A DNA stretch of 62,926 nt, counting the filler, from Sanchytrium tribonematis (taxonomy: Eukaryota): NCBI GenBank assembly GCA_018985235.1. It is 19 parts of 19 records of this genome, joined end to end, with 100 filler letters (N's around TTAATTAATTAA, not from the genome) between each part and the next. Parts side by side here need not be neighbours in the genome. Positions count along the whole stretch, not along the records: positions 1 to 17,341 come from JADGIG010000123.1; positions 17,442 to 19,041 come from JADGIG010001250.1; positions 19,142 to 20,741 come from JADGIG010001251.1; positions 20,842 to 22,441 come from JADGIG010001252.1; positions 22,542 to 24,140 come from JADGIG010001253.1; positions 24,241 to 25,838 come from JADGIG010001254.1; positions 25,939 to 27,530 come from JADGIG010001255.1; positions 27,631 to 29,220 come from JADGIG010001256.1; 11 more parts are not named here. One strand, written 5' to 3'. A model generated the notes under the pieces. That model was not told the origin of the DNA and made no database searches. It saw only the letters and a program-made list of their open reading frames with translations. The position numbers were made by a program, and so were the translations under genes. Position 1 is the first letter of the stretch; every line of letters starts with the position of its first letter. This document shows, one piece after another, positions 1-62,926 of this stretch.

Positions 1-223
1 AAAGTACCGCAAATTGTTTGAAAGTGAGGTGATCTGGTATAATTGTTGACAATGATTTGTCATCATTTACCTCGGTTCCAACAAATAATTTGAGAATTTC
101 ATTTCTACCTAATTTGTCATTATTTGCATAGTAGTTGTATAGCTGCTTAAATGTATGCTGATTGTGAAGGTGAATGGGGGCAGCAGCAAGAAATAACGAT
201 TTTGTAAGAATTTGTCTCAACAT
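1..223 (-). CDS. 5' part of an unknown protein with a mitochondrial-presequence-like N-terminus (MLRQILTKSLFLAAAPIHLH...); runs off the window
   Basis: Manual translation: open frame from ATG 223 to the window edge; GGAGT motif just upstream. Confidence 0.6.
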   Translation of the reverse strand, partial: MLRQILTKSLFLAAAPIHLHNQHTFKQLYNYYANNDKLGRNEILKLFVGTEVNDDKSLSTIIPDHLTFKQFAVL

Positions 224-377
224 TTGTTTTACTCCTAGTAATTTATTTTAAACTCTTCATTTAAAAATCTTGGCCAGGTGAAGAACTTTTAAAATAGCTC
301 TTGCACCTTTTAAAACTTAAATATGAGTCGGCAACTATTGGGCAAATTTATAATTTTAAAATAATTTTCCATACAAG

Positions 378-692
378 ATGAGTGACGCTCAAGATTTGCA
401 ACAATTACAACACATTGCTGAAAATCAATTAGAAGCATATGAAGATTCTATGGCAAGTTCCTCTGATGATTCTTTTGAGGGCGAGGAGTTGCAAAATGAA
501 TTGGATTTATTAGAAACCGACCCTGAAAGACCTGAAATCTTACCACGCAAGACAAGAGGTAAAAAAATTGATTTTAAGCTTGCTGAAGCTCAAATGCAAG
601 AAGAAATTAAGGCATTCAACGAAAAAAATGGGGTAGATCCTATGGAAGTGGAAATTGAGGACGAGGAATATACAGAACCCATTGAAGAGTAA
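378..692 (+). CDS. small acidic protein of unknown function (104 aa)
   Basis: ATG-TAA ORF filling an intergenic slot; stop fused to AATAAA. Confidence 0.65.
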   Translation: MSDAQDLQQLQHIAENQLEAYEDSMASSSDDSFEGEELQNELDLLETDPERPEILPRKTRGKKIDFKLAEAQMQEEIKAFNEKNGVDPMEVEIEDEEYTEPIEE

Positions 693-705
693 ATAAAGTC
701 AATTA

Positions 706-2728
706 TTATATTTTAAAGTAGTTTAGTAGATCATCCAGAAAAACTTGTGCCTCTTCGCAAATGAATGGTTTTGAAATTCTTATCTCAGTCTCCGACAACA
801 GAACTTTCGTTTCTATTTTTTGATTGTAAAGCTGTATGAAAAAAATTTACCTTGGAAAAAACTGTTGCACAATCTAGGTATATTTGAGCTCTCATTTTAT
901 CTTCATCACTTATCCCTAAATTCGAAGTGTTTTGTTTCTTAAATCTTTTCAGTGATTCTTCGGTCTTTTTAATTGTATTTACAACTTCAGTGCTGATTGT
1001 AATAATATAAGCCACAATCTCATTTTTAATCGAGCTCTCGGTAAAAACTTCAATATCCTGATAAATCTTTTCAATATTGAGATGTACGGGTCGTGCCTCA
1101 TTCTTTAATTCCTCGATACCATCAATTATCTCATCCACGTATGTAGATGGAGAAGATATGTCTTTCGATCCCATTCTTACTATGCTAGGTATATTTTTAA
1201 TAGACTGGGCACTTGAAAGCTTCAATTCCATTTTACTTGATAGACTTAGTCTTGATAATTTTTCAAAATCTATTTTCAATTCGTTAAATCTCAAAGAAAT
1301 TAAACTTTTATACTCTTCGTATAGCTCTGTGCCAAGATTTTCTTTACCAGATAAATCCTTCAAATTCGCCAAGATTATAAGTAGATCTGAAAATATTTTA
1401 GCAGAGAAATTTGAAGGTAAATTTCGTAACTTTGAGCCGTTCAAGGTTAAATGGTCAAAAATTAAAAATTTCAAAGAACAAGATACTTCTTGTGTATCAG
1501 GCATAGCTTGAATTGAGGACATCCGATTTAAAATTTCATTCAACTTGCTAAAATACTCAAAATTGAAAGTGCTTTCGCTTTTAGACATTTTGGAAGAATC
1601 AAAATGTAATGACTGCAGGATCTTGGATATCTCCGCTTTTTGTAATTTAGCAAATGGAATCGGATTAAATTTTCTTTTAAATACAATATAACTGGGATGA
1701 TTTGCAAATTCAGATTCTATCTGGAAAGGGTCGATGAAATTTGCTTTGAAAAATGCAAGAAATAACAAAGATTTTTGATAATCTTTTAAATATGATTGAC
1801 TGTTTTCATTGGTGTTTGTAATTTTAAGTTCAGTCAAAAATTTTACAACCAACTGAAAAATATTGTCAAGAATCATAATTGATTTCTCCGAAGCTGAAGA
1901 AAAAGGACACAAAATTTTAGACACCTTGAGAGGGATGCCTGTTAGATAATTTTCAATAATGGAATATTTGATATCAACATTATTTTGATTAACATTTGCA
2001 GTAAGTGTTTTTTGAAGGTCATACATGGGTTCAGAAACTAGCTTTTGCATTAAAGTCGGCAGTGCTTCAGTCCACTTGTCTGACAATTGAAGACATCTAG
2101 AAGTGGACTCTAGACATTCACTAAAAACATCGCTTGTCACCATTTGAGACTTAATAAGTTTCAATTGATCTATTAAAAGTAAACTTTCTTTTTCCAAAAT
2201 TTGTCTAATTGGCTCAAACTTTTTGCTATAGTGTACCTGTCTCTCGGGTAGCAATTCCTTGATAAATGATTGTGTTCTATTTGCGATTAAAATATAATAT
2301 TCTAAACGTTCTAAATTTTCTAAATCAAGAAATGAGCTTACTGTGTTCAATTCTATTTCGGATAAGTAATCGAGGTCTAGCTTAAGGTAATTTTCTGTGA
2401 TCAATAATCGTTTTTGCTCCCTAATTTTTAATAACCTTCCCTCTGGACTATCAGAATCAATATTTTCAATCACCATTGTAGTTTTTGTGGTCATGGCTTG
2501 CACAACATCCAATTCATCCTCAATTTTATCTCCAATAGTTAAGCCATGTTGAATCTTGTGCAATAATTCTTGAAGTTTTAAATAATTTCCATCTAAAACG
2601 GATACTATATCTTTTTGGATTTGTTCAAGATGGTTTTCTAAACGGTTTTCAAAATCATCAATATCTGTTATGGATGCAATAATTTTGTCTAAGTTAATGT
2701 TTTCTTTCTGAAATTCGTGGCGTTCCAT
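706..2728 (-). CDS. COG2: COG complex subunit 2-like; probably 2 exons (2728-851, 831-706)
   Basis: C-terminal PSTYVDEI...VVNTIKKTEESLKRFKK...SDEDKMRAQIYLD motif of Cog2; removing 832-850 opens a further 41 codons. Alternative ATG at 2746. Confidence 0.75.
832..850 (-). other. probable 19-nt spliceosomal intron (GTAAATTTTTTTCATACAG)
   Basis: GT-AG, T12/A14 consensus, open frame after splicing; not strictly required by homology. Confidence 0.7.
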
Positions 2729-2764
2729 GGTTAGTGCCCCAAGCATCAAAAATAACTTCTGGAC

Positions 2765-4568
2765 TTATTTATTGGTAATAAAGGCGTGCTGCAATAATTG
2801 AGTTGCACCTGGTCGACTCTCATAATTGACAATCAAAGATTTATCTAAAAATTGACGTGCCAAATCACTGAGTCCTTCTGGATAGGGAGGAATATTATAG
2901 TTTCCAATTTTAAATATAGCTTCTAGCTGACCAAGTCCAGGCCATGGGTGGTCTCCGGATATCATCTCTATCATAAGGCAAGCCAAGGACCATACATCAC
3001 CTTTTTCCGTATATTTCATTAGTTTTACAACTTCGGGAGCCATCCAATAAACGCTGCCTTTTAAACTCATTCTATTCCCCGCCATAGATAAAGGTTGCTC
3101 TTCGCCTTTTAATTTTGTGCTGATACCAAAATCAGTAATTTTTACACCTCCTTTGTCGTCAACCAAAATATTTCCACTTTTGATATCCCTATGAATAATT
3201 CCTTGGTTGTGAAGATATTCGAGACCCAAAAGACTTTGACCAATAAAGTTTTTCACTAATGGCTCCTCAAAACTTCCATACATTTCAAGCAATCCTTGTA
3301 CCGAGCCACCTAAATTAAAATCGGCTACCTGGAACATATTCTAAAAAGATATTAAGGTAATTTTCCTGAATTTGAGATCCCAAATACCGAACAATGTGGG
3401 GATGATTTAATTGCTTCAGAATTGCAATTTCTTTTTGTAGCGCACGATACATTTTTTTCTTCATTTCAAAATTAGGGCCTTCTTCTGTCGGCATTTCCAC
3501 CATTTTCACAGCTAGAAGCTCACCATTGACCGCATTCATTCCAAGATAAACGGAGCCAAAACTGCCTTTTCCAATTAAGTTGCCTTTGATAAACTTAATT
3601 GGGCCCGCTGATTCTAGGCTTGAGGGCGAGTCTGGTAGGCTCTCTGCTTGATCGTAACTATCTGTATTAATTTTCAGATCCGGTTTTCGATCCGATTTTG
3701 CTCTTCTTGGAGAAGTAGGCTCAGGAGTATTTACAACTGAACTTTGAAGGCTGCTGGGTGAAGAATCCAACATCAAATTTGATACATCAGGAACTTTTGA
3801 AACTCTTCTTAATTCTGCAATTGTATCTCTTGGAAAGTAGTCCTGCAGATGCTGTCCTATGAGAGCTGATGGCGGCCTTGTTCCGAAAAACTTATTCAAT
3901 TTGGTTGACTGCTTAACATCAGCAGATGGCAACTTCCCGTCAAAGTCTTCGCCAAAAAAGTTTTCTAGTTTATGAACTTTTCGTGCTTTGGAGTTTACTG
4001 GAATGTGTCGCTTTCGAAGCACAAGCTTATCTTTGTCGGTTCTTGGATCACGGATAATTGCAAGTAGGTCAGCATCGGAGACTGCTTTACCGGAAGCGTT
4101 AAGTAAGTTGTATTGATTCAAATTAGCTTCTGATGCAGAAAGCCCAAACCGAGACAAAATCTTTTGCATTACATCTTTATAACTCATTTGCTCCGTAACG
4201 CCAACTTGGATTGTCTGGCTATCTTCACCTGTGATTTTCAATATTACTCTATATCTATCTAAAGTTGAGGATGAAGATATATTTTCTTTGCTACTTTGAC
4301 GCAACCGAACCCACGTTCTTTTCAGTTCTTTTACTTTATCCGGATTCAATTGCGGAAGATATCCGTTATATAATCGCCGTATCTCGCTCAAAATTTTAAT
4401 GCGATCTCCGACTTTATGCACTTTCAATTCTTTGAGAAGCGAATGCTCTAGTTTTAATAAACAAAACCCATTTATATGATTCGTGATAAACTGCTCCTGA
4501 TAATGGGACATTTTAATCATATCCAACCAACATAGAACATGATACAAATCCCAATCTTTTACACTCAT
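2765..4568 (-). CDS. STE11: Ste11-like MAPKKK (SAM, Ras-association-like, kinase), 594 aa, 2 exons
   Basis: SAM domain N-terminus, GKGSFG, AVK, HRDIKSGN, DFG, GSVYWMAPE; splicing restores LEYVPGGSV. Confidence 0.92.
3310..3328 (-). other. 19-nt spliceosomal intron (GTAGCCGATTTTAATTTAG)
   Basis: Removal joins the two kinase half-ORFs exactly into EYVPG^GSV. Confidence 0.95.
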
Positions 4569-4721
4569 TTTCAAGGAGAGATTTCACTTGACTCAAAAAT
4601 TAATTTAGCTCTAAATGTACTTGAATAAGCTAATAGAATTGGAAATTTCTTTTTAATCTGAAAAAGTGTTTGAAATTTAGTCTTAAAATATAAGACCAGA
4701 ATTCGAAGGAGATTTGAGGAG

Positions 4722-6224
4722 ATGACAGCAAAGAAGAGACCCGCTGAATGGCAAATAAAAAAGTCAAAGCAAAAAAGAGAGTTAATGATCGAGAAATGTA
4801 AGCAAAGTTGGGAAAAAGCCCGAGTGGGCCATCTTTCTGAAGAAGAAAGAACTCCGTTAATCGAGTTACTTATGTCCCAGATTTCTGGACATATCGAGGA
4901 AGTGGTATTTAAACACGATGCAAGCAGAATCGTACAATGTTGTATCAAGTATGGGAATAAAGAAGATATTTTAAAAATATATACTGAATTAAAACCTCGA
5001 ATGTTAGATTTAATTAAATCAACCTACGGCAAATATATAGTATTGGCATTGCTTAATCATTCTAAAGAAATTAGGATTGAAATTATAGAATTGTTTAAAG
5101 GGCGTGTCGATGAGTTTTTGAAAAAGAAAGACAGTGCTTATATCACTGAGGTTATTTATCATACATACTCATCGCCCAAACAGAAAAAAATTATGATCAA
5201 TGAACTATTTTGCAATCAAGTTAAAAAGTCGCCACAATATTCAGGAATGACATTGACGCAGGTTTTAGAAACCAATGCATCATTAAAAGATGTTATTTAC
5301 TCAAGTATGAAGAAAACTCTTTTCACGTTAATACAAAAAGGCGGATTGGGAGACATGACCATAATTTTAAGAGCTCTTTGGGAATTTTTGAGCTATTTTC
5401 CGGAAGAAGATTTTATTGAACCGCTTCAGGAGCAGATAGTAGAATTTCTTCACCATAAAGATGGTATGAAAATTGCTAATTTTGTATTGCGAAGGTCTGG
5501 TGCTAAGAGTAGAAAGACAGTTTTGAAAAGTTTTAAACCACATTTAAGCAAAATTTGGCAGGACGAATATGGACACATGGTTTTGATTACAGCTTTTGAT
5601 TGTGTTGATGACACAAAAATGGTGCAGAAGGCGCTTATTAGTGATATTTTATTAAAACTTGATGTTTTGGATATTCTCAACAATCAATATGTGAGAAGAG
5701 TTATATTGTATTTGCTAACTCAAAGCTTAGGTATGACACCAAACAATTATCGACAAGATTTTCTCCTTGAAAGGGACTGGTCAAAAGAAACCAGCAAAAA
5801 AGACAATATGGTTAGATTTGAAGAATTGAAAGAAATGTGTTCTAATGATTTTATGGCATTCATAAAATCTAATCTAGGCAAAATGCTTCAAGAAAATTCT
5901 TGCGATCTAATTTTAAATTTGTGTTTGGAAAGTGAAGAGATTTTGACCGAATTAATTAACGATATTGTTGACCTTGTTTCAAATGATATTAAATTGTTGG
6001 AAAACCAGACCATCTCCAAATACTTTTGCAAATTGCTTCGATCTAAATATAATTTACTCATTGTGAAAAAATTAGAACCTGTCCTTGCTTCAAATTTAAA
6101 AAATATTATAGATACTGAAGCTAAATTTGTCATTGGTAATGTTATGAAAGATTCTTCTCTTTTAAAGGCCAGCTTTGAAAATATTAATTGTACTAATGAC
6201 TTTTATCTTAAATTTTTAAAATAA
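4722..6224 (+). CDS. PUF6: Puf6/PUM3 pumilio-repeat ribosome biogenesis protein
   Basis: VFKHDASRIVQCCIKYG, STYGKY, DEYGHMVL...FDCVDDT, TSKKD motifs. Confidence 0.9.
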   Translation: MTAKKRPAEWQIKKSKQKRELMIEKCKQSWEKARVGHLSEEERTPLIELLMSQISGHIEEVVFKHDASRIVQCCIKYGNKEDILKIYTELKPRMLDLIKSTYGKYIVLALLNHSKEIRIEIIELFKGRVDEFLKKKDSAYITEVIYHTYSSPKQKKIMINELFCNQVKKSPQYSGMTLTQVLETNASLKDVIYSSMKKTLFTLIQKGGLGDMTIILRALWEFLSYFPEEDFIEPLQEQIVEFLHHKDGMKIANFVLRRSGAKSRKTVLKSFKPHLSKIWQDEYGHMVLITAFDCVDDTKMVQKALISDILLKLDVLDILNNQYVRRVILYLLTQSLGMTPNNYRQDFLLERDWSKETSKKDNMVRFEELKEMCSNDFMAFIKSNLGKMLQENSCDLILNLCLESEEILTELINDIVDLVSNDIKLLENQTISKYFCKLLRSKYNLLIVKKLEPVLASNLKNIIDTEAKFVIGNVMKDSSLLKASFENINCTNDFYLKFLK

Positions 6225-6292
6225 ATTATTGAATTTTCGTGAAAATTCGCGCCTTTTATACAAGCCTCAAAAAGCCATATTTTTACAATATC

Positions 6293-9233
6293 ATGAACAA
6301 GAAAGTTGTAGCTTTGGAAAACTTTGTGTCGAGCGATAATTTGGCACAGTTTGCTAAAAATTCAATCATTCAAGTAATTCAAGAGGACCCCAGTGGATAT
6401 TACTATTATGGTTTTAATACAGAAAAAAAGGGCGGATGGTTTGTTAAAACTGCAGTAGCAGATTACGTTGAGCCTCCTGTTGTACCTGTAGTAGAGCCTC
6501 CTAAACTTGCACCTGTGTCTTCTGGATTTATGACTCCGGAACAGATGGAAGCTTTGGGAATGCAAAAACCTAAAAAAGTTGCACCCATTGCTCCTGTCAT
6601 AGACAATGCTCAACCAGAATTAAGAAAAGCACCCGCTCCCAGCATACCTGTTGAGAATAATGAGCAAACAATGAGAAGGAAAGCTGCACCACCACCTCCT
6701 CAAAGCACTTTTACGCAAGATGTGATGTCCTCTGGAATTGCTTGGAATGACATGGATAAAATTAACGCATTGATGAACCAAAGCAATTCTGGTTCCCAGT
6801 CTAAGCAAACATCTCTTGGGGAAGGTGAATCGAATTACTCAACAGCTGGAAGAAAAAAAATCGCACCAACGCCTCCAACCACGGATTCACCTTCTTCCAC
6901 ACTTCAGAGGTCTGAAAGCAACCAAAATAACTCTCCACCAGAATCTATGCAGTCATTGGGGAGGAAAAAAGCGCCCCCTCTTCCGACTTCAAGTGACGAA
7001 TTTATTACTAACAAAAAGAGCGCACCAACTATTCCTGAGTCAGAGCCTGTTAACTATTCTTCTATCAATAGAAAAAAGGCACCAGCACCTCCTCCAGAGT
7101 CTGTTCAAATTGACAATGGAAATACCGCTAAAACAAGAAAGGCATCTGCGCCACCTCCACCTCAGCTACAGGCCAACTGGATGAATGTTGACAGTTTAAA
7201 CTCGATGATGAGTCCTATCTCACCTGTTCCGCGTACTACGGACACAGATTTTATTAATTCAAAAAGAACAAGTGCCCTAGATCAATCCGTGTTGGGAAAT
7301 AACTATGCTCAGCCTGTATCAAACGATTATACCTCCAATCCAAGACCCGACCGTAAAACCTCTGTAACTGCAAACGTTGAAAGAGAAAGGTCAGAATCTA
7401 TAAGTATGACAAATTCTAGGCGTAGTACAGTTGGTCAAGGAAACATGTTTTCAGACGCGAATTCGCCCGACATGAATAAATCGACGGGAAATAGAAGCCG
7501 ATCAGACTCCAGCTCAAAGGTCAGTCGAGGAAGAGCTGCTTCTAATGGAAAAGCCATATTGCAGCAAATGGATGTTAATGATTTGGCTTCGGCAAATACA
7601 AGCTTGACTGTGAAAAATGATCAAATGAAATCTATGGACGAACTTCTTGGGCCCTCAGTTAAAAATACTGCGACATTATTTGGTGAATCTAAATCTGCTA
7701 ATCAAAAAAGTCCTCTAGATGATTATGCCGCTCGAAATTTTGGAGCGGATGACAAAGGGTTTACTTGGCAGAAAATCCCTATTAAAAAGCCGATGCATAA
7801 AATTAGCGATACAAATGCGAGAAAATTAGTATTGAATTGCTTTGAATGCATTCTGAGTTATTGCGGTGACGCCTCTGGAAATAGATTTGATGCCGCAAGA
7901 ACAGTAGTTGATATTTCAAAAAGTCCTTTAGCCTCTGATGAAGTTGTTTGCCAGTTATTAAAGCAAACTATTAATAATACCAGTTCTGTGGCAGAATCCT
8001 CAATTAGAGTTTGGGCTTTATTATGTTTGGTGCTAGTCTATGCGGAACCATCATTAGCTTTGAAACAGGCTTTGATTGAACATTTAAAAATTGTTGCGAA
8101 GTATGACAAGCCTTTTGATCAATTGGCTAAAAAATGTATGGAAAATTTACATTTGGCTGGTGTCGAACAAAGAAGAAAAATGTTGCCATCTAACATTGAA
8201 ATATTAGCTTTCGAGCTAACCAAATACTGCATTCCTTTAAAATTGGAATATCCTAATGGTGTATCGAAGTCGTATAATGTCTCGCCGTTTACAAAAGGGT
8301 CCGATGTCTTAACACAGGCTGTCAAATATTTATCGCTACCTGACTTTCTTGATCACGGCATCGCAATTTCAATTGATGAATTGGAGGTGCTGCCAATTCT
8401 TCCGGATGAAAAGGTATTGGACGTTATTGCGATCGTGGAAAAACTCATTGTTGACAAAGATGATAAGAAAGTAGAAGCTTCTCTTGAAACACTAGAAAAG
8501 GCGAAATTCTCTTTAATTCGAAAAGTATGGATGAAAGTAGATCCTCTGTTATTTAACGAAATGGACGAGTGGGAACTTACACAAATTTACAACGAGATTA
8601 GACCCAACTTTATTAGTGGAAACTGGTTGGGTCAACTTCAACTGCAAAAAGATTACTTGGATGTTATGAGTAATTTAGCTGCTACTCGTTCATTAGTTGA
8701 AGGAAAAGGTGATTTAAATTACAATGCTTATTTTCCAAAAGTATATCTGGACTTGCATGATAAGAAAGAAAAAAAGAAAGAAAATTCTGCCGTTCAGGTT
8801 GCATTTGCCAACGCTGTGGAGCAATCTAGGTATGCCAAATCCTTGCAATTAAAAAGAGAGTTTATCAAAGTAGTACACGAATGGGATTTATTTGGAAGCA
8901 GAGTATTTCAAGTTGTATTTGACAGTGATAATAGATTGGCTGGTGACGCTTTTTGCGCTATTAGACCAGATGATGTGTGGTTCTTGGACTCTTCCAGAAA
9001 GCCAATCTCTACTATTAAATATCCCGATATTCAAAAATTAACTTTGGAACAGGGCGGTAGAGAAGTCTTGATAAAGTCTGGAACTGTTGCGCAACAGAGA
9101 GTCATTCGATTCCAGTCTAGACAAGGTTTCGCTATTCAAACTGCGTAGTTATAATTAATTTAGCATAAATATTTACATACAACAGCACAAGCTTTTAGAA
9201 AAAGCTAGACAACCTGCGTCGAAATTACTTTAA
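6293..9233 (+). CDS. SH3 + proline-rich repeats + MyTH4-FERM protein without myosin motor, 973 aa, 2 exons
   Basis: N-terminal SH3 (ALENF...GWF), MyTH4 (DEVVCQLLKQTINN...WALL...RRKMLPS), FERM (WDLFGSRVF); splicing gives AIQTAINIYIQ. Confidence 0.8.
9145..9163 (+). other. 19-nt spliceosomal intron (GTAGTTATAATTAATTTAG)
   Basis: Removes the in-frame TAG and completes the FERM C-terminal helix; frame then open to TAA 9233. Confidence 0.85.
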
Positions 9234-9293
9234 GTAAATTTATTTGAAATATAAAACTTGGCATTCCCCTTGAATTCATTCTTTTACACTTCT

Positions 9294-9557
9294 ATGAAAT
9301 CCAGACTAGATTCATTGCTGAACGAATGTCAATCTTACATGGATGAATTAAGCAACGACATTGACTCGAGCAAATCTAATGATATATCCACCAGCAATTC
9401 GACTGATTCCTTGAGCAATATGTCTAGTAGTTTTTCGACCGAATCACTTACAACTTTCAAATTGGCCAACTTCGAAATGAATGGAGAAGAACTGATAAAC
9501 TTTTTGAAATATCAAAAGCTACTTAGGCTGCCACCAAGAACAAGTTCCAAAAAATAG
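9294..9557 (+). CDS. small Ser-rich protein of unknown function
   Basis: ATG ORF occupying the gap between two genes. Confidence 0.5.
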   Translation: MKSRLDSLLNECQSYMDELSNDIDSSKSNDISTSNSTDSLSNMSSSFSTESLTTFKLANFEMNGEELINFLKYQKLLRLPPRTSSKK

Positions 9558-9608
9558 GGATTTATATACCAAATAAAAATAATTTAATCATTTTTGTAAC
9601 AAAGGACA

Positions 9609-11603
9609 ATGAATTCTAGATTTGACACTTCAATCAAAAATAAGGCAGTTGCAGAATACCAATTAACAGCTGAACATCTCATCAGGGAAGCTTTTGACAA
9701 TCAGACAAAATTGCCATATTTAGACCACAAAATAAAAGACGAGGAAGAATTTGATCACTTGATTTTTATGAAAAGAAAGACATTTGAGGAAGGACTGAGG
9801 CGGACAAAATACAACATCGGGCTTTGGATAAATTATTCCACATTCGAAATGCAATTGAAGAATTGGGATCGCGCAAGAAGTATTTTTGAAAGGATGCTTG
9901 ATATTGACTATCGAAATCTCAAGATATGGTTTAAATATTTAGAAATGGAACTTAGCAACAAACAATTTAATTACGCCAGAAATCTTCTAGAGCGTGCCGT
10001 CAACTTACTCCCGAAAATCGATAACTTTTGGTTAAAATACATTCAGCTCGAAATTAGCCAACGGGAATTTTCCAATGTCATGAAATTGTATGAAAGATGG
10101 CTAGAAAATAAACCAGAGCCTGAAATCTATAGTAAGGCTTGCCAATATTATACCCGCGGAAAACATTACGATTTGGCTCGCAAAGTATTGATCAAACTGG
10201 TTGAAGATTATCCTACGTCTACTTCATGGAAAAGACTATCTGAGTATGAAGAGAGACACGATGGTGAAAGTGCAGCAAGAGGTGTTTATGAAAAATCTTT
10301 GCAGCACTATAAGTCTGATCCTCCACATTCCTTATTATTGAATTTCGCAAAATTTGAACAGCGTTGCAAGCAATTCGAAAGGTGCAGACAAATTTATAAA
10401 TATGCAATGGGAAAGTTTGAAAAAGATCCCGTTGCCAGAACAGCCATAAGTTCGGCATTTCAAACATTTGAAAAGCAAATTGGTGACCCAAGCGGCATCA
10501 ACAATGCAATCGTACTTGAAAAGGCCATGCATTTTGAAGATATTTTAAATTCATCAAATAATGTAGACACTTGGATTGAATATTTGAATATGGAAGAATC
10601 AATATTAAATGACCAGCTTGAATACTTTATCGACTTTGAAACAATCGAGAGTATTAAAGACCTCTCAGTACAAAAACAAGTTCTCAAGATAAGGAATCTA
10701 TACGAACGCTCAATCCGCAATCCTCCAGCTCAAATTAAATCATTTTGGAAAAGGTACTCTTTCTTGTGGATTAAATATTTAATGTTCGAGGAATTGACTT
10801 GTCGCCAAATTGATAACTGTGATAACATTATAGTTAAATGTATTGAATTCATTTCCAACATGCCATTTACGGTTTCCAAATTATGGAATTATTGCGCCCT
10901 TTTCTACATTCGGCAAAAACAGGTAGATAAAGCTCGTAAAATTTTTAAAAAAGGGATTGAAAATTTGCCTACAGGAAGACTGTATATGTATTATATAGAT
11001 TTGGAAACAAATTTACGAAATTTCAAAAATTCTAGATTTTTATTCAACGAATTACTTTGCAAATTTCCAAATAGAATTGAGTCTTATCTAGATTATGCGA
11101 GATTCGAATTGGAAATGGGTGAAACTGATAGAGCCAGAGCGATATTTGAGGTTGCACTTACACAGAATGTTGATCAATCGCAGATTTGGAGAAATTTTAT
11201 TGATTTCGAAGAAGCGTTAGGTGAATACGATAAATGTATATTATTGTTCGAGCGCTTATTGAAAAACAATGTAAATCCTATGGACTACAACTTGTACGGT
11301 CAGTTTTTTGCTAAGATTAATGTTCAAAAGGGTCGTGAAATTTATCAAAAAGCTTATGAACTGATGAAAGAAAAGAATTTAACTGAAAGCAGACTTCAGG
11401 TACTTGAATACTGGAAAAAGTTCGAACTTTCATTTGGTGATGCGTTAAGTCTAAACAATTTACTTGCTAAAATGCCTAAACTCGTCAAAACTAAAACTCT
11501 TTTGGGGGAAAAAGAAGAATATATTTGGCCAGATTCTACTTCCGACAAAGGTACATTAAAACTTTTGGAAATGGCAAAAAAATGGAAGCAATCTCAAGAT
11601 TAA
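9609..11603 (+). CDS. CLF1: Clf1/Syf3/crooked-neck HAT-repeat splicing factor (NTC)
   Basis: IKNK...QLTAEHLIREA N-terminus, RARSIFER HAT repeats, WKRYSFLWIKY, LKLLEMAKKWK C-terminus. Confidence 0.92.
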   Translation: MNSRFDTSIKNKAVAEYQLTAEHLIREAFDNQTKLPYLDHKIKDEEEFDHLIFMKRKTFEEGLRRTKYNIGLWINYSTFEMQLKNWDRARSIFERMLDIDYRNLKIWFKYLEMELSNKQFNYARNLLERAVNLLPKIDNFWLKYIQLEISQREFSNVMKLYERWLENKPEPEIYSKACQYYTRGKHYDLARKVLIKLVEDYPTSTSWKRLSEYEERHDGESAARGVYEKSLQHYKSDPPHSLLLNFAKFEQRCKQFERCRQIYKYAMGKFEKDPVARTAISSAFQTFEKQIGDPSGINNAIVLEKAMHFEDILNSSNNVDTWIEYLNMEESILNDQLEYFIDFETIESIKDLSVQKQVLKIRNLYERSIRNPPAQIKSFWKRYSFLWIKYLMFEELTCRQIDNCDNIIVKCIEFISNMPFTVSKLWNYCALFYIRQKQVDKARKIFKKGIENLPTGRLYMYYIDLETNLRNFKNSRFLFNELLCKFPNRIESYLDYARFELEMGETDRARAIFEVALTQNVDQSQIWRNFIDFEEALGEYDKCILLFERLLKNNVNPMDYNLYGQFFAKINVQKGREIYQKAYELMKEKNLTESRLQVLEYWKKFELSFGDALSLNNLLAKMPKLVKTKTLLGEKEEYIWPDSTSDKGTLKLLEMAKKWKQSQD

Positions 11604-11612
11604 TCGAAGGTC

Positions 11613-12729
11613 CTATAATTTGTATGATAGCTGATAGATTTTCGGTAAACACTGCGAATGTAATTTCGATGGAAATACTGATATTGGTATCCTGCTCTCT
11701 AAGGTCCGTAAGGTTCTTTTATGAGGTTTGAAAATGGCGACCAAATCGTTGGACTTTTCTTCTTCTAGGCCCAAGCTGAGTTCTGTTGGAATTTCGATTT
11801 TAACCTTCAAAAACCATGCTAACTTAATTTGCTTACTTTCAAATCCTGAAGTTGCTTGGGGCGGAATTTGTACCGTAAATATGTTTTTGTACTGATTCAT
11901 CCCTGTAAAAAAAACTGAATTCCAGGTTTTTTTCCCAAGCCTACCATCAACGTGTGTCTCTTCAGTTTCGACCGAAATTTCAATATTACAGCAAAAATCA
12001 TGCAATGCCTTGATACTACCAATAATTGGCCTTCCCAATATGGATGCGGACTTGAAAATAGTTACTTTAGCAATTTTGGCATCATCATTTGAGATGTAGA
12101 AATAAACTTGATTAATTTCAAATACCAGAATCGCTATCAATGACATTTTGCTCCACTTCATCCAAAAATACGTCCAGATTCATTTGCTCCTGAATCTCAT
12201 CAAAATCTTGGGGGTTTCTCAAAGCATCTATCATCTGAATTAGCTTTCTCGGAGAAGTTGGAGACATTAGACTGTCAATACCTTGAACTGAGAAAGCTAA
12301 AGGTTGAAAATAGAAACCCTTTTCGAAATCAAAATCTTCGCAATTGTTTGAGCCCGCAGGAAAATAAATAAATGGTGCCTGAAGCTGTTTCGACTGTTCA
12401 TTTTCATATACAAAAAAAACAACCATTTTGTAGATTATTTTAAAGCTTGATCCTTGGTTGTAAGTGGGAGGCAGTTTGTGAGGCATAATTACAGATACTT
12501 TGCAATTCGTATAGTCTGCAATATATGGTTTTGATGAATAGAACGTGTGCTCAGAATGATAAAAATAATTGCCCACTCCTTTCATTTTAAAATTTTCAAG
12601 CTTGACGTTTTTAGAGAATATCTCACCAACAACTTGGAATAATACCAATTCAACATCTTGCTCATTAATTATTTTGAATTTGAGCTTTTCTCCAGAAAAA
12701 CACACTTGATTTTCAAAGATCACCGACAT
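11613..12729 (-). CDS. RGP1: Rgp1-like (Ric1-Rgp1 GEF subunit, arrestin-like fold), 365 aa, 2 exons
   Basis: FSGE N-terminus, LPPTY...FKIIYK, ETEE, IPPQATSGFES...LAWFLKV, IPISVFP. Confidence 0.7.
12107..12125 (-). other. 19-nt spliceosomal intron (GTATTTGAAATTAATCAAG)
   Basis: Joins two overlapping ORFs in frame (DSDSV-YFYIS). Confidence 0.9.
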
Positions 12730-12763
12730 TTATAATTTCCTGTTGAAACTCCGTTTTAGGCAA
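12730..12763. promoter_or_regulatory. 34-nt bidirectional intergenic spacer with ACTCC element (RGP1/TMCO1)
   Basis: Head-to-head ATGs; ACTCC at 12748-12752 matches the recurrent start-proximal motif. Confidence 0.55.
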
Positions 12764-13234
12764 ATGACATTTGCTTCGGGATTACTTGTTGCATTTATCA
12801 CAAGTATCTTGAGCGAGCTGGCGAATTGGTATTTTGTATTTGGAACCAAGGAATACAAAATATATCAAGATCGCATCAACAACATTCAAAAATTGAAGAA
12901 GAAAACGAAAATATCGGACAAGGATCTTAGACATTATACAATGCTCAGCAGTAGAATGCAATTCAAGTCTTTGATTTTTACAAGTGTCATTTTATTTGTG
13001 GGTTACAATTATGTACCGGGTGATACAATTGTACTGCCATTTAAGGCTCCATTTTCTTACTTACAGCGAAATATCAAGGACCCAACAGAATATCTTGCCA
13101 CAGATATGTTTGTATACGTTTTGGGTATGGCCGTATTTAAATCATTGCTCCAAAAACTGTTGAATGGTAGCAACAATATGCAACTAGCATTTAAATTAGC
13201 TCAAGAAGATTTTGAGAAAAAATGGAATTCATAA
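12764..13234 (+). CDS. TMCO1: TMCO1/EMC3-family (Oxa1 superfamily) ER membrane protein
   Basis: LSELANWYFVF..KEYK, coiled region, LPF.AP, FVYVL...LQKLL. Confidence 0.7.
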   Translation: MTFASGLLVAFITSILSELANWYFVFGTKEYKIYQDRINNIQKLKKKTKISDKDLRHYTMLSSRMQFKSLIFTSVILFVGYNYVPGDTIVLPFKAPFSYLQRNIKDPTEYLATDMFVYVLGMAVFKSLLQKLLNGSNNMQLAFKLAQEDFEKKWNS

Positions 13235-13269
13235 AATAAAAAAATCTTCTGAATCTCCTTTTCAAACTC

Positions 13270-15295
13270 ATGTCCCAGCAAAATTATTATAATCAAGGCT
13301 ATCAACGGCCAAATCAACAATCACCACAGCAGCCTCAACAGAATGCTCAATCTCCTCAAATGCAAAATAACTCACCCCAAATGGCACCTAATATGTACCA
13401 GCAACATATGATGATGAATCAAATGAGAATGAATCCACAGATGAATCAACAAATGATGTACCAATATATGCGAGGTCAAATGCCCATGCAATCTATACCC
13501 CAAAATATAAATCCTCAAATGATTGCAGCACAAATACAGCAAAATACCCCAACAATCCATCAACCAATGCCACCTTCGAACCCGCCCCCTATGAATCCGC
13601 AAATGAATCAGCAGATGCAACAACAAATGCAGCAACAGAGGTTGTCTGCGCAGTATTCAAATTATCAGCAGTACACAGCTAGAATGCCTCATCAAATTCA
13701 ACAATATCAAATGCCCTATAAAAAATCAACCCCATCATTCAATAGAAATCCCACTACAAGTCAAACCGCCACTCCTCCTAAACCGTTGCAATTAATGTCT
13801 GAAACAAAAAAGTTATTTGTTCCTCCTCCTAAACCCAATAATCCTCCTACCCACATACCGTCTGCTAAACAAGTTGGAATTAAATTACTTCAGCCAATTA
13901 AAAATGACGATTCTGCAATGATTCATAAAAAAACAAAAGATCAAGCATCTAGACTTTTAAAAGATGAGCTGCGTATTCTATTCAGAACAATGGACCGGAA
14001 AAGAGCCTTTTTTCAATTTGTTAAAGAATTTGATGAGACCATTGCTAAGAGAACATCTAATTTACAGCGATATTATGATAATCAGAAACTAGCTGTTGCA
14101 AAGCAGTTTGATAAACATTCCACGATTGGTAAAATTATGGCAATTCACCATGCGCGCTCAAATATTTCCACAATCAAAATTATTAAAGATACCAAAAATA
14201 TTGGATATAAAATTGGTGATGTAGACATTGTCGAAAAAGAGTATTTTCAGAAGAAAAAGAATGCAAGAGTGATGCCTTGCCGCTGGGTTGGTTTACATGA
14301 GAGAGCAAACTACGGCCGTCGTGTGAGGCTTCCAGCTGTTTCTGTATTTGATAAACACAAATTTCCAGCTACATCAAGACTTCAATCTCTGGCTCCAATA
14401 CGTCTTAATATTGATATGGATGGTTTGGCCATAGCTGATACGTTTACTTGGGATGTAAGTAACAATTCAAATACCTTTTCATTCAATGTTACACCCGAAA
14501 TTTTTGCCTATATTTTGGCCGAGGATTTTAAATATCCTCTGCATAAAGATTTTATAGATAAAATTATAGAGCAAATCAGCAATGGACTTGAAGACTATAT
14601 GATATGTCCTTATACTGGGGTATCCTCTTATTTTTCTAAAGATGAAGACGATATCAACGAAGACGAGAAAGTAAAATCAAATGATTTGAGAATTGTAATC
14701 AAAATCAACGTAACAATTGGCTTCGTACGACTCGACGACGAATTTGAGTGGGATATATTTAATCTGGACAACTCACCGGAAGAATTTGCAGAGGTCTTGT
14801 GTAGCGAGCTTCATTTGGGAGGCGAATTCATGTATAACTTTTTAATTTAGAACAGCAATAGCGCATTCGATTCGGGAACAATGCTTCATACATCTTAAGG
14901 CTCTTCATAATATTGGGTACACCTTTGACGGCCGGAATATATCGGATTTCGATCTTGAACTTGCTCAATTTTTCTGTCCTATAATCGAAGAAACAACTTT
15001 ATTTAGAGAATACCCTGCTTTCCCTGACTACCATATCAGCACCTATGAACAGATGCTAGCACTAGAAAAGGAGCGTGAAAGAGAAAATCGATACCAAAAG
15101 CGTAAAACTAGAACTAGAAGAAATGTTGTACCTGATAAAGAACCACCAAAAACGTGGAATTCTACCATACATTCCATGTCATATGGAAAATACCCCGCTT
15201 TTGAGTCCACCTTCAGGCAGATAAACGCAGACCAGGTACAATTCGATAACCCTTTGACTCCAGCGGTAGCTATCGTAGATGATTTAAGCGAATAA
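13270..15295 (+). CDS. SNF5: Snf5/INI1-family SWI/SNF subunit with Q/P/M-rich N-terminus, 668 aa, 2 exons
   Basis: PIRLNID...DTFTWD repeat 1, DEFEWD...SPEEFA repeat 2; splicing restores GEFITAIAHSIREQ and joins ORF 15053-15295. Confidence 0.88.
14832..14850 (+). other. 19-nt spliceosomal intron (GTATAACTTTTTAATTTAG)
   Basis: Restores the conserved GEF.TAIAHSIREQ motif. Confidence 0.95.
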
Positions 15296-15317
15296 AATTG
15301 TACAATGTTTGTAAAAC

Positions 15318-16334
15318 ATGGGGGACCCTTTATTTTTAACAAAAAGCAAGAGAGAAGAAGCGAACCTCAAAGATGGTCCTTTCACCACCTTGGAAATCGA
15401 TCAGATGAAAGAAGGTGTCCAAAATTTTGTAAATATGCATTCTCTTTCTAATGACGATTTAATTGATGTACTTTTTCAGGGATCCAGAAAAGATTTGAGA
15501 AAGCTATTCTACAAGTATCTTTCAGGGGACGTGTTGCCAGGCAGATCACATAGTAGTATATATTATAGAGTTCGACGATTGTTGCACCCAAATAATTTGA
15601 AGGGAAAATTTACTCCAGAAGAGGACGAAATGATTCTCAAACTCCAAAAACAACACGGAAATAGCTGGAAACTAATTGGGGAAGGGATAGGACGCATGGG
15701 TGAGTGCTGTAGGGATAGATATTTCAAGCATTTGAGGCTTCTAGACAAAAATTATGAATCAGGTTTGTGGGACGATGCATTAGAAAGTAAACTAATAGAA
15801 ATAGTATCTCAGTACCTGCCAAAATCTGGAAAACTGAAAATGAGTGATGTTCACCAGCCTCTCCCTTGGAAGAAAATATCCGAAGCAATTGAATTGAGAT
15901 CACCTGATTCTTGCCAAACCAAATGGTACGGCGGTCTTGCTGCTAAAGTGTGGAGATCAATGGCAACAAGCATTCAAGACGAAGAAATTGTGATTAAGAA
16001 AACTGATAAAATTAAAAATGCAAACCGTATAATGTTCAAATGGACATTCCAAGACGACATGAACTTATTAAATGCTATCCAGATACTAAATGTGCGTTTT
16101 CCGGCTGATATAAGCTGGTCCGCAATCGCCAAGACAATAACACATGCGTTAGCTGAAAATCGTGAGGATGAGACATCAGCTCAAGTGCGAGTATTTACCT
16201 CCAGTATGGCTAATTCAAGATTTAACAGATTAAGAACACTAATTTTTAATGGAAAAAACTTTTCGGTTGCCGAAGTTTGTCTTTATTATTTAGAAAATGA
16301 TTGTGGTAGGCTTTCTCAACTACATTCCAAATAG
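15318..16334 (+). CDS. Reb1/TTF1/DMTF1-like Myb-repeat DNA-binding protein (ends at 16356 if 16275-16293 is spliced)
   Basis: KGKFTPEED, GNSWKLIG, CRDRY, GLWDD, PWKKIS..RSPDSCQTKW Myb repeats. Confidence 0.8.
   Translation: MGDPLFLTKSKREEANLKDGPFTTLEIDQMKEGVQNFVNMHSLSNDDLIDVLFQGSRKDLRKLFYKYLSGDVLPGRSHSSIYYRVRRLLHPNNLKGKFTPEEDEMILKLQKQHGNSWKLIGEGIGRMGECCRDRYFKHLRLLDKNYESGLWDDALESKLIEIVSQYLPKSGKLKMSDVHQPLPWKKISEAIELRSPDSCQTKWYGGLAAKVWRSMATSIQDEEIVIKKTDKIKNANRIMFKWTFQDDMNLLNAIQILNVRFPADISWSAIAKTITHALAENREDETSAQVRVFTSSMANSRFNRLRTLIFNGKNFSVAEVCLYYLENDCGRLSQLHSK
16275..16293 (+). other. candidate 19-nt intron (GTTTGTCTTTATTATTTAG)
   Basis: Matches length and T12/A14/T15 consensus; no homology constraint visible. 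Confidence 0.55.
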
Positions 16335-16335
16335 A

Positions 16336-17016
16336 TCAATCATCAAACCATTTTGACTTCTTTTTTACTTTAATTTGATGAATTAATTTTTTGTTTACAT
16401 TATTGCTTTCAGGCAAATCAGGAAGTGTTGGTATTTGGTGATTTACGTTATTCTGAATTCTTGCTAATCTCTCTTTCGCACTTTTGGAAAGTAGCTTCGA
16501 AGGTTTGTCATTATTTAGTGTATTTGTATTAGGTTTAATCATTCCTAAATCTTCGGCATCATCTAGTTCCACATCCTCCTTTTGTGCAATATTAAATCCG
16601 ATTCTATTTTTCATTTTTTGAATTTGCGTTTGCTCGTGTCTAACTTTCCTTTTACCTCCTCGCTGTTTTTTAATTTCTGTATGTATCACAATTGCCTTTT
16701 TCTTAGTCAAAGGTGGTGGCTCCATCATTTTGTCCAATCTTGATTCAATAAATTTTCTACATTCTTGTCCATATTTACCATCAGACTGATGCTCTTTTTG
16801 GAGATCTAACCTTGCGCATAAAGTCAATTTGTTGCATATCAATTTCGTAATTTGACGCTCAAGCTTTACATCATATTCATTAAAGTATGGGTGATTTTTA
16901 ATAGTTGGATTACGATACAAATATGAGCCCGGTATGGAAGACAGTTCAGCTAAAGTGTATTTTTGAGTAAGTTCTTGAGCTAATGATTTTCCTAGCAACA
17001 CTTCCACATTTTTCAT
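16336..17016 (-). CDS. PRP31: N-terminally truncated Prp31-like U4/U6 snRNP protein (226 aa)
   Basis: Nop domain (LAELSSIPG, KLTLCARLD, DGKYG), KMMEPPP, KKQRGGKR, KMKNRIGF, EDLGMI. Confidence 0.8.
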   Translation of the reverse strand: MKNVEVLLGKSLAQELTQKYTLAELSSIPGSYLYRNPTIKNHPYFNEYDVKLERQITKLICNKLTLCARLDLQKEHQSDGKYGQECRKFIESRLDKMMEPPPLTKKKAIVIHTEIKKQRGGKRKVRHEQTQIQKMKNRIGFNIAQKEDVELDDAEDLGMIKPNTNTLNNDKPSKLLSKSAKERLARIQNNVNHQIPTLPDLPESNNVNKKLIHQIKVKKKSKWFDD

Positions 17017-17041
17017 TTGCTTCTGATACAAGCGGAAAATA

Positions 17042-17341
17042 ATGTTGAATGACCTCGCTACTCAAATATCGAAATTAGTTAGGATTCATACGCCTTTTCT
17101 AAATGACTCCACCTTGGATGGGTTATTAAAGGAATTAGGAAAAGTTTTAATTGCAGCAGACGTACAAGTCGCTTTGGTGGCCAAATTGAGAGACAATGTC
17201 AAAAAGCAATGCTATGGTGAAAAAATTGACAGAAAAATAGTTTTGCAGTCTCTATGCAAGAACTTAGTTGAGCTTCTCGATTCAACGGAAGGTAAGAAAA
17301 AACCTTGGGAGCCAACAAAGAAGCGACCGAATGTTGTGGTA
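17042..17341 (+). CDS. SRP54: SRP54 N-terminal part (truncated by contig end)
   Basis: LLKEL..VLIAADVQVALVAKLRDNVK, ELLD, WEPTKKRPNVV. Confidence 0.85.
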
Positions 17342-17441
17342 NNNNNNNNNNNNNNNNNNNNNNNNNNNNNNNNNNNNNNNNNNNNTTAATTAATTAANNN
17401 NNNNNNNNNNNNNNNNNNNNNNNNNNNNNNNNNNNNNNNNN
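17342..17441. other. artificial contig linker N44-TTAATTAATTAA-N44. Identical linkers start at 19042, 20742, 22442, 24141, 25839, 27531, 29221, 30904, 48259, 49933, 51595, 53256, 54905, 56529, 58149, 59745 and 61337
   Basis: Identical 100-nt spacer with stops in all six frames; genes are cut at each one. Confidence 0.99.
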
Positions 17442-19041
17442 CTTGAAGGTGGTTTGACATGGTGGATTTCCTATTCGGCAAGGTGTTTGATATCTTGGAA
17501 TTGCGCGACATAGAAGTAGATTATAATGTGGTGATTTGATTGGGTGTTTGTGCAGTATTGAATGAAATTCAAAGGATGCAGAAGGTTTTAGAATTATGTT
17601 TGTGGGTTTCTCAACATATAAATTGTATTTTGTTGCCATGTCTATTTGATGTTTGAAATAAATAAACTCATTTCTCGCTGCAAAGTCGGGATATTTAACT
17701 AATTCTACCAGTGTACTAGTTGCTAGTCCAATTGGAGACCCTACTAAATTTTTTACAATTCTTTTGACAAATGATTGGAATTTGTAAAGCTGCTTTGGTT
17801 TGAATTGAAGATTTGGCATATTTTGCTCAATCAAAGGTGTAATGTGACATGTGAGTAATCTTGAACAACATTGAAGTGGTAAACCACCATAAAACAAGCC
17901 AATTTGTTTCAGCTGATTCTCTTTTTTGTATAATTTAGTCATCACTACATTAAATTGATCATCAACCGCAATACCATCGCTTTGAAATTGATATCCAAGA
18001 TATCTTTCCGATGATTGGGTGGTGTTGATATTAGAGACAGAAGATAGAACAGTATTAGTGACAATCTTGCTTTTACTGCAATTGATATTTAGTCCTAATT
18101 CTGCTAATTTACTAGATAATTGTGTGATTAGTGATTCAGTCGCAATTAGATTGGTACTTACTGACGCATGGTCATCGGCAAACAACTGTAATAGAGATTC
18201 ACATTCATTAATTAAAGAATAAATTGGTTGAAGACAACTGGTGAAAAGAAAAGGGGATAGACAATCACCCTGTGTCACTCCAGATGTGGTTATGACCGCT
18301 TTACTTTTAATATTACCAATTTGAAGATGGCAATGTTGTTGTGAGACTAATTTAGAAAGCACAATGGCAATAGTATGAGGTGCCCGTTCAAGATATTTTA
18401 AAATATGACATCTATCAAGGCTATCGAATGCTTTAGCAATGTCAAAAAAGCCAATAAATACAGGTAAATGCATTGAATTGATTTGTTTAATGTATTTGTT
18501 TAAACAATAGACCGCTTCATGGATAGATTTATCTGGACAAAATCCAAATTGGGAAGCTGGTCGAGTATCTGGAAGATGTGGAAGAATTGACTTACCAAAA
18601 ACCCGTCTGATAAATGATAATAATCCAATTGGACGATGATTTTCGGCTAAATTTCGTTTCCCCTTATTCTTATAAAGTGCGATTAACAATACTACCCTAA
18701 ATTGGCTGGGTATTTTCCCAATCAGTAGCATTTTATTAAACAGGCCGTGAAATATTGATGTAAAAGTGGATAAGGCATATTTTAAAACAATTCCTGGGAT
18801 TTGGTCATCCCCAGGGGTTTTGTGTAGATTTGTTCTTAAAATTGCTGATTTGATTTCTTCCTCAGATAATATGACTGATTGTTGATGATTTATATGGCTA
18901 AGATTGGCAATTTCTGCTCTGGTAATGTCCAGATGTTTCATCATTGGAGCGGTAATGGCATCTACATGCTCATCTATTCTCACTACATCCAATCCGTTAA
19001 GCTGTCTGTTATTTTTACGCGATCCCTCCGATTTGCTATTT
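17442..19041 (-). mobile_element. non-LTR retrotransposon (LINE) reverse transcriptase ORF, open across the whole contig
   Basis: KTPGDDQI, NHRPIGLL, QFGF, FDIAKAFDS, GVTQGDCLSPFLF, FADD, RYLGY. Confidence 0.95.
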
Positions 19042-19568
19042 NNNNNNNNNNNNNNNNNNNNNNNNNNNNNNNNNNNNNNNNNNNNTTAATTAATTAANNN
19101 NNNNNNNNNNNNNNNNNNNNNNNNNNNNNNNNNNNNNNNNNCAAGAAAAGAAAAACAAGGGTAAACAACAAAAAGCTTAAGTTAATAAATTCTTGTTGAC
19201 AAATACATGCCCTTTTGTAATTATGGTAAAGGCTTCTCAATACACAATTTTAATAATTTTGGAAGAGTACACTTAGATTGCGCATTAGAATGTGTTCAGG
19301 ATACTATTGAATTACATTTTTAGCATTCTCTCTGCCCTGTTCAAAATTAAAAACTTTGAAAAAAATTCAATTCTTGCAGTCTCATTGTAAATTGTTTTGC
19401 GAATACAAATTCGATTCCTACTAAATTACAGATAGTATGAGCCCGGTTATCATTAGCCATCGGGGACAATCTCCAATATATTTTCTCCTACACGATCCGT
19501 AATTTCCTTCATCGTAAATTTCAATGTGATTCGCTTGAATTTCTTTATAAAGGACTAACCACAAAACA

Positions 19569-20009
19569 ATGGACATGCATTCACTAATTGATTACTTAGC
19601 ATACACCATTAAGCAAAATTCTGAGAAAGACAACGTAGTTGCTCTGCATATATTACTAGAGAAGTTTGTGACTAAATCGTTAATCAATATGGACGTACTT
19701 ATATTTGCATTGATATACTTTCAATTATTCACTATACGGAACAATGGCGCAGCTAATTTTGACCACTTCATATCTTGTGTGGTGGTTGCTACCAAATTTC
19801 TTGAGTCACAAAAAAGATGCCTATCAAAATACGCCAGAATTTGTGCTATACCATCGCACCGAATGAGAGAATTAGAAAAATATATATTATCAACGTTAGA
19901 TTATCATCTAAATATTCCTGAAAACATTTATTCCTCAACCTGCCATTATTTACATTTAGCCATGCACGAAAATAACTCAAAGACTATCAGGCTTCATTCT
20001 GGTCAATAA
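19569..20009 (+). CDS. minimal cyclin-box protein (Pho80/Pcl-like)
   Basis: ALIY, CVVVATKFLE, ELEKYILSTLDYHLNI. Confidence 0.75.
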   Translation: MDMHSLIDYLAYTIKQNSEKDNVVALHILLEKFVTKSLINMDVLIFALIYFQLFTIRNNGAANFDHFISCVVVATKFLESQKRCLSKYARICAIPSHRMRELEKYILSTLDYHLNIPENIYSSTCHYLHLAMHENNSKTIRLHSGQ

Positions 20010-20056
20010 ATTTATGTTCGTAGCAAAATTCACTCAATTTTCCAAGGAGTAAATTC

Positions 20057-20741
20057 ATGATACGGTTCGGAATCACAACGGTCCGTTTATTCAAATCTAG
20101 GCCACCAATTTGTTGTATATTAGGGCATGTAGATCACGGAAAATCTACGTTGCTAGACTATCTCAGAAGACATGAGTCCAAATATAAAATTACTTCAGGA
20201 GAATTTGGTGGAATTACTCAACATATTGGACCTTTTGAAGTTAATTTAAAATCTTCTTCTGAGCGAATAACGTTTTTGGACTTGCCAGGACATGCTGCCT
20301 TTGAAGAAATGAGAAGAAGAGGTGCACAAGGTGCCGATATCGGAATTTTAGTTGTCGCTGCGAATGACGGCATCAAAACTCAAACTTCAAAGGCAATTGA
20401 ACATATAAGAAACAACAAACTACCCTATATTGTTGCTATTAATAAGATTGATAGATCAGACTCTCGCGTCGATCACGTTAAGAAACAATTACTAGCTGCT
20501 GGTGTTGAACTGGAAGAAATTGGAGGAGACGTCCCTTGTATATCAATAAGTTCCACAAAAGGAACTAATATCGACCTTTTAGAAGAAAACATTGTTGCTC
20601 TTGCTCAATCTTTAGAGCTCCAAGAAACATCGAAAAATTTTGAAGCCCTTGTAGTGGAATCTAGAATTAAAAAAGGAGTCGGTGCTGTTACTACCCTAGT
20701 ACCGATATCAGGTAATTTAGGGCGGGGCAGTGTCCTATACT
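20057..20741 (+). CDS. IFM1: mitochondrial translation initiation factor IF2, 5' part
   Basis: RPP..CILGHVDHGKSTLLD, GGITQHIG, FLDLPGHAAF, INKID. Confidence 0.93.
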
Positions 20742-20841
20742 NNNNNNNNNNNNNNNNNNNNNNNNNNNNNNNNNNNNNNNNNNNNTTAATTAATTAANNN
20801 NNNNNNNNNNNNNNNNNNNNNNNNNNNNNNNNNNNNNNNNN

Positions 20842-21360
20842 GACTTCATCGACCCTTACTTTGATGACAGTGAGGTGGAGGACCAGGCAAAAGAAGTACT
20901 TAATGCCCTCCAGGACAACATGAACGATATTAAAGATAAATTATCAGAACTCCCAGCACCAGAAGACAATAATAGGAAAATTTTTAATGACATCCGTCAA
21001 AAATCTGAGAATATGGCATCAGGAACTCTCAAACTAATGGAAACCGTTCAGGATAACATCACTGTCATAACAACCAAGGAAATTGACGAATTCACGGAAA
21101 TGGCGCAGAGGTTAGAATCTGTACTTTCTAAACCAAAATCTTTTAAAAATGATGAAAATATCAGAAGATTAACTGATTATCAATCCAGTATTGATCAAAT
21201 TAATATTGCAATGGGAGAAATCGTTAAAAATTTAAATTTGAATGACGAGCAAGATAGAGAGCGCAGTAGAATCATTGAAAGGCCCATGTCACGATATGGT
21301 GGCAACACAGGCAAAAGACTTCGATCTCCTGTAAGCAGTAGACCTAGGAGGCGAATTTGA
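20842..21360 (+). CDS. 3' part of an unknown coiled-coil protein
   Basis: Open frame from near the contig edge to TGA. Confidence 0.6.
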   Translation, partial: DFIDPYFDDSEVEDQAKEVLNALQDNMNDIKDKLSELPAPEDNNRKIFNDIRQKSENMASGTLKLMETVQDNITVITTKEIDEFTEMAQRLESVLSKPKSFKNDENIRRLTDYQSSIDQINIAMGEIVKNLNLNDEQDRERSRIIERPMSRYGGNTGKRLRSPVSSRPRRRI

Positions 21361-21392
21361 ACTTATAAATAACCTTCACAAATTTATTTTAC

Positions 21393-21515
21393 TCAAGCTT
21401 TTTTTGCACCAGCCTTCGCTTTCTTTTCAACCTTAGGCTTTGCACCATCCACCTTTTCAGTTACTTTTTCTGCAGACTCCTTAGTTGGTTTCTCTGTTTT
21501 TGCTGGCTTTCCCAT
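21393..21515 (-). CDS. 40-aa Lys/Ala/Glu-rich microprotein (MGKPAKTEKPTKESAEKVTEKVDGAKPKVEKKAKAGAKKA)
   Basis: Manual translation; coding-like composition; AATAAA a few nt after TGA. Confidence 0.6.
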   Translation of the reverse strand: MGKPAKTEKPTKESAEKVTEKVDGAKPKVEKKAKAGAKKA

Positions 21516-21681
21516 TATAAGCACAGAATTGAAACAAATTCTATATAAAGTGAATTTGGAGTCACCTGATCAAATTTTAGCAAGTGTTACAATTTTTGGA
21601 TTTAAAAGCCTAAATTGATGTCTAATTAGCTACTTATATAATTTGAGTAATAATAATTTCTTGAAACAACTTTTCATCTGC

Positions 21682-21912
21682 ATGTTTTTTGAGTATCACA
21701 ATCAGCTTAATATTGAAGAAAACATGCTCAAAGTCAAAAATTTGCTGCATCAAAATTCCGAGCTCACATTAACAGCCGCTGACCCTTATATAGCGGATCT
21801 ATTAATAATTATTCTACTTTTAAACGAAGAACAATTTTGCAAATACGAAATCTATACCCAGAAACACTCGGTTATTATTGAATTGAAATCATTAATGATA
21901 AAGAATAAATAA
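21682..21912 (+). CDS. possible small protein of unknown function
   Basis: ATG ORF whose stop abuts the convergent gene. Confidence 0.35.
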   Translation: MFFEYHNQLNIEENMLKVKNLLHQNSELTLTAADPYIADLLIIILLLNEEQFCKYEIYTQKHSVIIELKSLMIKNK

Positions 21913-21913
21913 T

Positions 21914-22441
21914 TTACTCTTCTGCTGCATCTAATTCTAATTCCTTCAATTTTGCAAGACGAAAAGTCTCCAAGTCGTTGTGGCCTTCTAAAATTTCTTT
22001 TTTCTTATCATCAAATTCAGCAATATGTTTTTCTTCTTGATCAGATTTAATTTTTTCAATCTCAGCTAACTTTTGATCAATGTTTTCAATAACTTGTGGA
22101 ATTTGACTCGCCTTCGTAGGTGGTTGGACATTCAACAAAGAGAAGTACTCGATGCTTTTCAAATCAAACGTACACTTTTTCATGCGAGAGAGACTAGTTT
22201 TCAAGCTATTTCCAGCTCTAATTTTATCCTCAAAGCCTTGGGGTTTATTAGATAAATTTTCCAATTGTCTCTTTTTTTCCTTAAGTAAATGGTCAAAACT
22301 CTCTTTTTTACGCTGTTGTGCAATTTCAAGATGATGTTTTTGCATATACTGCTGGTATGCGTGTGAATCATCATTATATTGTTTCACCTTTGACTGTTTT
22401 TTATCGACAATGGCTTTTGAAGCATTAGACTTTTTACCTGT
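21914..22441 (-). CDS. 3' part of a Bfr1-like coiled-coil protein
   Basis: FDLKSIEYFSLLNVQPPTKASQIPQVIENI resembles the Bfr1/proton-pump-interactor C-terminal motif. Confidence 0.5.
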   Translation of the reverse strand, partial: TGKKSNASKAIVDKKQSKVKQYNDDSHAYQQYMQKHHLEIAQQRKKESFDHLLKEKKRQLENLSNKPQGFEDKIRAGNSLKTSLSRMKKCTFDLKSIEYFSLLNVQPPTKASQIPQVIENIDQKLAEIEKIKSDQEEKHIAEFDDKKKEILEGHNDLETFRLAKLKELELDAAEE

Positions 22442-22651
22442 NNNNNNNNNNNNNNNNNNNNNNNNNNNNNNNNNNNNNNNNNNNNTTAATTAATTAANNN
22501 NNNNNNNNNNNNNNNNNNNNNNNNNNNNNNNNNNNNNNNNNTATCCAAATATTTTTTATCATCAAACGTACATATTCCTGCGTTAAGTCTTGAATTTTCT
22601 AATGAACGTTATAATATAAAACAATTGAAATAGAATAAATGAAAGGTTTTA

Positions 22652-23023
22652 TTAGTGCTTCGGTGGCTTATATCCATCGACCGCCATATTTCTGGTTGCA
22701 TCCGGTATCCTTACAGTCAAACCATCTAAATCTTTTGACATTTTGATTTGACAGCCAAGTCTCGATGTATCAGTCAAACCAAATGCAAGATCGAGTAGAT
22801 CGTTTTCTTCATCTGTTGCTTCTGGAAGTTTATCAAAATACTTTTGGTCTACAATAACATGACATGTTGAACATGCTAAAGAACCTTCACATGCTCCTTC
22901 CAATTCTATATCTTTTCGATGTGCTAATTGTAAAAGAGTCTCATTTTCCTTTGCATGTGTTGTGATTTGACCTTGAGGTGTATTCCAAATTACTTTATGA
23001 TTTAATAAGATTCTCCGAAGCAT
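22652..23023 (-). CDS. YAH1: mitochondrial 2Fe-2S ferredoxin (adrenodoxin type)
   Basis: GACEGSLACSTCHV, EENDLLDLAFGLTDTSRLGCQ. Confidence 0.96.
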   Translation of the reverse strand: MLRRILLNHKVIWNTPQGQITTHAKENETLLQLAHRKDIELEGACEGSLACSTCHVIVDQKYFDKLPEATDEENDLLDLAFGLTDTSRLGCQIKMSKDLDGLTVRIPDATRNMAVDGYKPPKH

Positions 23024-23047
23024 ACACAAAAAGGAGAAGTTTGTTAA

Positions 23048-23569
23048 CTAAAAAATATTTATTGCAGCAATTATTGACAATGCGACAGCACTGACTAATA
23101 GGTTGGCGGAAGACGCAGAGTCTGAGTTCTTCGTGTTTCCGTCTGTTGTAGAATTGTTGGAACTGTCGCCAGAATTTGATGAGTTAGATGAATCATTTGG
23201 TGCATTCCCCGATTTAGTAGAGGAACCACCGGACACATCAAAAAGTCCACTGTATTTTGTGCCGCTAGCAGCCACAAGTCCAAGAAAATATTTCCCTGCC
23301 GCCAAGTCACCTGGTAGTTGCACAGTGATACCTTTTGTTTGAGTGACACCACTTTTTAACGTCGAAATTGTTTTGGCATTATCCATATTACCACTCCCAT
23401 CAAGAAGAGTCACAGAAAAGGCTTCTGTAGTTGCAGGAACTGTGCCGCCGTTTTGATTATAGAGGTCGAAAGTAATTGACCCTCCAGCCTTGAGGCCATT
23501 GAAATTTGAGTTTTGCGCAACAGATAAATCAAATGCGGATAATATTGATAAAAGTATCAGAGACAACAT
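23048..23569 (-). CDS. secreted Ser/Asn-rich, probably GPI-anchored surface protein (Kre9/Knh1-like N domain)
   Basis: Signal peptide, LP.DLAAGKYF...YSGLF, Ser/Asn linker, hydrophobic C-terminal tail. Confidence 0.75.
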   Translation of the reverse strand: MLSLILLSILSAFDLSVAQNSNFNGLKAGGSITFDLYNQNGGTVPATTEAFSVTLLDGSGNMDNAKTISTLKSGVTQTKGITVQLPGDLAAGKYFLGLVAASGTKYSGLFDVSGGSSTKSGNAPNDSSNSSNSGDSSNNSTTDGNTKNSDSASSANLLVSAVALSIIAAINIF

Positions 23570-24056
23570 AGTGGCAATACCCTGTATCGTTCTTATGTGA
23601 AAACTTTAATTTTTGATTGGCTAAGAAAAATAAATTAATTAACAGAGCTTGCCTCGACTTGGTATCTTTTGTGTCGTCACGTTCAAATTTGCAAGACCAT
23701 ACCTTTGGTTGCACTAATGACACCATCCATTATTTGATTAATCAATAGGTATTTTATAATTGTAAGTTAATTTGCGAAGTCAATTTCACTTCAATAATTA
23801 AAGAGGAAAGGAACTAGACTTCGACCTTTGCGACTATTGATCGCATTATAAATGCAGTCAAGAAAACAGAATAAAAGTTTCATTATGAAATTGTAAATAA
23901 TCAAAAATATTAGATAGATCTTTAAATTCATGTCATTTTTCAAAACAAATTAAATTTAGCCATAATGATCCCATTTGTATAATCGAATTATTTAATTTAG
24001 CACACTAACAACATGCTGAAAGATCATCTCCTCAGTTTGAAGATTTATTTTTAAAC

Positions 24057-24140
24057 ATGAAAGCTGTCGAAATTCTGCAAAATACCCAAGACGTTTTAAA
24101 GGAAACTTATGATGGAAAATTTTCGGATGAAGAAGTTAAG
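24057..24140 (+). CDS. 5' fragment of an unknown gene (MKAVEILQNTQDVLKETY...)
   Basis: Open to the contig end; CTCC upstream. Confidence 0.45.
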
Positions 24141-24240
24141 NNNNNNNNNNNNNNNNNNNNNNNNNNNNNNNNNNNNNNNNNNNNTTAATTAATTAANNNN
24201 NNNNNNNNNNNNNNNNNNNNNNNNNNNNNNNNNNNNNNNN

Positions 24241-25834
24241 CAAATTGTCAAAATCATCCGATATCGTCAAATATTTTGGATGTACGTCTATTCACAATCA
24301 TTTGGCCATCGTAATGGAATATATTGAAAATCATTCATTAAGTACATGGCTGTATCATCCAGAATCCATTGGCGAGTCAGAATTACCTCGTAAGCACATT
24401 TCTAAAATCCAATTGGGGATTTCAAGGGGTTTAAATTTCATGGCAATTCAAAAAATTTGTCATAAAGATGTCAAATCAGGGAATATTATGTTGGATGTCT
24501 TTTTCAATCCCAAAATTATTGATTTTGGAGTCGTTGATTTAGTATCTACCCACTCCATGTCTGTCAATCCCTCAAATCAAGGAACAACTGCGTGGAAAGC
24601 CCCTGAAAATTTAGAATTTAATGAGGCTACTTTGAAATTAACAAGCGAATGGCGATTAGCTGGTGATATGTACTCATTTTGTGTCGTATTGGGTGAAATA
24701 CACACTCGTAGAATGCCATGGAGAGGCAGAACTGCAGATGAAATCACCAAATTCGTATTAAATGGCCTGAGACCCTATTCAAAAGAAGATTTGCCATATC
24801 AAATCTACAAATTGTTGAAATTAGGATGGGAACAAAAACCACAAGAGCGTATTTCAATGAGTGAAATGGAATCCAGATTATTGGATTATTTTAATAAATA
24901 TGGAGAGAATGGGGTAGAAACACCCGTTAGTAAAACATTGCCCCCGTTTAACAAATCAGATTTGCCAAATAATCCATCTCGTATTATCAAAGCAGCAGAA
25001 ACAGATTGTTTATTCAAGCATCTATACGATGCAATCATTATGAAGAAACCCAAAGAATTCGAATTCAATTTGATTAAATTATCAAACACCTTTGAATATC
25101 ACATCATTTTCAAATTTTTTCATTCTGAGGAATTAAAAACCCATAAAATTAGATTATCAGAAATGAATTTCAAATTTAGAAGTGATGAGAATCATTTAAT
25201 GTTGGGAATGTACTTGTATTATGGCATTACAGGCCAACAAAGTTATGCAAAAGCATTGAATTCATTTGAACAATCCACACATCCAAATGCCATCATTTTA
25301 TCCATTTTTATCCAACATAATCCAAATCAATCTGATTATTTATACAATTTAGAGCAATTAAAAGACCCTCAATTGGCAACCCATTTCATGAAATTGAATT
25401 TTATTGCAAATACTAAATATCATTTAAATCCATCAAATCATGAACAAAATGCTTTAAACTATCAAAAAATTTGTATTTTATCTTCTTACACCCATGTCTC
25501 TGCTCTATTCCATTTAGGATGCATTTTCCATCAAGTACAAGAATATAAAAATGCCATTCAATTTTATTTCATGGCTACTAAATTGGGATGTGCATCTAGC
25601 ATGCTCATGATGGGTTATTATTATTCCCATGGCATTGTAGTCAAACAGAATCAAGAGATGGCTGATCAATATTATTTAAATGGGGCATATATGAAAGATC
25701 CAAATCATGTCTTTTGTTTGGGAATGTGCTGGTTATTAGGCATTGAGAGACATGTAGATGTCTTGTATGGTTCTAGTTTATTAGAAAATGAGTTTAGATT
25801 ACCCAAAGTCATTGAAACATTGCATATGAAATAA
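24241..25834 (+). CDS. tyrosine-kinase-like kinase with C-terminal Sel1-like repeats (5' truncated)
   Basis: HKDVKSGN, IIDFG, GTTAWKAPE, DMYSF; ALFHLG, MGYYYSHGIVVKQN Sel1 repeats. Confidence 0.85.
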
Positions 25835-25938
25835 ATTANNNNNNNNNNNNNNNNNNNNNNNNNNNNNNNNNNNNNNNNNNNNTTAATTAATTAANNNNNN
25901 NNNNNNNNNNNNNNNNNNNNNNNNNNNNNNNNNNNNNN

Positions 25939-26919
25939 CATTTTCATTTTAGGTCTTGTTCTATGAGGAAGTACCTGATATTCCCGAAAGTGTGTGTTGA
26001 ACAAATCGACATTACAAAAATTTACATTATTCCTTAAAAAACTATAAATTTCGGAACAGCGTTCCATGTACTGAGAATATATAATTAATTGACAACAGCC
26101 ACTCATTAATGGTAGAATTTTTTTGATAATTGGAATTTCAGCATATTTGGATGCTAGCAATACAGCATCAAATTCTCCACTTTTGATTTCATTTATGATA
26201 CAAACACGATTATTTAATTTTTCTTTTTTTACCAGTAGATCTGGAGTCATTTCAAAACGATCAACCCACGTTTCCGATTCTTCAAAAATTCTCGAAAACG
26301 TTGCTTTGTTGTATCTCTGATCATAATTTTGAAATATTGATAAATCATTAGTTTCACCATCTGTCTCTACAATTTGATAAACTCTACCTTGATTCAATCG
26401 AGAGTAAACCGCATTTACAAGAACACCACGGGCGCTATCAAAACACATATACTTTCCATTTTCGGTTATGTTGGCAAATTGTAACATTAGTGCCAACATG
26501 TCCCAATTAAGCTGCATAACTACCGCAGGACTTCTATTAAAATAATATTCACATAATGATTGTGCGGTAATTGGCATAATGCATAATAAATTTTTTGAAG
26601 TTTTGTTGTGCTTTTGAACATATTTGTCTTTCGCATATTCTGTTTTAGTTTCAAATCCTTGATTGTTTTTGATCAAGTTTTGCATTTTATCATGGTAGCC
26701 GTCTACTTCCATTCCGTCGAACCAAGATATATCTACATTCGATATCTTTGAGATTTTGCCATTTTCCAATTGAAACATTCCAAATGGCTTTCCAATTATG
26801 TCGTTGCTAAAGAATTGCCCGTACTTTCCAACAAATGTAGTTTCGTTGGGAATAAAACGCACCAGACGTTGCTGTTCTGAAGGCAAAGTCAAAAGATAAC
26901 TGACAGATGGATGAATCAT
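25939..26919 (-). CDS. TRM6: tRNA m1A58 methyltransferase non-catalytic subunit (3' truncated)
   Basis: LPS, GKYGQF...IIGKPF, FETKTEYAKDKY, REYQVLPHRTRPKM. Confidence 0.9.
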
Positions 26920-27318
26920 TGGGTTCTCCGCTTAAGTAAATATTTGCAGATTCAATTTACTAAAAGTGGAGGAAAGGGTGGCCAAAATGTTAATAAAAGA
27001 GATACCAAAGTGATTCTGAAGTTAAACACGAATCAGGCACTTGAAGATGGTGTGCTAACAAAAGAGATTTTTAAACGACTGCCAAATCCGTTTATTATAA
27101 TGAGCCAGAAAGAAAGAACACAACATGACAACCTGAGAGATGCGAAATCAAGACTAGAAGAGCTTTTCAAGATTGCTGAGCTTGAATCAGTCCCTAAGAT
27201 TACCAAGCCTGAGACAACGAAAAGAATCATGCGGCTGCAAACGAAATTTAAATTACAGAAAAGAGCTGATAAACTGTACACCAAAATGAAGAAGAATTCT
27301 AGAAAAGTTGACTTTTAA
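26911..27318 (+). CDS. ICT1/ArfB-type peptidyl-tRNA hydrolase (mitochondrial ribosome rescue)
   Basis: FTKSGGKGGQNVNK..TKV, SQKERTQHDN, basic C-terminal tail. Confidence 0.88.
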   Translation: MNHWVLRLSKYLQIQFTKSGGKGGQNVNKRDTKVILKLNTNQALEDGVLTKEIFKRLPNPFIIMSQKERTQHDNLRDAKSRLEELFKIAELESVPKITKPETTKRIMRLQTKFKLQKRADKLYTKMKKNSRKVDF

Positions 27319-27410
27319 GTTCAATCTAAATAATGGCGTGTATCTTTCAGATGTCCTCGTAGGATTCGTAAATTGTCTTACCATCATAAATCGAAATCTA
27401 TTGATATTTA

Positions 27411-27530
27411 TTATCCTTGTAATTTTTTGACAAGTTCAATGTACTTTTTTTGTGCATCGTCTTTACCAGTTCCCTTTAACTTTGACCAAGCATCCCATTT
27501 GGCTTTTCCAGTCATATCAAACATACCCGG
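27411..27530 (-). CDS. ACB1: acyl-CoA-binding protein, 3' part
   Basis: Manual translation [20 protein letters not shown]...[14 protein letters not shown]. Confidence 0.93.
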
Positions 27531-27630
27531 NNNNNNNNNNNNNNNNNNNNNNNNNNNNNNNNNNNNNNNNNNNNTTAATTAATTAANNNNNNNNNNNNNN
27601 NNNNNNNNNNNNNNNNNNNNNNNNNNNNNN

Positions 27631-28849
27631 TAAAGGGTTTATTTATTGGACTTCAAAGGACACTTATAAGCACATTAAAGAGGATGATATCGATCCATAT
27701 TTGACAGATAGAGACATTTTCTTTTTATTGGATTCAAGAGATTTATACAATACATTAGGTCCTTGTATAATTTGCTCATCACCAAGATCAGATATTGCGA
27801 CTCAATTCCGTAAAACTGCGTTAAAACTTTTTATGCCAGTATGGGAATGGCATGAGATTCAGTCTCTTCACCAGGAGGTTTATTTAGACAAAATCACTGT
27901 CCGTCAGCTTCATGCAAGATTTCATTTAATTGGAGGTGTACCTCGGTATTTGTTTGAAAATCTACAAGATACGGCTGCTACTATTTTGCATAATGCGCTC
28001 AAAGCGAGTGAAGCTTCCAATCTTCAAAGACTACGTGAATACAAAGGCAAAGACGGCAAAGAACCATCTCATCAATTGATTCACATTAACAGCTCATTCA
28101 ACACCGCACCACCCTGGGGTCAATATTCGTTATCATACGCTTCTGATTTTGTATCCACCATGGTCGCTTCCAAGTATCAAAAATTAAGAAAAGATATGGT
28201 TGTTCAATGGCTAGACGAGACATCTGATATCGGAAAATCAGGTGGCTTACGTGGTAATTTATTTGAGACTCTCGGACATTTACATTTAAAAAAGGGAAAT
28301 TTTGCGTGTAAAAGTCTTGAAAGTGATGGTGTCCAACAAATGATCCAAATTTCATGTAAAAGTGTAGAAATAGTGGGTCAGCGAGACATTTCTCAATCAG
28401 TCTGGGTGCCAAACATTTATTACAAGCCATTATCTAAATTCTTTGATTGCATTGATTCTTGGACAATCATTGATGGAGAGTTGTGGGCATTCCAGTTTAC
28501 GGTGTCTTGTGATCACGATATATCAAATGCCTTGTACTGGTGCTTTTTGATTTGGAATTTGAAGCATCATGTGACTGTTGTGTATGATGACAACAAATTT
28601 AAAAAATATTCAAAAATGGATATCAAATTATCTGAAAAGAGTCCTTATGATAAAATAACAAAAGCTCCAGAAGGTTATGACGTACAGCAACATGTTTTGC
28701 TATTGGATTGTGGTGGAAAATTCAGTATTGATGATTATTGGGAAATACAAAAGAAAGAATTAAAGCATGCTTTGGGAATGTTTGCAGATAGTGATGGCGA
28801 CAATGTACAAAATGAAACTGAAGCATTTAAAAGTGTCATTTCCACTTGA
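27631..28849 (+). CDS. Crinkler/RHS-like NTPase + restriction-endonuclease-fold effector (5' truncated)
   Basis: FMPVW...EI, GGVPRYLF, RGNLFE..GH, YYKP....DCIDSW, FQFTVS..H. Confidence 0.8.
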
Positions 28850-29320
28850 AGACAGAGAATTGAGACGAGTTTATTGTTTGGATCCTTGTAGACTGCTAGA
28901 TTTTAAATGGTAGGAATATGTGTAATATCACAAGTGTTCAAATTCCGCTCCGTCTTCCTTTATATCTAGTAACCAATAAAGATTTGAAAAAGAATTTAAA
29001 TTTAAACTTTAATTGCTTCCATATCTCCCACCTTAAATTTCCTTAATCAAAAAATGGCATTTATAAAAATTTATTGACTATTTTGCAGATAATATCCTGC
29101 TTGTTCCCCTGCCAATTTCAACTCTACTGCGCTACGATTAGTCAGGTATTGTAAATAATGAAGTGGTTTAATTTGATAAACCACGCATAAACCCACAAAC
29201 ATATTTTCAGCATAATTCAANNNNNNNNNNNNNNNNNNNNNNNNNNNNNNNNNNNNNNNNNNNNTTAATTAATTAANNNNNNNNNNNNNNNNNNNNNNNN
29301 NNNNNNNNNNNNNNNNNNNN

Positions 29321-29424
29321 TTGATTTGTCTCAGAATGGGTGTACATCCCAAACAATTGGATTCATACGCTTTTCCAATACTTCTGACAGTCAATTGAGC
29401 AGCAAAGAGCAATGTAAACAACAT
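29321..29424 (-). CDS. 5' fragment of a putative secreted protein (MLFTLLFAAQLTVRSIGKAYESNCLGC...)
   Basis: Short hydrophobic leader; CTCC 8 nt upstream of the ATG; open to the contig edge. Confidence 0.5.
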
Positions 29425-29765
29425 GTTTAGCAGGAGAATGCTATGGCATCATTAAATACACACATGTCATAAAATCACGTCATAAATGACAACATTTCAA
29501 ATCAAATGATCAGTATTGCACTATTAATCAAAAATGAAAGTAATTGCCATGATTAAAGTATAATCTGCCTTATGGTAAGTGCCCCAGAATAATGCCATAT
29601 TGACCAATGAATGCCGAGGAGATGATTTGTGATCTAAAAATGGATCCCATTTCACATATTTTGATTGGTTCGAATGTACCATAAACTTGATATTTTGCGT
29701 ATCTTTTTAAATTTATTAATTTACAGTTCAACTGATTCTAAATCAAATCAACGAATTAGTGATTA

Positions 29766-30677
29766 ATGGGAGATGATTCTGATACACGGAGTTTACATTC
29801 TTTTAAAATGAATTATTCATTATTACCCTACCACACCGTCAAAGAGAATCATCCAAAGTCTAAAAAATCATGGAAATATGCCATTATTCTCATATTGTTT
29901 ATTATTACCATATTCAGCTTTAAATCAGCATGGCTTTCTCAACCTTCTAAACCCAATTACAACATGATCATAGCCATCACGACATCCATTCAAGATTATC
30001 AACGACGGATGGCAGTCAGAAACACGTGGAAAAAGAATATTCCAAAAGACTCAATTTTGATATTCTTCATGGGTCAATCCAATTTCACTCATCAACAAGC
30101 GCATCATGCACAATTGGAAATTGATAATCATCAAGATGTGGTTTTATTAGACATGGTAGATTCATATAGAAATTTGACCATTAAAATGACTAAAATCCAC
30201 GAATATGTTGCAGATCATTTTACCGCGAATTGGCTGTTTAAAACAGACACAGATGTGTGGATAAATGTAGACAGATTGATGAAATTATATAAAAATTATC
30301 AACCTAGAACTGTGATTAGTAAATTAGCAAAGAATTTTGATGTTTTAAAATCTGGATCATTTAAAAATCTGGTTTATTCAAATTCAAAATATCCTACATT
30401 TCCAAGTGGATGTGGATATGGTTTATCATTTGATATTGTGCAATATTTAGCACAACAATCTAAATTAAAATGGCTTAAAATTATGCCAAATGAAGATGCG
30501 ACTTTGGGTGTTTGGTTGTCTGGATTAAATACCACATTAATTCATACAAATGATATAGATGGAGAACATCTGAGATGCCAAAATAGATATTTATTAGTGC
30601 ATCACATTCAGCCATATACGATTTATGAGAAACAGGCCAATTTTGAAACTTGTGGGAATCACTGTGGATGCAAATAA
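29766..30677 (+). CDS. GT31 beta-1,3-galactosyltransferase-like type II membrane protein
   Basis: RRMAVRNTW, DSYRNLTIK, FKTDTD, YPTFPSGCGY, NEDATLGVW. Confidence 0.92.
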   Translation: MGDDSDTRSLHSFKMNYSLLPYHTVKENHPKSKKSWKYAIILILFIITIFSFKSAWLSQPSKPNYNMIIAITTSIQDYQRRMAVRNTWKKNIPKDSILIFFMGQSNFTHQQAHHAQLEIDNHQDVVLLDMVDSYRNLTIKMTKIHEYVADHFTANWLFKTDTDVWINVDRLMKLYKNYQPRTVISKLAKNFDVLKSGSFKNLVYSNSKYPTFPSGCGYGLSFDIVQYLAQQSKLKWLKIMPNEDATLGVWLSGLNTTLIHTNDIDGEHLRCQNRYLLVHHIQPYTIYEKQANFETCGNHCGCK

Positions 30678-31080
30678 ATGACTGTAAATTATTGAGTGAC
30701 GCATATAAGTCGTGAAAAGGGTCTCGAGACAACGCCTAGATAGTCATCATGCTAATTGCTGTATCAAGATCTCAATAATTTTCAAATGAAGTGGCTTGAA
30801 TTCAAAAAATGATTTTATTTTACTTCATTTTCGGAGTCATTTCAGACTGTCAAATTGTCATCCAAATGGCCCGAAAACTAGGTTTAGATCGTCATAAACC
30901 AGTNNNNNNNNNNNNNNNNNNNNNNNNNNNNNNNNNNNNNNNNNNNNTTAATTAATTAANNNNNNNNNNNNNNNNNNNNNNNNNNNNNNNNNNNNNNNNN
31001 NNNTCTTGTACATTAACGCAACATATCTATTTAGTTGTCTCAGAGCTTGTGCGACGATAGATGCTTTCGATCTACGCTTT

Positions 31081-31086
31081 GATTGG
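31081..31086. promoter_or_regulatory. putative CCAAT box (GATTGG); also at 23615, 29663, 48399, 55422 and 60542
   Basis: Recurs upstream of ATGs in longer intergenic regions. Confidence 0.45.
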
Positions 31087-31143
31087 TCAATTGAAATTTA
31101 TAAACCCAAATGAGAGTTCTGTCATTTTCAAACAAATATCGCC

Positions 31144-31725
31144 ATGTCAATCGAATGGAAAAATTTATTACAGAGTATAGGCGAACACCTTAAAGATAAA
31201 CCATTAAATGAGGTCGATATCGATTCACTTAATGCGGTAGTGGAGGGTTACAAAAGCAATGATGAAGATTGGTCAAAATTTGCTTTCTTCGATGCTTACA
31301 AATACACCAGAAATTTAGTAGATGATGGTAATGATTATTACAACGTCTTAATTCTTTGTTGGGGTCCAAATCATTATAGTCCTATTCATGATCACGCTAA
31401 TTCTCACTGTTTAATGAAAGTCCTAGATGGTGAATTAGCAGAGCATCTATACAATAGCCCCAACGAGGAAACCGAGATGACTGAAAAGAGATGTTTGACT
31501 TTACAAAAAGATGAAACAACTTATATTCACGACAAAATAGGGATTCATAAGGTTGGTAATCCATCAACTACAAGAGGCGCTATTTCTCTTCATATTTATT
31601 CTCCTCCTATCAAAGTTTGTACCACTTTTACACCCCAGGGTAGAGCAAGAAAGTCTGGAAACTGCCCTTTTTTTTCTGTGTATGGTCAAAGAGATGCACA
31701 AACAAAACCCGGCCTTGAACAATAA
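31144..31725 (+). CDS. CDO1: cysteine dioxygenase type I
   Basis: YTRNLVD, LCW...SPIHDH..SHC, IHKVGN, SLHIYSPP. Confidence 0.95.
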   Translation: MSIEWKNLLQSIGEHLKDKPLNEVDIDSLNAVVEGYKSNDEDWSKFAFFDAYKYTRNLVDDGNDYYNVLILCWGPNHYSPIHDHANSHCLMKVLDGELAEHLYNSPNEETEMTEKRCLTLQKDETTYIHDKIGIHKVGNPSTTRGAISLHIYSPPIKVCTTFTPQGRARKSGNCPFFSVYGQRDAQTKPGLEQ

Positions 31726-31750
31726 TACCTGCTAATAAAATTTTATTTAA

Positions 31751-32518
31751 TCAACAAAATTTTATCATGTCTTTTTTTATATTATAATTGCATTTGATTT
31801 GTTGGCTGCCAAAAAAGTTTAATTTCATTTGGCCTTTTTCCAGCATCTTTGGCATCACCTCGCTGGATTCATTTTCAAATTTAATTGATAATTTTCGCGT
31901 ATGTTCCTGCGCAGTTTTCCAACTAAATCGCACATGATTTGGGTATCCAAACAAGTTGTGCACACTTTTCATATATTTAATGGTATTGGGATCAGAAGGG
32001 TATCCACTTCCCATTCCTTCTTCAATCAAAGAATCCCGATATACCTTGGCACAAATAGAAGCTCCCATGACTGGCTTGTATTTGGTATCGGCCTTACTCT
32101 CTACAACAACTTTGTGCTTCGTTAATTTTTCAAGTCGCAACTGGTGATGCTTAGCATGACCGAGCGTGTCTACGTATATACAAGAAATTTTAAGGTCTTT
32201 AACTTTTTCAAGCAAAATATTTGTGGCTTCTAAGGCAATTTCATTCAAACTTATCCCCTTTAACATATGTTCGCTAATATATTCTGGAGAAATGCTAACT
32301 AAATAATAATTAATTTTAAGTTCTTTCAAAATGTGTTGCCTTGTATCAGCGTCCAACTTTTTTGAATCATCGATATTCTCTGGCCATTCATAATCGATTG
32401 GTTGTAATGCCAAGCAATAGACCATGCTGCCAATGACAGGCCCTCTGCCAGCTTCATCTATTCCGCCGACAAAAGTCTGATCTAGTTCTTGAGATAAGAA
32501 TTCTTGAATTTGCAACAT
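31751..32518 (-). CDS. RNH201: ribonuclease H2 catalytic subunit A
   Basis: GIDEAGRGPVIGSMVY, DDSKKL, ASICAKV, GSGYPSDP, RFSW. Confidence 0.95.
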   Translation of the reverse strand: MLQIQEFLSQELDQTFVGGIDEAGRGPVIGSMVYCLALQPIDYEWPENIDDSKKLDADTRQHILKELKINYYLVSISPEYISEHMLKGISLNEIALEATNILLEKVKDLKISCIYVDTLGHAKHHQLRLEKLTKHKVVVESKADTKYKPVMGASICAKVYRDSLIEEGMGSGYPSDPNTIKYMKSVHNLFGYPNHVRFSWKTAQEHTRKLSIKFENESSEVMPKMLEKGQMKLNFFGSQQIKCNYNIKKDMIKFC

Positions 32519-32575
32519 GGAGTAGTAAAAATGGCAAAAGTGGTCGTCAATCAAAAAATAATTATTATAAAAGTA

Positions 32576-33224
32576 TCAAGTCAAAAACAAAGTTGCAAAT
32601 ATTATTGGAATCAGCAAAAATGCAAAGATCTTAGCGATGGTCACAATGAATAGACCTTGCTCGACAGTGCCAGAGTCAAGCTCCTGGATTTCTTGATCTA
32701 AATCAACCTTATCAAATTTTATCGCAATCCTTTCTGGATACTGTTGCAAATATAATGAAAATTCGCGATTCCAAGACCAAGATTCTTTGGCTCTAATTTT
32801 TTTCTCTCTGTCTGAAGTCTGAACTGTGCCAGTTCCCATTTCATTTCTATATAAATTCAAATTACGAGCACATATACGAAACGAGTCCTATTAGCATAGA
32901 CTGAATTGACCATAGAGGATTCCAACTTTCTTTATGAAATCCAGTCATGCTCATGCAGATTTTATCGCCTGGTTTAAATCTGCCGCTGGGTGTATAAATT
33001 TTGAAATGAGGAGGACTAAATGGGTAATTTCTCTCAAATAGAATGACTCCAAAGTACTCACCTCCGAAATATGGAGTTTCTTTTGGTCCATTAACAATAA
33101 AATACCATGTCAAAAGGTTATTTTCAGCAGGTTTGACTATAACATTTTCAATAGGCGACTTTTGAATAGCTAAATATTCTTTTTGGAGACGTACCTGTGC
33201 AGGTTTAGGTATTTTGTTACTCAT
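32576..33224 (-). CDS. UBC6: tail-anchored ER ubiquitin-conjugating enzyme Ubc6/UBE2J, 209 aa, 2 exons
   Basis: RLQKEY, TPSGRF, ICMSMTGFH.ESWNP; splicing gives SYMCSNEMGTG and adds the C-terminal TM helix. Confidence 0.92.
32847..32865 (-). other. 19-nt spliceosomal intron (GTAATTTGAATTTATATAG)
   Basis: Joins the E2 core to the tail ORF in frame. Confidence 0.93.
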
Positions 33225-33297
33225 CAGAAAAAATCGGAGTTGGTTTGACACAATAAAAACACGGAATTTGGAAAAGTGATATTGTATAAAGGTGATG

Positions 33298-33897
33298 TTA
33301 GGTTTTATTTGGCTTCTTGTCTAGTTCGTCTTCAGAATTAAACCACTCATATAATTTTTTGACCGATTGTTGTGTATATGGACTTTGCTGTATATTTTCA
33401 AAGGTGGACGATACTCCATAAAGAACTTGAGATGCCATCGATCCTAGAATGCCACCCATGGACTCATTTGTATTTGTATTCAAGGTTCCCGAATTTTTCC
33501 TTATTGGCCTCTTTGGACAAACTACATTTGAGGAATTAAATTGACAGTCGTTCAATAAACATGTAAGCCTTTCCTTATACTCGGCTGATATCAAGGAATA
33601 GTATCGATCTTGTATGTTGTTATCAAAAAAGCCGTTGCCTACAAAATCTTTGAACTTTTTATTTCCTCCTAAGCTCATTCTTTTAAATTGAGATTCTGAC
33701 CAATTGTCCAAATTAGTACTTCTAACGAAAGATATATGAACTCCGAAATTTCTATGAACCCCGGAACAAGTTAAGCATATATATGTACCAAAGTCTAAAC
33801 TACACCAAGATGGGTGACTTTGGCTGCAGTCAACACATATTAGATTTTCCTGCTCGGAAGATTGTAATTTGCTTAGTTGAATTTTATAATCTTCCAT
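33298..33897 (-). CDS. ArfGAP (Gcs1/ArfGAP1-like)
   Basis: CVDC...P.W.SL..G.YICLTCSGVHR.FGVHISFVRS, MSLGGN. Confidence 0.9.
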   Translation of the reverse strand: MEDYKIQLSKLQSSEQENLICVDCSQSHPSWCSLDFGTYICLTCSGVHRNFGVHISFVRSTNLDNWSESQFKRMSLGGNKKFKDFVGNGFFDNNIQDRYYSLISAEYKERLTCLLNDCQFNSSNVVCPKRPIRKNSGTLNTNTNESMGGILGSMASQVLYGVSSTFENIQQSPYTQQSVKKLYEWFNSEDELDKKPNKT

Positions 33898-34030
33898 GAT
33901 GGAGTTTCAGATGAAAAGATTTCTTGCGTGCGATTGTATGTTATTTTCTATAATTTTAATGCAGTGATTGTTTTAAAACTCTGACGAAATGTAAGCTTTA
34001 AGAAAATCAAGCCTGACAGCAATCTCCTTG

Positions 34031-37000
34031 ATGCAACATCCCCAAACTATTCAGTTGCAAGAAAGCCCATTGGTTGTAATAGACTCTATCAATTCCGGAA
34101 AGAAAGATTTCGATCTTAAAAGGTACATCGAAATGGTCAGAATCATTATATCCCAATCCCCTCAATTTTTTCCACAATTTGCCGCGGCTATTCAAAATCA
34201 TCCAAATTATGAGTTATATTCCTTTGTTTTGAGTGTACCAGATGAAAAGAAGGCAATTTTTAAAGAAACAATGGTAAAATGGACTGAAAGCAGTGATGTA
34301 CTTTTTTGCATAAAAGCAATACAATTTCTCGCATCCTTGAGCAAAAATGAAGATATTCCCGACCTTTTTCCCCTTTATAAACGTCTATTGCCTAAATATA
34401 CGTATTTGTTGATCTCTACGATTAGAACTACAATAACTAATGGCAAAATCTGTAATCATTATCTTGATGTTGTAACCCACATTGACCCAGATTATATCTA
34501 CATGTTAGTTGAGCCAATTAAGGAGAGGAGACCTGAGATCAATAATGAGGAATTTTATGCCATGTTCAAATACATGATAAAAAAAATCGCTCAGTATAAA
34601 GGACCTTTAAATTTCCTTTATCCAAATCTTAAGCAATTTTTGGTACTTTTCGAACGTGTTACTGACCAGAAAATTGCACAACAAGTAATGATTTTTTTAA
34701 CTACAAAACTACATGCATTCCTAAGCACTTTTTTGAAATATGAATTCGTTTTGACTCTGGATCAACTAAAAGAACTAGAAAAGAAAAAAATAGATCTTGG
34801 CTGTATTAAGGATCCTTTATTAGGCACTAATCTTTATGTTTGGGATGAAAAGCAAGATTTCAAGGATACATTAGTCCTTTTTAAACTTGTTATTTACGGT
34901 ATTAGAATGGCAATTGTAAAACTTTTGCCTCTATTAAATAGGCCCTCAGATATACCTGTTGAAACATATGAATGGATTACAACCGCAGTGGAACTGATTT
35001 TCAAATTAAGTAGTGGTATTTCATTCGATTCAAGATTTGGTGTTGATCTTGATCGACCTGAAAAGTGGTTCGAACAAATACAAGAAACATTTTTAGACCG
35101 TAGCCCACACATTTTACCTGAATGTTTAACCCAGGATTACAAAACATACTCTACTAGTTTTGAAATTGAAATTGTAGAATCAATTACGCGATGCTTAGAG
35201 GGAATCCCTGTTGGAATGCTATCTACTATTCTGCCACAACCAGAACTCATGATTCAAAGCTGCAAATTTCACTGCTTAAGGTTAGGATTAATTCAATCTA
35301 TGTTTAATTCTCAAATTTTATCACCCGCTGTTTCCACTCATTATTTTAAATATTTTCAAAAATGCCTTAATTATTTACATAAGCTTGACGATCTAGACAT
35401 GAAAATACATATTCGTGTTGCAAAATTGACATTTATTAACGTCACTCTTTACCCAGAAGGATTAAACTCTGTAATTCCAGAAATTCCGAATTTTATTATG
35501 AATTCATTAGATTACTATGTCAAAACGGGCTCTTATGTGTATTTGATGATATTTAAACATGTTTTCAGAAGCATTGGAAACCAGCCAAAAGAGAGTATTT
35601 ATCAATTACTTGAGCCATGCGTCCCAGACTTGTTAGAAGTCTTGATGAACAGTCTACATATCCCAAGATATTCTTTTCTATGCACAGAAATTCTTTTAAC
35701 TCTCCCCGCAAAACTAACTTTGATGTCAGAGTATCTGTCTAGCTTGGTTGCTGCCATATCTGTTGGACTTGATGCACCATTTCTTAAGATTCAATCGTTT
35801 TATGACGAAAAAGTTTGCAATTTGGCGCTTCAATCTGTCAAAAGTTTAAACACTTGTGTGGAAAATTTGTCTGAAGACTCTTTGAGAAGTATGATTGAAC
35901 CATATTTAGAAAGACTTGTCATACAGCTTAATCGAATAGTGAATTGCAGATTTACTGAAATTGTCGGGGACGAGCTTCCAATATTTGCCACAAAAGTTCT
36001 TTGCAAGCTTAAATCCAGATGCGAGAGTTTTTACAACTGTCAATTTGGCTCTTGTGTTTTGCTTCCTTCAAATTCTAAATTACTAGAACTACGTACTGAG
36101 AATTATCGAGTGCACGTAGACTACGTGCCTTGTTTTGAGGCGGCAATTACCATGTGCAAAGACTTTTTGATTTCTCACGATTATGCAATGATTGAAAAAG
36201 CAAGTCCTGATATCAATTTAGCGATCGATGTGGCATTCGAATTTCTAAAAGCTCCATTAAATGACAATTCAGTACTATTATGTTCCGTTTGGAAATTGGT
36301 TTTCTATTCAATTCATTTCGGATCCACACGAGCCTTACCTGAATATTCCATGACTGATTTTGCAAATAATTTTGCTGAGACCTTGCACATTTGCACCGAT
36401 AATACAGTTGAATATCTACAAAAATCGAATGGTTTAATTCCGCTGTCTTTGGTACTAGCTGAAAATCTTGGAAATTACGACTTCACAACAACTTATAATG
36501 CTTTGCATCTTTTAAGACACGCAATCACGTTTAAAGAGTTTATGGATGCAGTCGACAAGTGTCATTTTTCAAAGCAAATAATTTTTTCATTTGAAAAATT
36601 TGGCATTTCTAATCAGATAAATAAGGAATATGAGTTTCTGCTTAATTTTCTAAACGTTAAGACTAAAGAATTCATCAACTTTGCAGTGAAGCGGGCATTC
36701 TGTCGAAGATACATTTACATTGATTCTTATATTAACTTTCTAGGTGCTGTTCAAATTGATCCAAAAGACTGCGATTTTTTGCCAAAGTTGCTAGAAATAC
36801 CTATCAACGCATTGGAATCTTCTTTTCAAGTAGCCTTTATTAAAAATGTTTCATGGTATCTCACTCAATCATATCATATTAGTGTCGAGCGGTTGGAAAA
36901 AATTCTAGCCGATGCTATTCCCAATTTGAAACAAGAGCGAAATAATCGTGCAACACCACTAAAGCTGGCATTTTTGCATCTTCTTCTTCCTCTTTCAAGA

Positions 37001-40000
37001 ATTGAATCATTAAAAGCATTGCTAGTCACAAAGAATATGTTGAACGTGATCTTTTCAATGATATTTAGTCCAGACAAACGAGCCTCAAATCTTTGCTTCA
37101 AGATACTGCAAGGTTTGCGAACTTATATCATGTCGAACGAGTTACTTAAAAATGATATTTCCGAACACCTCAACTTATACTTGAAGAGCAACAAAAACAT
37201 GGCTGGTGCCGCTATCTCTCCAGCTCCTGGTCAGTTATCAGGACTGGCTCGCCTTGGAGAGCTTTTTCCTGTTAGTCCAAATGTCTCAAACGCCATTGAC
37301 TCTTACTTTGAAGCGCATTTCGCTAGTACAGCAATGGAGTCGGAAGGACTTAAAGCATTGATTCAGTCAAGCATTCGTCAAAAAAATGAATTAACAAACC
37401 CCTCAGCGACAATCGAGAAGCTATTCGAATTTTATTGCATAATTTCATCTAGAACTCAAAAAAAATACTTGGATGCGATCGAATCTATTTGCATGCTTTT
37501 TGGAGAATTCAAAGAAATAGTTGCAGATAAAATTATTAATTACATGGATGTCTCACATGAAAAGTTAGATCTCATGCTGTTTATTGTAAAGACTGGTAAA
37601 TTGAAGGCAATTATGGAGGTCGCCTGTTCGAAAATTTCTCAAATTGGGGCAATGGTGAGTGGTGGGTCAGTAGACTTTATAAGTCTGAAAATGTATAGTT
37701 GTACCAAATTTATCGCCTGCTTAGCCCAATTAGGACCAATTGAAAACACCCAGGTTATAATGTTTCATCTGAAATGCATGGGAGCTCAATTGACAGCTCT
37801 TAAGGGAACACTTCAATCTGCAACTACAAACTTTTTGGTTTTCTATTCTCAAGTTTATCATCTATATTTTTCGTTCCAAGAGGGAGTGATTAAAAAAATA
37901 TTTCCCCGATTCAGCGAGCACACTTCCACATTTTTTCTAGATCCAGCAGCTGATTATACGTACTACGTCGATCAAGTGCAAAGGATGTGCCGCAAAATGT
38001 ATTATCAAGAAAAAGAAATTAACCAAATGGCGTCTACTTTTTTGAAAGCATTGGCAACAGTCAAGGAAACTTTCAGACTTGAAGTATATTTTGATTTGAT
38101 ACTTGAACCAATATTAAGAGACAAAAATTTATTGTCAGAAGCTATATTGGAATGTTGCGCTGCAATTATTTGGAAGATAGACCCAAACAAGGCAGCCGAC
38201 GAATTGTTGGAATGTGCTATTAAATTCACAAAACTTATCGTTCAAAATCAAGACATTAAAAACATTGAACCCCGATATTTAGATCCACTAATAGCATTTG
38301 TATCAAAATCAGTAGCTGCCTCGGGTTTGAAACCATTAGTTTTAAAATCAGAAATTTTACATGTTGGCAGTATCTGCACTAATTTATTTGACATTCCAGT
38401 CGATTTTTTCGACACCATTTTTAAAGAATTGCTTCAATCTTTATATTCTTTCAAAAATATCGATCTTTCAATTGTGACATTCGGACATCTTGTGGAATAT
38501 ATTTCCAAAAGGCTTAAAGAAGAAACTCCAAAGTATGTAACCTATTTGGTTGATGCCTTGAATGACCAGTGCCAACACGAAACTATTGTGAGTATAATGA
38601 AGCTATGCGTCACATTTCCTGATCTGTTTTTGCCTCATTTGAAAATTTTAGAACCTGCATTTAGAAACCATATCGGAAAAATAAGCCAGATGTCTAATAT
38701 GGAGATCAAAACAATAATGTCAGAATTTTTGGTTTTCATGTTGGATAGAATCAATGAGAAAGAGTCTATGGAAGAATTCGCAAATGCAGCTTTAAGATTC
38801 GTATTCATGGTAATGTTGCAGCCTAGTCCAATTCGATTTCAATGGTCCGAATTAATTAAAAATTCAATAATTAAAAATTTAAAACGGGTCGGCTCACCAG
38901 TTATTAAGTATGAATCTTACATACTGTTTATCAAATCCGACTTTGTTAATTCTCAAACTACTGCTACTAGATCTGGCGGTATCATCAGTTTAAAAAATTA
39001 CCTCGAGGTGATAATGGTTGATGTTCAATTACGAAGCAAAAGCTGGACACAACAAACGTACTTTTCACTAATTTAGTCATGCAAATATTTGTATGCTAGT
39101 TGAAACTTGTCTTAGACAAAAGTTTGTAATTAACGATGAAATTCATGCACTGCTTGATAAAGTTTTGGAAAGCTCGAGACATTTTAGTGCAAATGATGAA
39201 GAAGCTGGTGACACTTTGATCAAAAATATTTGTCAGATCGCTTCTGAAATATCTGTAGATGATAGCAAAAAAAATCTGTTTGTGGTCATTTGTGATGTTT
39301 TATTAAAATATCGAAAAGAAGCTTTGGATGGGTTTTCTGAAAATTTGGTTTGTCATTTCGAGAGATCATTACTGTTCCCTTTTGATGACGCAATGTTTTT
39401 CTTGACAAAGCTTATTTTTAAGATGAGCTCCTTGCTTGTCAACTACAGAGAAAGAATTATTTATGGATTGACAACGTTGATACAGGCAAGAAAATCTGAG
39501 AGTGACACAATACGACTTTTTAGGCTTATCAAAGATAAGACATTCAGACTTGCAGATGCAATGCCAAACTTGCAAGAGAAAGGGATTTTAATCAAATCAT
39601 TTATGTCGCAATTAAACGGACAATTTGACGAGGAATATTTTAGATTTATTTTGGAGATGTATACAACTGAAAATTTTAAACAAACTGAACTGACCAGTAT
39701 TTTACAGCCATGTTTTCTCAGAGCTTTTTCGGCTCCTCTTTCCATTCGAATGAAATTTATTGATTTGTATGAAAAGAATATTAGAAGAAACTCTTTCGCT
39801 AGACTTTACTACCTCATAGGTCGACAATCATGGTCAGGTATTACTGAAGATGTATTTAGCGCGTTTTCAATCTACTTGATTTTCATCAATCAGGTTGCGG
39901 TATCATACGAAAGTGTAAAATTAGAAGATCCCAAAAAGATTCTACTGTTAATCCAAGCTGACGGTAAGCGCTTATTTGAAGACGTATTCCCTCAACTTTG

Positions 40001-42842
40001 GTCTCAATTTACTTCAGTTCAAAGGGTTGAATTATCCAAAGCATTTGTATCTATGTTTGGTACTCTTTCTGAGAATCGAACTCTGGAATACGCTGACATG
40101 TCCTCCGTATTATCGACGCTTGTTAAGCTGAAACCACATGTAAAACTTCCACCATTTTTATTGGCTAATTTAAAATCATTTGACACCTTATTTTATTTGC
40201 AAGAAATGTTCGAGAATGGAGATTTTATCACTGATAGGAAAACTAAATTTTTATTTGCGAATGCATTTGGACAATTGCTAAGGAAAAATAAGGATTACGA
40301 TCTTCTTCTTGGATTAGATCAACAGCAATCTTTAACTAGAGGGGCATTACAAGTCATTGAGCTGTTACAGAAAAGCGACTATGAAAATGCACAAATTAGA
40401 ATAGAGGAATGTCAATCAAACTTGAAGAAAAACATAAATTTGTCCCCACATGAACTCCACTTGTACAAAGATGAATGGTTATACTGTGCTAAAGAATTGC
40501 AGCAGTGGGAGGTCATTGAGGAAGTCAGTCAGCACGAGGGCTGGGATCATTTGCTTTTTGAATCACAATTTCACACTTTAGATTTTGCTTCGGATGAAAA
40601 AGCAAAATTAAAAATCCCTATTGACCTGGATTTTAAAGAAAAAGCATTTCTGTGTTGTCACTATTTAGTCGAAAGCTTCGAAAATGAGCTATATCTTTCA
40701 AAATTTAAATCCTTGATTGTAGAAGTTAAAGGTATGTTGTTAACAGCTTTCACTGTAGAAAATGCCAGGCTTTACGTAGAATTACTCGAGTTTCAAAATG
40801 TGCTCAGTACTTTATCCAAAATCACAAACGTAACTACAGCAGTTGAAATGGCTTCACAATTAAATGTGACGTGCTCTTACTTTCGACAAATATTGCCAAA
40901 TGACTACGAAGATGTCTCACATTGGACTGAATTAATAACAATAAGAAAATATATTTTTAATATTATTAATAGGAAATATAGTATTTATCTACCCAATATG
41001 CAGTCAATGGTTGGAAATAATGGTCAGAATGCTCTGGCGTTTAAAGGGTTTCATGAACTTGCGTGGACTTTCAATCGATTAGCAAAGGTATACAGAAAAA
41101 GAGACCTTCACGAGCATTGTATTAATACATTGAATTTGGTCTACAGCTTGCCAAACATCGAATTACAGGAAGCTTTTCTTAAGCTAAAGGAACAAGCAAA
41201 ATTGTATTTAAAAGATCCCGATTTAGCTGGAAATGGTCTGGAATTAATTAAAACTACCAATACACATTATTTTAGCACAGCAAATAAGGCAGAATTTCTC
41301 GTTTTTAAGGGCAGATATCTAGAGGTGTGTAATAGAGAACCAGAGGCAGCGGAAGCGTTTATGAGTGCGACAACTACAGATCCCGACTTTCCGAAAGGAT
41401 GGTCTTATTGGGCCCGCTTTCATTTGAAACAAGATTTGACCAGCGACATTCACCTTAAAAATGCCATAATATGCTTCGTGAACGCCTTAATTTGCAAGGA
41501 GGAGAAAATAAGATTCAAGGACGCCACTTTACTGCTTTGGTTGTTAACCACTAATATCGAGAATCCAATTTTGAAGGAATGCATGAGTAATGCCGATAAA
41601 ATGGGCATTCATCAGTTTATGCATCATATTCCGGAGCTACTTCATATTTACAAATCCAAGTATTTGAAGGATTTTGCGCATCAACTACTTATCAAACTAT
41701 TTAAAGCACGTCCTGCTGTTGTGTTTCCATATTTGATACTTAAGGAGAAAGACAGAGAGTTACAGGCGCTTCTTAGTCACATTTTGTCTGATCAGCCTAT
41801 AATCTTCCAGTCTTTAAGTTCTATTTATCAGCATTTTATCAACATAAACTCTGAATGTATGAAGCAAACTGGTCCATTTTTTAAGTCGGAACAAATAGAA
41901 TTAAATATGCCATCGTTACTCAGAAATTTCGAATACGGGTCATTTGCAGAAGTGACAGTTCCTTGTTTTTACACAAAACACAGCATTTATACACAAGCAC
42001 CAATTATTGTAAATTTTAAAAATTTGAGAAGTGTTCATAACAAACAAATTTTGACTCTAAACGCCAGTAACGGTCTTGATTACCAATACGAAATCGAAGA
42101 TACAAAGTGTGAATACCCTTATTTTAGAACTAGCCAAGGCTATTGGAAGGTTTGCGATTATTTCACAAAAAAATCATTAGACTTCCTGAAGAGAAAGTGT
42201 CCTCTTCCTACATTTGAAAGAGAATATTTAAAGCAGCATGTGGTGATGTCACTTGCGCCCGAAAATTTATATCTGTCGGAATTCGCTTCATCTTTTGAAG
42301 GTTACACAAAAGAATCCGAATTTCATACCTTGGTAGAGAAATATAAAACTTCGATTAAGTTTGGGTTATCGACCCAATTGAATTCAAGAAAGTATTGGGA
42401 ATTTCGAAAAAAATTTACATATTCCTACTCAATTTTAAACGCTAGTATCTTTGCTCTTAATTTGAACCCTCTTTCGCTTGAGGATTTCACCATGTCTTTG
42501 GTAGATGGCAAATGTTTTTCAAAGGAAAACTTATTTTCACTTCAAAGATCAACCGAGACTGAGTTAATATTTAGATTGACACCTGCTATTCAAGAATTTA
42601 TTTCTGTTGTAGGAATACAAGGCTATTTCAAGCAGATGATAATAATTTTTGCTAAAGCTATGGTTGGAAATCATGAATTTCTGCAACTTTTTCTACCTGT
42701 TTCTAATCCTGTCGAGGAATCTCGACTAATAGACAGCAAATTTATCACACTCAGCCGACACAAAATTGACGATATTCTCAGTATCAGTACTAATCCGCGA
42801 ACGTTGTACCAGCTTGAAAAAGAGTTCTATTCATTTTTTTAG
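34031..42842 (+). CDS. TRA1: Tra1/TRRAP pseudo-PIKK scaffold of SAGA/NuA4, 2930 aa, 2 exons
   Basis: VFRSIG, EILLTLPA, CAKELQQWE, FKGFHELAW..NR, YSLPNIELQEAFLKLKEQAK, FRLTP, FATC-like end. Confidence 0.9.
39058..39076 (+). other. 19-nt spliceosomal intron (GTACTTTTCACTAATTTAG)
   Basis: Joins the 1682-aa and 1249-aa ORFs in frame; contains a canonical CTAAT branch motif. Confidence 0.95.
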
Positions 42843-42864
42843 TAAAATCTCCCTGTTTCTCAAA

Positions 42865-43857
42865 ATGCCATTTTTTAATGAAATAAAATCTGAAAGACGT
42901 ATAAATCTTAAAAAATCGCTTGTTATAGACGACATCGGATCCTTCGAGGATCTGTTTTTTATATGCGCTGACAACACATTAAATTTTTTTGACAAATACG
43001 GCAAATTTATATTTAAAGTTAGTTGTAATAAGTATGGGTGTAAACTTGCTCGTCAATTTAAACAAAAGTTATTGTTGGCTAGTAAACCAGACAGGCATAT
43101 GATTAATGATTTAAAAGGTCGAAAAAAGAAAGACGAAGAAATATTTGCCTTGCGACTGCTGTCTCCCAGAAAAGTAGATAGAGGCATACAAGGTAGTTTC
43201 GAAATGTACTATTTCGGCCCAGAAAAAGAAATATTACATTTTGACTTTTTTTTAGATAGTGGATTAAAAATTATTGCTGCAACTGATGGTGACACCGTCT
43301 ATTTTTGGAAAGACTCGGATTCTAATTGTTATCATAAGATTGGTATAATCTCGAGCTTTGTTTCTTTCACAACTAAATATTTTTTCACTATATCTAGTGA
43401 GAACGAAAATTTCAACATTACTCAATATGATTTTGATGAGCGATGCATGATTTATAATCCTTCTTCTTCTAGGCTACCAATAAGTTCTTCACCACTTAAA
43501 GTCGTTCAATCAAAGGATAATTTGCTCGTAATGACGAAAGACGAGATTGTTTATATTAGTACCAGCAGAGATTTCTTGAAATTTAGTACAAAAATTATAA
43601 AGACGAAGTATAGCGATATTTTCTTTCCTTCTAATCAATACAAAACCCATACCAGCGTGTTAGATATCCTTAGCGACAAACGAATAATTTGTGCATGTGA
43701 CCAAGGCTCAGTTAAAATTTTGAATGAAACCCAATTCAGCAACATACCAGATAAGTACAAAGTGTTTACGTCTGATTGCAAATTCGTCACAGCGAACGCA
43801 AATAATCGTTCGGTATGTGTAGCAACTCCTTATTCAGCACTCATTTTGAATCTCTAA
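42865..43857 (+). CDS. divergent WD40 protein, Swd2/WDR82-like
   Basis: V.CNKYGCKLAR resembles Swd2 SKKYG; YFG..., DTVYFW. Confidence 0.5.
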   Translation: MPFFNEIKSERRINLKKSLVIDDIGSFEDLFFICADNTLNFFDKYGKFIFKVSCNKYGCKLARQFKQKLLLASKPDRHMINDLKGRKKKDEEIFALRLLSPRKVDRGIQGSFEMYYFGPEKEILHFDFFLDSGLKIIAATDGDTVYFWKDSDSNCYHKIGIISSFVSFTTKYFFTISSENENFNITQYDFDERCMIYNPSSSRLPISSSPLKVVQSKDNLLVMTKDEIVYISTSRDFLKFSTKIIKTKYSDIFFPSNQYKTHTSVLDILSDKRIICACDQGSVKILNETQFSNIPDKYKVFTSDCKFVTANANNRSVCVATPYSALILNL

Positions 43858-43883
43858 AATAAATTTATTGAAAGCCACGTCAA

Positions 43884-44498
43884 ATGGAAAACGCTATAAC
43901 TATAAATCCAAATCAGAATTTAAATACACGATTCTATCTAAAATTACCACAAATGATTACTAATTTACAATCCTTACAAATAAACGAAGGCGCATTTCGT
44001 GTCAGCATAAAAAAATCTAGACTAGCTGAATTATTAGAAAAACAAGAATTATCACCTAGAACAGAAGAATTATGTTGTGTAATAAAGGATTTATTGTCTT
44101 GCACAATTGATATTCAGATAGTCTACCACTTCAATGAAATATCATCGGAAAACAAATTGAAATTTTTAACCAGTGACATATCACACGAACAAGGCTACAA
44201 ACTTTTACAAGCCTGTGTTTTGCTAAAATCTCTTATACGTACTGGATTATTGGAAAATACCAGGCTCTCTGAAGATAGCCTACTAGATATTCTAATACCT
44301 CGCCTATTTGAAATACGGTATGAATTTATTCATAGCGACATTTATTACTGCAAAAAGATCTTTCAATTTCTTCTTGGTATCAAAATACCTACACCTACAG
44401 GTAGTCGGGGAGTAATTTCAGGTGGTACACAAGCCTTGAATAAAAAGAAGCACAACAATAGGCCAAGAAAATTAGAAAACAAAAACTTTTTAGCTTAA
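43884..44498 (+). CDS. CNOT11-like C-terminal domain protein
   Basis: ACVLLKSLIRTGLL...EIRYEF...IFQFLL resembles the CNOT11 C-terminus. Confidence 0.5.
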   Translation: MENAITINPNQNLNTRFYLKLPQMITNLQSLQINEGAFRVSIKKSRLAELLEKQELSPRTEELCCVIKDLLSCTIDIQIVYHFNEISSENKLKFLTSDISHEQGYKLLQACVLLKSLIRTGLLENTRLSEDSLLDILIPRLFEIRYEFIHSDIYYCKKIFQFLLGIKIPTPTGSRGVISGGTQALNKKKHNNRPRKLENKNFLA

Positions 44499-44507
44499 TA
44501 AATTAAT

Positions 44508-45437
44508 TTATTTCACAGATTCATTGATTTCTGACTCAAATGTGGATCGAATCGGGGATGTATATGGGGCTTGGAAGCAAATGGTGATACTTTGCTTTTC
44601 AATGTCATTTATAGATAAGTTGGCTATAGATGGGTCATATGTAGAAATTGATAATTGTTCCACTCTACTGGATTCAAGGTCCGAAAAAAGACTTGGATTG
44701 CTTCCAATTTTTTCAGAATGTTCCAAACTATATATTTGTGACTCATCATAAAAATATCGAGAGGACCGCCTAGAAGTTCCGTCAGGATTCTTTAAGAATA
44801 AAAACGATGGTAAAAGTTTCCTACTAATTCTTTGAGATACTCTCATTGCTCTCTCAATTATAGGTGATCGCAATTCTTCATAAAATTCTATTTCACTCTC
44901 CGTAACTGCACTAGAGGATAGTCTTGAGGAGAACTCTGTTAGTTCGGTGGGTTCTGCAGCAGTTTTCAAGGTCGTGATATCTAAATTTTCATAAATATTT
45001 ATATTTAGTGAAGGTTCTTTAGAATAAATTACAATATCAGAGGCCGCTGCCTCATTTTCTCCAGAACTGTCATCTTTTTGATTAGCTAAAGAATCAATTA
45101 TATCATAATAAGAATTTTCAAGTAGTTTTGGTGTTCTGGGGCTTTCTTTATTCCTGCCCTTAATTTGGGGTAATTTTATTTTTGCAAAAAATCTTTGGAT
45201 TTGATGCCTGCTTTTTATTAAACACCCAATTATAATTATTAAAAATAAAATTCCAACTATTACATATGTATAATCAATATTGACCACATCTGGATATTGG
45301 ACTTGGGGGCTTTGTGGCTTCGACTCCGAATCTTCCAAATTTGATTTAGTAGCATCCGGTGATGGGTCAGCGGTAGTGAATACTATCCGACTAGCGTTCA
45401 TAGAATTTGCAGTATTATTTATGAGTTGAGATACCAT
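44508..45437 (-). CDS. single-pass membrane protein with Ser-rich cytoplasmic tail, function unknown
   Basis: One TM segment (YVIVGILFLIIIIGCLI) followed by basic residues. Confidence 0.65.
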   Translation of the reverse strand: MVSQLINNTANSMNASRIVFTTADPSPDATKSNLEDSESKPQSPQVQYPDVVNIDYTYVIVGILFLIIIIGCLIKSRHQIQRFFAKIKLPQIKGRNKESPRTPKLLENSYYDIIDSLANQKDDSSGENEAAASDIVIYSKEPSLNINIYENLDITTLKTAAEPTELTEFSSRLSSSAVTESEIEFYEELRSPIIERAMRVSQRISRKLLPSFLFLKNPDGTSRRSSRYFYDESQIYSLEHSEKIGSNPSLFSDLESSRVEQLSISTYDPSIANLSINDIEKQSITICFQAPYTSPIRSTFESEINESVK

Positions 45438-45562
45438 TGAAAGTCTCAAACGAACGACGTTTATAATTTTATTGGTGTTCAATGCTGTTGAAAACGACGT
45501 GTTCCGAACAAAACAAGTGACAAGATCATCATTCTAGATTTAAATAACGACTTGAATCCAAA

Positions 45563-47086
45563 TTATTCGCATTTATTAAATACTATTATAGATTCTACAT
45601 GATTTGTTTGCGGAAATAAATCAACTGGCTGGATTGTTAAAATTGTATATTTAGGCCTATCAACCCTAAAATCTTTGTCGAAATTCGAAACATAATCGAA
45701 CCAAATGCCATTCATAATGTACCTGACGTCTCTGACTTGAGCGTATAAACCACATGCAATATAAATGATTGTCTTAGGACCAAAATCCATTAATTGATCT
45801 AAGTAAGCTTTTGTTGACCCTTTCCTTGGCGGGTCCATGATAACAGTAGTGTCTTCAGGTTTTGCTGTTATTTTGCTAAATATAGCTTCAGCAGATCCTT
45901 CGATAAAAGTACAATTCGTAATATTATTATCAACCGCATTTTGAATTGCATTTTCAATAAAATTTCGTGCCACTTCTATGCCATACACATGCTCAACTTT
46001 CTGAGCACAGCACAGCGCAAATAAACCAACACCGCAATAAGTATCAAGAAGTATTTTAGTATTGATCTGACTCTTAACAAAATTTACAAAATCTGGCAAA
46101 ATAACAGAATTGTTTTGGAAAAATGAATTAGAGGTGAGTGAAAACTGTATCTCATTGACATTAATCGTAATTTCGGATTTGGGATCGGATATAACGTATG
46201 ACATTTCGTCGTAACTATTGATATCCCATGAATCTTTCGTTCCTTCTCGCAATAATAAAGTGGCACCCATTTTGGGTTTCTCGATTTTGGCTTTAACCTC
46301 AAGTCTTAATCTAGAATATGTACTATTCATACTTTCACTTCCTAGGGAGCATTCTTCAACATCCAATACTTTTCTACTATCAAAGTAATTAAATCCAATC
46401 GGAAGGTCTGCCATTTCAAGATCTCTCGGCTTATCATAGTGTGGTGTCAATTTTGTACGATATCGATACTCTCTAGGAGATCGTATAGGGCTGTTGACAG
46501 GTGTATCAATGTCGAGCCTACTAAATGCATCTTTGACTTGACACCATTTCAGACGAAGCTGTTCATCGTACGGTATGTGTTGAAGCTGACAACCTGCACA
46601 TTTTCCAAAGTATTGGCAGGGCGGAGAAACTCGTAAAGGTGCCGGTTTCACGACTTCGGTTATTTTGGCTTTAAAATACATCTGGCAATCTCTGTAAATA
46701 TTAACTTTGACAATGTCTCCCAAGGCCACGAAAGGCACTAGAACTGCTTGCTCAAAATGTATTCCCACACCAGAATTACCCGAAGGCGAAATTTCTAAAA
46801 TTTTGATTTCTGTATCAATATTAACTGGTTCGCCAAAGGGATCTAATTGCTCATCTATTTCTAGACCATTTCTGTTGTAAAAATCAGACAAAAACATGAA
46901 TGTGAACGGAATTGACGGATCGTAATTCAATCTTTTGTTTCTTACTCTTTTTTGATTTTTCATTTTTGGAAAAGAAAATCCATCAACAAGCGGATCACTC
47001 TCATTTTCAGTAAAATCTGGATGGTTTAATGGCATTGGCCGAACAGGTTTAAGCATTTGTACACAATTTTTGACTATTTTTGACAT
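45563..47086 (-). CDS. TRM2: tRNA (uracil-5)-methyltransferase
   Basis: CQYFGKCAGCQLQ, YRTKLTPH, SFFQNN, DTYCGVGLF, DPPRKG, DLFPQTNHVE. Confidence 0.93.
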   Translation of the reverse strand: MSKIVKNCVQMLKPVRPMPLNHPDFTENESDPLVDGFSFPKMKNQKRVRNKRLNYDPSIPFTFMFLSDFYNRNGLEIDEQLDPFGEPVNIDTEIKILEISPSGNSGVGIHFEQAVLVPFVALGDIVKVNIYRDCQMYFKAKITEVVKPAPLRVSPPCQYFGKCAGCQLQHIPYDEQLRLKWCQVKDAFSRLDIDTPVNSPIRSPREYRYRTKLTPHYDKPRDLEMADLPIGFNYFDSRKVLDVEECSLGSESMNSTYSRLRLEVKAKIEKPKMGATLLLREGTKDSWDINSYDEMSYVISDPKSEITINVNEIQFSLTSNSFFQNNSVILPDFVNFVKSQINTKILLDTYCGVGLFALCCAQKVEHVYGIEVARNFIENAIQNAVDNNITNCTFIEGSAEAIFSKITAKPEDTTVIMDPPRKGSTKAYLDQLMDFGPKTIIYIACGLYAQVRDVRYIMNGIWFDYVSNFDKDFRVDRPKYTILTIQPVDLFPQTNHVESIIVFNKCE

Positions 47087-47144
47087 TGTACTTGTTTCCA
47101 CCCTTCTCCTTCGATAAACAGAAATTTGTCATTTTTAACATTTA

Positions 47145-47873
47145 TTAAACAGCAGCAATGGTATCTAGGCTTATCAGCAGCCACCCGTGGTTGGGTAAAT
47201 CTACACAAAGTCCGAAAAAGTCTTCACTTAAACAGCCTATTGAATTTTCTATAGGAGACTTGAAAAGTCGAGCTAGAGCAGAACTGAGAACAGTAGCTGT
47301 GATAATAGCAGAGTTATCTTGATGCAACTCAATAATCTCGATAGGCAGAGAGATTGTTGTTTGTGATTCTGGTTCTGACTGTTCTAGTTTAAGGCAGTTT
47401 CCAACTGAAATTTTAACTTGGTTTCCTAAAGTCGAAAGTACTGTGGTATAGTTTCTTAGATCTGGAAGCTTGAATTTAAGACATTCTGGGAATTCAGATT
47501 CGTCTCTAAAAGTAGTCGGATGTAGTAAATCAACCTCACAAGTAAACGTGTATTGATTATAGAAGCATTTTAATTTTGGTCCTTTTACGAGAATTAGCTC
47601 AAAAGTGTCAAAAGGCTTAAATTTAGCTGCCATTTTTTGTAAAACGGGCTGTTTAATTTGTATTCCGATACATTGGGCATCTTTGTATATGTGCTTACTG
47701 CTTAAATCGATTGAATTAAAAACACTGATTTGCCCAAACATGGCTTCAGTGTAAAATATAGAGCAATCTTCGGTAAATAAAAAGTATATGCTTTCTTGAG
47801 CTGATGTGTTTTTAATTAGATGGTCTATAGATTTTTGAAAAATAGCATTGTCAACTGCAGCCCGAAATCTCAT
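47145..47873 (-). CDS. HUS1: divergent Hus1-like 9-1-1 checkpoint clamp subunit
   Basis: MRFRA start, KLPDLR, PCNA-like size and pattern. Confidence 0.6.
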   Translation of the reverse strand: MRFRAAVDNAIFQKSIDHLIKNTSAQESIYFLFTEDCSIFYTEAMFGQISVFNSIDLSSKHIYKDAQCIGIQIKQPVLQKMAAKFKPFDTFELILVKGPKLKCFYNQYTFTCEVDLLHPTTFRDESEFPECLKFKLPDLRNYTTVLSTLGNQVKISVGNCLKLEQSEPESQTTISLPIEIIELHQDNSAIITATVLSSALARLFKSPIENSIGCLSEDFFGLCVDLPNHGWLLISLDTIAAV

Positions 47874-47983
47874 TGGGAGTTTCAATGTCAGTCTCCATAT
47901 ATTCTCACTAAAGTGAGCAACTTTCGCTAACTGAATATTTATTTATATTATATTTTCAGTGTATCAATAACAGTGACAACTCA

Positions 47984-48139
47984 CTACGACCTCCCCTTAA
48001 GTGGCTGCAAACACATCCGGAAAACATCAGCACAAGCATCCCATTGAGATGTGCGCTTTGGAATATGATGCTCGAGCTGCATGGAATAAACAAACCCTAA
48101 AAAACCTGCTGAACAACCGACGATAACATTTTTGAACAT
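47984..48139 (-). CDS. 51-aa putative small membrane protein (MFKNVIVGCSAGFLGFVYSMQLEHH...)
   Basis: Manual translation; N-terminal hydrophobic helix; shares a GGAG/CTCC element with the divergent gene. Confidence 0.45.
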   Translation of the reverse strand: MFKNVIVGCSAGFLGFVYSMQLEHHIPKRTSQWDACADVFRMCLQPLKGRS

Positions 48140-48179
48140 GCTCACCTAGTTTTAAAAATTCAAGGAGATTTTAGACACA

Positions 48180-48258
48180 ATGACATGCGCTCAACTGTCA
48201 CAAATTTTGAACTCGGAAGAATTTCCCAAGATAACCAAGCATGACAATTATTTGAGCG
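48180..48258 (+). CDS. 5' fragment of an unknown gene (MTCAQLSQILNSEEFPK...)
   Basis: Open to the contig end; GGAG upstream. Confidence 0.45.
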
Positions 48259-48648
48259 NNNNNNNNNNNNNNNNNNNNNNNNNNNNNNNNNNNNNNNNNN
48301 NNTTAATTAATTAANNNNNNNNNNNNNNNNNNNNNNNNNNNNNNNNNNNNNNNNNNNNATTTTTGTTTTGCAATTTGTTTGATCAGTTTAAAAGGCGGGA
48401 TTGGCTGTTTTCGCAATGAATTTGTGTTTCATTACGAAATTTATAATCGAAAGTGGCACATTTGATAGTTAATTATCAAACCGTCACCACCGTCACCGTG
48501 GATTTGTCACCACAAATTGTTGGTAAGTGGCATACCATAGAATATAATTTTCCTACTTTTATTTGAGGAATGGAATATGGCGACAGTTTCTCCTTTCGTA
48601 AAATTCCACTTCTGTGATAGCAAGGAGATTTGAAATTATAAGTCTTGC

Positions 48649-48963
48649 ATGCAAAAGAATCGAGACTTCAATTGTCATTGGGACACGTGTTATTACACTC
48701 ATTCTGAACCTTGCGCACTATATGAACATTGCACAGAACATTTAAATGATGGATTAGTCGAGGACAGATTTATATGCAAATGGCGGCACTGTAAATTTAC
48801 ATCGAAACGGTACCACGGACTCAAAAGTCACTTAATATTACATATTCCACACCGTCCTTACATTTGTGAGGTGTGTGACAAGACTTTCAAAAGGAAATTC
48901 GATCTTAAGAAGCATAGAAAAACGGTGCATTACAGAGGCATTGATAAAAAACTATTGGACTAG
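48649..48963 (+). CDS. three-finger C2H2 protein, PacC/Rim101-like DNA-binding domain only
   Basis: CHWDTC...LYEH, CKWRHC...SH..H.P.RP, C..C.KTFKRKFDLKKH. Confidence 0.8.
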   Translation: MQKNRDFNCHWDTCYYTHSEPCALYEHCTEHLNDGLVEDRFICKWRHCKFTSKRYHGLKSHLILHIPHRPYICEVCDKTFKRKFDLKKHRKTVHYRGIDKKLLD

Positions 48964-49031
48964 TTTTTCTAATGCATTAAGTAAATTTATCTTTAGATTT
49001 CATTATTATTTATGACTGTCAGAGCAAACCC

Positions 49032-49239
49032 GAGGCATTAGATCAAATAAAATAAAATAGACGACTTTTATATAATGTGTTTCTGGTCTACGGTGTGCCA
49101 GGTAGACTATTGGAGTATTTTTAATATATATTAAAAACAGGCGCTATAAGGAAACGCCTGGAAATCTCCGCTTTTTGGTTGTTCGTCTGACATATTATAA
49201 AAATCTGAGTTAACAATCCAAATGAAGTGGCCTTGCCTC
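49032..49239. ncRNA. candidate structured non-coding RNA or element, family unassigned
   Basis: Nested complementary segments in an ORF-free region (see findings). Confidence 0.3.
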
Positions 49240-50032
49240 ATATATTTATCTCGCCTATTAATCTCATTTATTAAAAAATTGCAGCCATTGGAATCGTAAT
49301 CTTTAAAATTTTAAAATTTGAAACAACATTTTCATTATACGATCTGATGTCCCTCTTTTAATCTTGAATTAATTAGAAAAAAGTAGGCATTTGCTATGTA
49401 AAATTCCAATCTTTTTAAAACAATGCATAGAATGTTTCGATAAAAGCATAATAAGTTTTCACCACCCGAAGTGTCACTACACCTCAAGTGGAAACGACCT
49501 TGACAAGAGTGAAAAATGATTTACATGCTATTCAATGGTGTTGAATTATCATTTATCTAAACATTGTATTTTGGGAAGCAATAAAATATAGACTTGATAG
49601 TTTTTTTATTTTTCAAATGGCGTGTTGTGAGACATTTTTGTTACATAATCAAAAGTTTATGCTTGAAAAATTTTCAATTAAAATATTTAATCACTTCTTT
49701 TGGATTTAACACGACTTTTCATAATGTCATAGGTTGGAACCACATGAAAATATACTACACCACAATGAAAAAAAGCATAACATCGAACTCAATTCAAAAA
49801 ATGAAAAGAAATAATTATCAATTTAAGCTACTGTATTGTTTATAATCAAGTGCGTCAAAAATTTGACAGAATTTGCTTTGCATCAATTTGAACATTATTA
49901 AAACGAATGGGGAATAGCAGTCGATAAATAATNNNNNNNNNNNNNNNNNNNNNNNNNNNNNNNNNNNNNNNNNNNNTTAATTAATTAANNNNNNNNNNNN
50001 NNNNNNNNNNNNNNNNNNNNNNNNNNNNNNNN

Positions 50033-50697
50033 AGCCGTAGATATTAATGATAGACTTTTAGCGTCCTATCAGTTCAAGAGAAAGGATAGGGAGTGGTTGA
50101 AATCTTTTTTTTATTACATTTTGAATTTGATAGTTGTGAATAGCTACTTGTTATACAAACTAGACGCAGAAGAACATGGTCATCAGCCAATGTCTCACTT
50201 AAAGTTTAGACGACAATTATCAAATCAATTAATGCTGTTTGGTCGTGAACAAATGGAAACAATTGTACAACAGTCTTTGAACGGAAAAGTAGATATCACA
50301 AGAAAATTAAATCAACCATTAACTGCAGCATTAGAGAATTGGAAGCAGTTTATGATCATACGTTCAGATGTACCTCAAAAAGACAAAAAAGGGGTAATAG
50401 ACACATACAGAATGCCTGCACATTTAAAGGAAAGGTGATTTTTATTAATTTAGTGGCAATCACTGGATGGTGGAAATCCAAGGGATCCTCAAAGACTCTG
50501 CTAGACCAAGATGCATGTACAAAGACTGCTGGAATAAAGTAAACACAGCTTGTAATAAATGCCACGTTGCTTTGTGCGGAAAGCACTTTAATGTGTGGCA
50601 TTGGGAATACAAATGCTGCCACTACATTCCAAGAAATAAATTATAAATTTTATCTGGTCGTGACGACCTTCAAGGTCATTTAGAGATTTTTAAAGGG
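50033..50697 (+). mobile_element. piggyBac-like DNA transposon, 3' part: transposase C-terminus to TAA 50646 and putative right end ...TAAAGGG
   Basis: AVDINDRLLASY..KRK...W...F...LNL..VNSYLLY; after splicing, Cys-rich RC...C......C..C.V.LC..HF..WH domain; end AGGG followed by TAAA. Confidence 0.88.
50435..50453 (+). other. 19-nt spliceosomal intron in the transposase (GTGATTTTTATTAATTTAG)
   Basis: Removes TGA and brings the piggyBac cysteine-rich domain into frame. Confidence 0.9.
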
Positions 50698-50716
50698 TAA
50701 AACAAAAATTTGCCAT

Positions 50717-51594
50717 TTATTTGACCCTGATTTCAGAAACCTGTAACCGATTGGATGAGGTATTAAACCCGAACTGATTATGGGGTAACTTGATTTTAAT
50801 AGACATATTCAAGTAATTCTCATAACATTTTCTCAATGTAAAAAGAAGGGAGATTGGCCGGTATTCAGTCATTCCTGATGGTTGTGGTACTTTAGGAATT
50901 GGAATCAAAGTGGATGAGCCCATTTGGGTTGGAATAAAACCAGTGTCAAACATTATTTGAAATACTTTTAGTAAAATTTGAAGTAATGATAAAGGAGCAT
51001 AAATGAGACTTTCATTTGGTATATCTCGTACTCCATATGCCTTTCTCTTTGGTAATTTATTTATCATTTGTTTAAATTGTTCGTAATCAATCACATGTCT
51101 TTCTCCCGTGTGAAACTCAAATCTTTCATTTATTTGTTCTAGTGTGATATTTTCATGCTGCAACATTGGGCTGCAAATATTCCTATTATATTGATTAATA
51201 TTGTTGACATCTAGGTTATAATTAATAAATACTCATGATATTCTGCAATATTAGTCATTTTGGCGTCCCGAACTATCTGTGTGTATAAATTATAATCAAT
51301 AATATGTAAATCCTGTGTGTTTAAAGAATTTGGAAAATTAATAGAATTATGACGTTTTGGTGTAAATTTACCAATGCTTTCATTCAGACTTACTTTAATA
51401 CATGAATGAATTGATTTGACTGCATTGGACAGATCATTCATGCAGCTAATGGAATTAACTTGATTTTCAATATTCCTTTCAATTAATAAATTCTCTAATT
51501 TAGAAGTGTATTCTGCTCTTTTTTCTTGCATTTCTATTTTGTTAACCCTAAATTGACTGCCACGAAATACTTCAGATGTGGATTTTACCAGTTT
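50717..51594 (-). pseudogene. degenerate LINE ORF2 fragment (frameshifted, RT truncated)
   Basis: KAYGVRDIPNE, IPIPK, EYRPISLL, NQFGF; frameshift near 51225; RT stops after QFGF. Confidence 0.8.
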
Positions 51595-51694
51595 NNNNNN
51601 NNNNNNNNNNNNNNNNNNNNNNNNNNNNNNNNNNNNNNTTAATTAATTAANNNNNNNNNNNNNNNNNNNNNNNNNNNNNNNNNNNNNNNNNNNN

Positions 51695-52627
51695 ACAAAA
51701 AAGTGGTATTATTATGGCATGGGTTTTTAATGTGTTCTGAAGTATGGGTGTGTCATCCTGACTCAATTGCAAAGTATTTGAATGAATTGGGATATGATGT
51801 ATGGCTTGCAAATACCCGTGGTAACAAATATTCTAAAAAACATGTTTCACTTGATATTGATTCTGAAGCATTTTGGAATTTCTCAATTGATGAAGTAGCT
51901 CAATTTGATGTACCTGCTGTGACGGATTATATTCTACAGTATACCAAACAATCCAAATTGAGTTATATTGGATTTTCACAGGGTACTTCCCAATTTTTTG
52001 CTGCTTTGAGCATTAATCAGGATTTACAAAATAAAATTGACAAATTTATAGCACTGGCTGCTGTAATTCGTCCCCTTCCTTTGCGTAAAACCATTCCTGC
52101 TTCATTAATCCAAAGTTCTCCCAGTTTACTCTATTTATTATTTGGTAGAAAAGCCATATTTGCAAGTGCTGCTTATTGGGGAAACACCCTTAGTCCATCT
52201 TTATTCAGATCTATGCTTGATACGGCCATGAATATCTTATTTGGATGGAATTTGAGTCTGATGGATAAAGAACAAAAAGTAGTTTATTTTCACGTAGTTG
52301 ACACTTTATAGACATTTATATAGCACCAGTTCAGTCAAAGCAGTCGTACACTGGTTCCAAATCATTGAAAAAGAAGAATTGGGCATGTTTATCAACAAAC
52401 CCGATCAATTCAGTAAGCAACCCCGATATCCCATTGAATTAATCAAAACCCCTGTTTATATCGCATTAGGTACCCGTGATACATTATCAGATAAGCCATA
52501 TTTAGAATCTAAATTACAAAATTGTGAAATATTAGAATTACCCAATTATGAACATTTGGATGTAATTTGGAGTGCTACTGTCAAACAAGATGTATTTCCA
52601 TTTTTAAAAAGAATTTTGAATAAATAA
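51695..52627 (+). CDS. Tgl1-like sterol esterase/acid lipase (5' truncated), 2 exons visible
   Basis: LWHGF, GYDVWLANTRGNKYS, GFSQG, HLYSTSSVKAVVHWFQ, YEHLD. Confidence 0.92.
52279..52297 (+). other. 19-nt spliceosomal intron (GTAGTTTATTTTCACGTAG)
   Basis: Gives EQK^LTLYRHLYSTS in frame. Confidence 0.9.
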
Positions 52628-52628
52628 T

Positions 52629-53255
52629 TTAATAAGGCACTTGTTCTTGATAGTTGGCTTCTAAAATCTTGACAATTTCAATGAATTTTTTTGGCAATCG
52701 TGCGCATGAAAATACAACTGATTCACGATTTACATTTGGCCTCATTCTTTTTAATCGCTGATTTAATTTAAGCGAGTCGTGTGCATTTGTACCATTAAAA
52801 AAGATGGCATCTCCTGTTTTCATTTCTTTAAAATAATATGCAGTATTTTGTGGTTTTCCTTGTGGAACAATTGCTAATGGAAAGTCCATAATCTTTTTAC
52901 CAATATTAATCCACAAATTGTACATGTGAAACCAAATTTCTTCATCACGATATTTCTGTAGCACCATTTTTTTGATCTTCATTCAATTGCGTTTGATAGT
53001 CTGGATAATCACTATAAATAACATTCACCAATACCTTAGATGAGTAATAGTCTCTATGTAATCCTTCTACGTAACTACTAGTACATTTAAAAAATCTTGT
53101 GATCCCCGGACAAAATGCATCGTCGACCATTTGGTGCGTACATAACGATTTACCTTTTCAAGAATGGGGCGTCGATGATGTCGCATCCAACACGTTATAT
53201 CAAAGCGTGATTGGATGTAATTTAGATCAAAATGATCTAATTGATCTAGTCAATT
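52629..53255 (-). pseudogene. frameshifted CmcJ/NvfI/AsaB-like oxidoreductase remnant
   Basis: HFVR, LHRD, YNLWIN, DFPLA, YYF.EM..GD, AH, RESV spread over frames; no 19-nt intron repairs it. Confidence 0.4.
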
Positions 53256-53606
53256 NNNNNNNNNNNNNNNNNNNNNNNNNNNNNNNNNNNNNNNNNNNNT
53301 TAATTAATTAANNNNNNNNNNNNNNNNNNNNNNNNNNNNNNNNNNNNNNNNNNNNAATTGGGGATTGATGTGATTAATGAAGAAATGGATCAAATAGACG
53401 CATAGATCATGTTTCAACACGAGGTGATGATGAGAGGAGGTGACAAATTGCATCATTTGGAGTCATCACGTGTTTTTAGAGTGATCTGTGTACTAGATGT
53501 ATCAAAAATGAATTGGAAATGGACTGAAATGGCAATCATATTAATGTGAATATGTCATGACTATTGATTTGAATGAAATGTACATGGAGGGGTCCCGTGA
53601 AACAAT

Positions 53607-53843
53607 ATGAGTTGGGACAGTTTTTTAAATGATACATCAGGATTCTTAGGAATTGGAGGGAATTGGGTCATATTTATCATTGTTGTATTGGGATTATTAT
53701 TTATTATGTTTACAATGTGCTGTTGTTGTGCAAAATGTAGAAGAGTGAGGAAGAATGTACGACGAAAACGAAGAGATCGAAATAGAGATTCTGCATATTT
53801 GTATAATCAACCTATTCAATTGGTAGATACAACACATTACTAA
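53607..53843 (+). CDS. 78-aa single-TM protein with Cys cluster and basic tail
   Basis: TM segment followed by MCCCCAKCRR; GGAG upstream; TAATAAA stop. Confidence 0.7.
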   Translation: MSWDSFLNDTSGFLGIGGNWVIFIIVVLGLLFIMFTMCCCCAKCRRVRKNVRRKRRDRNRDSAYLYNQPIQLVDTTHY

Positions 53844-53848
53844 TAAAT

Positions 53849-54904
53849 TTATTCATTATTGTTTTGTTGGAGCATATCTTGGAAATTGAAATCCGATGGA
53901 AATTGATTTTGGAATTCATTTTGATCTAGTGGTTTTTGTGCTTCTGGATGTAATCTGATATATTCAGCAACTTCTTTGGCTTCTTGTTCTTTAATTTCAT
54001 CTTCTGTTGGTGGTATTCTATTAAATTTGGGTCTATTTGGAACTGGGAATCTTTCATAATATTGAACACCAGTCCTTTCTCTGCCTCTGGATCCATCTAA
54101 ATAGGGTTGACATTCAAATGTATCACCATATTCTTCCCAATTAGATAATGCGATGCTTTCATCTGCTGTAAATGGAGCGTCTTTATGAAATCGATCTGTA
54201 AAATCATTTTGTTCTATTTTAATTTCATTATAAACTGATTCTGTGTAAGCCACTTTAACACGTGGTACCATCATCATTTTAGAGTATCCATTTTTAATAA
54301 AATCCATACATAATGTTTGGCATTCACTCGCAGCACATTCTCCATCTTGAAATTCTGTAATTTTTGAAGCATTTCGATTATTGCCCCGTCTAAATTGAAT
54401 GCCATTATAAAATGGAATTGGATTCATACTCACCATTCCATTCCATATGCAGCCTACTTGAACGGGTAATTGATTTAATCCTCTTTGTCTGGATTTATAA
54501 TCAAAAAAGAAATTATCATTTTGATACATTTTAAAGTGTTTGCCACTTAGATCTAAAGAAACCCATACATCATATATAGTAGGGAATTTACGACCCCATG
54601 TTACTTTGATATAATCTATTCCACCTACTAAATCGGCGTGATTTAAATTTCTTTGATATTCTAATTCTAATAAATCATTTGCACACATAAATACATCATT
54701 TATAAACAGAATAGAGTCGTATTGGTTTCTATGTAGTTGTTTCATGGCCATATTGCGTATATTTGTCAAATAATCTATTCGATTCATTTGATTTGTTAAT
54801 TTTAATGGACTAGTAGAAATATGGTGTTTGACACCATGTAGACTCAATAAATCAGTCAATTCTTCTACTTTTCTTTTGTTTGCTTGAACTATAAGTAGTA
54901 TCAA
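53849..54904 (-). CDS. CAP59/Cmt1-like GT69 alpha-1,3-mannosyltransferase (5' truncated)
   Basis: RIDYL..IRN, FINDVF.C, YDVWV, PVQV.CIWNG, GECAASEC. Confidence 0.88.
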   Translation of the reverse strand: MILLIVQANKRKVEELTDLLSLHGVKHHISTSPLKLTNQMNRIDYLTNIRNMAMKQLHRNQYDSILFINDVFMCANDLLELEYQRNLNHADLVGGIDYIKVTWGRKFPTIYDVWVSLDLSGKHFKMYQNDNFFFDYKSRQRGLNQLPVQVGCIWNGMVSMNPIPFYNGIQFRRGNNRNASKITEFQDGECAASECQTLCMDFIKNGYSKMMMVPRVKVAYTESVYNEIKIEQNDFTDRFHKDAPFTADESIALSNWEEYGDTFECQPYLDGSRGRERTGVQYYERFPVPNRPKFNRIPPTEDEIKEQEAKEVAEYIRLHPEAQKPLDQNEFQNQFPSDFNFQDMLQQNNNE

Positions 54905-55004
54905 NNNNNNNNNNNNNNNNNNNNNNNNNNNNNNNNNNNNNNNNNNNNTTAATTAATTAANNNNNNNNNNNNNNNNNNNNNNNNNNNNNNNNNNNNNNNN
55001 NNNN

Positions 55005-55371
55005 GAAGGAGGACATGGCAGTGGTTTTCCAGAAATGGCTCGAATGGCAATATCATCAATACACTCAATTGTGGCTTACTAGTGGGTGCCACTAAATTGA
55101 AATATTCATAATATTTGTGATTATTTGTGGATGATTTGGTATTAATTTGAGAGAATGACTCGGGCGTATTGCCTTTTTTATCTTGAATGGATGTATCTGC
55201 TCCTAATTCAATCAAATAATCCACTAATTGGGTATAATGGAAATAATGGGCGTAATGCAATGCGGTTAATCCCAAATCATCTTGTAGATTGAGTAAATCG
55301 GGTTGTTCTTGTAGATATTGCTTGACGAGTGACTGCTGATTAGAGGAGACAGCAAAGAAGAAATGTTTCAT
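55005..55371 (-). CDS. ankyrin-repeat protein, 5' part
   Basis: QDDLGLTALHYA...LVDYLIELGAD..IQDKKGNTP. Confidence 0.8.
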
Positions 55372-55611
55372 GGAACAAATTGCAAATTTGCAAACTAAAA
55401 GTAATTAAAATGATCTGTGGTCCAATCACAGTATGTATTTATTCAAACTTGATTTTGAGAAATAACGAGGATATTAGAGCGAGTAGAATACCAGACAATA
55501 TCCCAATTTCGTAAATGAAATGTGTTTGCTCCATGGTTTCACTGGGATCACCAGATCAAATGTCACAAAATAGATCAAATTGGGTACAAATCTCTACGAG
55601 AAACACAGATG

Positions 55612-55860
55612 TTATTTATTCTTGTAGTGTCTCTTATTATAGCTCTTTTGTTTGCGCGAATGTTTGTCCATTCTAGGCTTACCATCTGAGTTGAACAACG
55701 CCATGATTTTTTTAAGTTCTATATCTTCTGGTGGCTCTTCTTCAGGGTCTGTCTGCATACCTGTGTGTCTCATTTTCAATTTGTATCTGATTTTATCAAA
55801 TTCTTCATAGTGTACCAACTTGAATGTCTCTATCATTATTTGCTGATCAATAAATCCCAT
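55612..55860 (-). CDS. small unknown protein with basic C-terminus
   Basis: ATG ORF between two genes. Confidence 0.45.
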   Translation of the reverse strand: MGFIDQQIMIETFKLVHYEEFDKIRYKLKMRHTGMQTDPEEEPPEDIELKKIMALFNSDGKPRMDKHSRKQKSYNKRHYKNK

Positions 55861-55908
55861 TTCAACTGTTTCACAATTTGACACGTGCAATTAGATTTTA
55901 CGGATTTA

Positions 55909-56528
55909 TTAAGTACTCTCACATTCTATGCACTCAAAATCATTTGATTTTTTGAATTCATTTCTTGTTTCTACATTTTCAAATAAAATGACGCAATTGG
56001 CACCCGCATCAAAAGAATAGCCACATTTGACTGTATTTTCATTAAATTGATGAACTAAATCTATTAATTCATAGCTAAGATCATTCAAATAGTGTATAGG
56101 TGGCCAAGAATCCAAGCAACACGCATGAAAATTCATGGCATCTTGCATCATGAGGGTAAAAATGGATTTGTAATCCATATTTTGAATAAATAATTGCATT
56201 TGATTGATTTTAAATGGAATACTGGTCAATCTGGACTGAAATAATTGGGATGTTTTGACAGTTTGCTGCATTCCATTTGTCGATGAAATTGATTTTTGGG
56301 TTTTATTCAAAATATAAATCAAGGCATAAAAATGCATTTTAGAGGGTATCTGAATGGCATGACATTCAGAATGTGGTAATAAATGGGATATTGAAGAGTC
56401 AATTGGGGATGAAAATTGCCATTTTGCAAATCCATCATAAATGGATCTACACGCACTGCCACTCACCAGACGAGCTAATACACTCAATTCTAATTGATTT
56501 AAATGCAATTGATATATTTCATTCAGTC
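55909..56528 (-). CDS. MVD1: diphosphomevalonate decarboxylase, 3' part
   Basis: ARLVSGSACRS, SSTNGMQ.TV.TS, FHACCLDSWPPI.YLN, YSFDAGAN. Confidence 0.93.
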
Positions 56529-56628
56529 NNNNNNNNNNNNNNNNNNNNNNNNNNNNNNNNNNNNNNNNNNNNTTAATTAATTAANNNNNNNNNNNNNNNN
56601 NNNNNNNNNNNNNNNNNNNNNNNNNNNN

Positions 56629-58148
56629 GGTTGAAAGCCACTTGGTTGTGGAGGTTGGAAACCTTGACCAGCTGGTTGAGGTGGCTGGTATCCAGAAGGT
56701 TGAGGTGGCTGGTATCCAGAAGGTTGAGGTGGCTGGTATCCAGAAGGTTGAGGTGGTTGATATCCAGCTGGTTGTGGCGGCTGATACCCTGAGGGCTGTG
56801 GCGGTTGATAACTATTTGGCTGTGGCGGTTGAAAGCCTTGTGACGGTGAAGATTGTTGATAACTTGGTTGGGCTGGTTGATAGCCAGAAGATTGTGACGG
56901 CTGGTATGTTTGCGGTTGGTAATTGTTGCTAGCAGGTTGCTGGTAACCTTGGTAACCAGGTTGAGATGTCGACTGAGGGTTATAAGATGTTGGAGCAGCA
57001 TTATATTGAGATTGAGGAGGCGTGTATTGTTGCGTTTGATAATTTGTATTTGCATATTGACTTTGGTTTGCAGCCCATGTATTTTCAGAAGGGTACTGAT
57101 CATATGCATCTATGGATGCTTGAACTTCTCCCTCCACATCAACAAATTCAAATGGAGGTTCAACTTCTTCGTGGCTTTGAATTTCTAGGCTCGAGTGTAT
57201 TTTATACCTAATTTGTGAAACATTCAAGCTTTCATAGGCATTAACAGGTATCCTGTTTAGCATAAGCAAGGCCAGTTCTGAATTGAAATAAGAAATATAT
57301 TCGCTGGATTGCATTAAAATAAGGTTGTAAATGTAAGGACCAGAATAAATTTGCCCCATCAAATGCTCTACAGCGTTAATTTGCAGTGTTAGTGTGTATA
57401 GGTGATGAAGTTGAGCAACTGTTGTAATATTTTCAAGTTCCTTTAAATTATCTAAAGACTGAAATATTTCAACCAATTCTCCTCCATTGATGTCTAAAAT
57501 ATATTCTGATATTAATCCTTTTATGACAATATCTATGTCTCTTGCTAAAACTCCACAAATGACAAGTGGTTTAATGGTTTCAGGGGATAGCTCAGCCAAC
57601 AATTTTTCTTTACATATTCCAGCAACTGTTTTCACTTGCTCTGCATCACCATAAGTGAGCGCGAGAATGAGAGATGTTTTATAATCATGGGTTTTGCCAT
57701 ATTCTTCAAATTCCTTATTTATAATGCAATATAACAAAAATTCATTGCTATTAAGACCTTGAGAATCAAGAGATTGGAGGTAGAGCAATCTAACAGACTT
57801 GTACAGATCGTTACTTCCCAAACCCGCGATTGTGAGTGCTGTGGTAAAATCATTTTGTTCAATTGCGTGTCTACAGGCATTGTGAAATTGTCCACTAAGC
57901 AAAAAGTTTTGCAAAGTCGGATCACTTGTACCGTTTTTGTTACTAACTTTCACCGCTGGTACTTCTAGTGGTGTATCCTGGACATCTGATTCTTTGTAAT
58001 CAAAATCAGGTCTAGCCAATCCACTGTTTAAAGCATTAACCAAAATTTGCCTACCATTTTCACCCAAAGATTCTAACACGTACCAAATGAAATGGTTGTC
58101 GATTCTTTCTTTGCAAAGTTTGATATAAGCTTCGTCAGATGCTTCTTT
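56629..58148 (-). CDS. SEC31: COPII coat Sec31-like, internal fragment
   Basis: LLSGQF..A...AI.....ALTIA..G...LY ACE1-like region followed by a P/Q/Y-rich tract. Confidence 0.7.
56631..56900 (-). repeat. coding tandem repeat with 24-nt unit (PPQPSGYQ)n
   Basis: Consecutive near-identical CCACCTCAACCTTCTGGATACCAG units with degenerate flanks. Confidence 0.9.
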
Positions 58149-58257
58149 NNNNNNNNNNNNNNNNNNNNNNNNNNNNNNNNNNNNNNNNNNNNTTAATTAA
58201 TTAANNNNNNNNNNNNNNNNNNNNNNNNNNNNNNNNNNNNNNNNNNNNGGGTAAAAC

Positions 58258-59568
58258 ATGGATTTACCAACTTTTAGTATGAAGGAAACTTCAGAAGATG
58301 TCAAAAGACAGAAGGTACATTGGATGAAGCATCCCAAATTTATAGAGAAAACTGACAATATTGTAATAGAACCGTACTTTAGAGACATTTTGGCAAAATC
58401 ATCGTTCGACCAATTTTTACCTGTTCAAAAGGCTATGTTAAAATACGGACTTACTAAAGACGTGTATTTACATACACCAACTGGTTCTGGAAAGACTTTT
58501 GCGTACATTTTATTAATTTTACATCTGCTAAAAGACCGGAAAATTCCTTTATTAAGAATAATAATTGTCGTGCCTTCAAAAGACTTAGTTTATCAGGTGT
58601 TTAAATGTATTGAATCCTTCGGACTTAATGTTGTTACAGCAGGAAACTCAGAAATTTGGAAAGAATATTTAAATTTGGGAAATGCTGATGTATTTATCAC
58701 TACTCCTAACAGACTAGTCCAACAAATTGAAAACGGTTTATCACTTGATCATTTGTACGCTTTAATTATTGACGAGGCAGATAGGCTATTTAATTGGGAG
58801 TGGGTAGAGCAAGTTGTACCAAGATTGCCTCAAAATGACTTTAATCATTTACGAGCTCGTTTGGGCTTGATACCTCATAAAATTTCAAAGAAACATAATT
58901 TTAGAATAGTGCTTGTAAGTGCTACATTGTCGTCGCACTCTTTACTGAATTTAAATCCGGTGTATATTACAAATGAGGGAGAAGGAATCTATACAGTACC
59001 AAAGATGTATCATTTTGCAATAGAGACTGAATCAATGCTTAAACCGTTACACGCTTTATCTTACCTTAAAGAGAACAAAAACACACAGTGTCTAATTTTT
59101 ACAAAAAGTGTTGAAGCCAGTGTAAGATTATCAGAACTTTTGAAAATCATTATACAATCTGAAAACATAAATCTGGATGTAACCAAAATTGAGCATATCA
59201 ATGGAGATCTAAGTGACCAGAAGCGCAAGCAATTATATTGGAGGTTTGAAAATAAGGAAATTAATACACTCATTTGTTCAGATTTAATTGCAAGAGGGAT
59301 CGATCTCGCAGTCGATGCTGTAATTCAATATGATGTGGCGTCCAATCCCAAACAATTTGTCCATAGATGTGGCAGAACCAGTCGAGGTAATAATTTGGGT
59401 AAAAGTGTAATTTTAGTAGAACCAGAGCAACTTCAAATTCTAAAATATCTTAAAAGAATAATTCCCGGTGTTTTTTGGAGAGATACGCTTTGCAAGGAAT
59501 TAAAATTAGAAATTCCTCACATCCAAGCACTTGAAAATGCGGTCACAATTTTACGAGGTCGAAAATAA
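58258..59568 (+). CDS. DBP6: DEAD-box RNA helicase Dbp6/DDX51
   Basis: LPVQ, PTGSGKT.AY, IP.LR, DEADRL, SATL, FTKSVEASVRL, SDLIARGID, HRCGRTSR. Confidence 0.85.
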   Translation: MDLPTFSMKETSEDVKRQKVHWMKHPKFIEKTDNIVIEPYFRDILAKSSFDQFLPVQKAMLKYGLTKDVYLHTPTGSGKTFAYILLILHLLKDRKIPLLRIIIVVPSKDLVYQVFKCIESFGLNVVTAGNSEIWKEYLNLGNADVFITTPNRLVQQIENGLSLDHLYALIIDEADRLFNWEWVEQVVPRLPQNDFNHLRARLGLIPHKISKKHNFRIVLVSATLSSHSLLNLNPVYITNEGEGIYTVPKMYHFAIETESMLKPLHALSYLKENKNTQCLIFTKSVEASVRLSELLKIIIQSENINLDVTKIEHINGDLSDQKRKQLYWRFENKEINTLICSDLIARGIDLAVDAVIQYDVASNPKQFVHRCGRTSRGNNLGKSVILVEPEQLQILKYLKRIIPGVFWRDTLCKELKLEIPHIQALENAVTILRGRK

Positions 59569-59844
59569 ATTGCCAGTATTTCCTTAATATTAAACAATTA
59601 GGAGCTTTAAGTAAAATAATTAATGCTAGTTGAGACGACATAGTCAATTACTTATTTAATATTCAACTGATTATCCAGCAAGCTGATAATGTTCAAAGTG
59701 AAACACTCCGTAAATGAGTAAAAACAAGAAAAATGATATTAAGGNNNNNNNNNNNNNNNNNNNNNNNNNNNNNNNNNNNNNNNNNNNNTTAATTAATTAA
59801 NNNNNNNNNNNNNNNNNNNNNNNNNNNNNNNNNNNNNNNNNNNN

Positions 59845-60433
59845 ACCAATGACCAATTTCATGACTAATTGTATTTGCATGTTTGATTTCGTATTTAGAG
59901 AATACTTTGTCAGCGGATAAGAATATGGCATCTATATTTGAATCATTTGGGTAATTAGACCATCCATTAATGGAATTATTCGTATCTTTGATTTGACCAC
60001 TAAATATATTTAATGCGGTACTGTCTTTTATACCGTATTGATGGTATAAATCAATTTGTTGTTGCTTATTATTGTCATCAATGGGTGTATCGTCTATTTT
60101 AAATGACGAATTATAGATGAATTGAATGGGGAGATCATTATTTTGATATTTGTCATTTAAATGATCAATTATTCGCATAATGGTATGTGTGGATCCATTC
60201 GTCATGTAAAACCAGTTCACATTGAACTGGATGTTATTATTGAGTGCATTTGCAATAGTTTGAATGTCTTGAGATGGATTTGTGGAATTGAAATATTGAT
60301 TCATGATGTGGTGCTTTTTGGGACCATGTGATGGATTATTGGAATCGTGGTAGTTATTGTTTTGATGAGGAACATCGTAGTCATTCTCGAGAGTGGTAAG
60401 GCAATTGAATGCAAATATAGAAGTGAAGATCAT
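59845..60433 (-). CDS. secreted M43 (pappalysin-like) zinc metalloprotease, 5' part
   Basis: ALNIF, GWSNYP, TISHEIGHW. Confidence 0.8.
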
Positions 60434-60598
60434 TTGGAATTCGGAAATAAAAGGATTATAAATATTAAAATGACCCCTAAACAGGTCTAATTGGGATACA
60501 ATCAGGTAGATTTGTCTGATTAGAGCCTACTTAGCCAAATTGATTGGGTCATTGGTCTGATACGAGGCAATTAATTATTGCTTTCAAATTTACAATAT

Positions 60599-61336
60599 TT
60601 ATTGACTTTTATCACTCTTCTCACTATCCCTTCTAAACCATCGTTGTTGATGTGTATATGTCCCAATATCCCTCGTTGTTGGCTTTGGTTTATTAATTAA
60701 TTTCAAATAATCATATCCTTTCTCAGCATCAAAATTCTTAATGGTCAAAGATAAACCAGGAATCAAATTAATACCGTATAATAAAATGACAGTAATCACG
60801 AATGACCACGCAAATGTGACTAGACATGAAATGAATTGCCAAACAATCAACATTTCCCCTTCAATCGCACCTGAGTAAATGATTTTCGTGCCATCTAAAT
60901 CAGACCAATACCGTTGCGCGAATAAACCAGTTTGTAAATTACCCATTATTCCACCTATACCGTGAATCGCAAATACATCCAACTACATGAATTTAAATAA
61001 CGTGATCATCAATTTTTAATTTATCTTTTAAATGTACTGCGCCATAACAAACTGATGTGCCAATAATACCCATTAATAAGGCGTATGGGGGTCCTACAAA
61101 TCCTGCTGCAGGTGTAATAATGACGAGACCCGTCACCACGCCACTACAAAATGCAATTGCAGAATATTTCTTGGTTTTTAAATATACCCAAAATACCCAT
61201 GTTAATGAAGATGCAGCAGCACAGATATTTGTAGTCACAATAGCAGCTGCTGCTCTACCATTTGCAGCACTAGCAGATCCACCATTAAAGCCATTCCATC
61301 CAAACCATAATAATAAAGTACCCAATAACACATTTG
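60599..61336 (-). CDS. ammonium transporter (Amt/Mep), 3' part, 2 exons visible
   Basis: LWFGWNGFNGGS, GLVIITPAAG, IDDH^LDVFAIHGIGG. Confidence 0.95.
60983..61001 (-). other. 19-nt spliceosomal intron (GTTATTTAAATTCATGTAG)
   Basis: Restores the DD.LDVF..HG motif. Confidence 0.93.
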
Positions 61337-61436
61337 NNNNNNNNNNNNNNNNNNNNNNNNNNNNNNNNNNNNNNNNNNNNTTAATTAATTAANNNNNNNN
61401 NNNNNNNNNNNNNNNNNNNNNNNNNNNNNNNNNNNN

Positions 61437-61692
61437 TATTTTACTATTTATTGCAAATATTCTCAAATTTATGGAATTATCGCATTTCTTTCGTCAATCA
61501 TTTCAATTTCAATCTTTTGGATATTGGGCTGTTATATGCTTTATTTTATTGAGTATTTTATTGATTGTAGGTATTGGCAATGGATTATATGGATTTATGA
61601 GTCATTTAAATCAACAAATAATTTTGATTTTGAGTGCGTGTTTCGGGATCATTGGATCTATTGATTTATTGATGGAATTGTTGTTTACTTGA
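61437..61692 (+). CDS. 3' part of an unknown multi-pass membrane protein
   Basis: Hydrophobic open frame ending TGA-TAAATAAA. Confidence 0.5.
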
Positions 61693-61751
61693 TAAATAAA
61701 TGTATTCTGATTATTGTACGACAAGGAGTGTGAGGGTGAAATCATTTTAAA

Positions 61752-62660
61752 ATGATGTTGATTTTATTAATATTTGGCACATTAAATATTTTACATGAGC
61801 GTGTCGACACCAATTCAAATCGAATAAAATTCACTAGAATATATCATGATGATTCTAAAAATGTAGTCATTAAAGAAAAATGCACTCCAACTGACCAATC
61901 TCAAAAATTGAAGGAAAGATTGCAACAGGAGCTTGATTTGATGTCAGAATTAGATCATCCTAATATTATAAAGATTCTTACTGACTTGAAGGAAGTATCC
62001 ATTCCAAATTATCTACAAATCTACAAAAGTGACATCGATGTAAAAATAGATGAAACAACTTATACATGTTTTTCTTATGAAATGCCATATTATAAGATGG
62101 ATTTAGCACAGTGTATTCATTCAATTGACAAAAGCGACTCTTTAAATTTCATAAATATTATTAAAAATGTCGCACGCCAATTATTAACAGCAGTCTCATT
62201 CTTGCATTCTCAAGGCATATTCCATCGGGATATTAAACCGAATAACATTTTAGTGGATCAAAGTACTCAACCACCCACATTTATTTTGACTGATTTTGGA
62301 TTTGCAACAACGGATAGAATCAGTCGGAAATTAGCAGGTACGCCCTACTTTTTACCACAAGAAATATTAAATCCATATCTAGATGGTCAAGATATACCAG
62401 CATATAATTGTGAGGAAATGGATATCTTTCAGATTGGAGCCACTATTGGATTATTGTATCTGGATTTTGCAAAAATACCAAAGTCAAATTTTTATAACGA
62501 TTTAAATCAATTTGATACGCCAAAAGATGACTGGGTACAATTATTTGCATTTGTAAATTATTTGTGCAATGACAGACCAGCTGCAATAAACGCGATGAAA
62601 CACCCTTTTGTTAAAGAAAGATTTCTTAAAACAATATTGAAATTTTTAAATCTAGTTTAA
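61752..62660 (+). CDS. Ser/Thr kinase with short hydrophobic leader (putatively secreted)
   Basis: VVIK, HPNII, HRDIKPNN, DFG, AGTPYFLPQE; N-terminus MMLILLIFG; no glycine-rich loop. Confidence 0.85.
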   Translation: MMLILLIFGTLNILHERVDTNSNRIKFTRIYHDDSKNVVIKEKCTPTDQSQKLKERLQQELDLMSELDHPNIIKILTDLKEVSIPNYLQIYKSDIDVKIDETTYTCFSYEMPYYKMDLAQCIHSIDKSDSLNFINIIKNVARQLLTAVSFLHSQGIFHRDIKPNNILVDQSTQPPTFILTDFGFATTDRISRKLAGTPYFLPQEILNPYLDGQDIPAYNCEEMDIFQIGATIGLLYLDFAKIPKSNFYNDLNQFDTPKDDWVQLFAFVNYLCNDRPAAINAMKHPFVKERFLKTILKFLNLV

Positions 62661-62926
62661 ATGCACATGGAAATCCAACATCATTAACTAATAAATTCAA
62701 CTAATATAAAAAATGTGATTTCAAATGTTGTGTCTAAATGTGACATCCCTTTTAGATCAATCTATATATTTTCAGCACATACGCACTATTAAAATGAAAT
62801 TACCTGATGATGTGCTCTATTTAATATTCAAATATAATAAATCATCCCAATATTTATTAAATAAGAAATTCACCATCCAATATTTAAAACCATTTGCCAA
62901 TATGATCATTTATAATGAGAAATATG

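Follow-up and report, generated by a model that had tools for sequence, protein, structure and literature searches.

Introns no longer than 20 nt have so far been known in three settings: heterotrich ciliates, mikrocytids and the nucleomorphs of chlorarachniophytes. In Stentor coeruleus (PMC9505925) and Blepharisma undulans (PMC13685798), introns measure 15-16 nt, start with GTA, have a U-rich body, carry the branch A at position -6 and terminate in TAG; they are of nearly a single length and occur at low density. The nucleomorph introns of Bigelowiella natans are GT-AG introns of 18-21 nt in a compact AT-rich genome, with a mean of 3.1 per gene and no discernible branch A (PMC6009652). The reduced parasites Mikrocytos mackini and Paramikrocytos canceri possess few introns, of 16-17 nt, near one length and not a multiple of three (PMC10245619).

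The segments described here lie in a window of 62,926 nt of Sanchytrium tribonematis DNA, made of 19 contigs with 100-nt spacers between them; none of the 11 segments touches a spacer. The original prediction had proposed eleven GT-AG segments of exactly 19 nt in an apparently fungal genome, and a sequence check over the whole window confirmed 19 nt, a 5' GT and a 3' AG on the coding strand at 11/11 coordinates (Table 1).

Table 1. Putative 19-nt introns and spliceosome genes of the window (positions along the whole stretch)
Feature	Position	Strand	Remarks
COG2 intron	832..850	-	phase 0; 41-aa last exon added
STE11 intron, kinase domain	3310..3328	-	phase 1; EYVPGGSV restored
MyTH4-FERM intron	9145..9163	+	phase 2; immediate stop removed, 22 aa added
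RGP1 intron	12107..12125	-	phase 1, AAG acceptor; two Rgp1-matching ORFs joined
SNF5 intron	14832..14850	+	phase 2; Pfam SNF5 positions 160-162 in register
Myb (Reb1-like), doubtful candidate	16275..16293	+	phase 0; motif present, one codon gained
UBC6 intron	32847..32865	-	phase 2; yeast Ubc6 S117|D118
TRA1 intron	39058..39076	+	phase 2; gap-free RSKSWTQQ[T/S]HAN
piggyBac-like transposase intron	50435..50453	+	phase 2; immediate stop removed, Cys-rich tail added
Acid-lipase family intron	52279..52297	+	phase 0; exons 1 and 2 each match gastric lipase, collinearly
Ammonium transporter (AMT) intron	60983..61001	-	phase 0; Pfam positions 304|305 abut exactly
CLF1/SYF3 (crooked neck), spliceosomal NTC protein	9609..11603	+	intact 664 aa, HAT repeats, no intron
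PRP31-like ORF	16336..17016	-	226 aa; ~200 N-terminal residues apparently absent

These segments share the features listed above for the heterotrich introns, from the GTA start to the near-single length and low density. They differ in length and predicted lariat loop (19 nt and 14 nt, against 15 nt and 10 nt), in being 3n+1 where the heterotrich introns are mostly 3n, in belonging to a fungus and not an alveolate, and in a seeming turnover of positions, whereas the heterotrichs show almost no intron gain (PMC9505925 and PMC13685798). By analogy, the two groups may work alike without being kin by descent. The nucleomorph introns are of the same length class, likewise have GT-AG ends and also belong to a compact AT-rich genome, but they reside in the nucleus of a green-algal endosymbiont, while the segments found here carry an invariant A and are located in a main fungal nucleus, at about 0.2 per kb (PMC6009652). 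The mikrocytids are likewise reduced parasites, but they are rhizarians, their introns are 2-3 nt shorter, and none are reported in metabolic or transporter genes, whereas a lipase and AMT are affected here (PMC10245619). Encephalitozoon cuniculi (~25 nt, PMC6349667) and myxobolid myxozoans (median 22 nt, PMC13644364) show the same compaction, GT-AG ends and weak donors, but their introns are typically longer and broader in length; the microsporidian ones are also biased to the 5' end, while the segments of the window are mid-gene or close to the 3' end. Finally, in Yarrowia lipolytica, Trichomonas and Giardia the branch site is also anchored near the AG without a pyrimidine tract, and in Yarrowia the A is at -6 as well; these species retain ACTAAC as a strong signal, and their introns are longer and vary in size, in contrast to the degenerate motif and fixed length seen here (PMC2483917).

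Removal of the segments lengthened the reading frame at 11/11 sites, and phases 0, 1 and 2 are all represented. When exactly 19 nt were removed, the register of the homologs was exact in five cases (STE11, TRA1, UBC6, AMT and SNF5). In STE11, 75 GT/GC-AG joins were scored against three reference homologs; the 19-nt join came first, with small margins, and the expected EYVPG^GSV junction was recovered; the pattern [FY]LEY..GGS is read by 116/120 STE11 homologs. The UBC6 join was the best of 120 against the unbroken relative P0521 (792 vs 768; unspliced 565), and the match of its second exon to yeast Ubc6 was weak (E 0.87). The TRA1 join was the best of 11 against the relatives P0245 and P0246 (299 vs 255 and 322 vs 279). 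The anticipated GEF^ junction of SNF5 also held on the Pfam profile, the PDB match stopping at GGEF, and the PDB match of AMT (Mep2) stops at the intron donor. RGP1 and the lipase were restored at family level, the two halves matching one family without the register being pinned, while the evidence is indirect for COG2, MyTH4-FERM and piggyBac (3/11). Exon 1 of piggyBac matches Pfam DDE_Tnp_1_7; no Pfam match was obtained for its second exon or for that of MyTH4-FERM. Both second exons fit general motifs of their families only, in MyTH4-FERM that of the last FERM helix.

Sequence differences in COG2 and TRA1 were in agreement with splicing. The second allele of COG2 differs within the intron at positions 4 and 6 only, with the length kept, and its exon changes alter the protein in 1/3 cases in the spliced frame vs 3/3 in the read-through frame. 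At the 11 sites that differ in TRA1 exon 2, four residues change in the spliced frame and eight in the read-through frame; from these differences, both sides of the reading-frame breaks look to be under selection. The Myb candidate was the exception. Its gain is one codon only, no homolog covering the site was found, and splicing would make the end of the gene overlap that of PRP31 by ~20 nt; this candidate is unsupported. In the contigs of DNA run X1, the MyTH4, RGP1, SNF5, Myb, UBC6 and TRA1 segments are present gap-free, as is the STE11 segment except for the first of its flanks, and no joints were seen; this support is not independent because X1 is possibly the source data itself. In a public protein collection, SNF5, TRA1, UBC6, RGP1, MyTH4 and STE11 are present as read-through fragments, as foreseen by the original prediction that such genes would be mis-annotated as split. 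Taken together, the DNA and protein comparisons indicate that the segments in the window genes are real, and from them we infer splicing.

A fixed branch motif, previously unnoticed, was found inside the segments: T at position 12 (-8) and A at position 14 (-6) in 11/11. The same pair occurs at 593/6183 AG sites and at 308/2153 AT-rich AG sites (10-14%), and the chance of 11/11 after correction is ~1e-6. Position 15 is a pyrimidine in 11/11, A3 is present in 8/11, and the interior GC content of the 11 segments is 14%; the consensus 3' end reads T-N-A-Y-N-(Y/A)-A-G, fixed in position. ORF-extending joins with the motif numbered 11 at 19 nt and at most two at each other length from 12 to 60, a count that is partly circular because the motif was learnt from the same 11 segments. 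Raw 19-nt GT..AG strings showed no excess in the window (300, of which 38 had T/A, similar to other lengths), and the signal is therefore confined to the frame breaks. An in-frame 16-nt donor is possible at two sites (MyTH4-FERM and lipase), where the homologs are compatible with 16 nt too. No in-frame introns of 18 or 21 nt were seen in TRA1, CLF1, STE11 and UBC6, the genes tested, and no in-frame 3n introns among the TRA1 insertions of the window and two relatives. The sample comprises 11 cases from 61 kb, in 46 genes.

Other candidates were rejected. Four motif candidates for 5'-proximal introns were not convincing, seven 19-nt joins without the motif look like chance or fusion of adjacent genes, and in a decayed RT, a 22-nt motif located where the frame shifts (51211-51232) does not join the long ORFs.

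Together with the GT-AG ends and the homolog register, the motif supports the spliceosomal intron reading as likely. It is highly probable, judging from sequence, that the segments are introns of U2 type and that the ordinary major spliceosome, of which the window encodes CLF1 and a short PRP31, excises them, not a new splicing machine. In this mechanism, U1 and U6 would recognise a weak GT(A) donor, U2 would pair with the U-rich stretch 9-15 with the A at 14 bulged, and the AG five bases past the branch A would serve as acceptor with neither scanning nor a pyrimidine tract; the resulting lariat loop would measure 14 nt. The pairing with the general U2 consensus is loose and requires G-U wobble; a Rfam search of the window gave 0 matches, and no snRNA gene was seen there. 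The genome is very compact, with gaps of 1-153 nt, and pressure towards deletion may have shrunk the introns down to the smallest donor-to-branch distance tolerated by the spliceosome, so that the length would follow from geometry; since 19 equals 3n+1, any retained intron would cause a frameshift. The original prediction had invoked a length-measuring splicing system. The uniform length agrees with it, but the length seems to be set by a position-fixed branch site read by an ordinary U2 spliceosome, as in the heterotrich ciliates with four bases added, and not by a separate measuring system.

The closest rival would keep the segments as real introns but have their length set purely by a ruler that starts at the donor, in a strongly altered spliceosome, the T and A at 12 and 14 having another role. 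The signals beyond GT and AG are indeed very weak and the length uniform, the PRP31-like ORF seems truncated (it aligns to human Prp31 residues 276-397 only, and its ATG is 25 nt from that of the divergently oriented SRP54), and short myxozoan introns hold A residues at a fixed donor distance (PMC13644364). Against this, CLF1 is full length and, on codon reading, the tail of the predicted 20-nt intron of Amoeboradix gromovi (see below) would allow a T at -8 together with an A at -6; this favours an acceptor-side anchor, like that of the Stentor 15/16-nt introns; a donor ruler is accordingly judged improbable. Still less probable is an origin by gene-breaking insertion, whether as footprints of transposons, scars of repair or very small mobile elements, that would leave pseudogenes or split proteins. 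Mobile elements are present in the window and the sites in STE11, TRA1 and UBC6 are not shared with relatives, but the sense strand carries GT, AG and the branch motif in all 11 segments, the exons downstream are still conserved, and the interrupted regions include the folds of a kinase, an E2 and a transporter. At the 11 junctions no tandem duplication or target-site repeat was seen as their origin; junction repeats of 0-4 nt, 2-10/19 identity to the flanks and 9-15/19 pairwise identity argue against duplication or a single element.

Fungal HAC1 introns are ~19-20 nt long, and Ire1/HAC1-type introns have stem-loops at both junctions and ends other than GT-AG. Non-spliceosomal removal of this type, or ribosome bypass of 19 nt, is thus suggested by length; it is very unlikely given the GT-AG ends and branch motif, junctions without a common fold (0 to -6.8 kcal/mol, different structures), and the spread over unrelated genes and all three phases. 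An assembly or sequencing artefact, conceivable in a fragmented assembly with two haplotypes for which X1 is perhaps the same data, has an equally slight chance, because errors would not produce GT-AG ends on the sense strand and a motif at fixed internal positions, the length is unchanged in the second allele, and similar breaks occur in relatives from other sources.

In a single-gene STE11 tree, S. tribonematis falls in a 4-row clade including A. gromovi, on a long branch (support 100/100, stem 1.49), and its CLF1 is 58% identical to A. gromovi P0123 vs at most 36% outside the clade. This single-gene evidence supports its assignment to Sanchytriomycota, in line with the predicted fungal genome. 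The read-through tail of A. gromovi STE11 decodes best as a 20-nt intron (P0396; 61 vs 30 and 71 vs 30). The STE11 of a metagenome relative probably has a 19-nt intron (P0397), with the acceptor forced to AAY-GTAG and a tie with a 26-nt solution against one reference; P0395 gave no decodable intron. The same decoding applied as a control to the window STE11 missed its intron because the stop lies inside it. These tails, implying ~20- and ~19-nt introns, make tiny introns look clade-wide. The fixed length of the original prediction holds within the window, bar the two sites permitting a 16-nt donor, but 19 nt would not be universal in the clade, and the length floor seems to differ by one base, 19 here and a predicted 20 in A. 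gromovi.

The intron sites of the window were recovered in 0/3 relatives for STE11, 0/2 for TRA1 and 0/1 for UBC6, and their absence in 3/3 genes compared suggests position turnover; the four STE11 orthologs break at four different kinase codons. STE11 homologs were full length in 224/239 cases, and among the 15 early-ending ones, few of them informative, no non-sanchytrid end fell at a sanchytrid site. No clade DNA was found in JGI metagenomes (3 loci at 32-35% identity among at least 590 pattern matches listed), in viral contigs (0/104) or in GTDB contigs (0/181). A broader and more tentative proposal, which we consider possible but doubtful, is that a species-tuned 19-20-nt class extends throughout Sanchytriomycota, is shorter than any other in animals or fungi and arises de novo, with a half-length Prp31 that may allow the 14-nt lariat. 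De novo creation is suggested by the unshared sites in three genes and by the intron in the piggyBac transposase itself.

No report of sanchytrid introns was found in a search of the openly accessible literature, and in PMC8371127 the word 'intron' appears once, in a reference title. The same source describes an A. gromovi proteome called as ORFs on genomic contigs; with this, and with the S. tribonematis genes present as fragments in a public collection, phylogenomic matrices and gene-loss claims for the phylum may be affected. The 19-base segments are likely the shortest fungal introns so far. Tiny introns in a fungus would be of independent origin and much nearer to yeast, the organism whose spliceosome is known in most detail. 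Because the loop would be 14 nt but the A is at -6, as it is in ciliates, and sister taxa would differ at 19 vs 20 nt, the question of minimal intron length would become testable by comparison, and the unshared positions may be relevant to the origin of new introns.

As originally predicted, all eleven segments measured exactly 19 nt, with GT first and AG last on the coding strand. Ten are credible as introns; the one in the Myb gene is doubtful, because splicing adds a single codon and no homolog reaches across the site. Four segments interrupt their genes in phase 0, two in phase 1 and five in phase 2. The window comprises 19 contigs with 100-nt spacers between them (~34% GC). Intergenic gaps span 1-153 nt on its two long contigs, and a hand-drawn map of 46 genes over 50,185 nt gave ~0.2 introns per kb. 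The ends of some convergent genes are 1-9 nt from each other, which makes overlapping transcripts probable.

Counted from the donor G, the segments all carry T at position 12, A at position 14 and a pyrimidine at position 15, while A occupies position 3 in 8/11; interior GC is 14%. Of 6183 AG sites in the background, 593 have both T at -8 and A at -6; the figure for AT-rich sites is 308 of 2153. With a correction covering 105 position pairs and 16 base pairs, the chance of the fixed T/A is ~1e-6 (6e-6 without Myb). Raw 19-nt GT..AG strings showed no excess over other lengths in the window. Among motif-bearing, frame-extending joins of 12-60 nt, 11 occurred at 19 nt and at most two at any other length, a test that is partly circular because the motif was derived from the same set; 11 of the 21 joins of other lengths share their acceptor with a 19-nt segment.

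The motif [FY]LEY..GGS of STE11 is present in 116 of 120 homologs, and among 75 GT/GC-AG joins scored against three references the 19-nt one came first, though narrowly; close behind were 4- and 7-nt joins, both implausible, and a GC join of 16 nt. At the TRA1 site coding is unbroken in two clade relatives, and the 19-nt join, top of 11 (299 vs 255; 322 vs 279), yielded a gap-free RSKSWTQQ[T/S]HAN. In UBC6 it was top of 120 against the unbroken relative P0521 (792 vs 768; unspliced 565), the spliced protein being in register with yeast Ubc6. Exons meet at Pfam positions 304 and 305 in AMT and 160-162 in SNF5, and the two halves of RGP1 and of the lipase each match a single family, in order. 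A second COG2 allele, seen in X1 (a DNA run that may be the source of the window), has changes at positions 4 and 6 of the intron and three more in the exons; each of these three alters the read-through protein, and one alters the spliced protein. In the MyTH4-FERM and piggyBac genes splicing removes an immediate stop; their second exons had no match in a Pfam search and presumably fit a FERM helix in the former and a Cys-rich tail in the latter. No cryptic introns of length divisible by three were seen in TRA1, CLF1, STE11 or UBC6.

Features of the window and remarks on each
Feature	Position	Strand	Remarks
Contig region shared by STE11 and CLF1	2765-11603		A. gromovi orthologs share one contig name
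MyTH4-FERM protein	6293-9233	+	proline-rich N-terminus; resembles myosin VII tails
PRP31-like ORF	16336-17016	-	226 aa; matches human Prp31 residues 276-397 only
Non-LTR reverse transcriptase ORF	17442-19041	-	Pfam RVT_1 match
TRA1	34031-42842	+	2930 aa spliced; two relatives have 2974 and 2865 aa
piggyBac-like transposase	50033-50650	+	host-type 19-nt intron
Presumed non-LTR reverse transcriptase ORF	50717-51594	-	frameshifted; no 19-nt intron accounts for break
Convergent gene ends	16334-16336, 11603-11613, 44498-44508
X1 difference clusters	796-847, 4587-4661, 16650-17123, 39773-39944, 44942-45125, 47787-48160

CLF1 has three close relatives (57-62% identity), one from Amoeboradix gromovi, and all else among the 120 matches listed has at most 36%. 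In a STE11 tree of 20 rows, picked by hand among 239 homologs for coverage of fungal groups, the window, A. gromovi and two ENA proteins form a clade with support 100/100 and a long stem; the tree leaves the place of this sanchytrid clade among fungi open. Sanchytrids are described as fast-evolving algal parasites, sister of Blastocladiomycota (PMC8371127). The shared contig name of the A. gromovi orthologs indicates that STE11-CLF1 linkage is conserved. The predicted TRA1 is shortened clade-wide, many other matches having ~3500-3900 aa. The clusters of differences seen in the X1 contigs suggest that two haplotypes are present, and 8/8 differences in the PRP31 and SRP54 frames are silent. About 200 N-terminal PRP31 residues seem to be absent or encoded elsewhere, because the match is limited and 25 nt separate the start of the ORF from that of the divergent SRP54 gene; the available text of PMC10158995 has nothing on Prp31 truncation. 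The MyTH4-FERM protein, of a kind uncommon in fungi, has no Pfam myosin motor match. The frameshifted reverse transcriptase ORF looks decayed; we take it, by its motifs, to be of the non-LTR family.

The 19-nt segments are very probably U2-type introns; boundaries, fixed T/A, register, lineage and two spliceosomal genes are observed. U2 would pair loosely with the U-rich stretch 9-15, leaving A14 bulged, and the AG five bases past this branch A would be used directly, with a lariat loop of 14 nt. As 19 is not divisible by three, retention would show as a frameshift. Disruptive insertions, a pure donor ruler, Ire1-type cleavage or bypass, and artefact are improbable even when taken jointly. Heterotrich tiny introns work alike, but the U2-type introns proposed here are four bases longer; those of chlorarachniophyte nucleomorphs are alike in length, whereas the window's show a distinct branch site and occur at low density. 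The window's introns are not members of either group by descent. Among short classes published for fungi and animals, introns of ~25 nt are given for Encephalitozoon cuniculi (PMC6349667) and a median of 22 nt for myxobolids (PMC13644364). No report of sanchytrid introns was found in the literature searched, mostly outside subscription papers; the accessible part of PMC8371127, where ORFs were called on contigs with TransDecoder, does not discuss introns, and that of PMC10459994 contains no such report either.

All three STE11 relatives (P0395, P0396, P0397) read through the window's intron site, and the kinase domain breaks at a different codon in each of the four sanchytrid-clade genes. The relatives' introns were decoded from read-through tails over all codon choices, that is, from protein and not DNA. 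P0396 (A. gromovi) decoded, out of 40 solutions, as a 20-nt phase-0 intron (61 vs 30; 71 vs 30) whose removal restores ENYG.FEE.L in the shifted frame. P0397 decoded as 19 nt (33 vs 29; of 12 solutions), its residues forcing AAY-GTAG, and against one reference this solution ties 36-36 with a 26-nt join using the same acceptor. The P0395 tail resisted decoding, and in a control the window's own STE11 intron was not recovered because it contains a stop codon. From these proteins we infer a 20-nt intron in A. gromovi STE11 and probably a 19-nt one in P0397. The former is compatible with an A kept at -6, as in Stentor introns of 15/16 nt (PMC9505925).

The window's TRA1 intron is absent from both relatives and its UBC6 intron from P0521, which is encoded on a short contig, possibly a transcript. 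Such unshared positions are compatible with intron gain as well as with differential loss if the ancestor was rich in introns; for the fungal ancestor, 7.6 introns per kb were inferred (PMC8476143). The eleven segments show no sign of origin by duplication or from one spreading element. The piggyBac intron suggests gain or shrinkage after the element's arrival. Deletion bias in a compact genome would have driven introns down to a geometric floor; a balance between deletion bias and a splicing floor was proposed for mikrocytids (PMC10245619). Tentatively, and with the odds somewhat against it, there may be a phylum-wide class of 19-20-nt introns with ongoing gain.

Follow-up and report, generated by a model that had tools for sequence, protein, structure and literature searches.

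Sanchytrids are alga-parasitic zoosporic fungi, and introns in DNA transposases are known, for example in the P element, among others. In a contig of Sanchytrium tribonematis (JADGIG010001259.1, positions 50033–51594 of the 62,926-nt stretch analysed here, hereafter the window) a piggyBac transposase frame breaks off at a stop codon, and a cysteine-rich peptide is encoded immediately downstream of it. The question is what separates the two parts: an intron removed as a matter of course, an intron retained by selection for regulation, an intron of a domesticated host gene, or simply the lesions of a dead copy.

The window is composed of contigs, mostly of 1.5–1.6 kb, with N spacers between them; it is gene-dense, has about 33% G+C and uses the standard code. 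The piggyBac gene opens at the first base of its contig, and hence the contig contains neither the left end of the element nor the gene's 5' part, covering only the 3' third of the element. No second copy of the element was found inside the window. The window may itself derive from X1, the sole DNA run containing the stretch, and so the X1 contigs are not an independent sample; the path of the window across the element has an intact frame, and may be a mosaic of several copies formed in the assembly.

The reading that we favour, and consider fairly probable, is that the contig carries the 3' end of a piggyBac transposon, whose frame is split by an old, routinely spliced intron of the host 19-nt type, common to most members of the family. 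The features are listed in Table 1.

Table 1. Features of the piggyBac contig and 19-nt introns of host genes in the window (coordinates along the window; a dot denotes no strand)
Feature	Position	Strand	Remarks
Transposase exon 1, 3' part	50034..50434	+	End of the DDE core (region of the third catalytic Asp), helical DNA-binding/dimerisation part, linker; cut at the contig start
Predicted phase-2 GT-AG spliceosomal intron	50435..50453	+	19 nt, 84% A+T
Exon 2, cysteine-rich domain (CRD) zinc finger of the piggyBat/PiggyMac type (predicted)	50454..50646	+	
Two overlapping perfect 13-bp palindromes, candidate sites of a CRD dimer	50656..50677	.	6-1-6 hairpins 50656-50668 and 50665-50677
Proposed right tip, AAAGGG then TAAA	50692..50701	+	CCCTTT read inward from 50697
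Stretch beyond the proposed tip, common to sister contigs	50702..50751	.	Sharp junction 50750-50751
Non-LTR (LINE-like) reverse transcriptase fragment, a neighbour and not a part of the piggyBac	50750..51232	-	RVT_1, E = 0.073, under the curated cut-off
Host 19-nt intron, SAM-domain protein kinase gene	3310..3328	-	Pkinase profile 80, then 85
Host 19-nt intron, SNF5-family gene	14832..14850	+	Profile ends at 160, resumes at 162
Host 19-nt intron, UBC6-type ubiquitin-conjugating gene	32847..32865	-	After removal, aligns with no gap at the junction to P0007, an uninterrupted relative of 204 aa
Host 19-nt intron, ammonium transporter gene	60983..61001	-	Profile 303, then 305
Further host 19-nt GT-AG case	12107..12125	-	Blind scan
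Further host 19-nt GT-AG case	39058..39076	+	Blind scan
Further host 19-nt GT-AG case	52279..52297	+	Blind scan

The split frame

The product of exon 1 matches the last 39 positions of the Pfam profile DDE_Tnp_1_7 (311–349 of 349, E = 1.8e-5) and is 45% identical to the full-length relative P0009, in agreement with the first-pass annotation of the locus, which had called it a piggyBac transposase. Of the catalytic DDD triad the contig covers only the region of the third Asp; in P0009, which matches both T. ni piggyBac (PDB 6x67) and piggyBat (PDB 9c0f), all three motifs align to 6x67.

The same annotation had reported that the unspliced frame stops at 50438 and that a cysteine-rich tail appears after the removal of 50435–50453, and both observations were reproduced. 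If the segment is retained, in-frame stops are encountered at 50436–50438 (TGA) and 50451–50453; if it is removed, a frame of 197 codons is open, with the cysteine-rich peptide at its end. Only two of the ten GT/GC..AG candidates of 13–59 nt starting at 50381–50450 reach exon 2. The second of these, a GC-AG segment of 40 nt, was rejected, as it deletes conserved residues. Deleting 1, 4, 7 or 10 nt near the junction never opens the frame, and after any single 1-nt deletion or 2-nt insertion in 50301–50500 at least one stop is always left. Thus, as the frame is opened by the removal of the 19-nt GT-AG segment and not by a 1-nt indel, the split is better read as an intron than as a simple indel.

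One could still suppose that there is no intron, and that we observe a dead copy with a frameshift and a stop, flanked by GT and AG by chance; the sister copies indeed carry many frameshifts. However, at least two lesions imitating the host 19-nt signal would be needed, and five diverged relatives (see below) would have to be hit at the same site. A ribosome shifting frame once would run into a stop in either frame (50436–50438 and 50446–50448). We regard this explanation as very improbable.

The segment itself resembles the host introns described in the next section. Its last nine bases are the same as in two of them and differ by one base from a third, and the likely branch A is at position 14, six bases from the 3' end. 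When GT-N15-AG 19-mers were scored with a matrix built on eight host candidates, the segment was among the top two of 292 non-training ones. At position +3 it has G, which is absent from all eight host candidates. A simple 1-nt indel in a sister copy, an observation that would have spoken for a lesion, was looked for: in the sole X1 contig across the intron both the 19 nt and the GT..AG are preserved, and there is no indel, with the reservation that contigs drop variants. In this contig a change at +4 abolishes the first stop, and the frameshift stays. Judging by the sequence, 50435–50453 is most likely a real U2-type intron of the host 19-nt class.

Host introns of 19 nt

In a blind scan for GT..AG segments joining two long frames, a loose run yielded 11 candidates of 19 nt, the next highest length having 8; in a stricter run there were 10 candidates of 19 nt and at most three at every other length in the range of 13–60 nt. 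The ten candidates of the stricter run comprise the transposase intron, two probably false ones and seven host cases. Of the two probably false ones, the candidate at 42824–42842 is probably no intron and, as seen by eye, overlaps the apparent natural end of the upstream gene (it sat among the eight training introns of the host matrix), and the candidate at 13653–13671 lies inside an open frame.

Four of the seven host introns were verified by homology (Table 1). In addition, both exons of a Rgp1-like gene match their family, and in the case of a lipase this holds for the first exon only. The seven introns have T at position 12 and mostly A at position 14 and T at positions 15 and 17. The term "host-style", applied to the length of the transposase intron in the first-pass annotation, is hence well founded, given the peak in the blind scan and the homology-verified cases. 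Apparently, the host splices 19-nt introns; of the two novelties described here this one is the more solid, and it is maybe the more important finding in the window.

The protein of the UBC6-type gene has six matches among relatives (Amoeboradix gromovi, 75%; Sanchytrium tribonematis, 67%; next, 55%). One of the relatives, P0003, stops at the site of the window's intron; two Amoeboradix proteins, P0004 and P0005, depart from the frame at an earlier point, in a way that, as judged by eye, an intron of about 20 nt would explain; and P0002, P0007 and P0008 are uninterrupted. Since the intron positions vary among the relatives, introns seem to turn over quickly in this lineage.

For the public sanchytrid protein sets, genes were called on genomic contigs with no intron model (PMC8371127, in part), and the sanchytrid proteins P0003, P0005 and P0011 appear to be cut at such introns; protein sets truncated in this way bear on the claims of gene loss in the phylum. 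A search of mainly open-access literature yielded nothing on the intron size in sanchytrids, and in the available parts of PMC8371127 and PMC10459994 introns appear only in the title of a reference.

Two other A+T-rich GT..AG candidates were seen in the blind scan, one of 22 nt at 27235–27256 (minus strand), which may be a real longer intron, and one of 17 nt at 46071–46087 (minus strand). A gene of about 2,935 codons at 33995–42830 (plus strand), Tra1/TRRAP-like by eye, contains a single 19-nt intron (39058–39076).

The domain encoded by exon 2

The predicted zinc ligands, counted from 50455, are H3, C20, C25, C33, C36, C41, H44 and H49, that is, in the order of His, Cys-x4-Cys, Cys-x2-Cys, Cys, His, His, and the first His is two codons past the splice site. 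H3, C20, C33 and C36 are invariant in the alignment of eight sequences. Exon 2 is 38% identical to the CRD of the relative P0013, and among 928 frames compared with a CRD profile it was the top one (E = 0.004). The structural model of exon 2 has pLDDT 78; piggyBat was ranked first by Foldseek (E = 1.2) and second by VIA-align (Z = 4.4), both being weak matches, and the fold searches with this model gave no significant match. A search in Pfam gave no match to either exon 2 or P0013.

The CRD of piggyBat has one Cys3His and one Cys2His2 site (PMC11707139, in part), and the CRD of the PiggyMac type is characterised by an upstream arrangement of His (PMC8086355, in part). By analogy, the zinc sites of exon 2 are predicted to be formed by the piggyBat ligand set. 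Hence, the cysteine-rich domain proposed in the first-pass annotation is present, and is wholly encoded by exon 2, but is of the piggyBat/PiggyMac type rather than the T. ni type. Binding of DNA was shown for the piggyBat CRD and was undetected for the PiggyMac CRD (PMC11707139 and PMC8086355, both in part). As the entire domain is in exon 2, it can be a part of the protein only if the intron is spliced.

The right end of the element and the sister contigs

The two palindromes were found where they had initially been placed; counted from the proposed tip, they lie at bp 21–33 and 30–42. Two 6-1-6 hairpins in the 105-nt trailer were obtained in 1.9% of 5000 shuffles, this being a post hoc estimate in a window with 169 six-arm hairpins. 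The positions are comparable with those of the CRD palindromes in piggyBac (bp 17–33; PMC7351741) and piggyBat (bp 19–30; PMC11707139, in part).

The sequence AAAGGGT[A/T]AA has a single occurrence in the window, at 50692–50701. Its part at 50692–50697 fits the motif of piggyBac terminal inverted repeats (TIR), C[C/A/T][C/A/T][T/G/A][T/A/G][T/G/A] (PMC5381638, in part), with approximately 0.03 fits expected by chance in 105 nt, and the tip motif and the palindromes are located 50 bases past the stop codon. Thus AAAGGG and TAAA are indeed at the terminus initially proposed, though the flank is TAAA and not the TTAA typical of piggyBac ends. It is one change away from TTAA, and the X1 contigs list no difference there; rare non-TTAA targets are known, and the available part of PMC5381638 does not have TAAA among them. 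We consider it plausible that 50697 is the right end of the element. Alternative ends near 50760–50766 were rejected as a misfit to the TIR motif.

One of the X1 contigs extends upstream of 50034 with transposase-like letters. The X1 records are colinear past the proposed tip to 50734 and 50751, that is, for 37–54 bases, and two records then diverge. As this segment is common to the contigs, they resemble a single old insertion, present as duplicates or haplotypes, rather than fresh jumps. The sister contigs are decayed: all six listed indels break the frame, and nine of the 11 listed coding substitutions are nonsynonymous, affecting, in particular, two zinc cysteines and creating one stop. 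One contig differs at 50656, the first base of the first palindrome. In one record the first catalytic motif, recognised by its letters, is fused to 50278; this is likely an internally deleted, non-autonomous derivative.

These observations bear on the possibility that the locus is a domesticated, piggyBac-derived host gene, similar to PGBD5, PiggyMac and Tpb2, which would explain the conservation of the intron. In the available part of PMC5381638, domesticated genes are the only ones for which introns within the transposase are mentioned, and in the window's copy the frames are open and none of the eight predicted ligands is missing. On the other hand, a host gene would hardly be accompanied by decayed sister contigs and by a record resembling an internally deleted derivative, or followed so closely by a tip motif and palindromes, and one named species has several diverged members of the family (P0011 and P0013). 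We therefore find domestication quite improbable, and return to the reading of the locus as a transposon end.

The intron in related transposases

A HMMER search with exon 1 yielded 318 matches, of which the best 150 were used. The window and its best relatives form one clade (support 98/96; nine of 21 tree rows). The nearest named transposases are from Sanchytrium, and, among the matches listed, P0011 and P0013 are both named Sanchytrium tribonematis and are diverged. Two rows of the family, P0016 and P0165, end earlier and so are uninformative; six distinct relatives reach the end of the linker.

Five of these six, P0009, P0010, P0011, P0012 and P0015 (35–48% identical, among the matches listed), end at most six codons from the break in the window. 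In the register set by the conserved Pro-x-x-Leu, the seventh residue is Glu, Gln, Glu, Arg and Glu, respectively, and each of these codons can end in G; the next residue is Tyr, Phe or a stop, and each of these codons begins with T. For three of the five the T-starting codon is the stop itself and so necessarily fits, and the G-ending test by itself has a chance probability of about 0.14. P0009 reads five residues further, and its stop is the codon formed by the closing TAG of the window's intron. Thus, the stop pattern suggests the same intron phase in all five relatives, and in P0009 the same 19 nt, as far as can be derived from proteins. As a control, 68 other piggyBac matches with no CRD end 25–237 residues past a fixed motif, compared to 95–101 residues past the same motif in five of the six rows of the family; the motif is present in 115 non-family matches (both control numbers being among the matches listed).

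The sixth relative, P0013, has no break and aligns with the spliced product without gaps at Leu, His and Glu-Ile-Gln. When segments of 13–46 nt were deleted, the best alignment scores with P0013 were 265–278, the intron having 273, so that 19 nt was not singled out; as the score is flat over the deletion lengths, the case for the intron rests on the splice signals and the register. P0013 is nested among the other rows with weak support (89/83), and a tree uniting all rows that stop at the intron, to the exclusion of P0013, was not rejected (AU test, p = 0.142). Loss of the intron in P0013 is slightly favoured over a gain.

Apparently, the intron is old and family-wide, and not a lesion of the window's copy. 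Of the two origins that had been suggested at first, long residence in this genome is in line with the position common to elements of 35–48% identity, and a recent origin de novo is ruled out for this copy. The suggestion that related elements should be checked for the intron found an answer in two parts, as the protein ends of five relatives fit it and P0013 lacks it. When metagenome and viral contigs were searched for the DNA of relatives, none of the 21 and 122 pattern matches was confirmed, and the 12 loci found with a degenerate pattern had no tblastn match. Longer proteins were sought by a word search with exon 1, and none of the 241 candidates passed.

The intron would have arisen in the host lineage, or shrunk together with it, long ago. 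As a DNA transposon skips the RNA stage, an intron in its length-variable linker can persist in the same way as a host intron.

Splicing and retention

Under the favoured reading, the element would be transcribed and the host spliceosome would remove the intron using the branch A close to its 3' end, thereby joining the catalytic core to the piggyBat-type zinc finger. By comparison with piggyBat and piggyBac, the full-length transposase would bind the tip-proximal palindromes via a CRD dimer and cut at the CCCTTT end. Unspliced messages would either produce a protein lacking the CRD, which is likely inactive, or be degraded. Since any retained intron of 3n+1 nt shifts the frame, truncation is the default outcome and not by itself a demonstration of control.

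A more elaborate possibility is that the intron is kept by selection as a switch of the P-element kind, retention yielding a CRD-less dominant-negative repressor with the catalytic and dimerisation parts. The intron is located two codons before the first zinc ligand, and so its retention removes the entire CRD and nothing else; yet this position was noticed post hoc, and it is in the linker that the protein varies in length and tolerates change. The loss of this domain would matter, as the CRD of T. ni piggyBac is essential for transposition (PMC5861402, in part), and retention of intron 3 of the P element produces a repressor (PMC7776569, in part); on the other hand, every retained 19-nt intron shifts the frame, and with their premature stop the retained messages may be subject to degradation. 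The intron is apparently the sole break in the full-length P0009, which is open for 622 aa up to this point, and it is kept in six of seven lineages, whereas the positions of the UBC6 introns differ among relatives; however, P0013 has no intron. Finally, the nonconsensus G at +3 might speak for the switch, but P0009 and P0010 do not share it, as their residues imply GTA and GTT, similar to the host introns. All in all, such selection seems to us unlikely.

The same holds, to the same degree, for the more specific proposal that sanchytrid piggyBacs independently evolved an off switch, where regulated retention would produce a catalytically intact, end-blind transposase poisoning the dimer; we treat it as a doubtful possibility. 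If true, control of a DNA transposase by splicing would be known from a second case, independent of the first.

Comparison with known systems

Similarly to piggyBat of Myotis lucifugus (PDB 9c0f; PMC11707139, in part), the element has the DDE_Tnp_1_7 core and a predicted ligand set of Cys3His and Cys2His2. The palindromes have similar locations (bp 19–30 in piggyBat, bp 21–33 here) and unrelated sequences; the linker is longer here, and no intron is mentioned in the available part of PMC11707139. The catalytic Asp motifs of T. ni piggyBac (PDB 6x67) align with P0009, and the element resembles it in the proposed CCC-type tip and in the close position of the subterminal palindrome (PMC7351741). 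It differs in that T. ni piggyBac has a single uninterrupted open reading frame (PMC5381638, in part), a CRD of a non-homologous fold and the TTAA flank.

Intron 3 of the Drosophila P element (PMC7776569, in part) is also the last intron of a transposase, and its retention also truncates the protein. In that case both the regulation and the repressor have been shown, and the truncated protein keeps the DNA-binding domain and loses catalysis, whereas here retention is predicted to keep catalysis and to lose the end-binding finger. PGBD5, PiggyMac and Tpb2 (PMC5381638, in part) resemble the locus in having spliceosomal introns within a piggyBac frame and, for the domain, the CRD of the PiggyMac type; unlike these fixed host genes, we likely have here a transposon end with decayed copies.

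Introns of 18–21 nt have been described in the chlorarachniophyte nucleomorph, of 16–17 nt in Mikrocytos and of 15–16 nt in heterotrich ciliates (PMC10245619, in part), and the median length in myxozoans is 22 nt (PMC13644364, in part); ultrashort intron classes are also described in microsporidia (PMC10245619 and PMC13644364, in part). The features common to these systems and the window are a narrow length class, GT..AG boundaries, A+T richness and an A near the 3' end; the window differs in that the introns come from a zoosporic fungal lineage and are sparse (about seven host cases). If the host indeed splices them, the sanchytrid spliceosome would work at the lower limit of intron size, as it does in nucleomorphs, mikrocytids and heterotrich ciliates, and few known fungal introns would be as short as these 19 nt.

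Fungi are known to carry piggyBacs (PMC5751038, in part). Our search of mainly open-access literature found no paper on introns in mobile piggyBac transposases, and the available parts of PMC9942856 and bioRxiv 2021.12.14.471607 contain no statement on introns in mobile piggyBacs. On the literature searched, a mobile-type piggyBac family with a conserved in-frame transposase intron would be new. Annotation would report such elements as lacking the CRD, although the domain is one tiny intron away. As one member has no intron, the family may also serve as a dated marker of how 19-nt introns arise, persist and are lost.

Neighbouring features

The LINE-like fragment downstream of the element is fused to the piggyBac flank at the sharp junction 50750–50751. 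A second LINE-like reverse transcriptase piece, recognised by eye, is located at 17442–19041 (minus strand) and is open across its whole contig. The open frame at 27631–28849 (plus strand) by eye resembles chytrid and oomycete Crinkler-type proteins in their C-terminal part. A CAP59-type mannosyltransferase is encoded at 53852–54904 (minus strand; Pfam, E = 7.7e-36).
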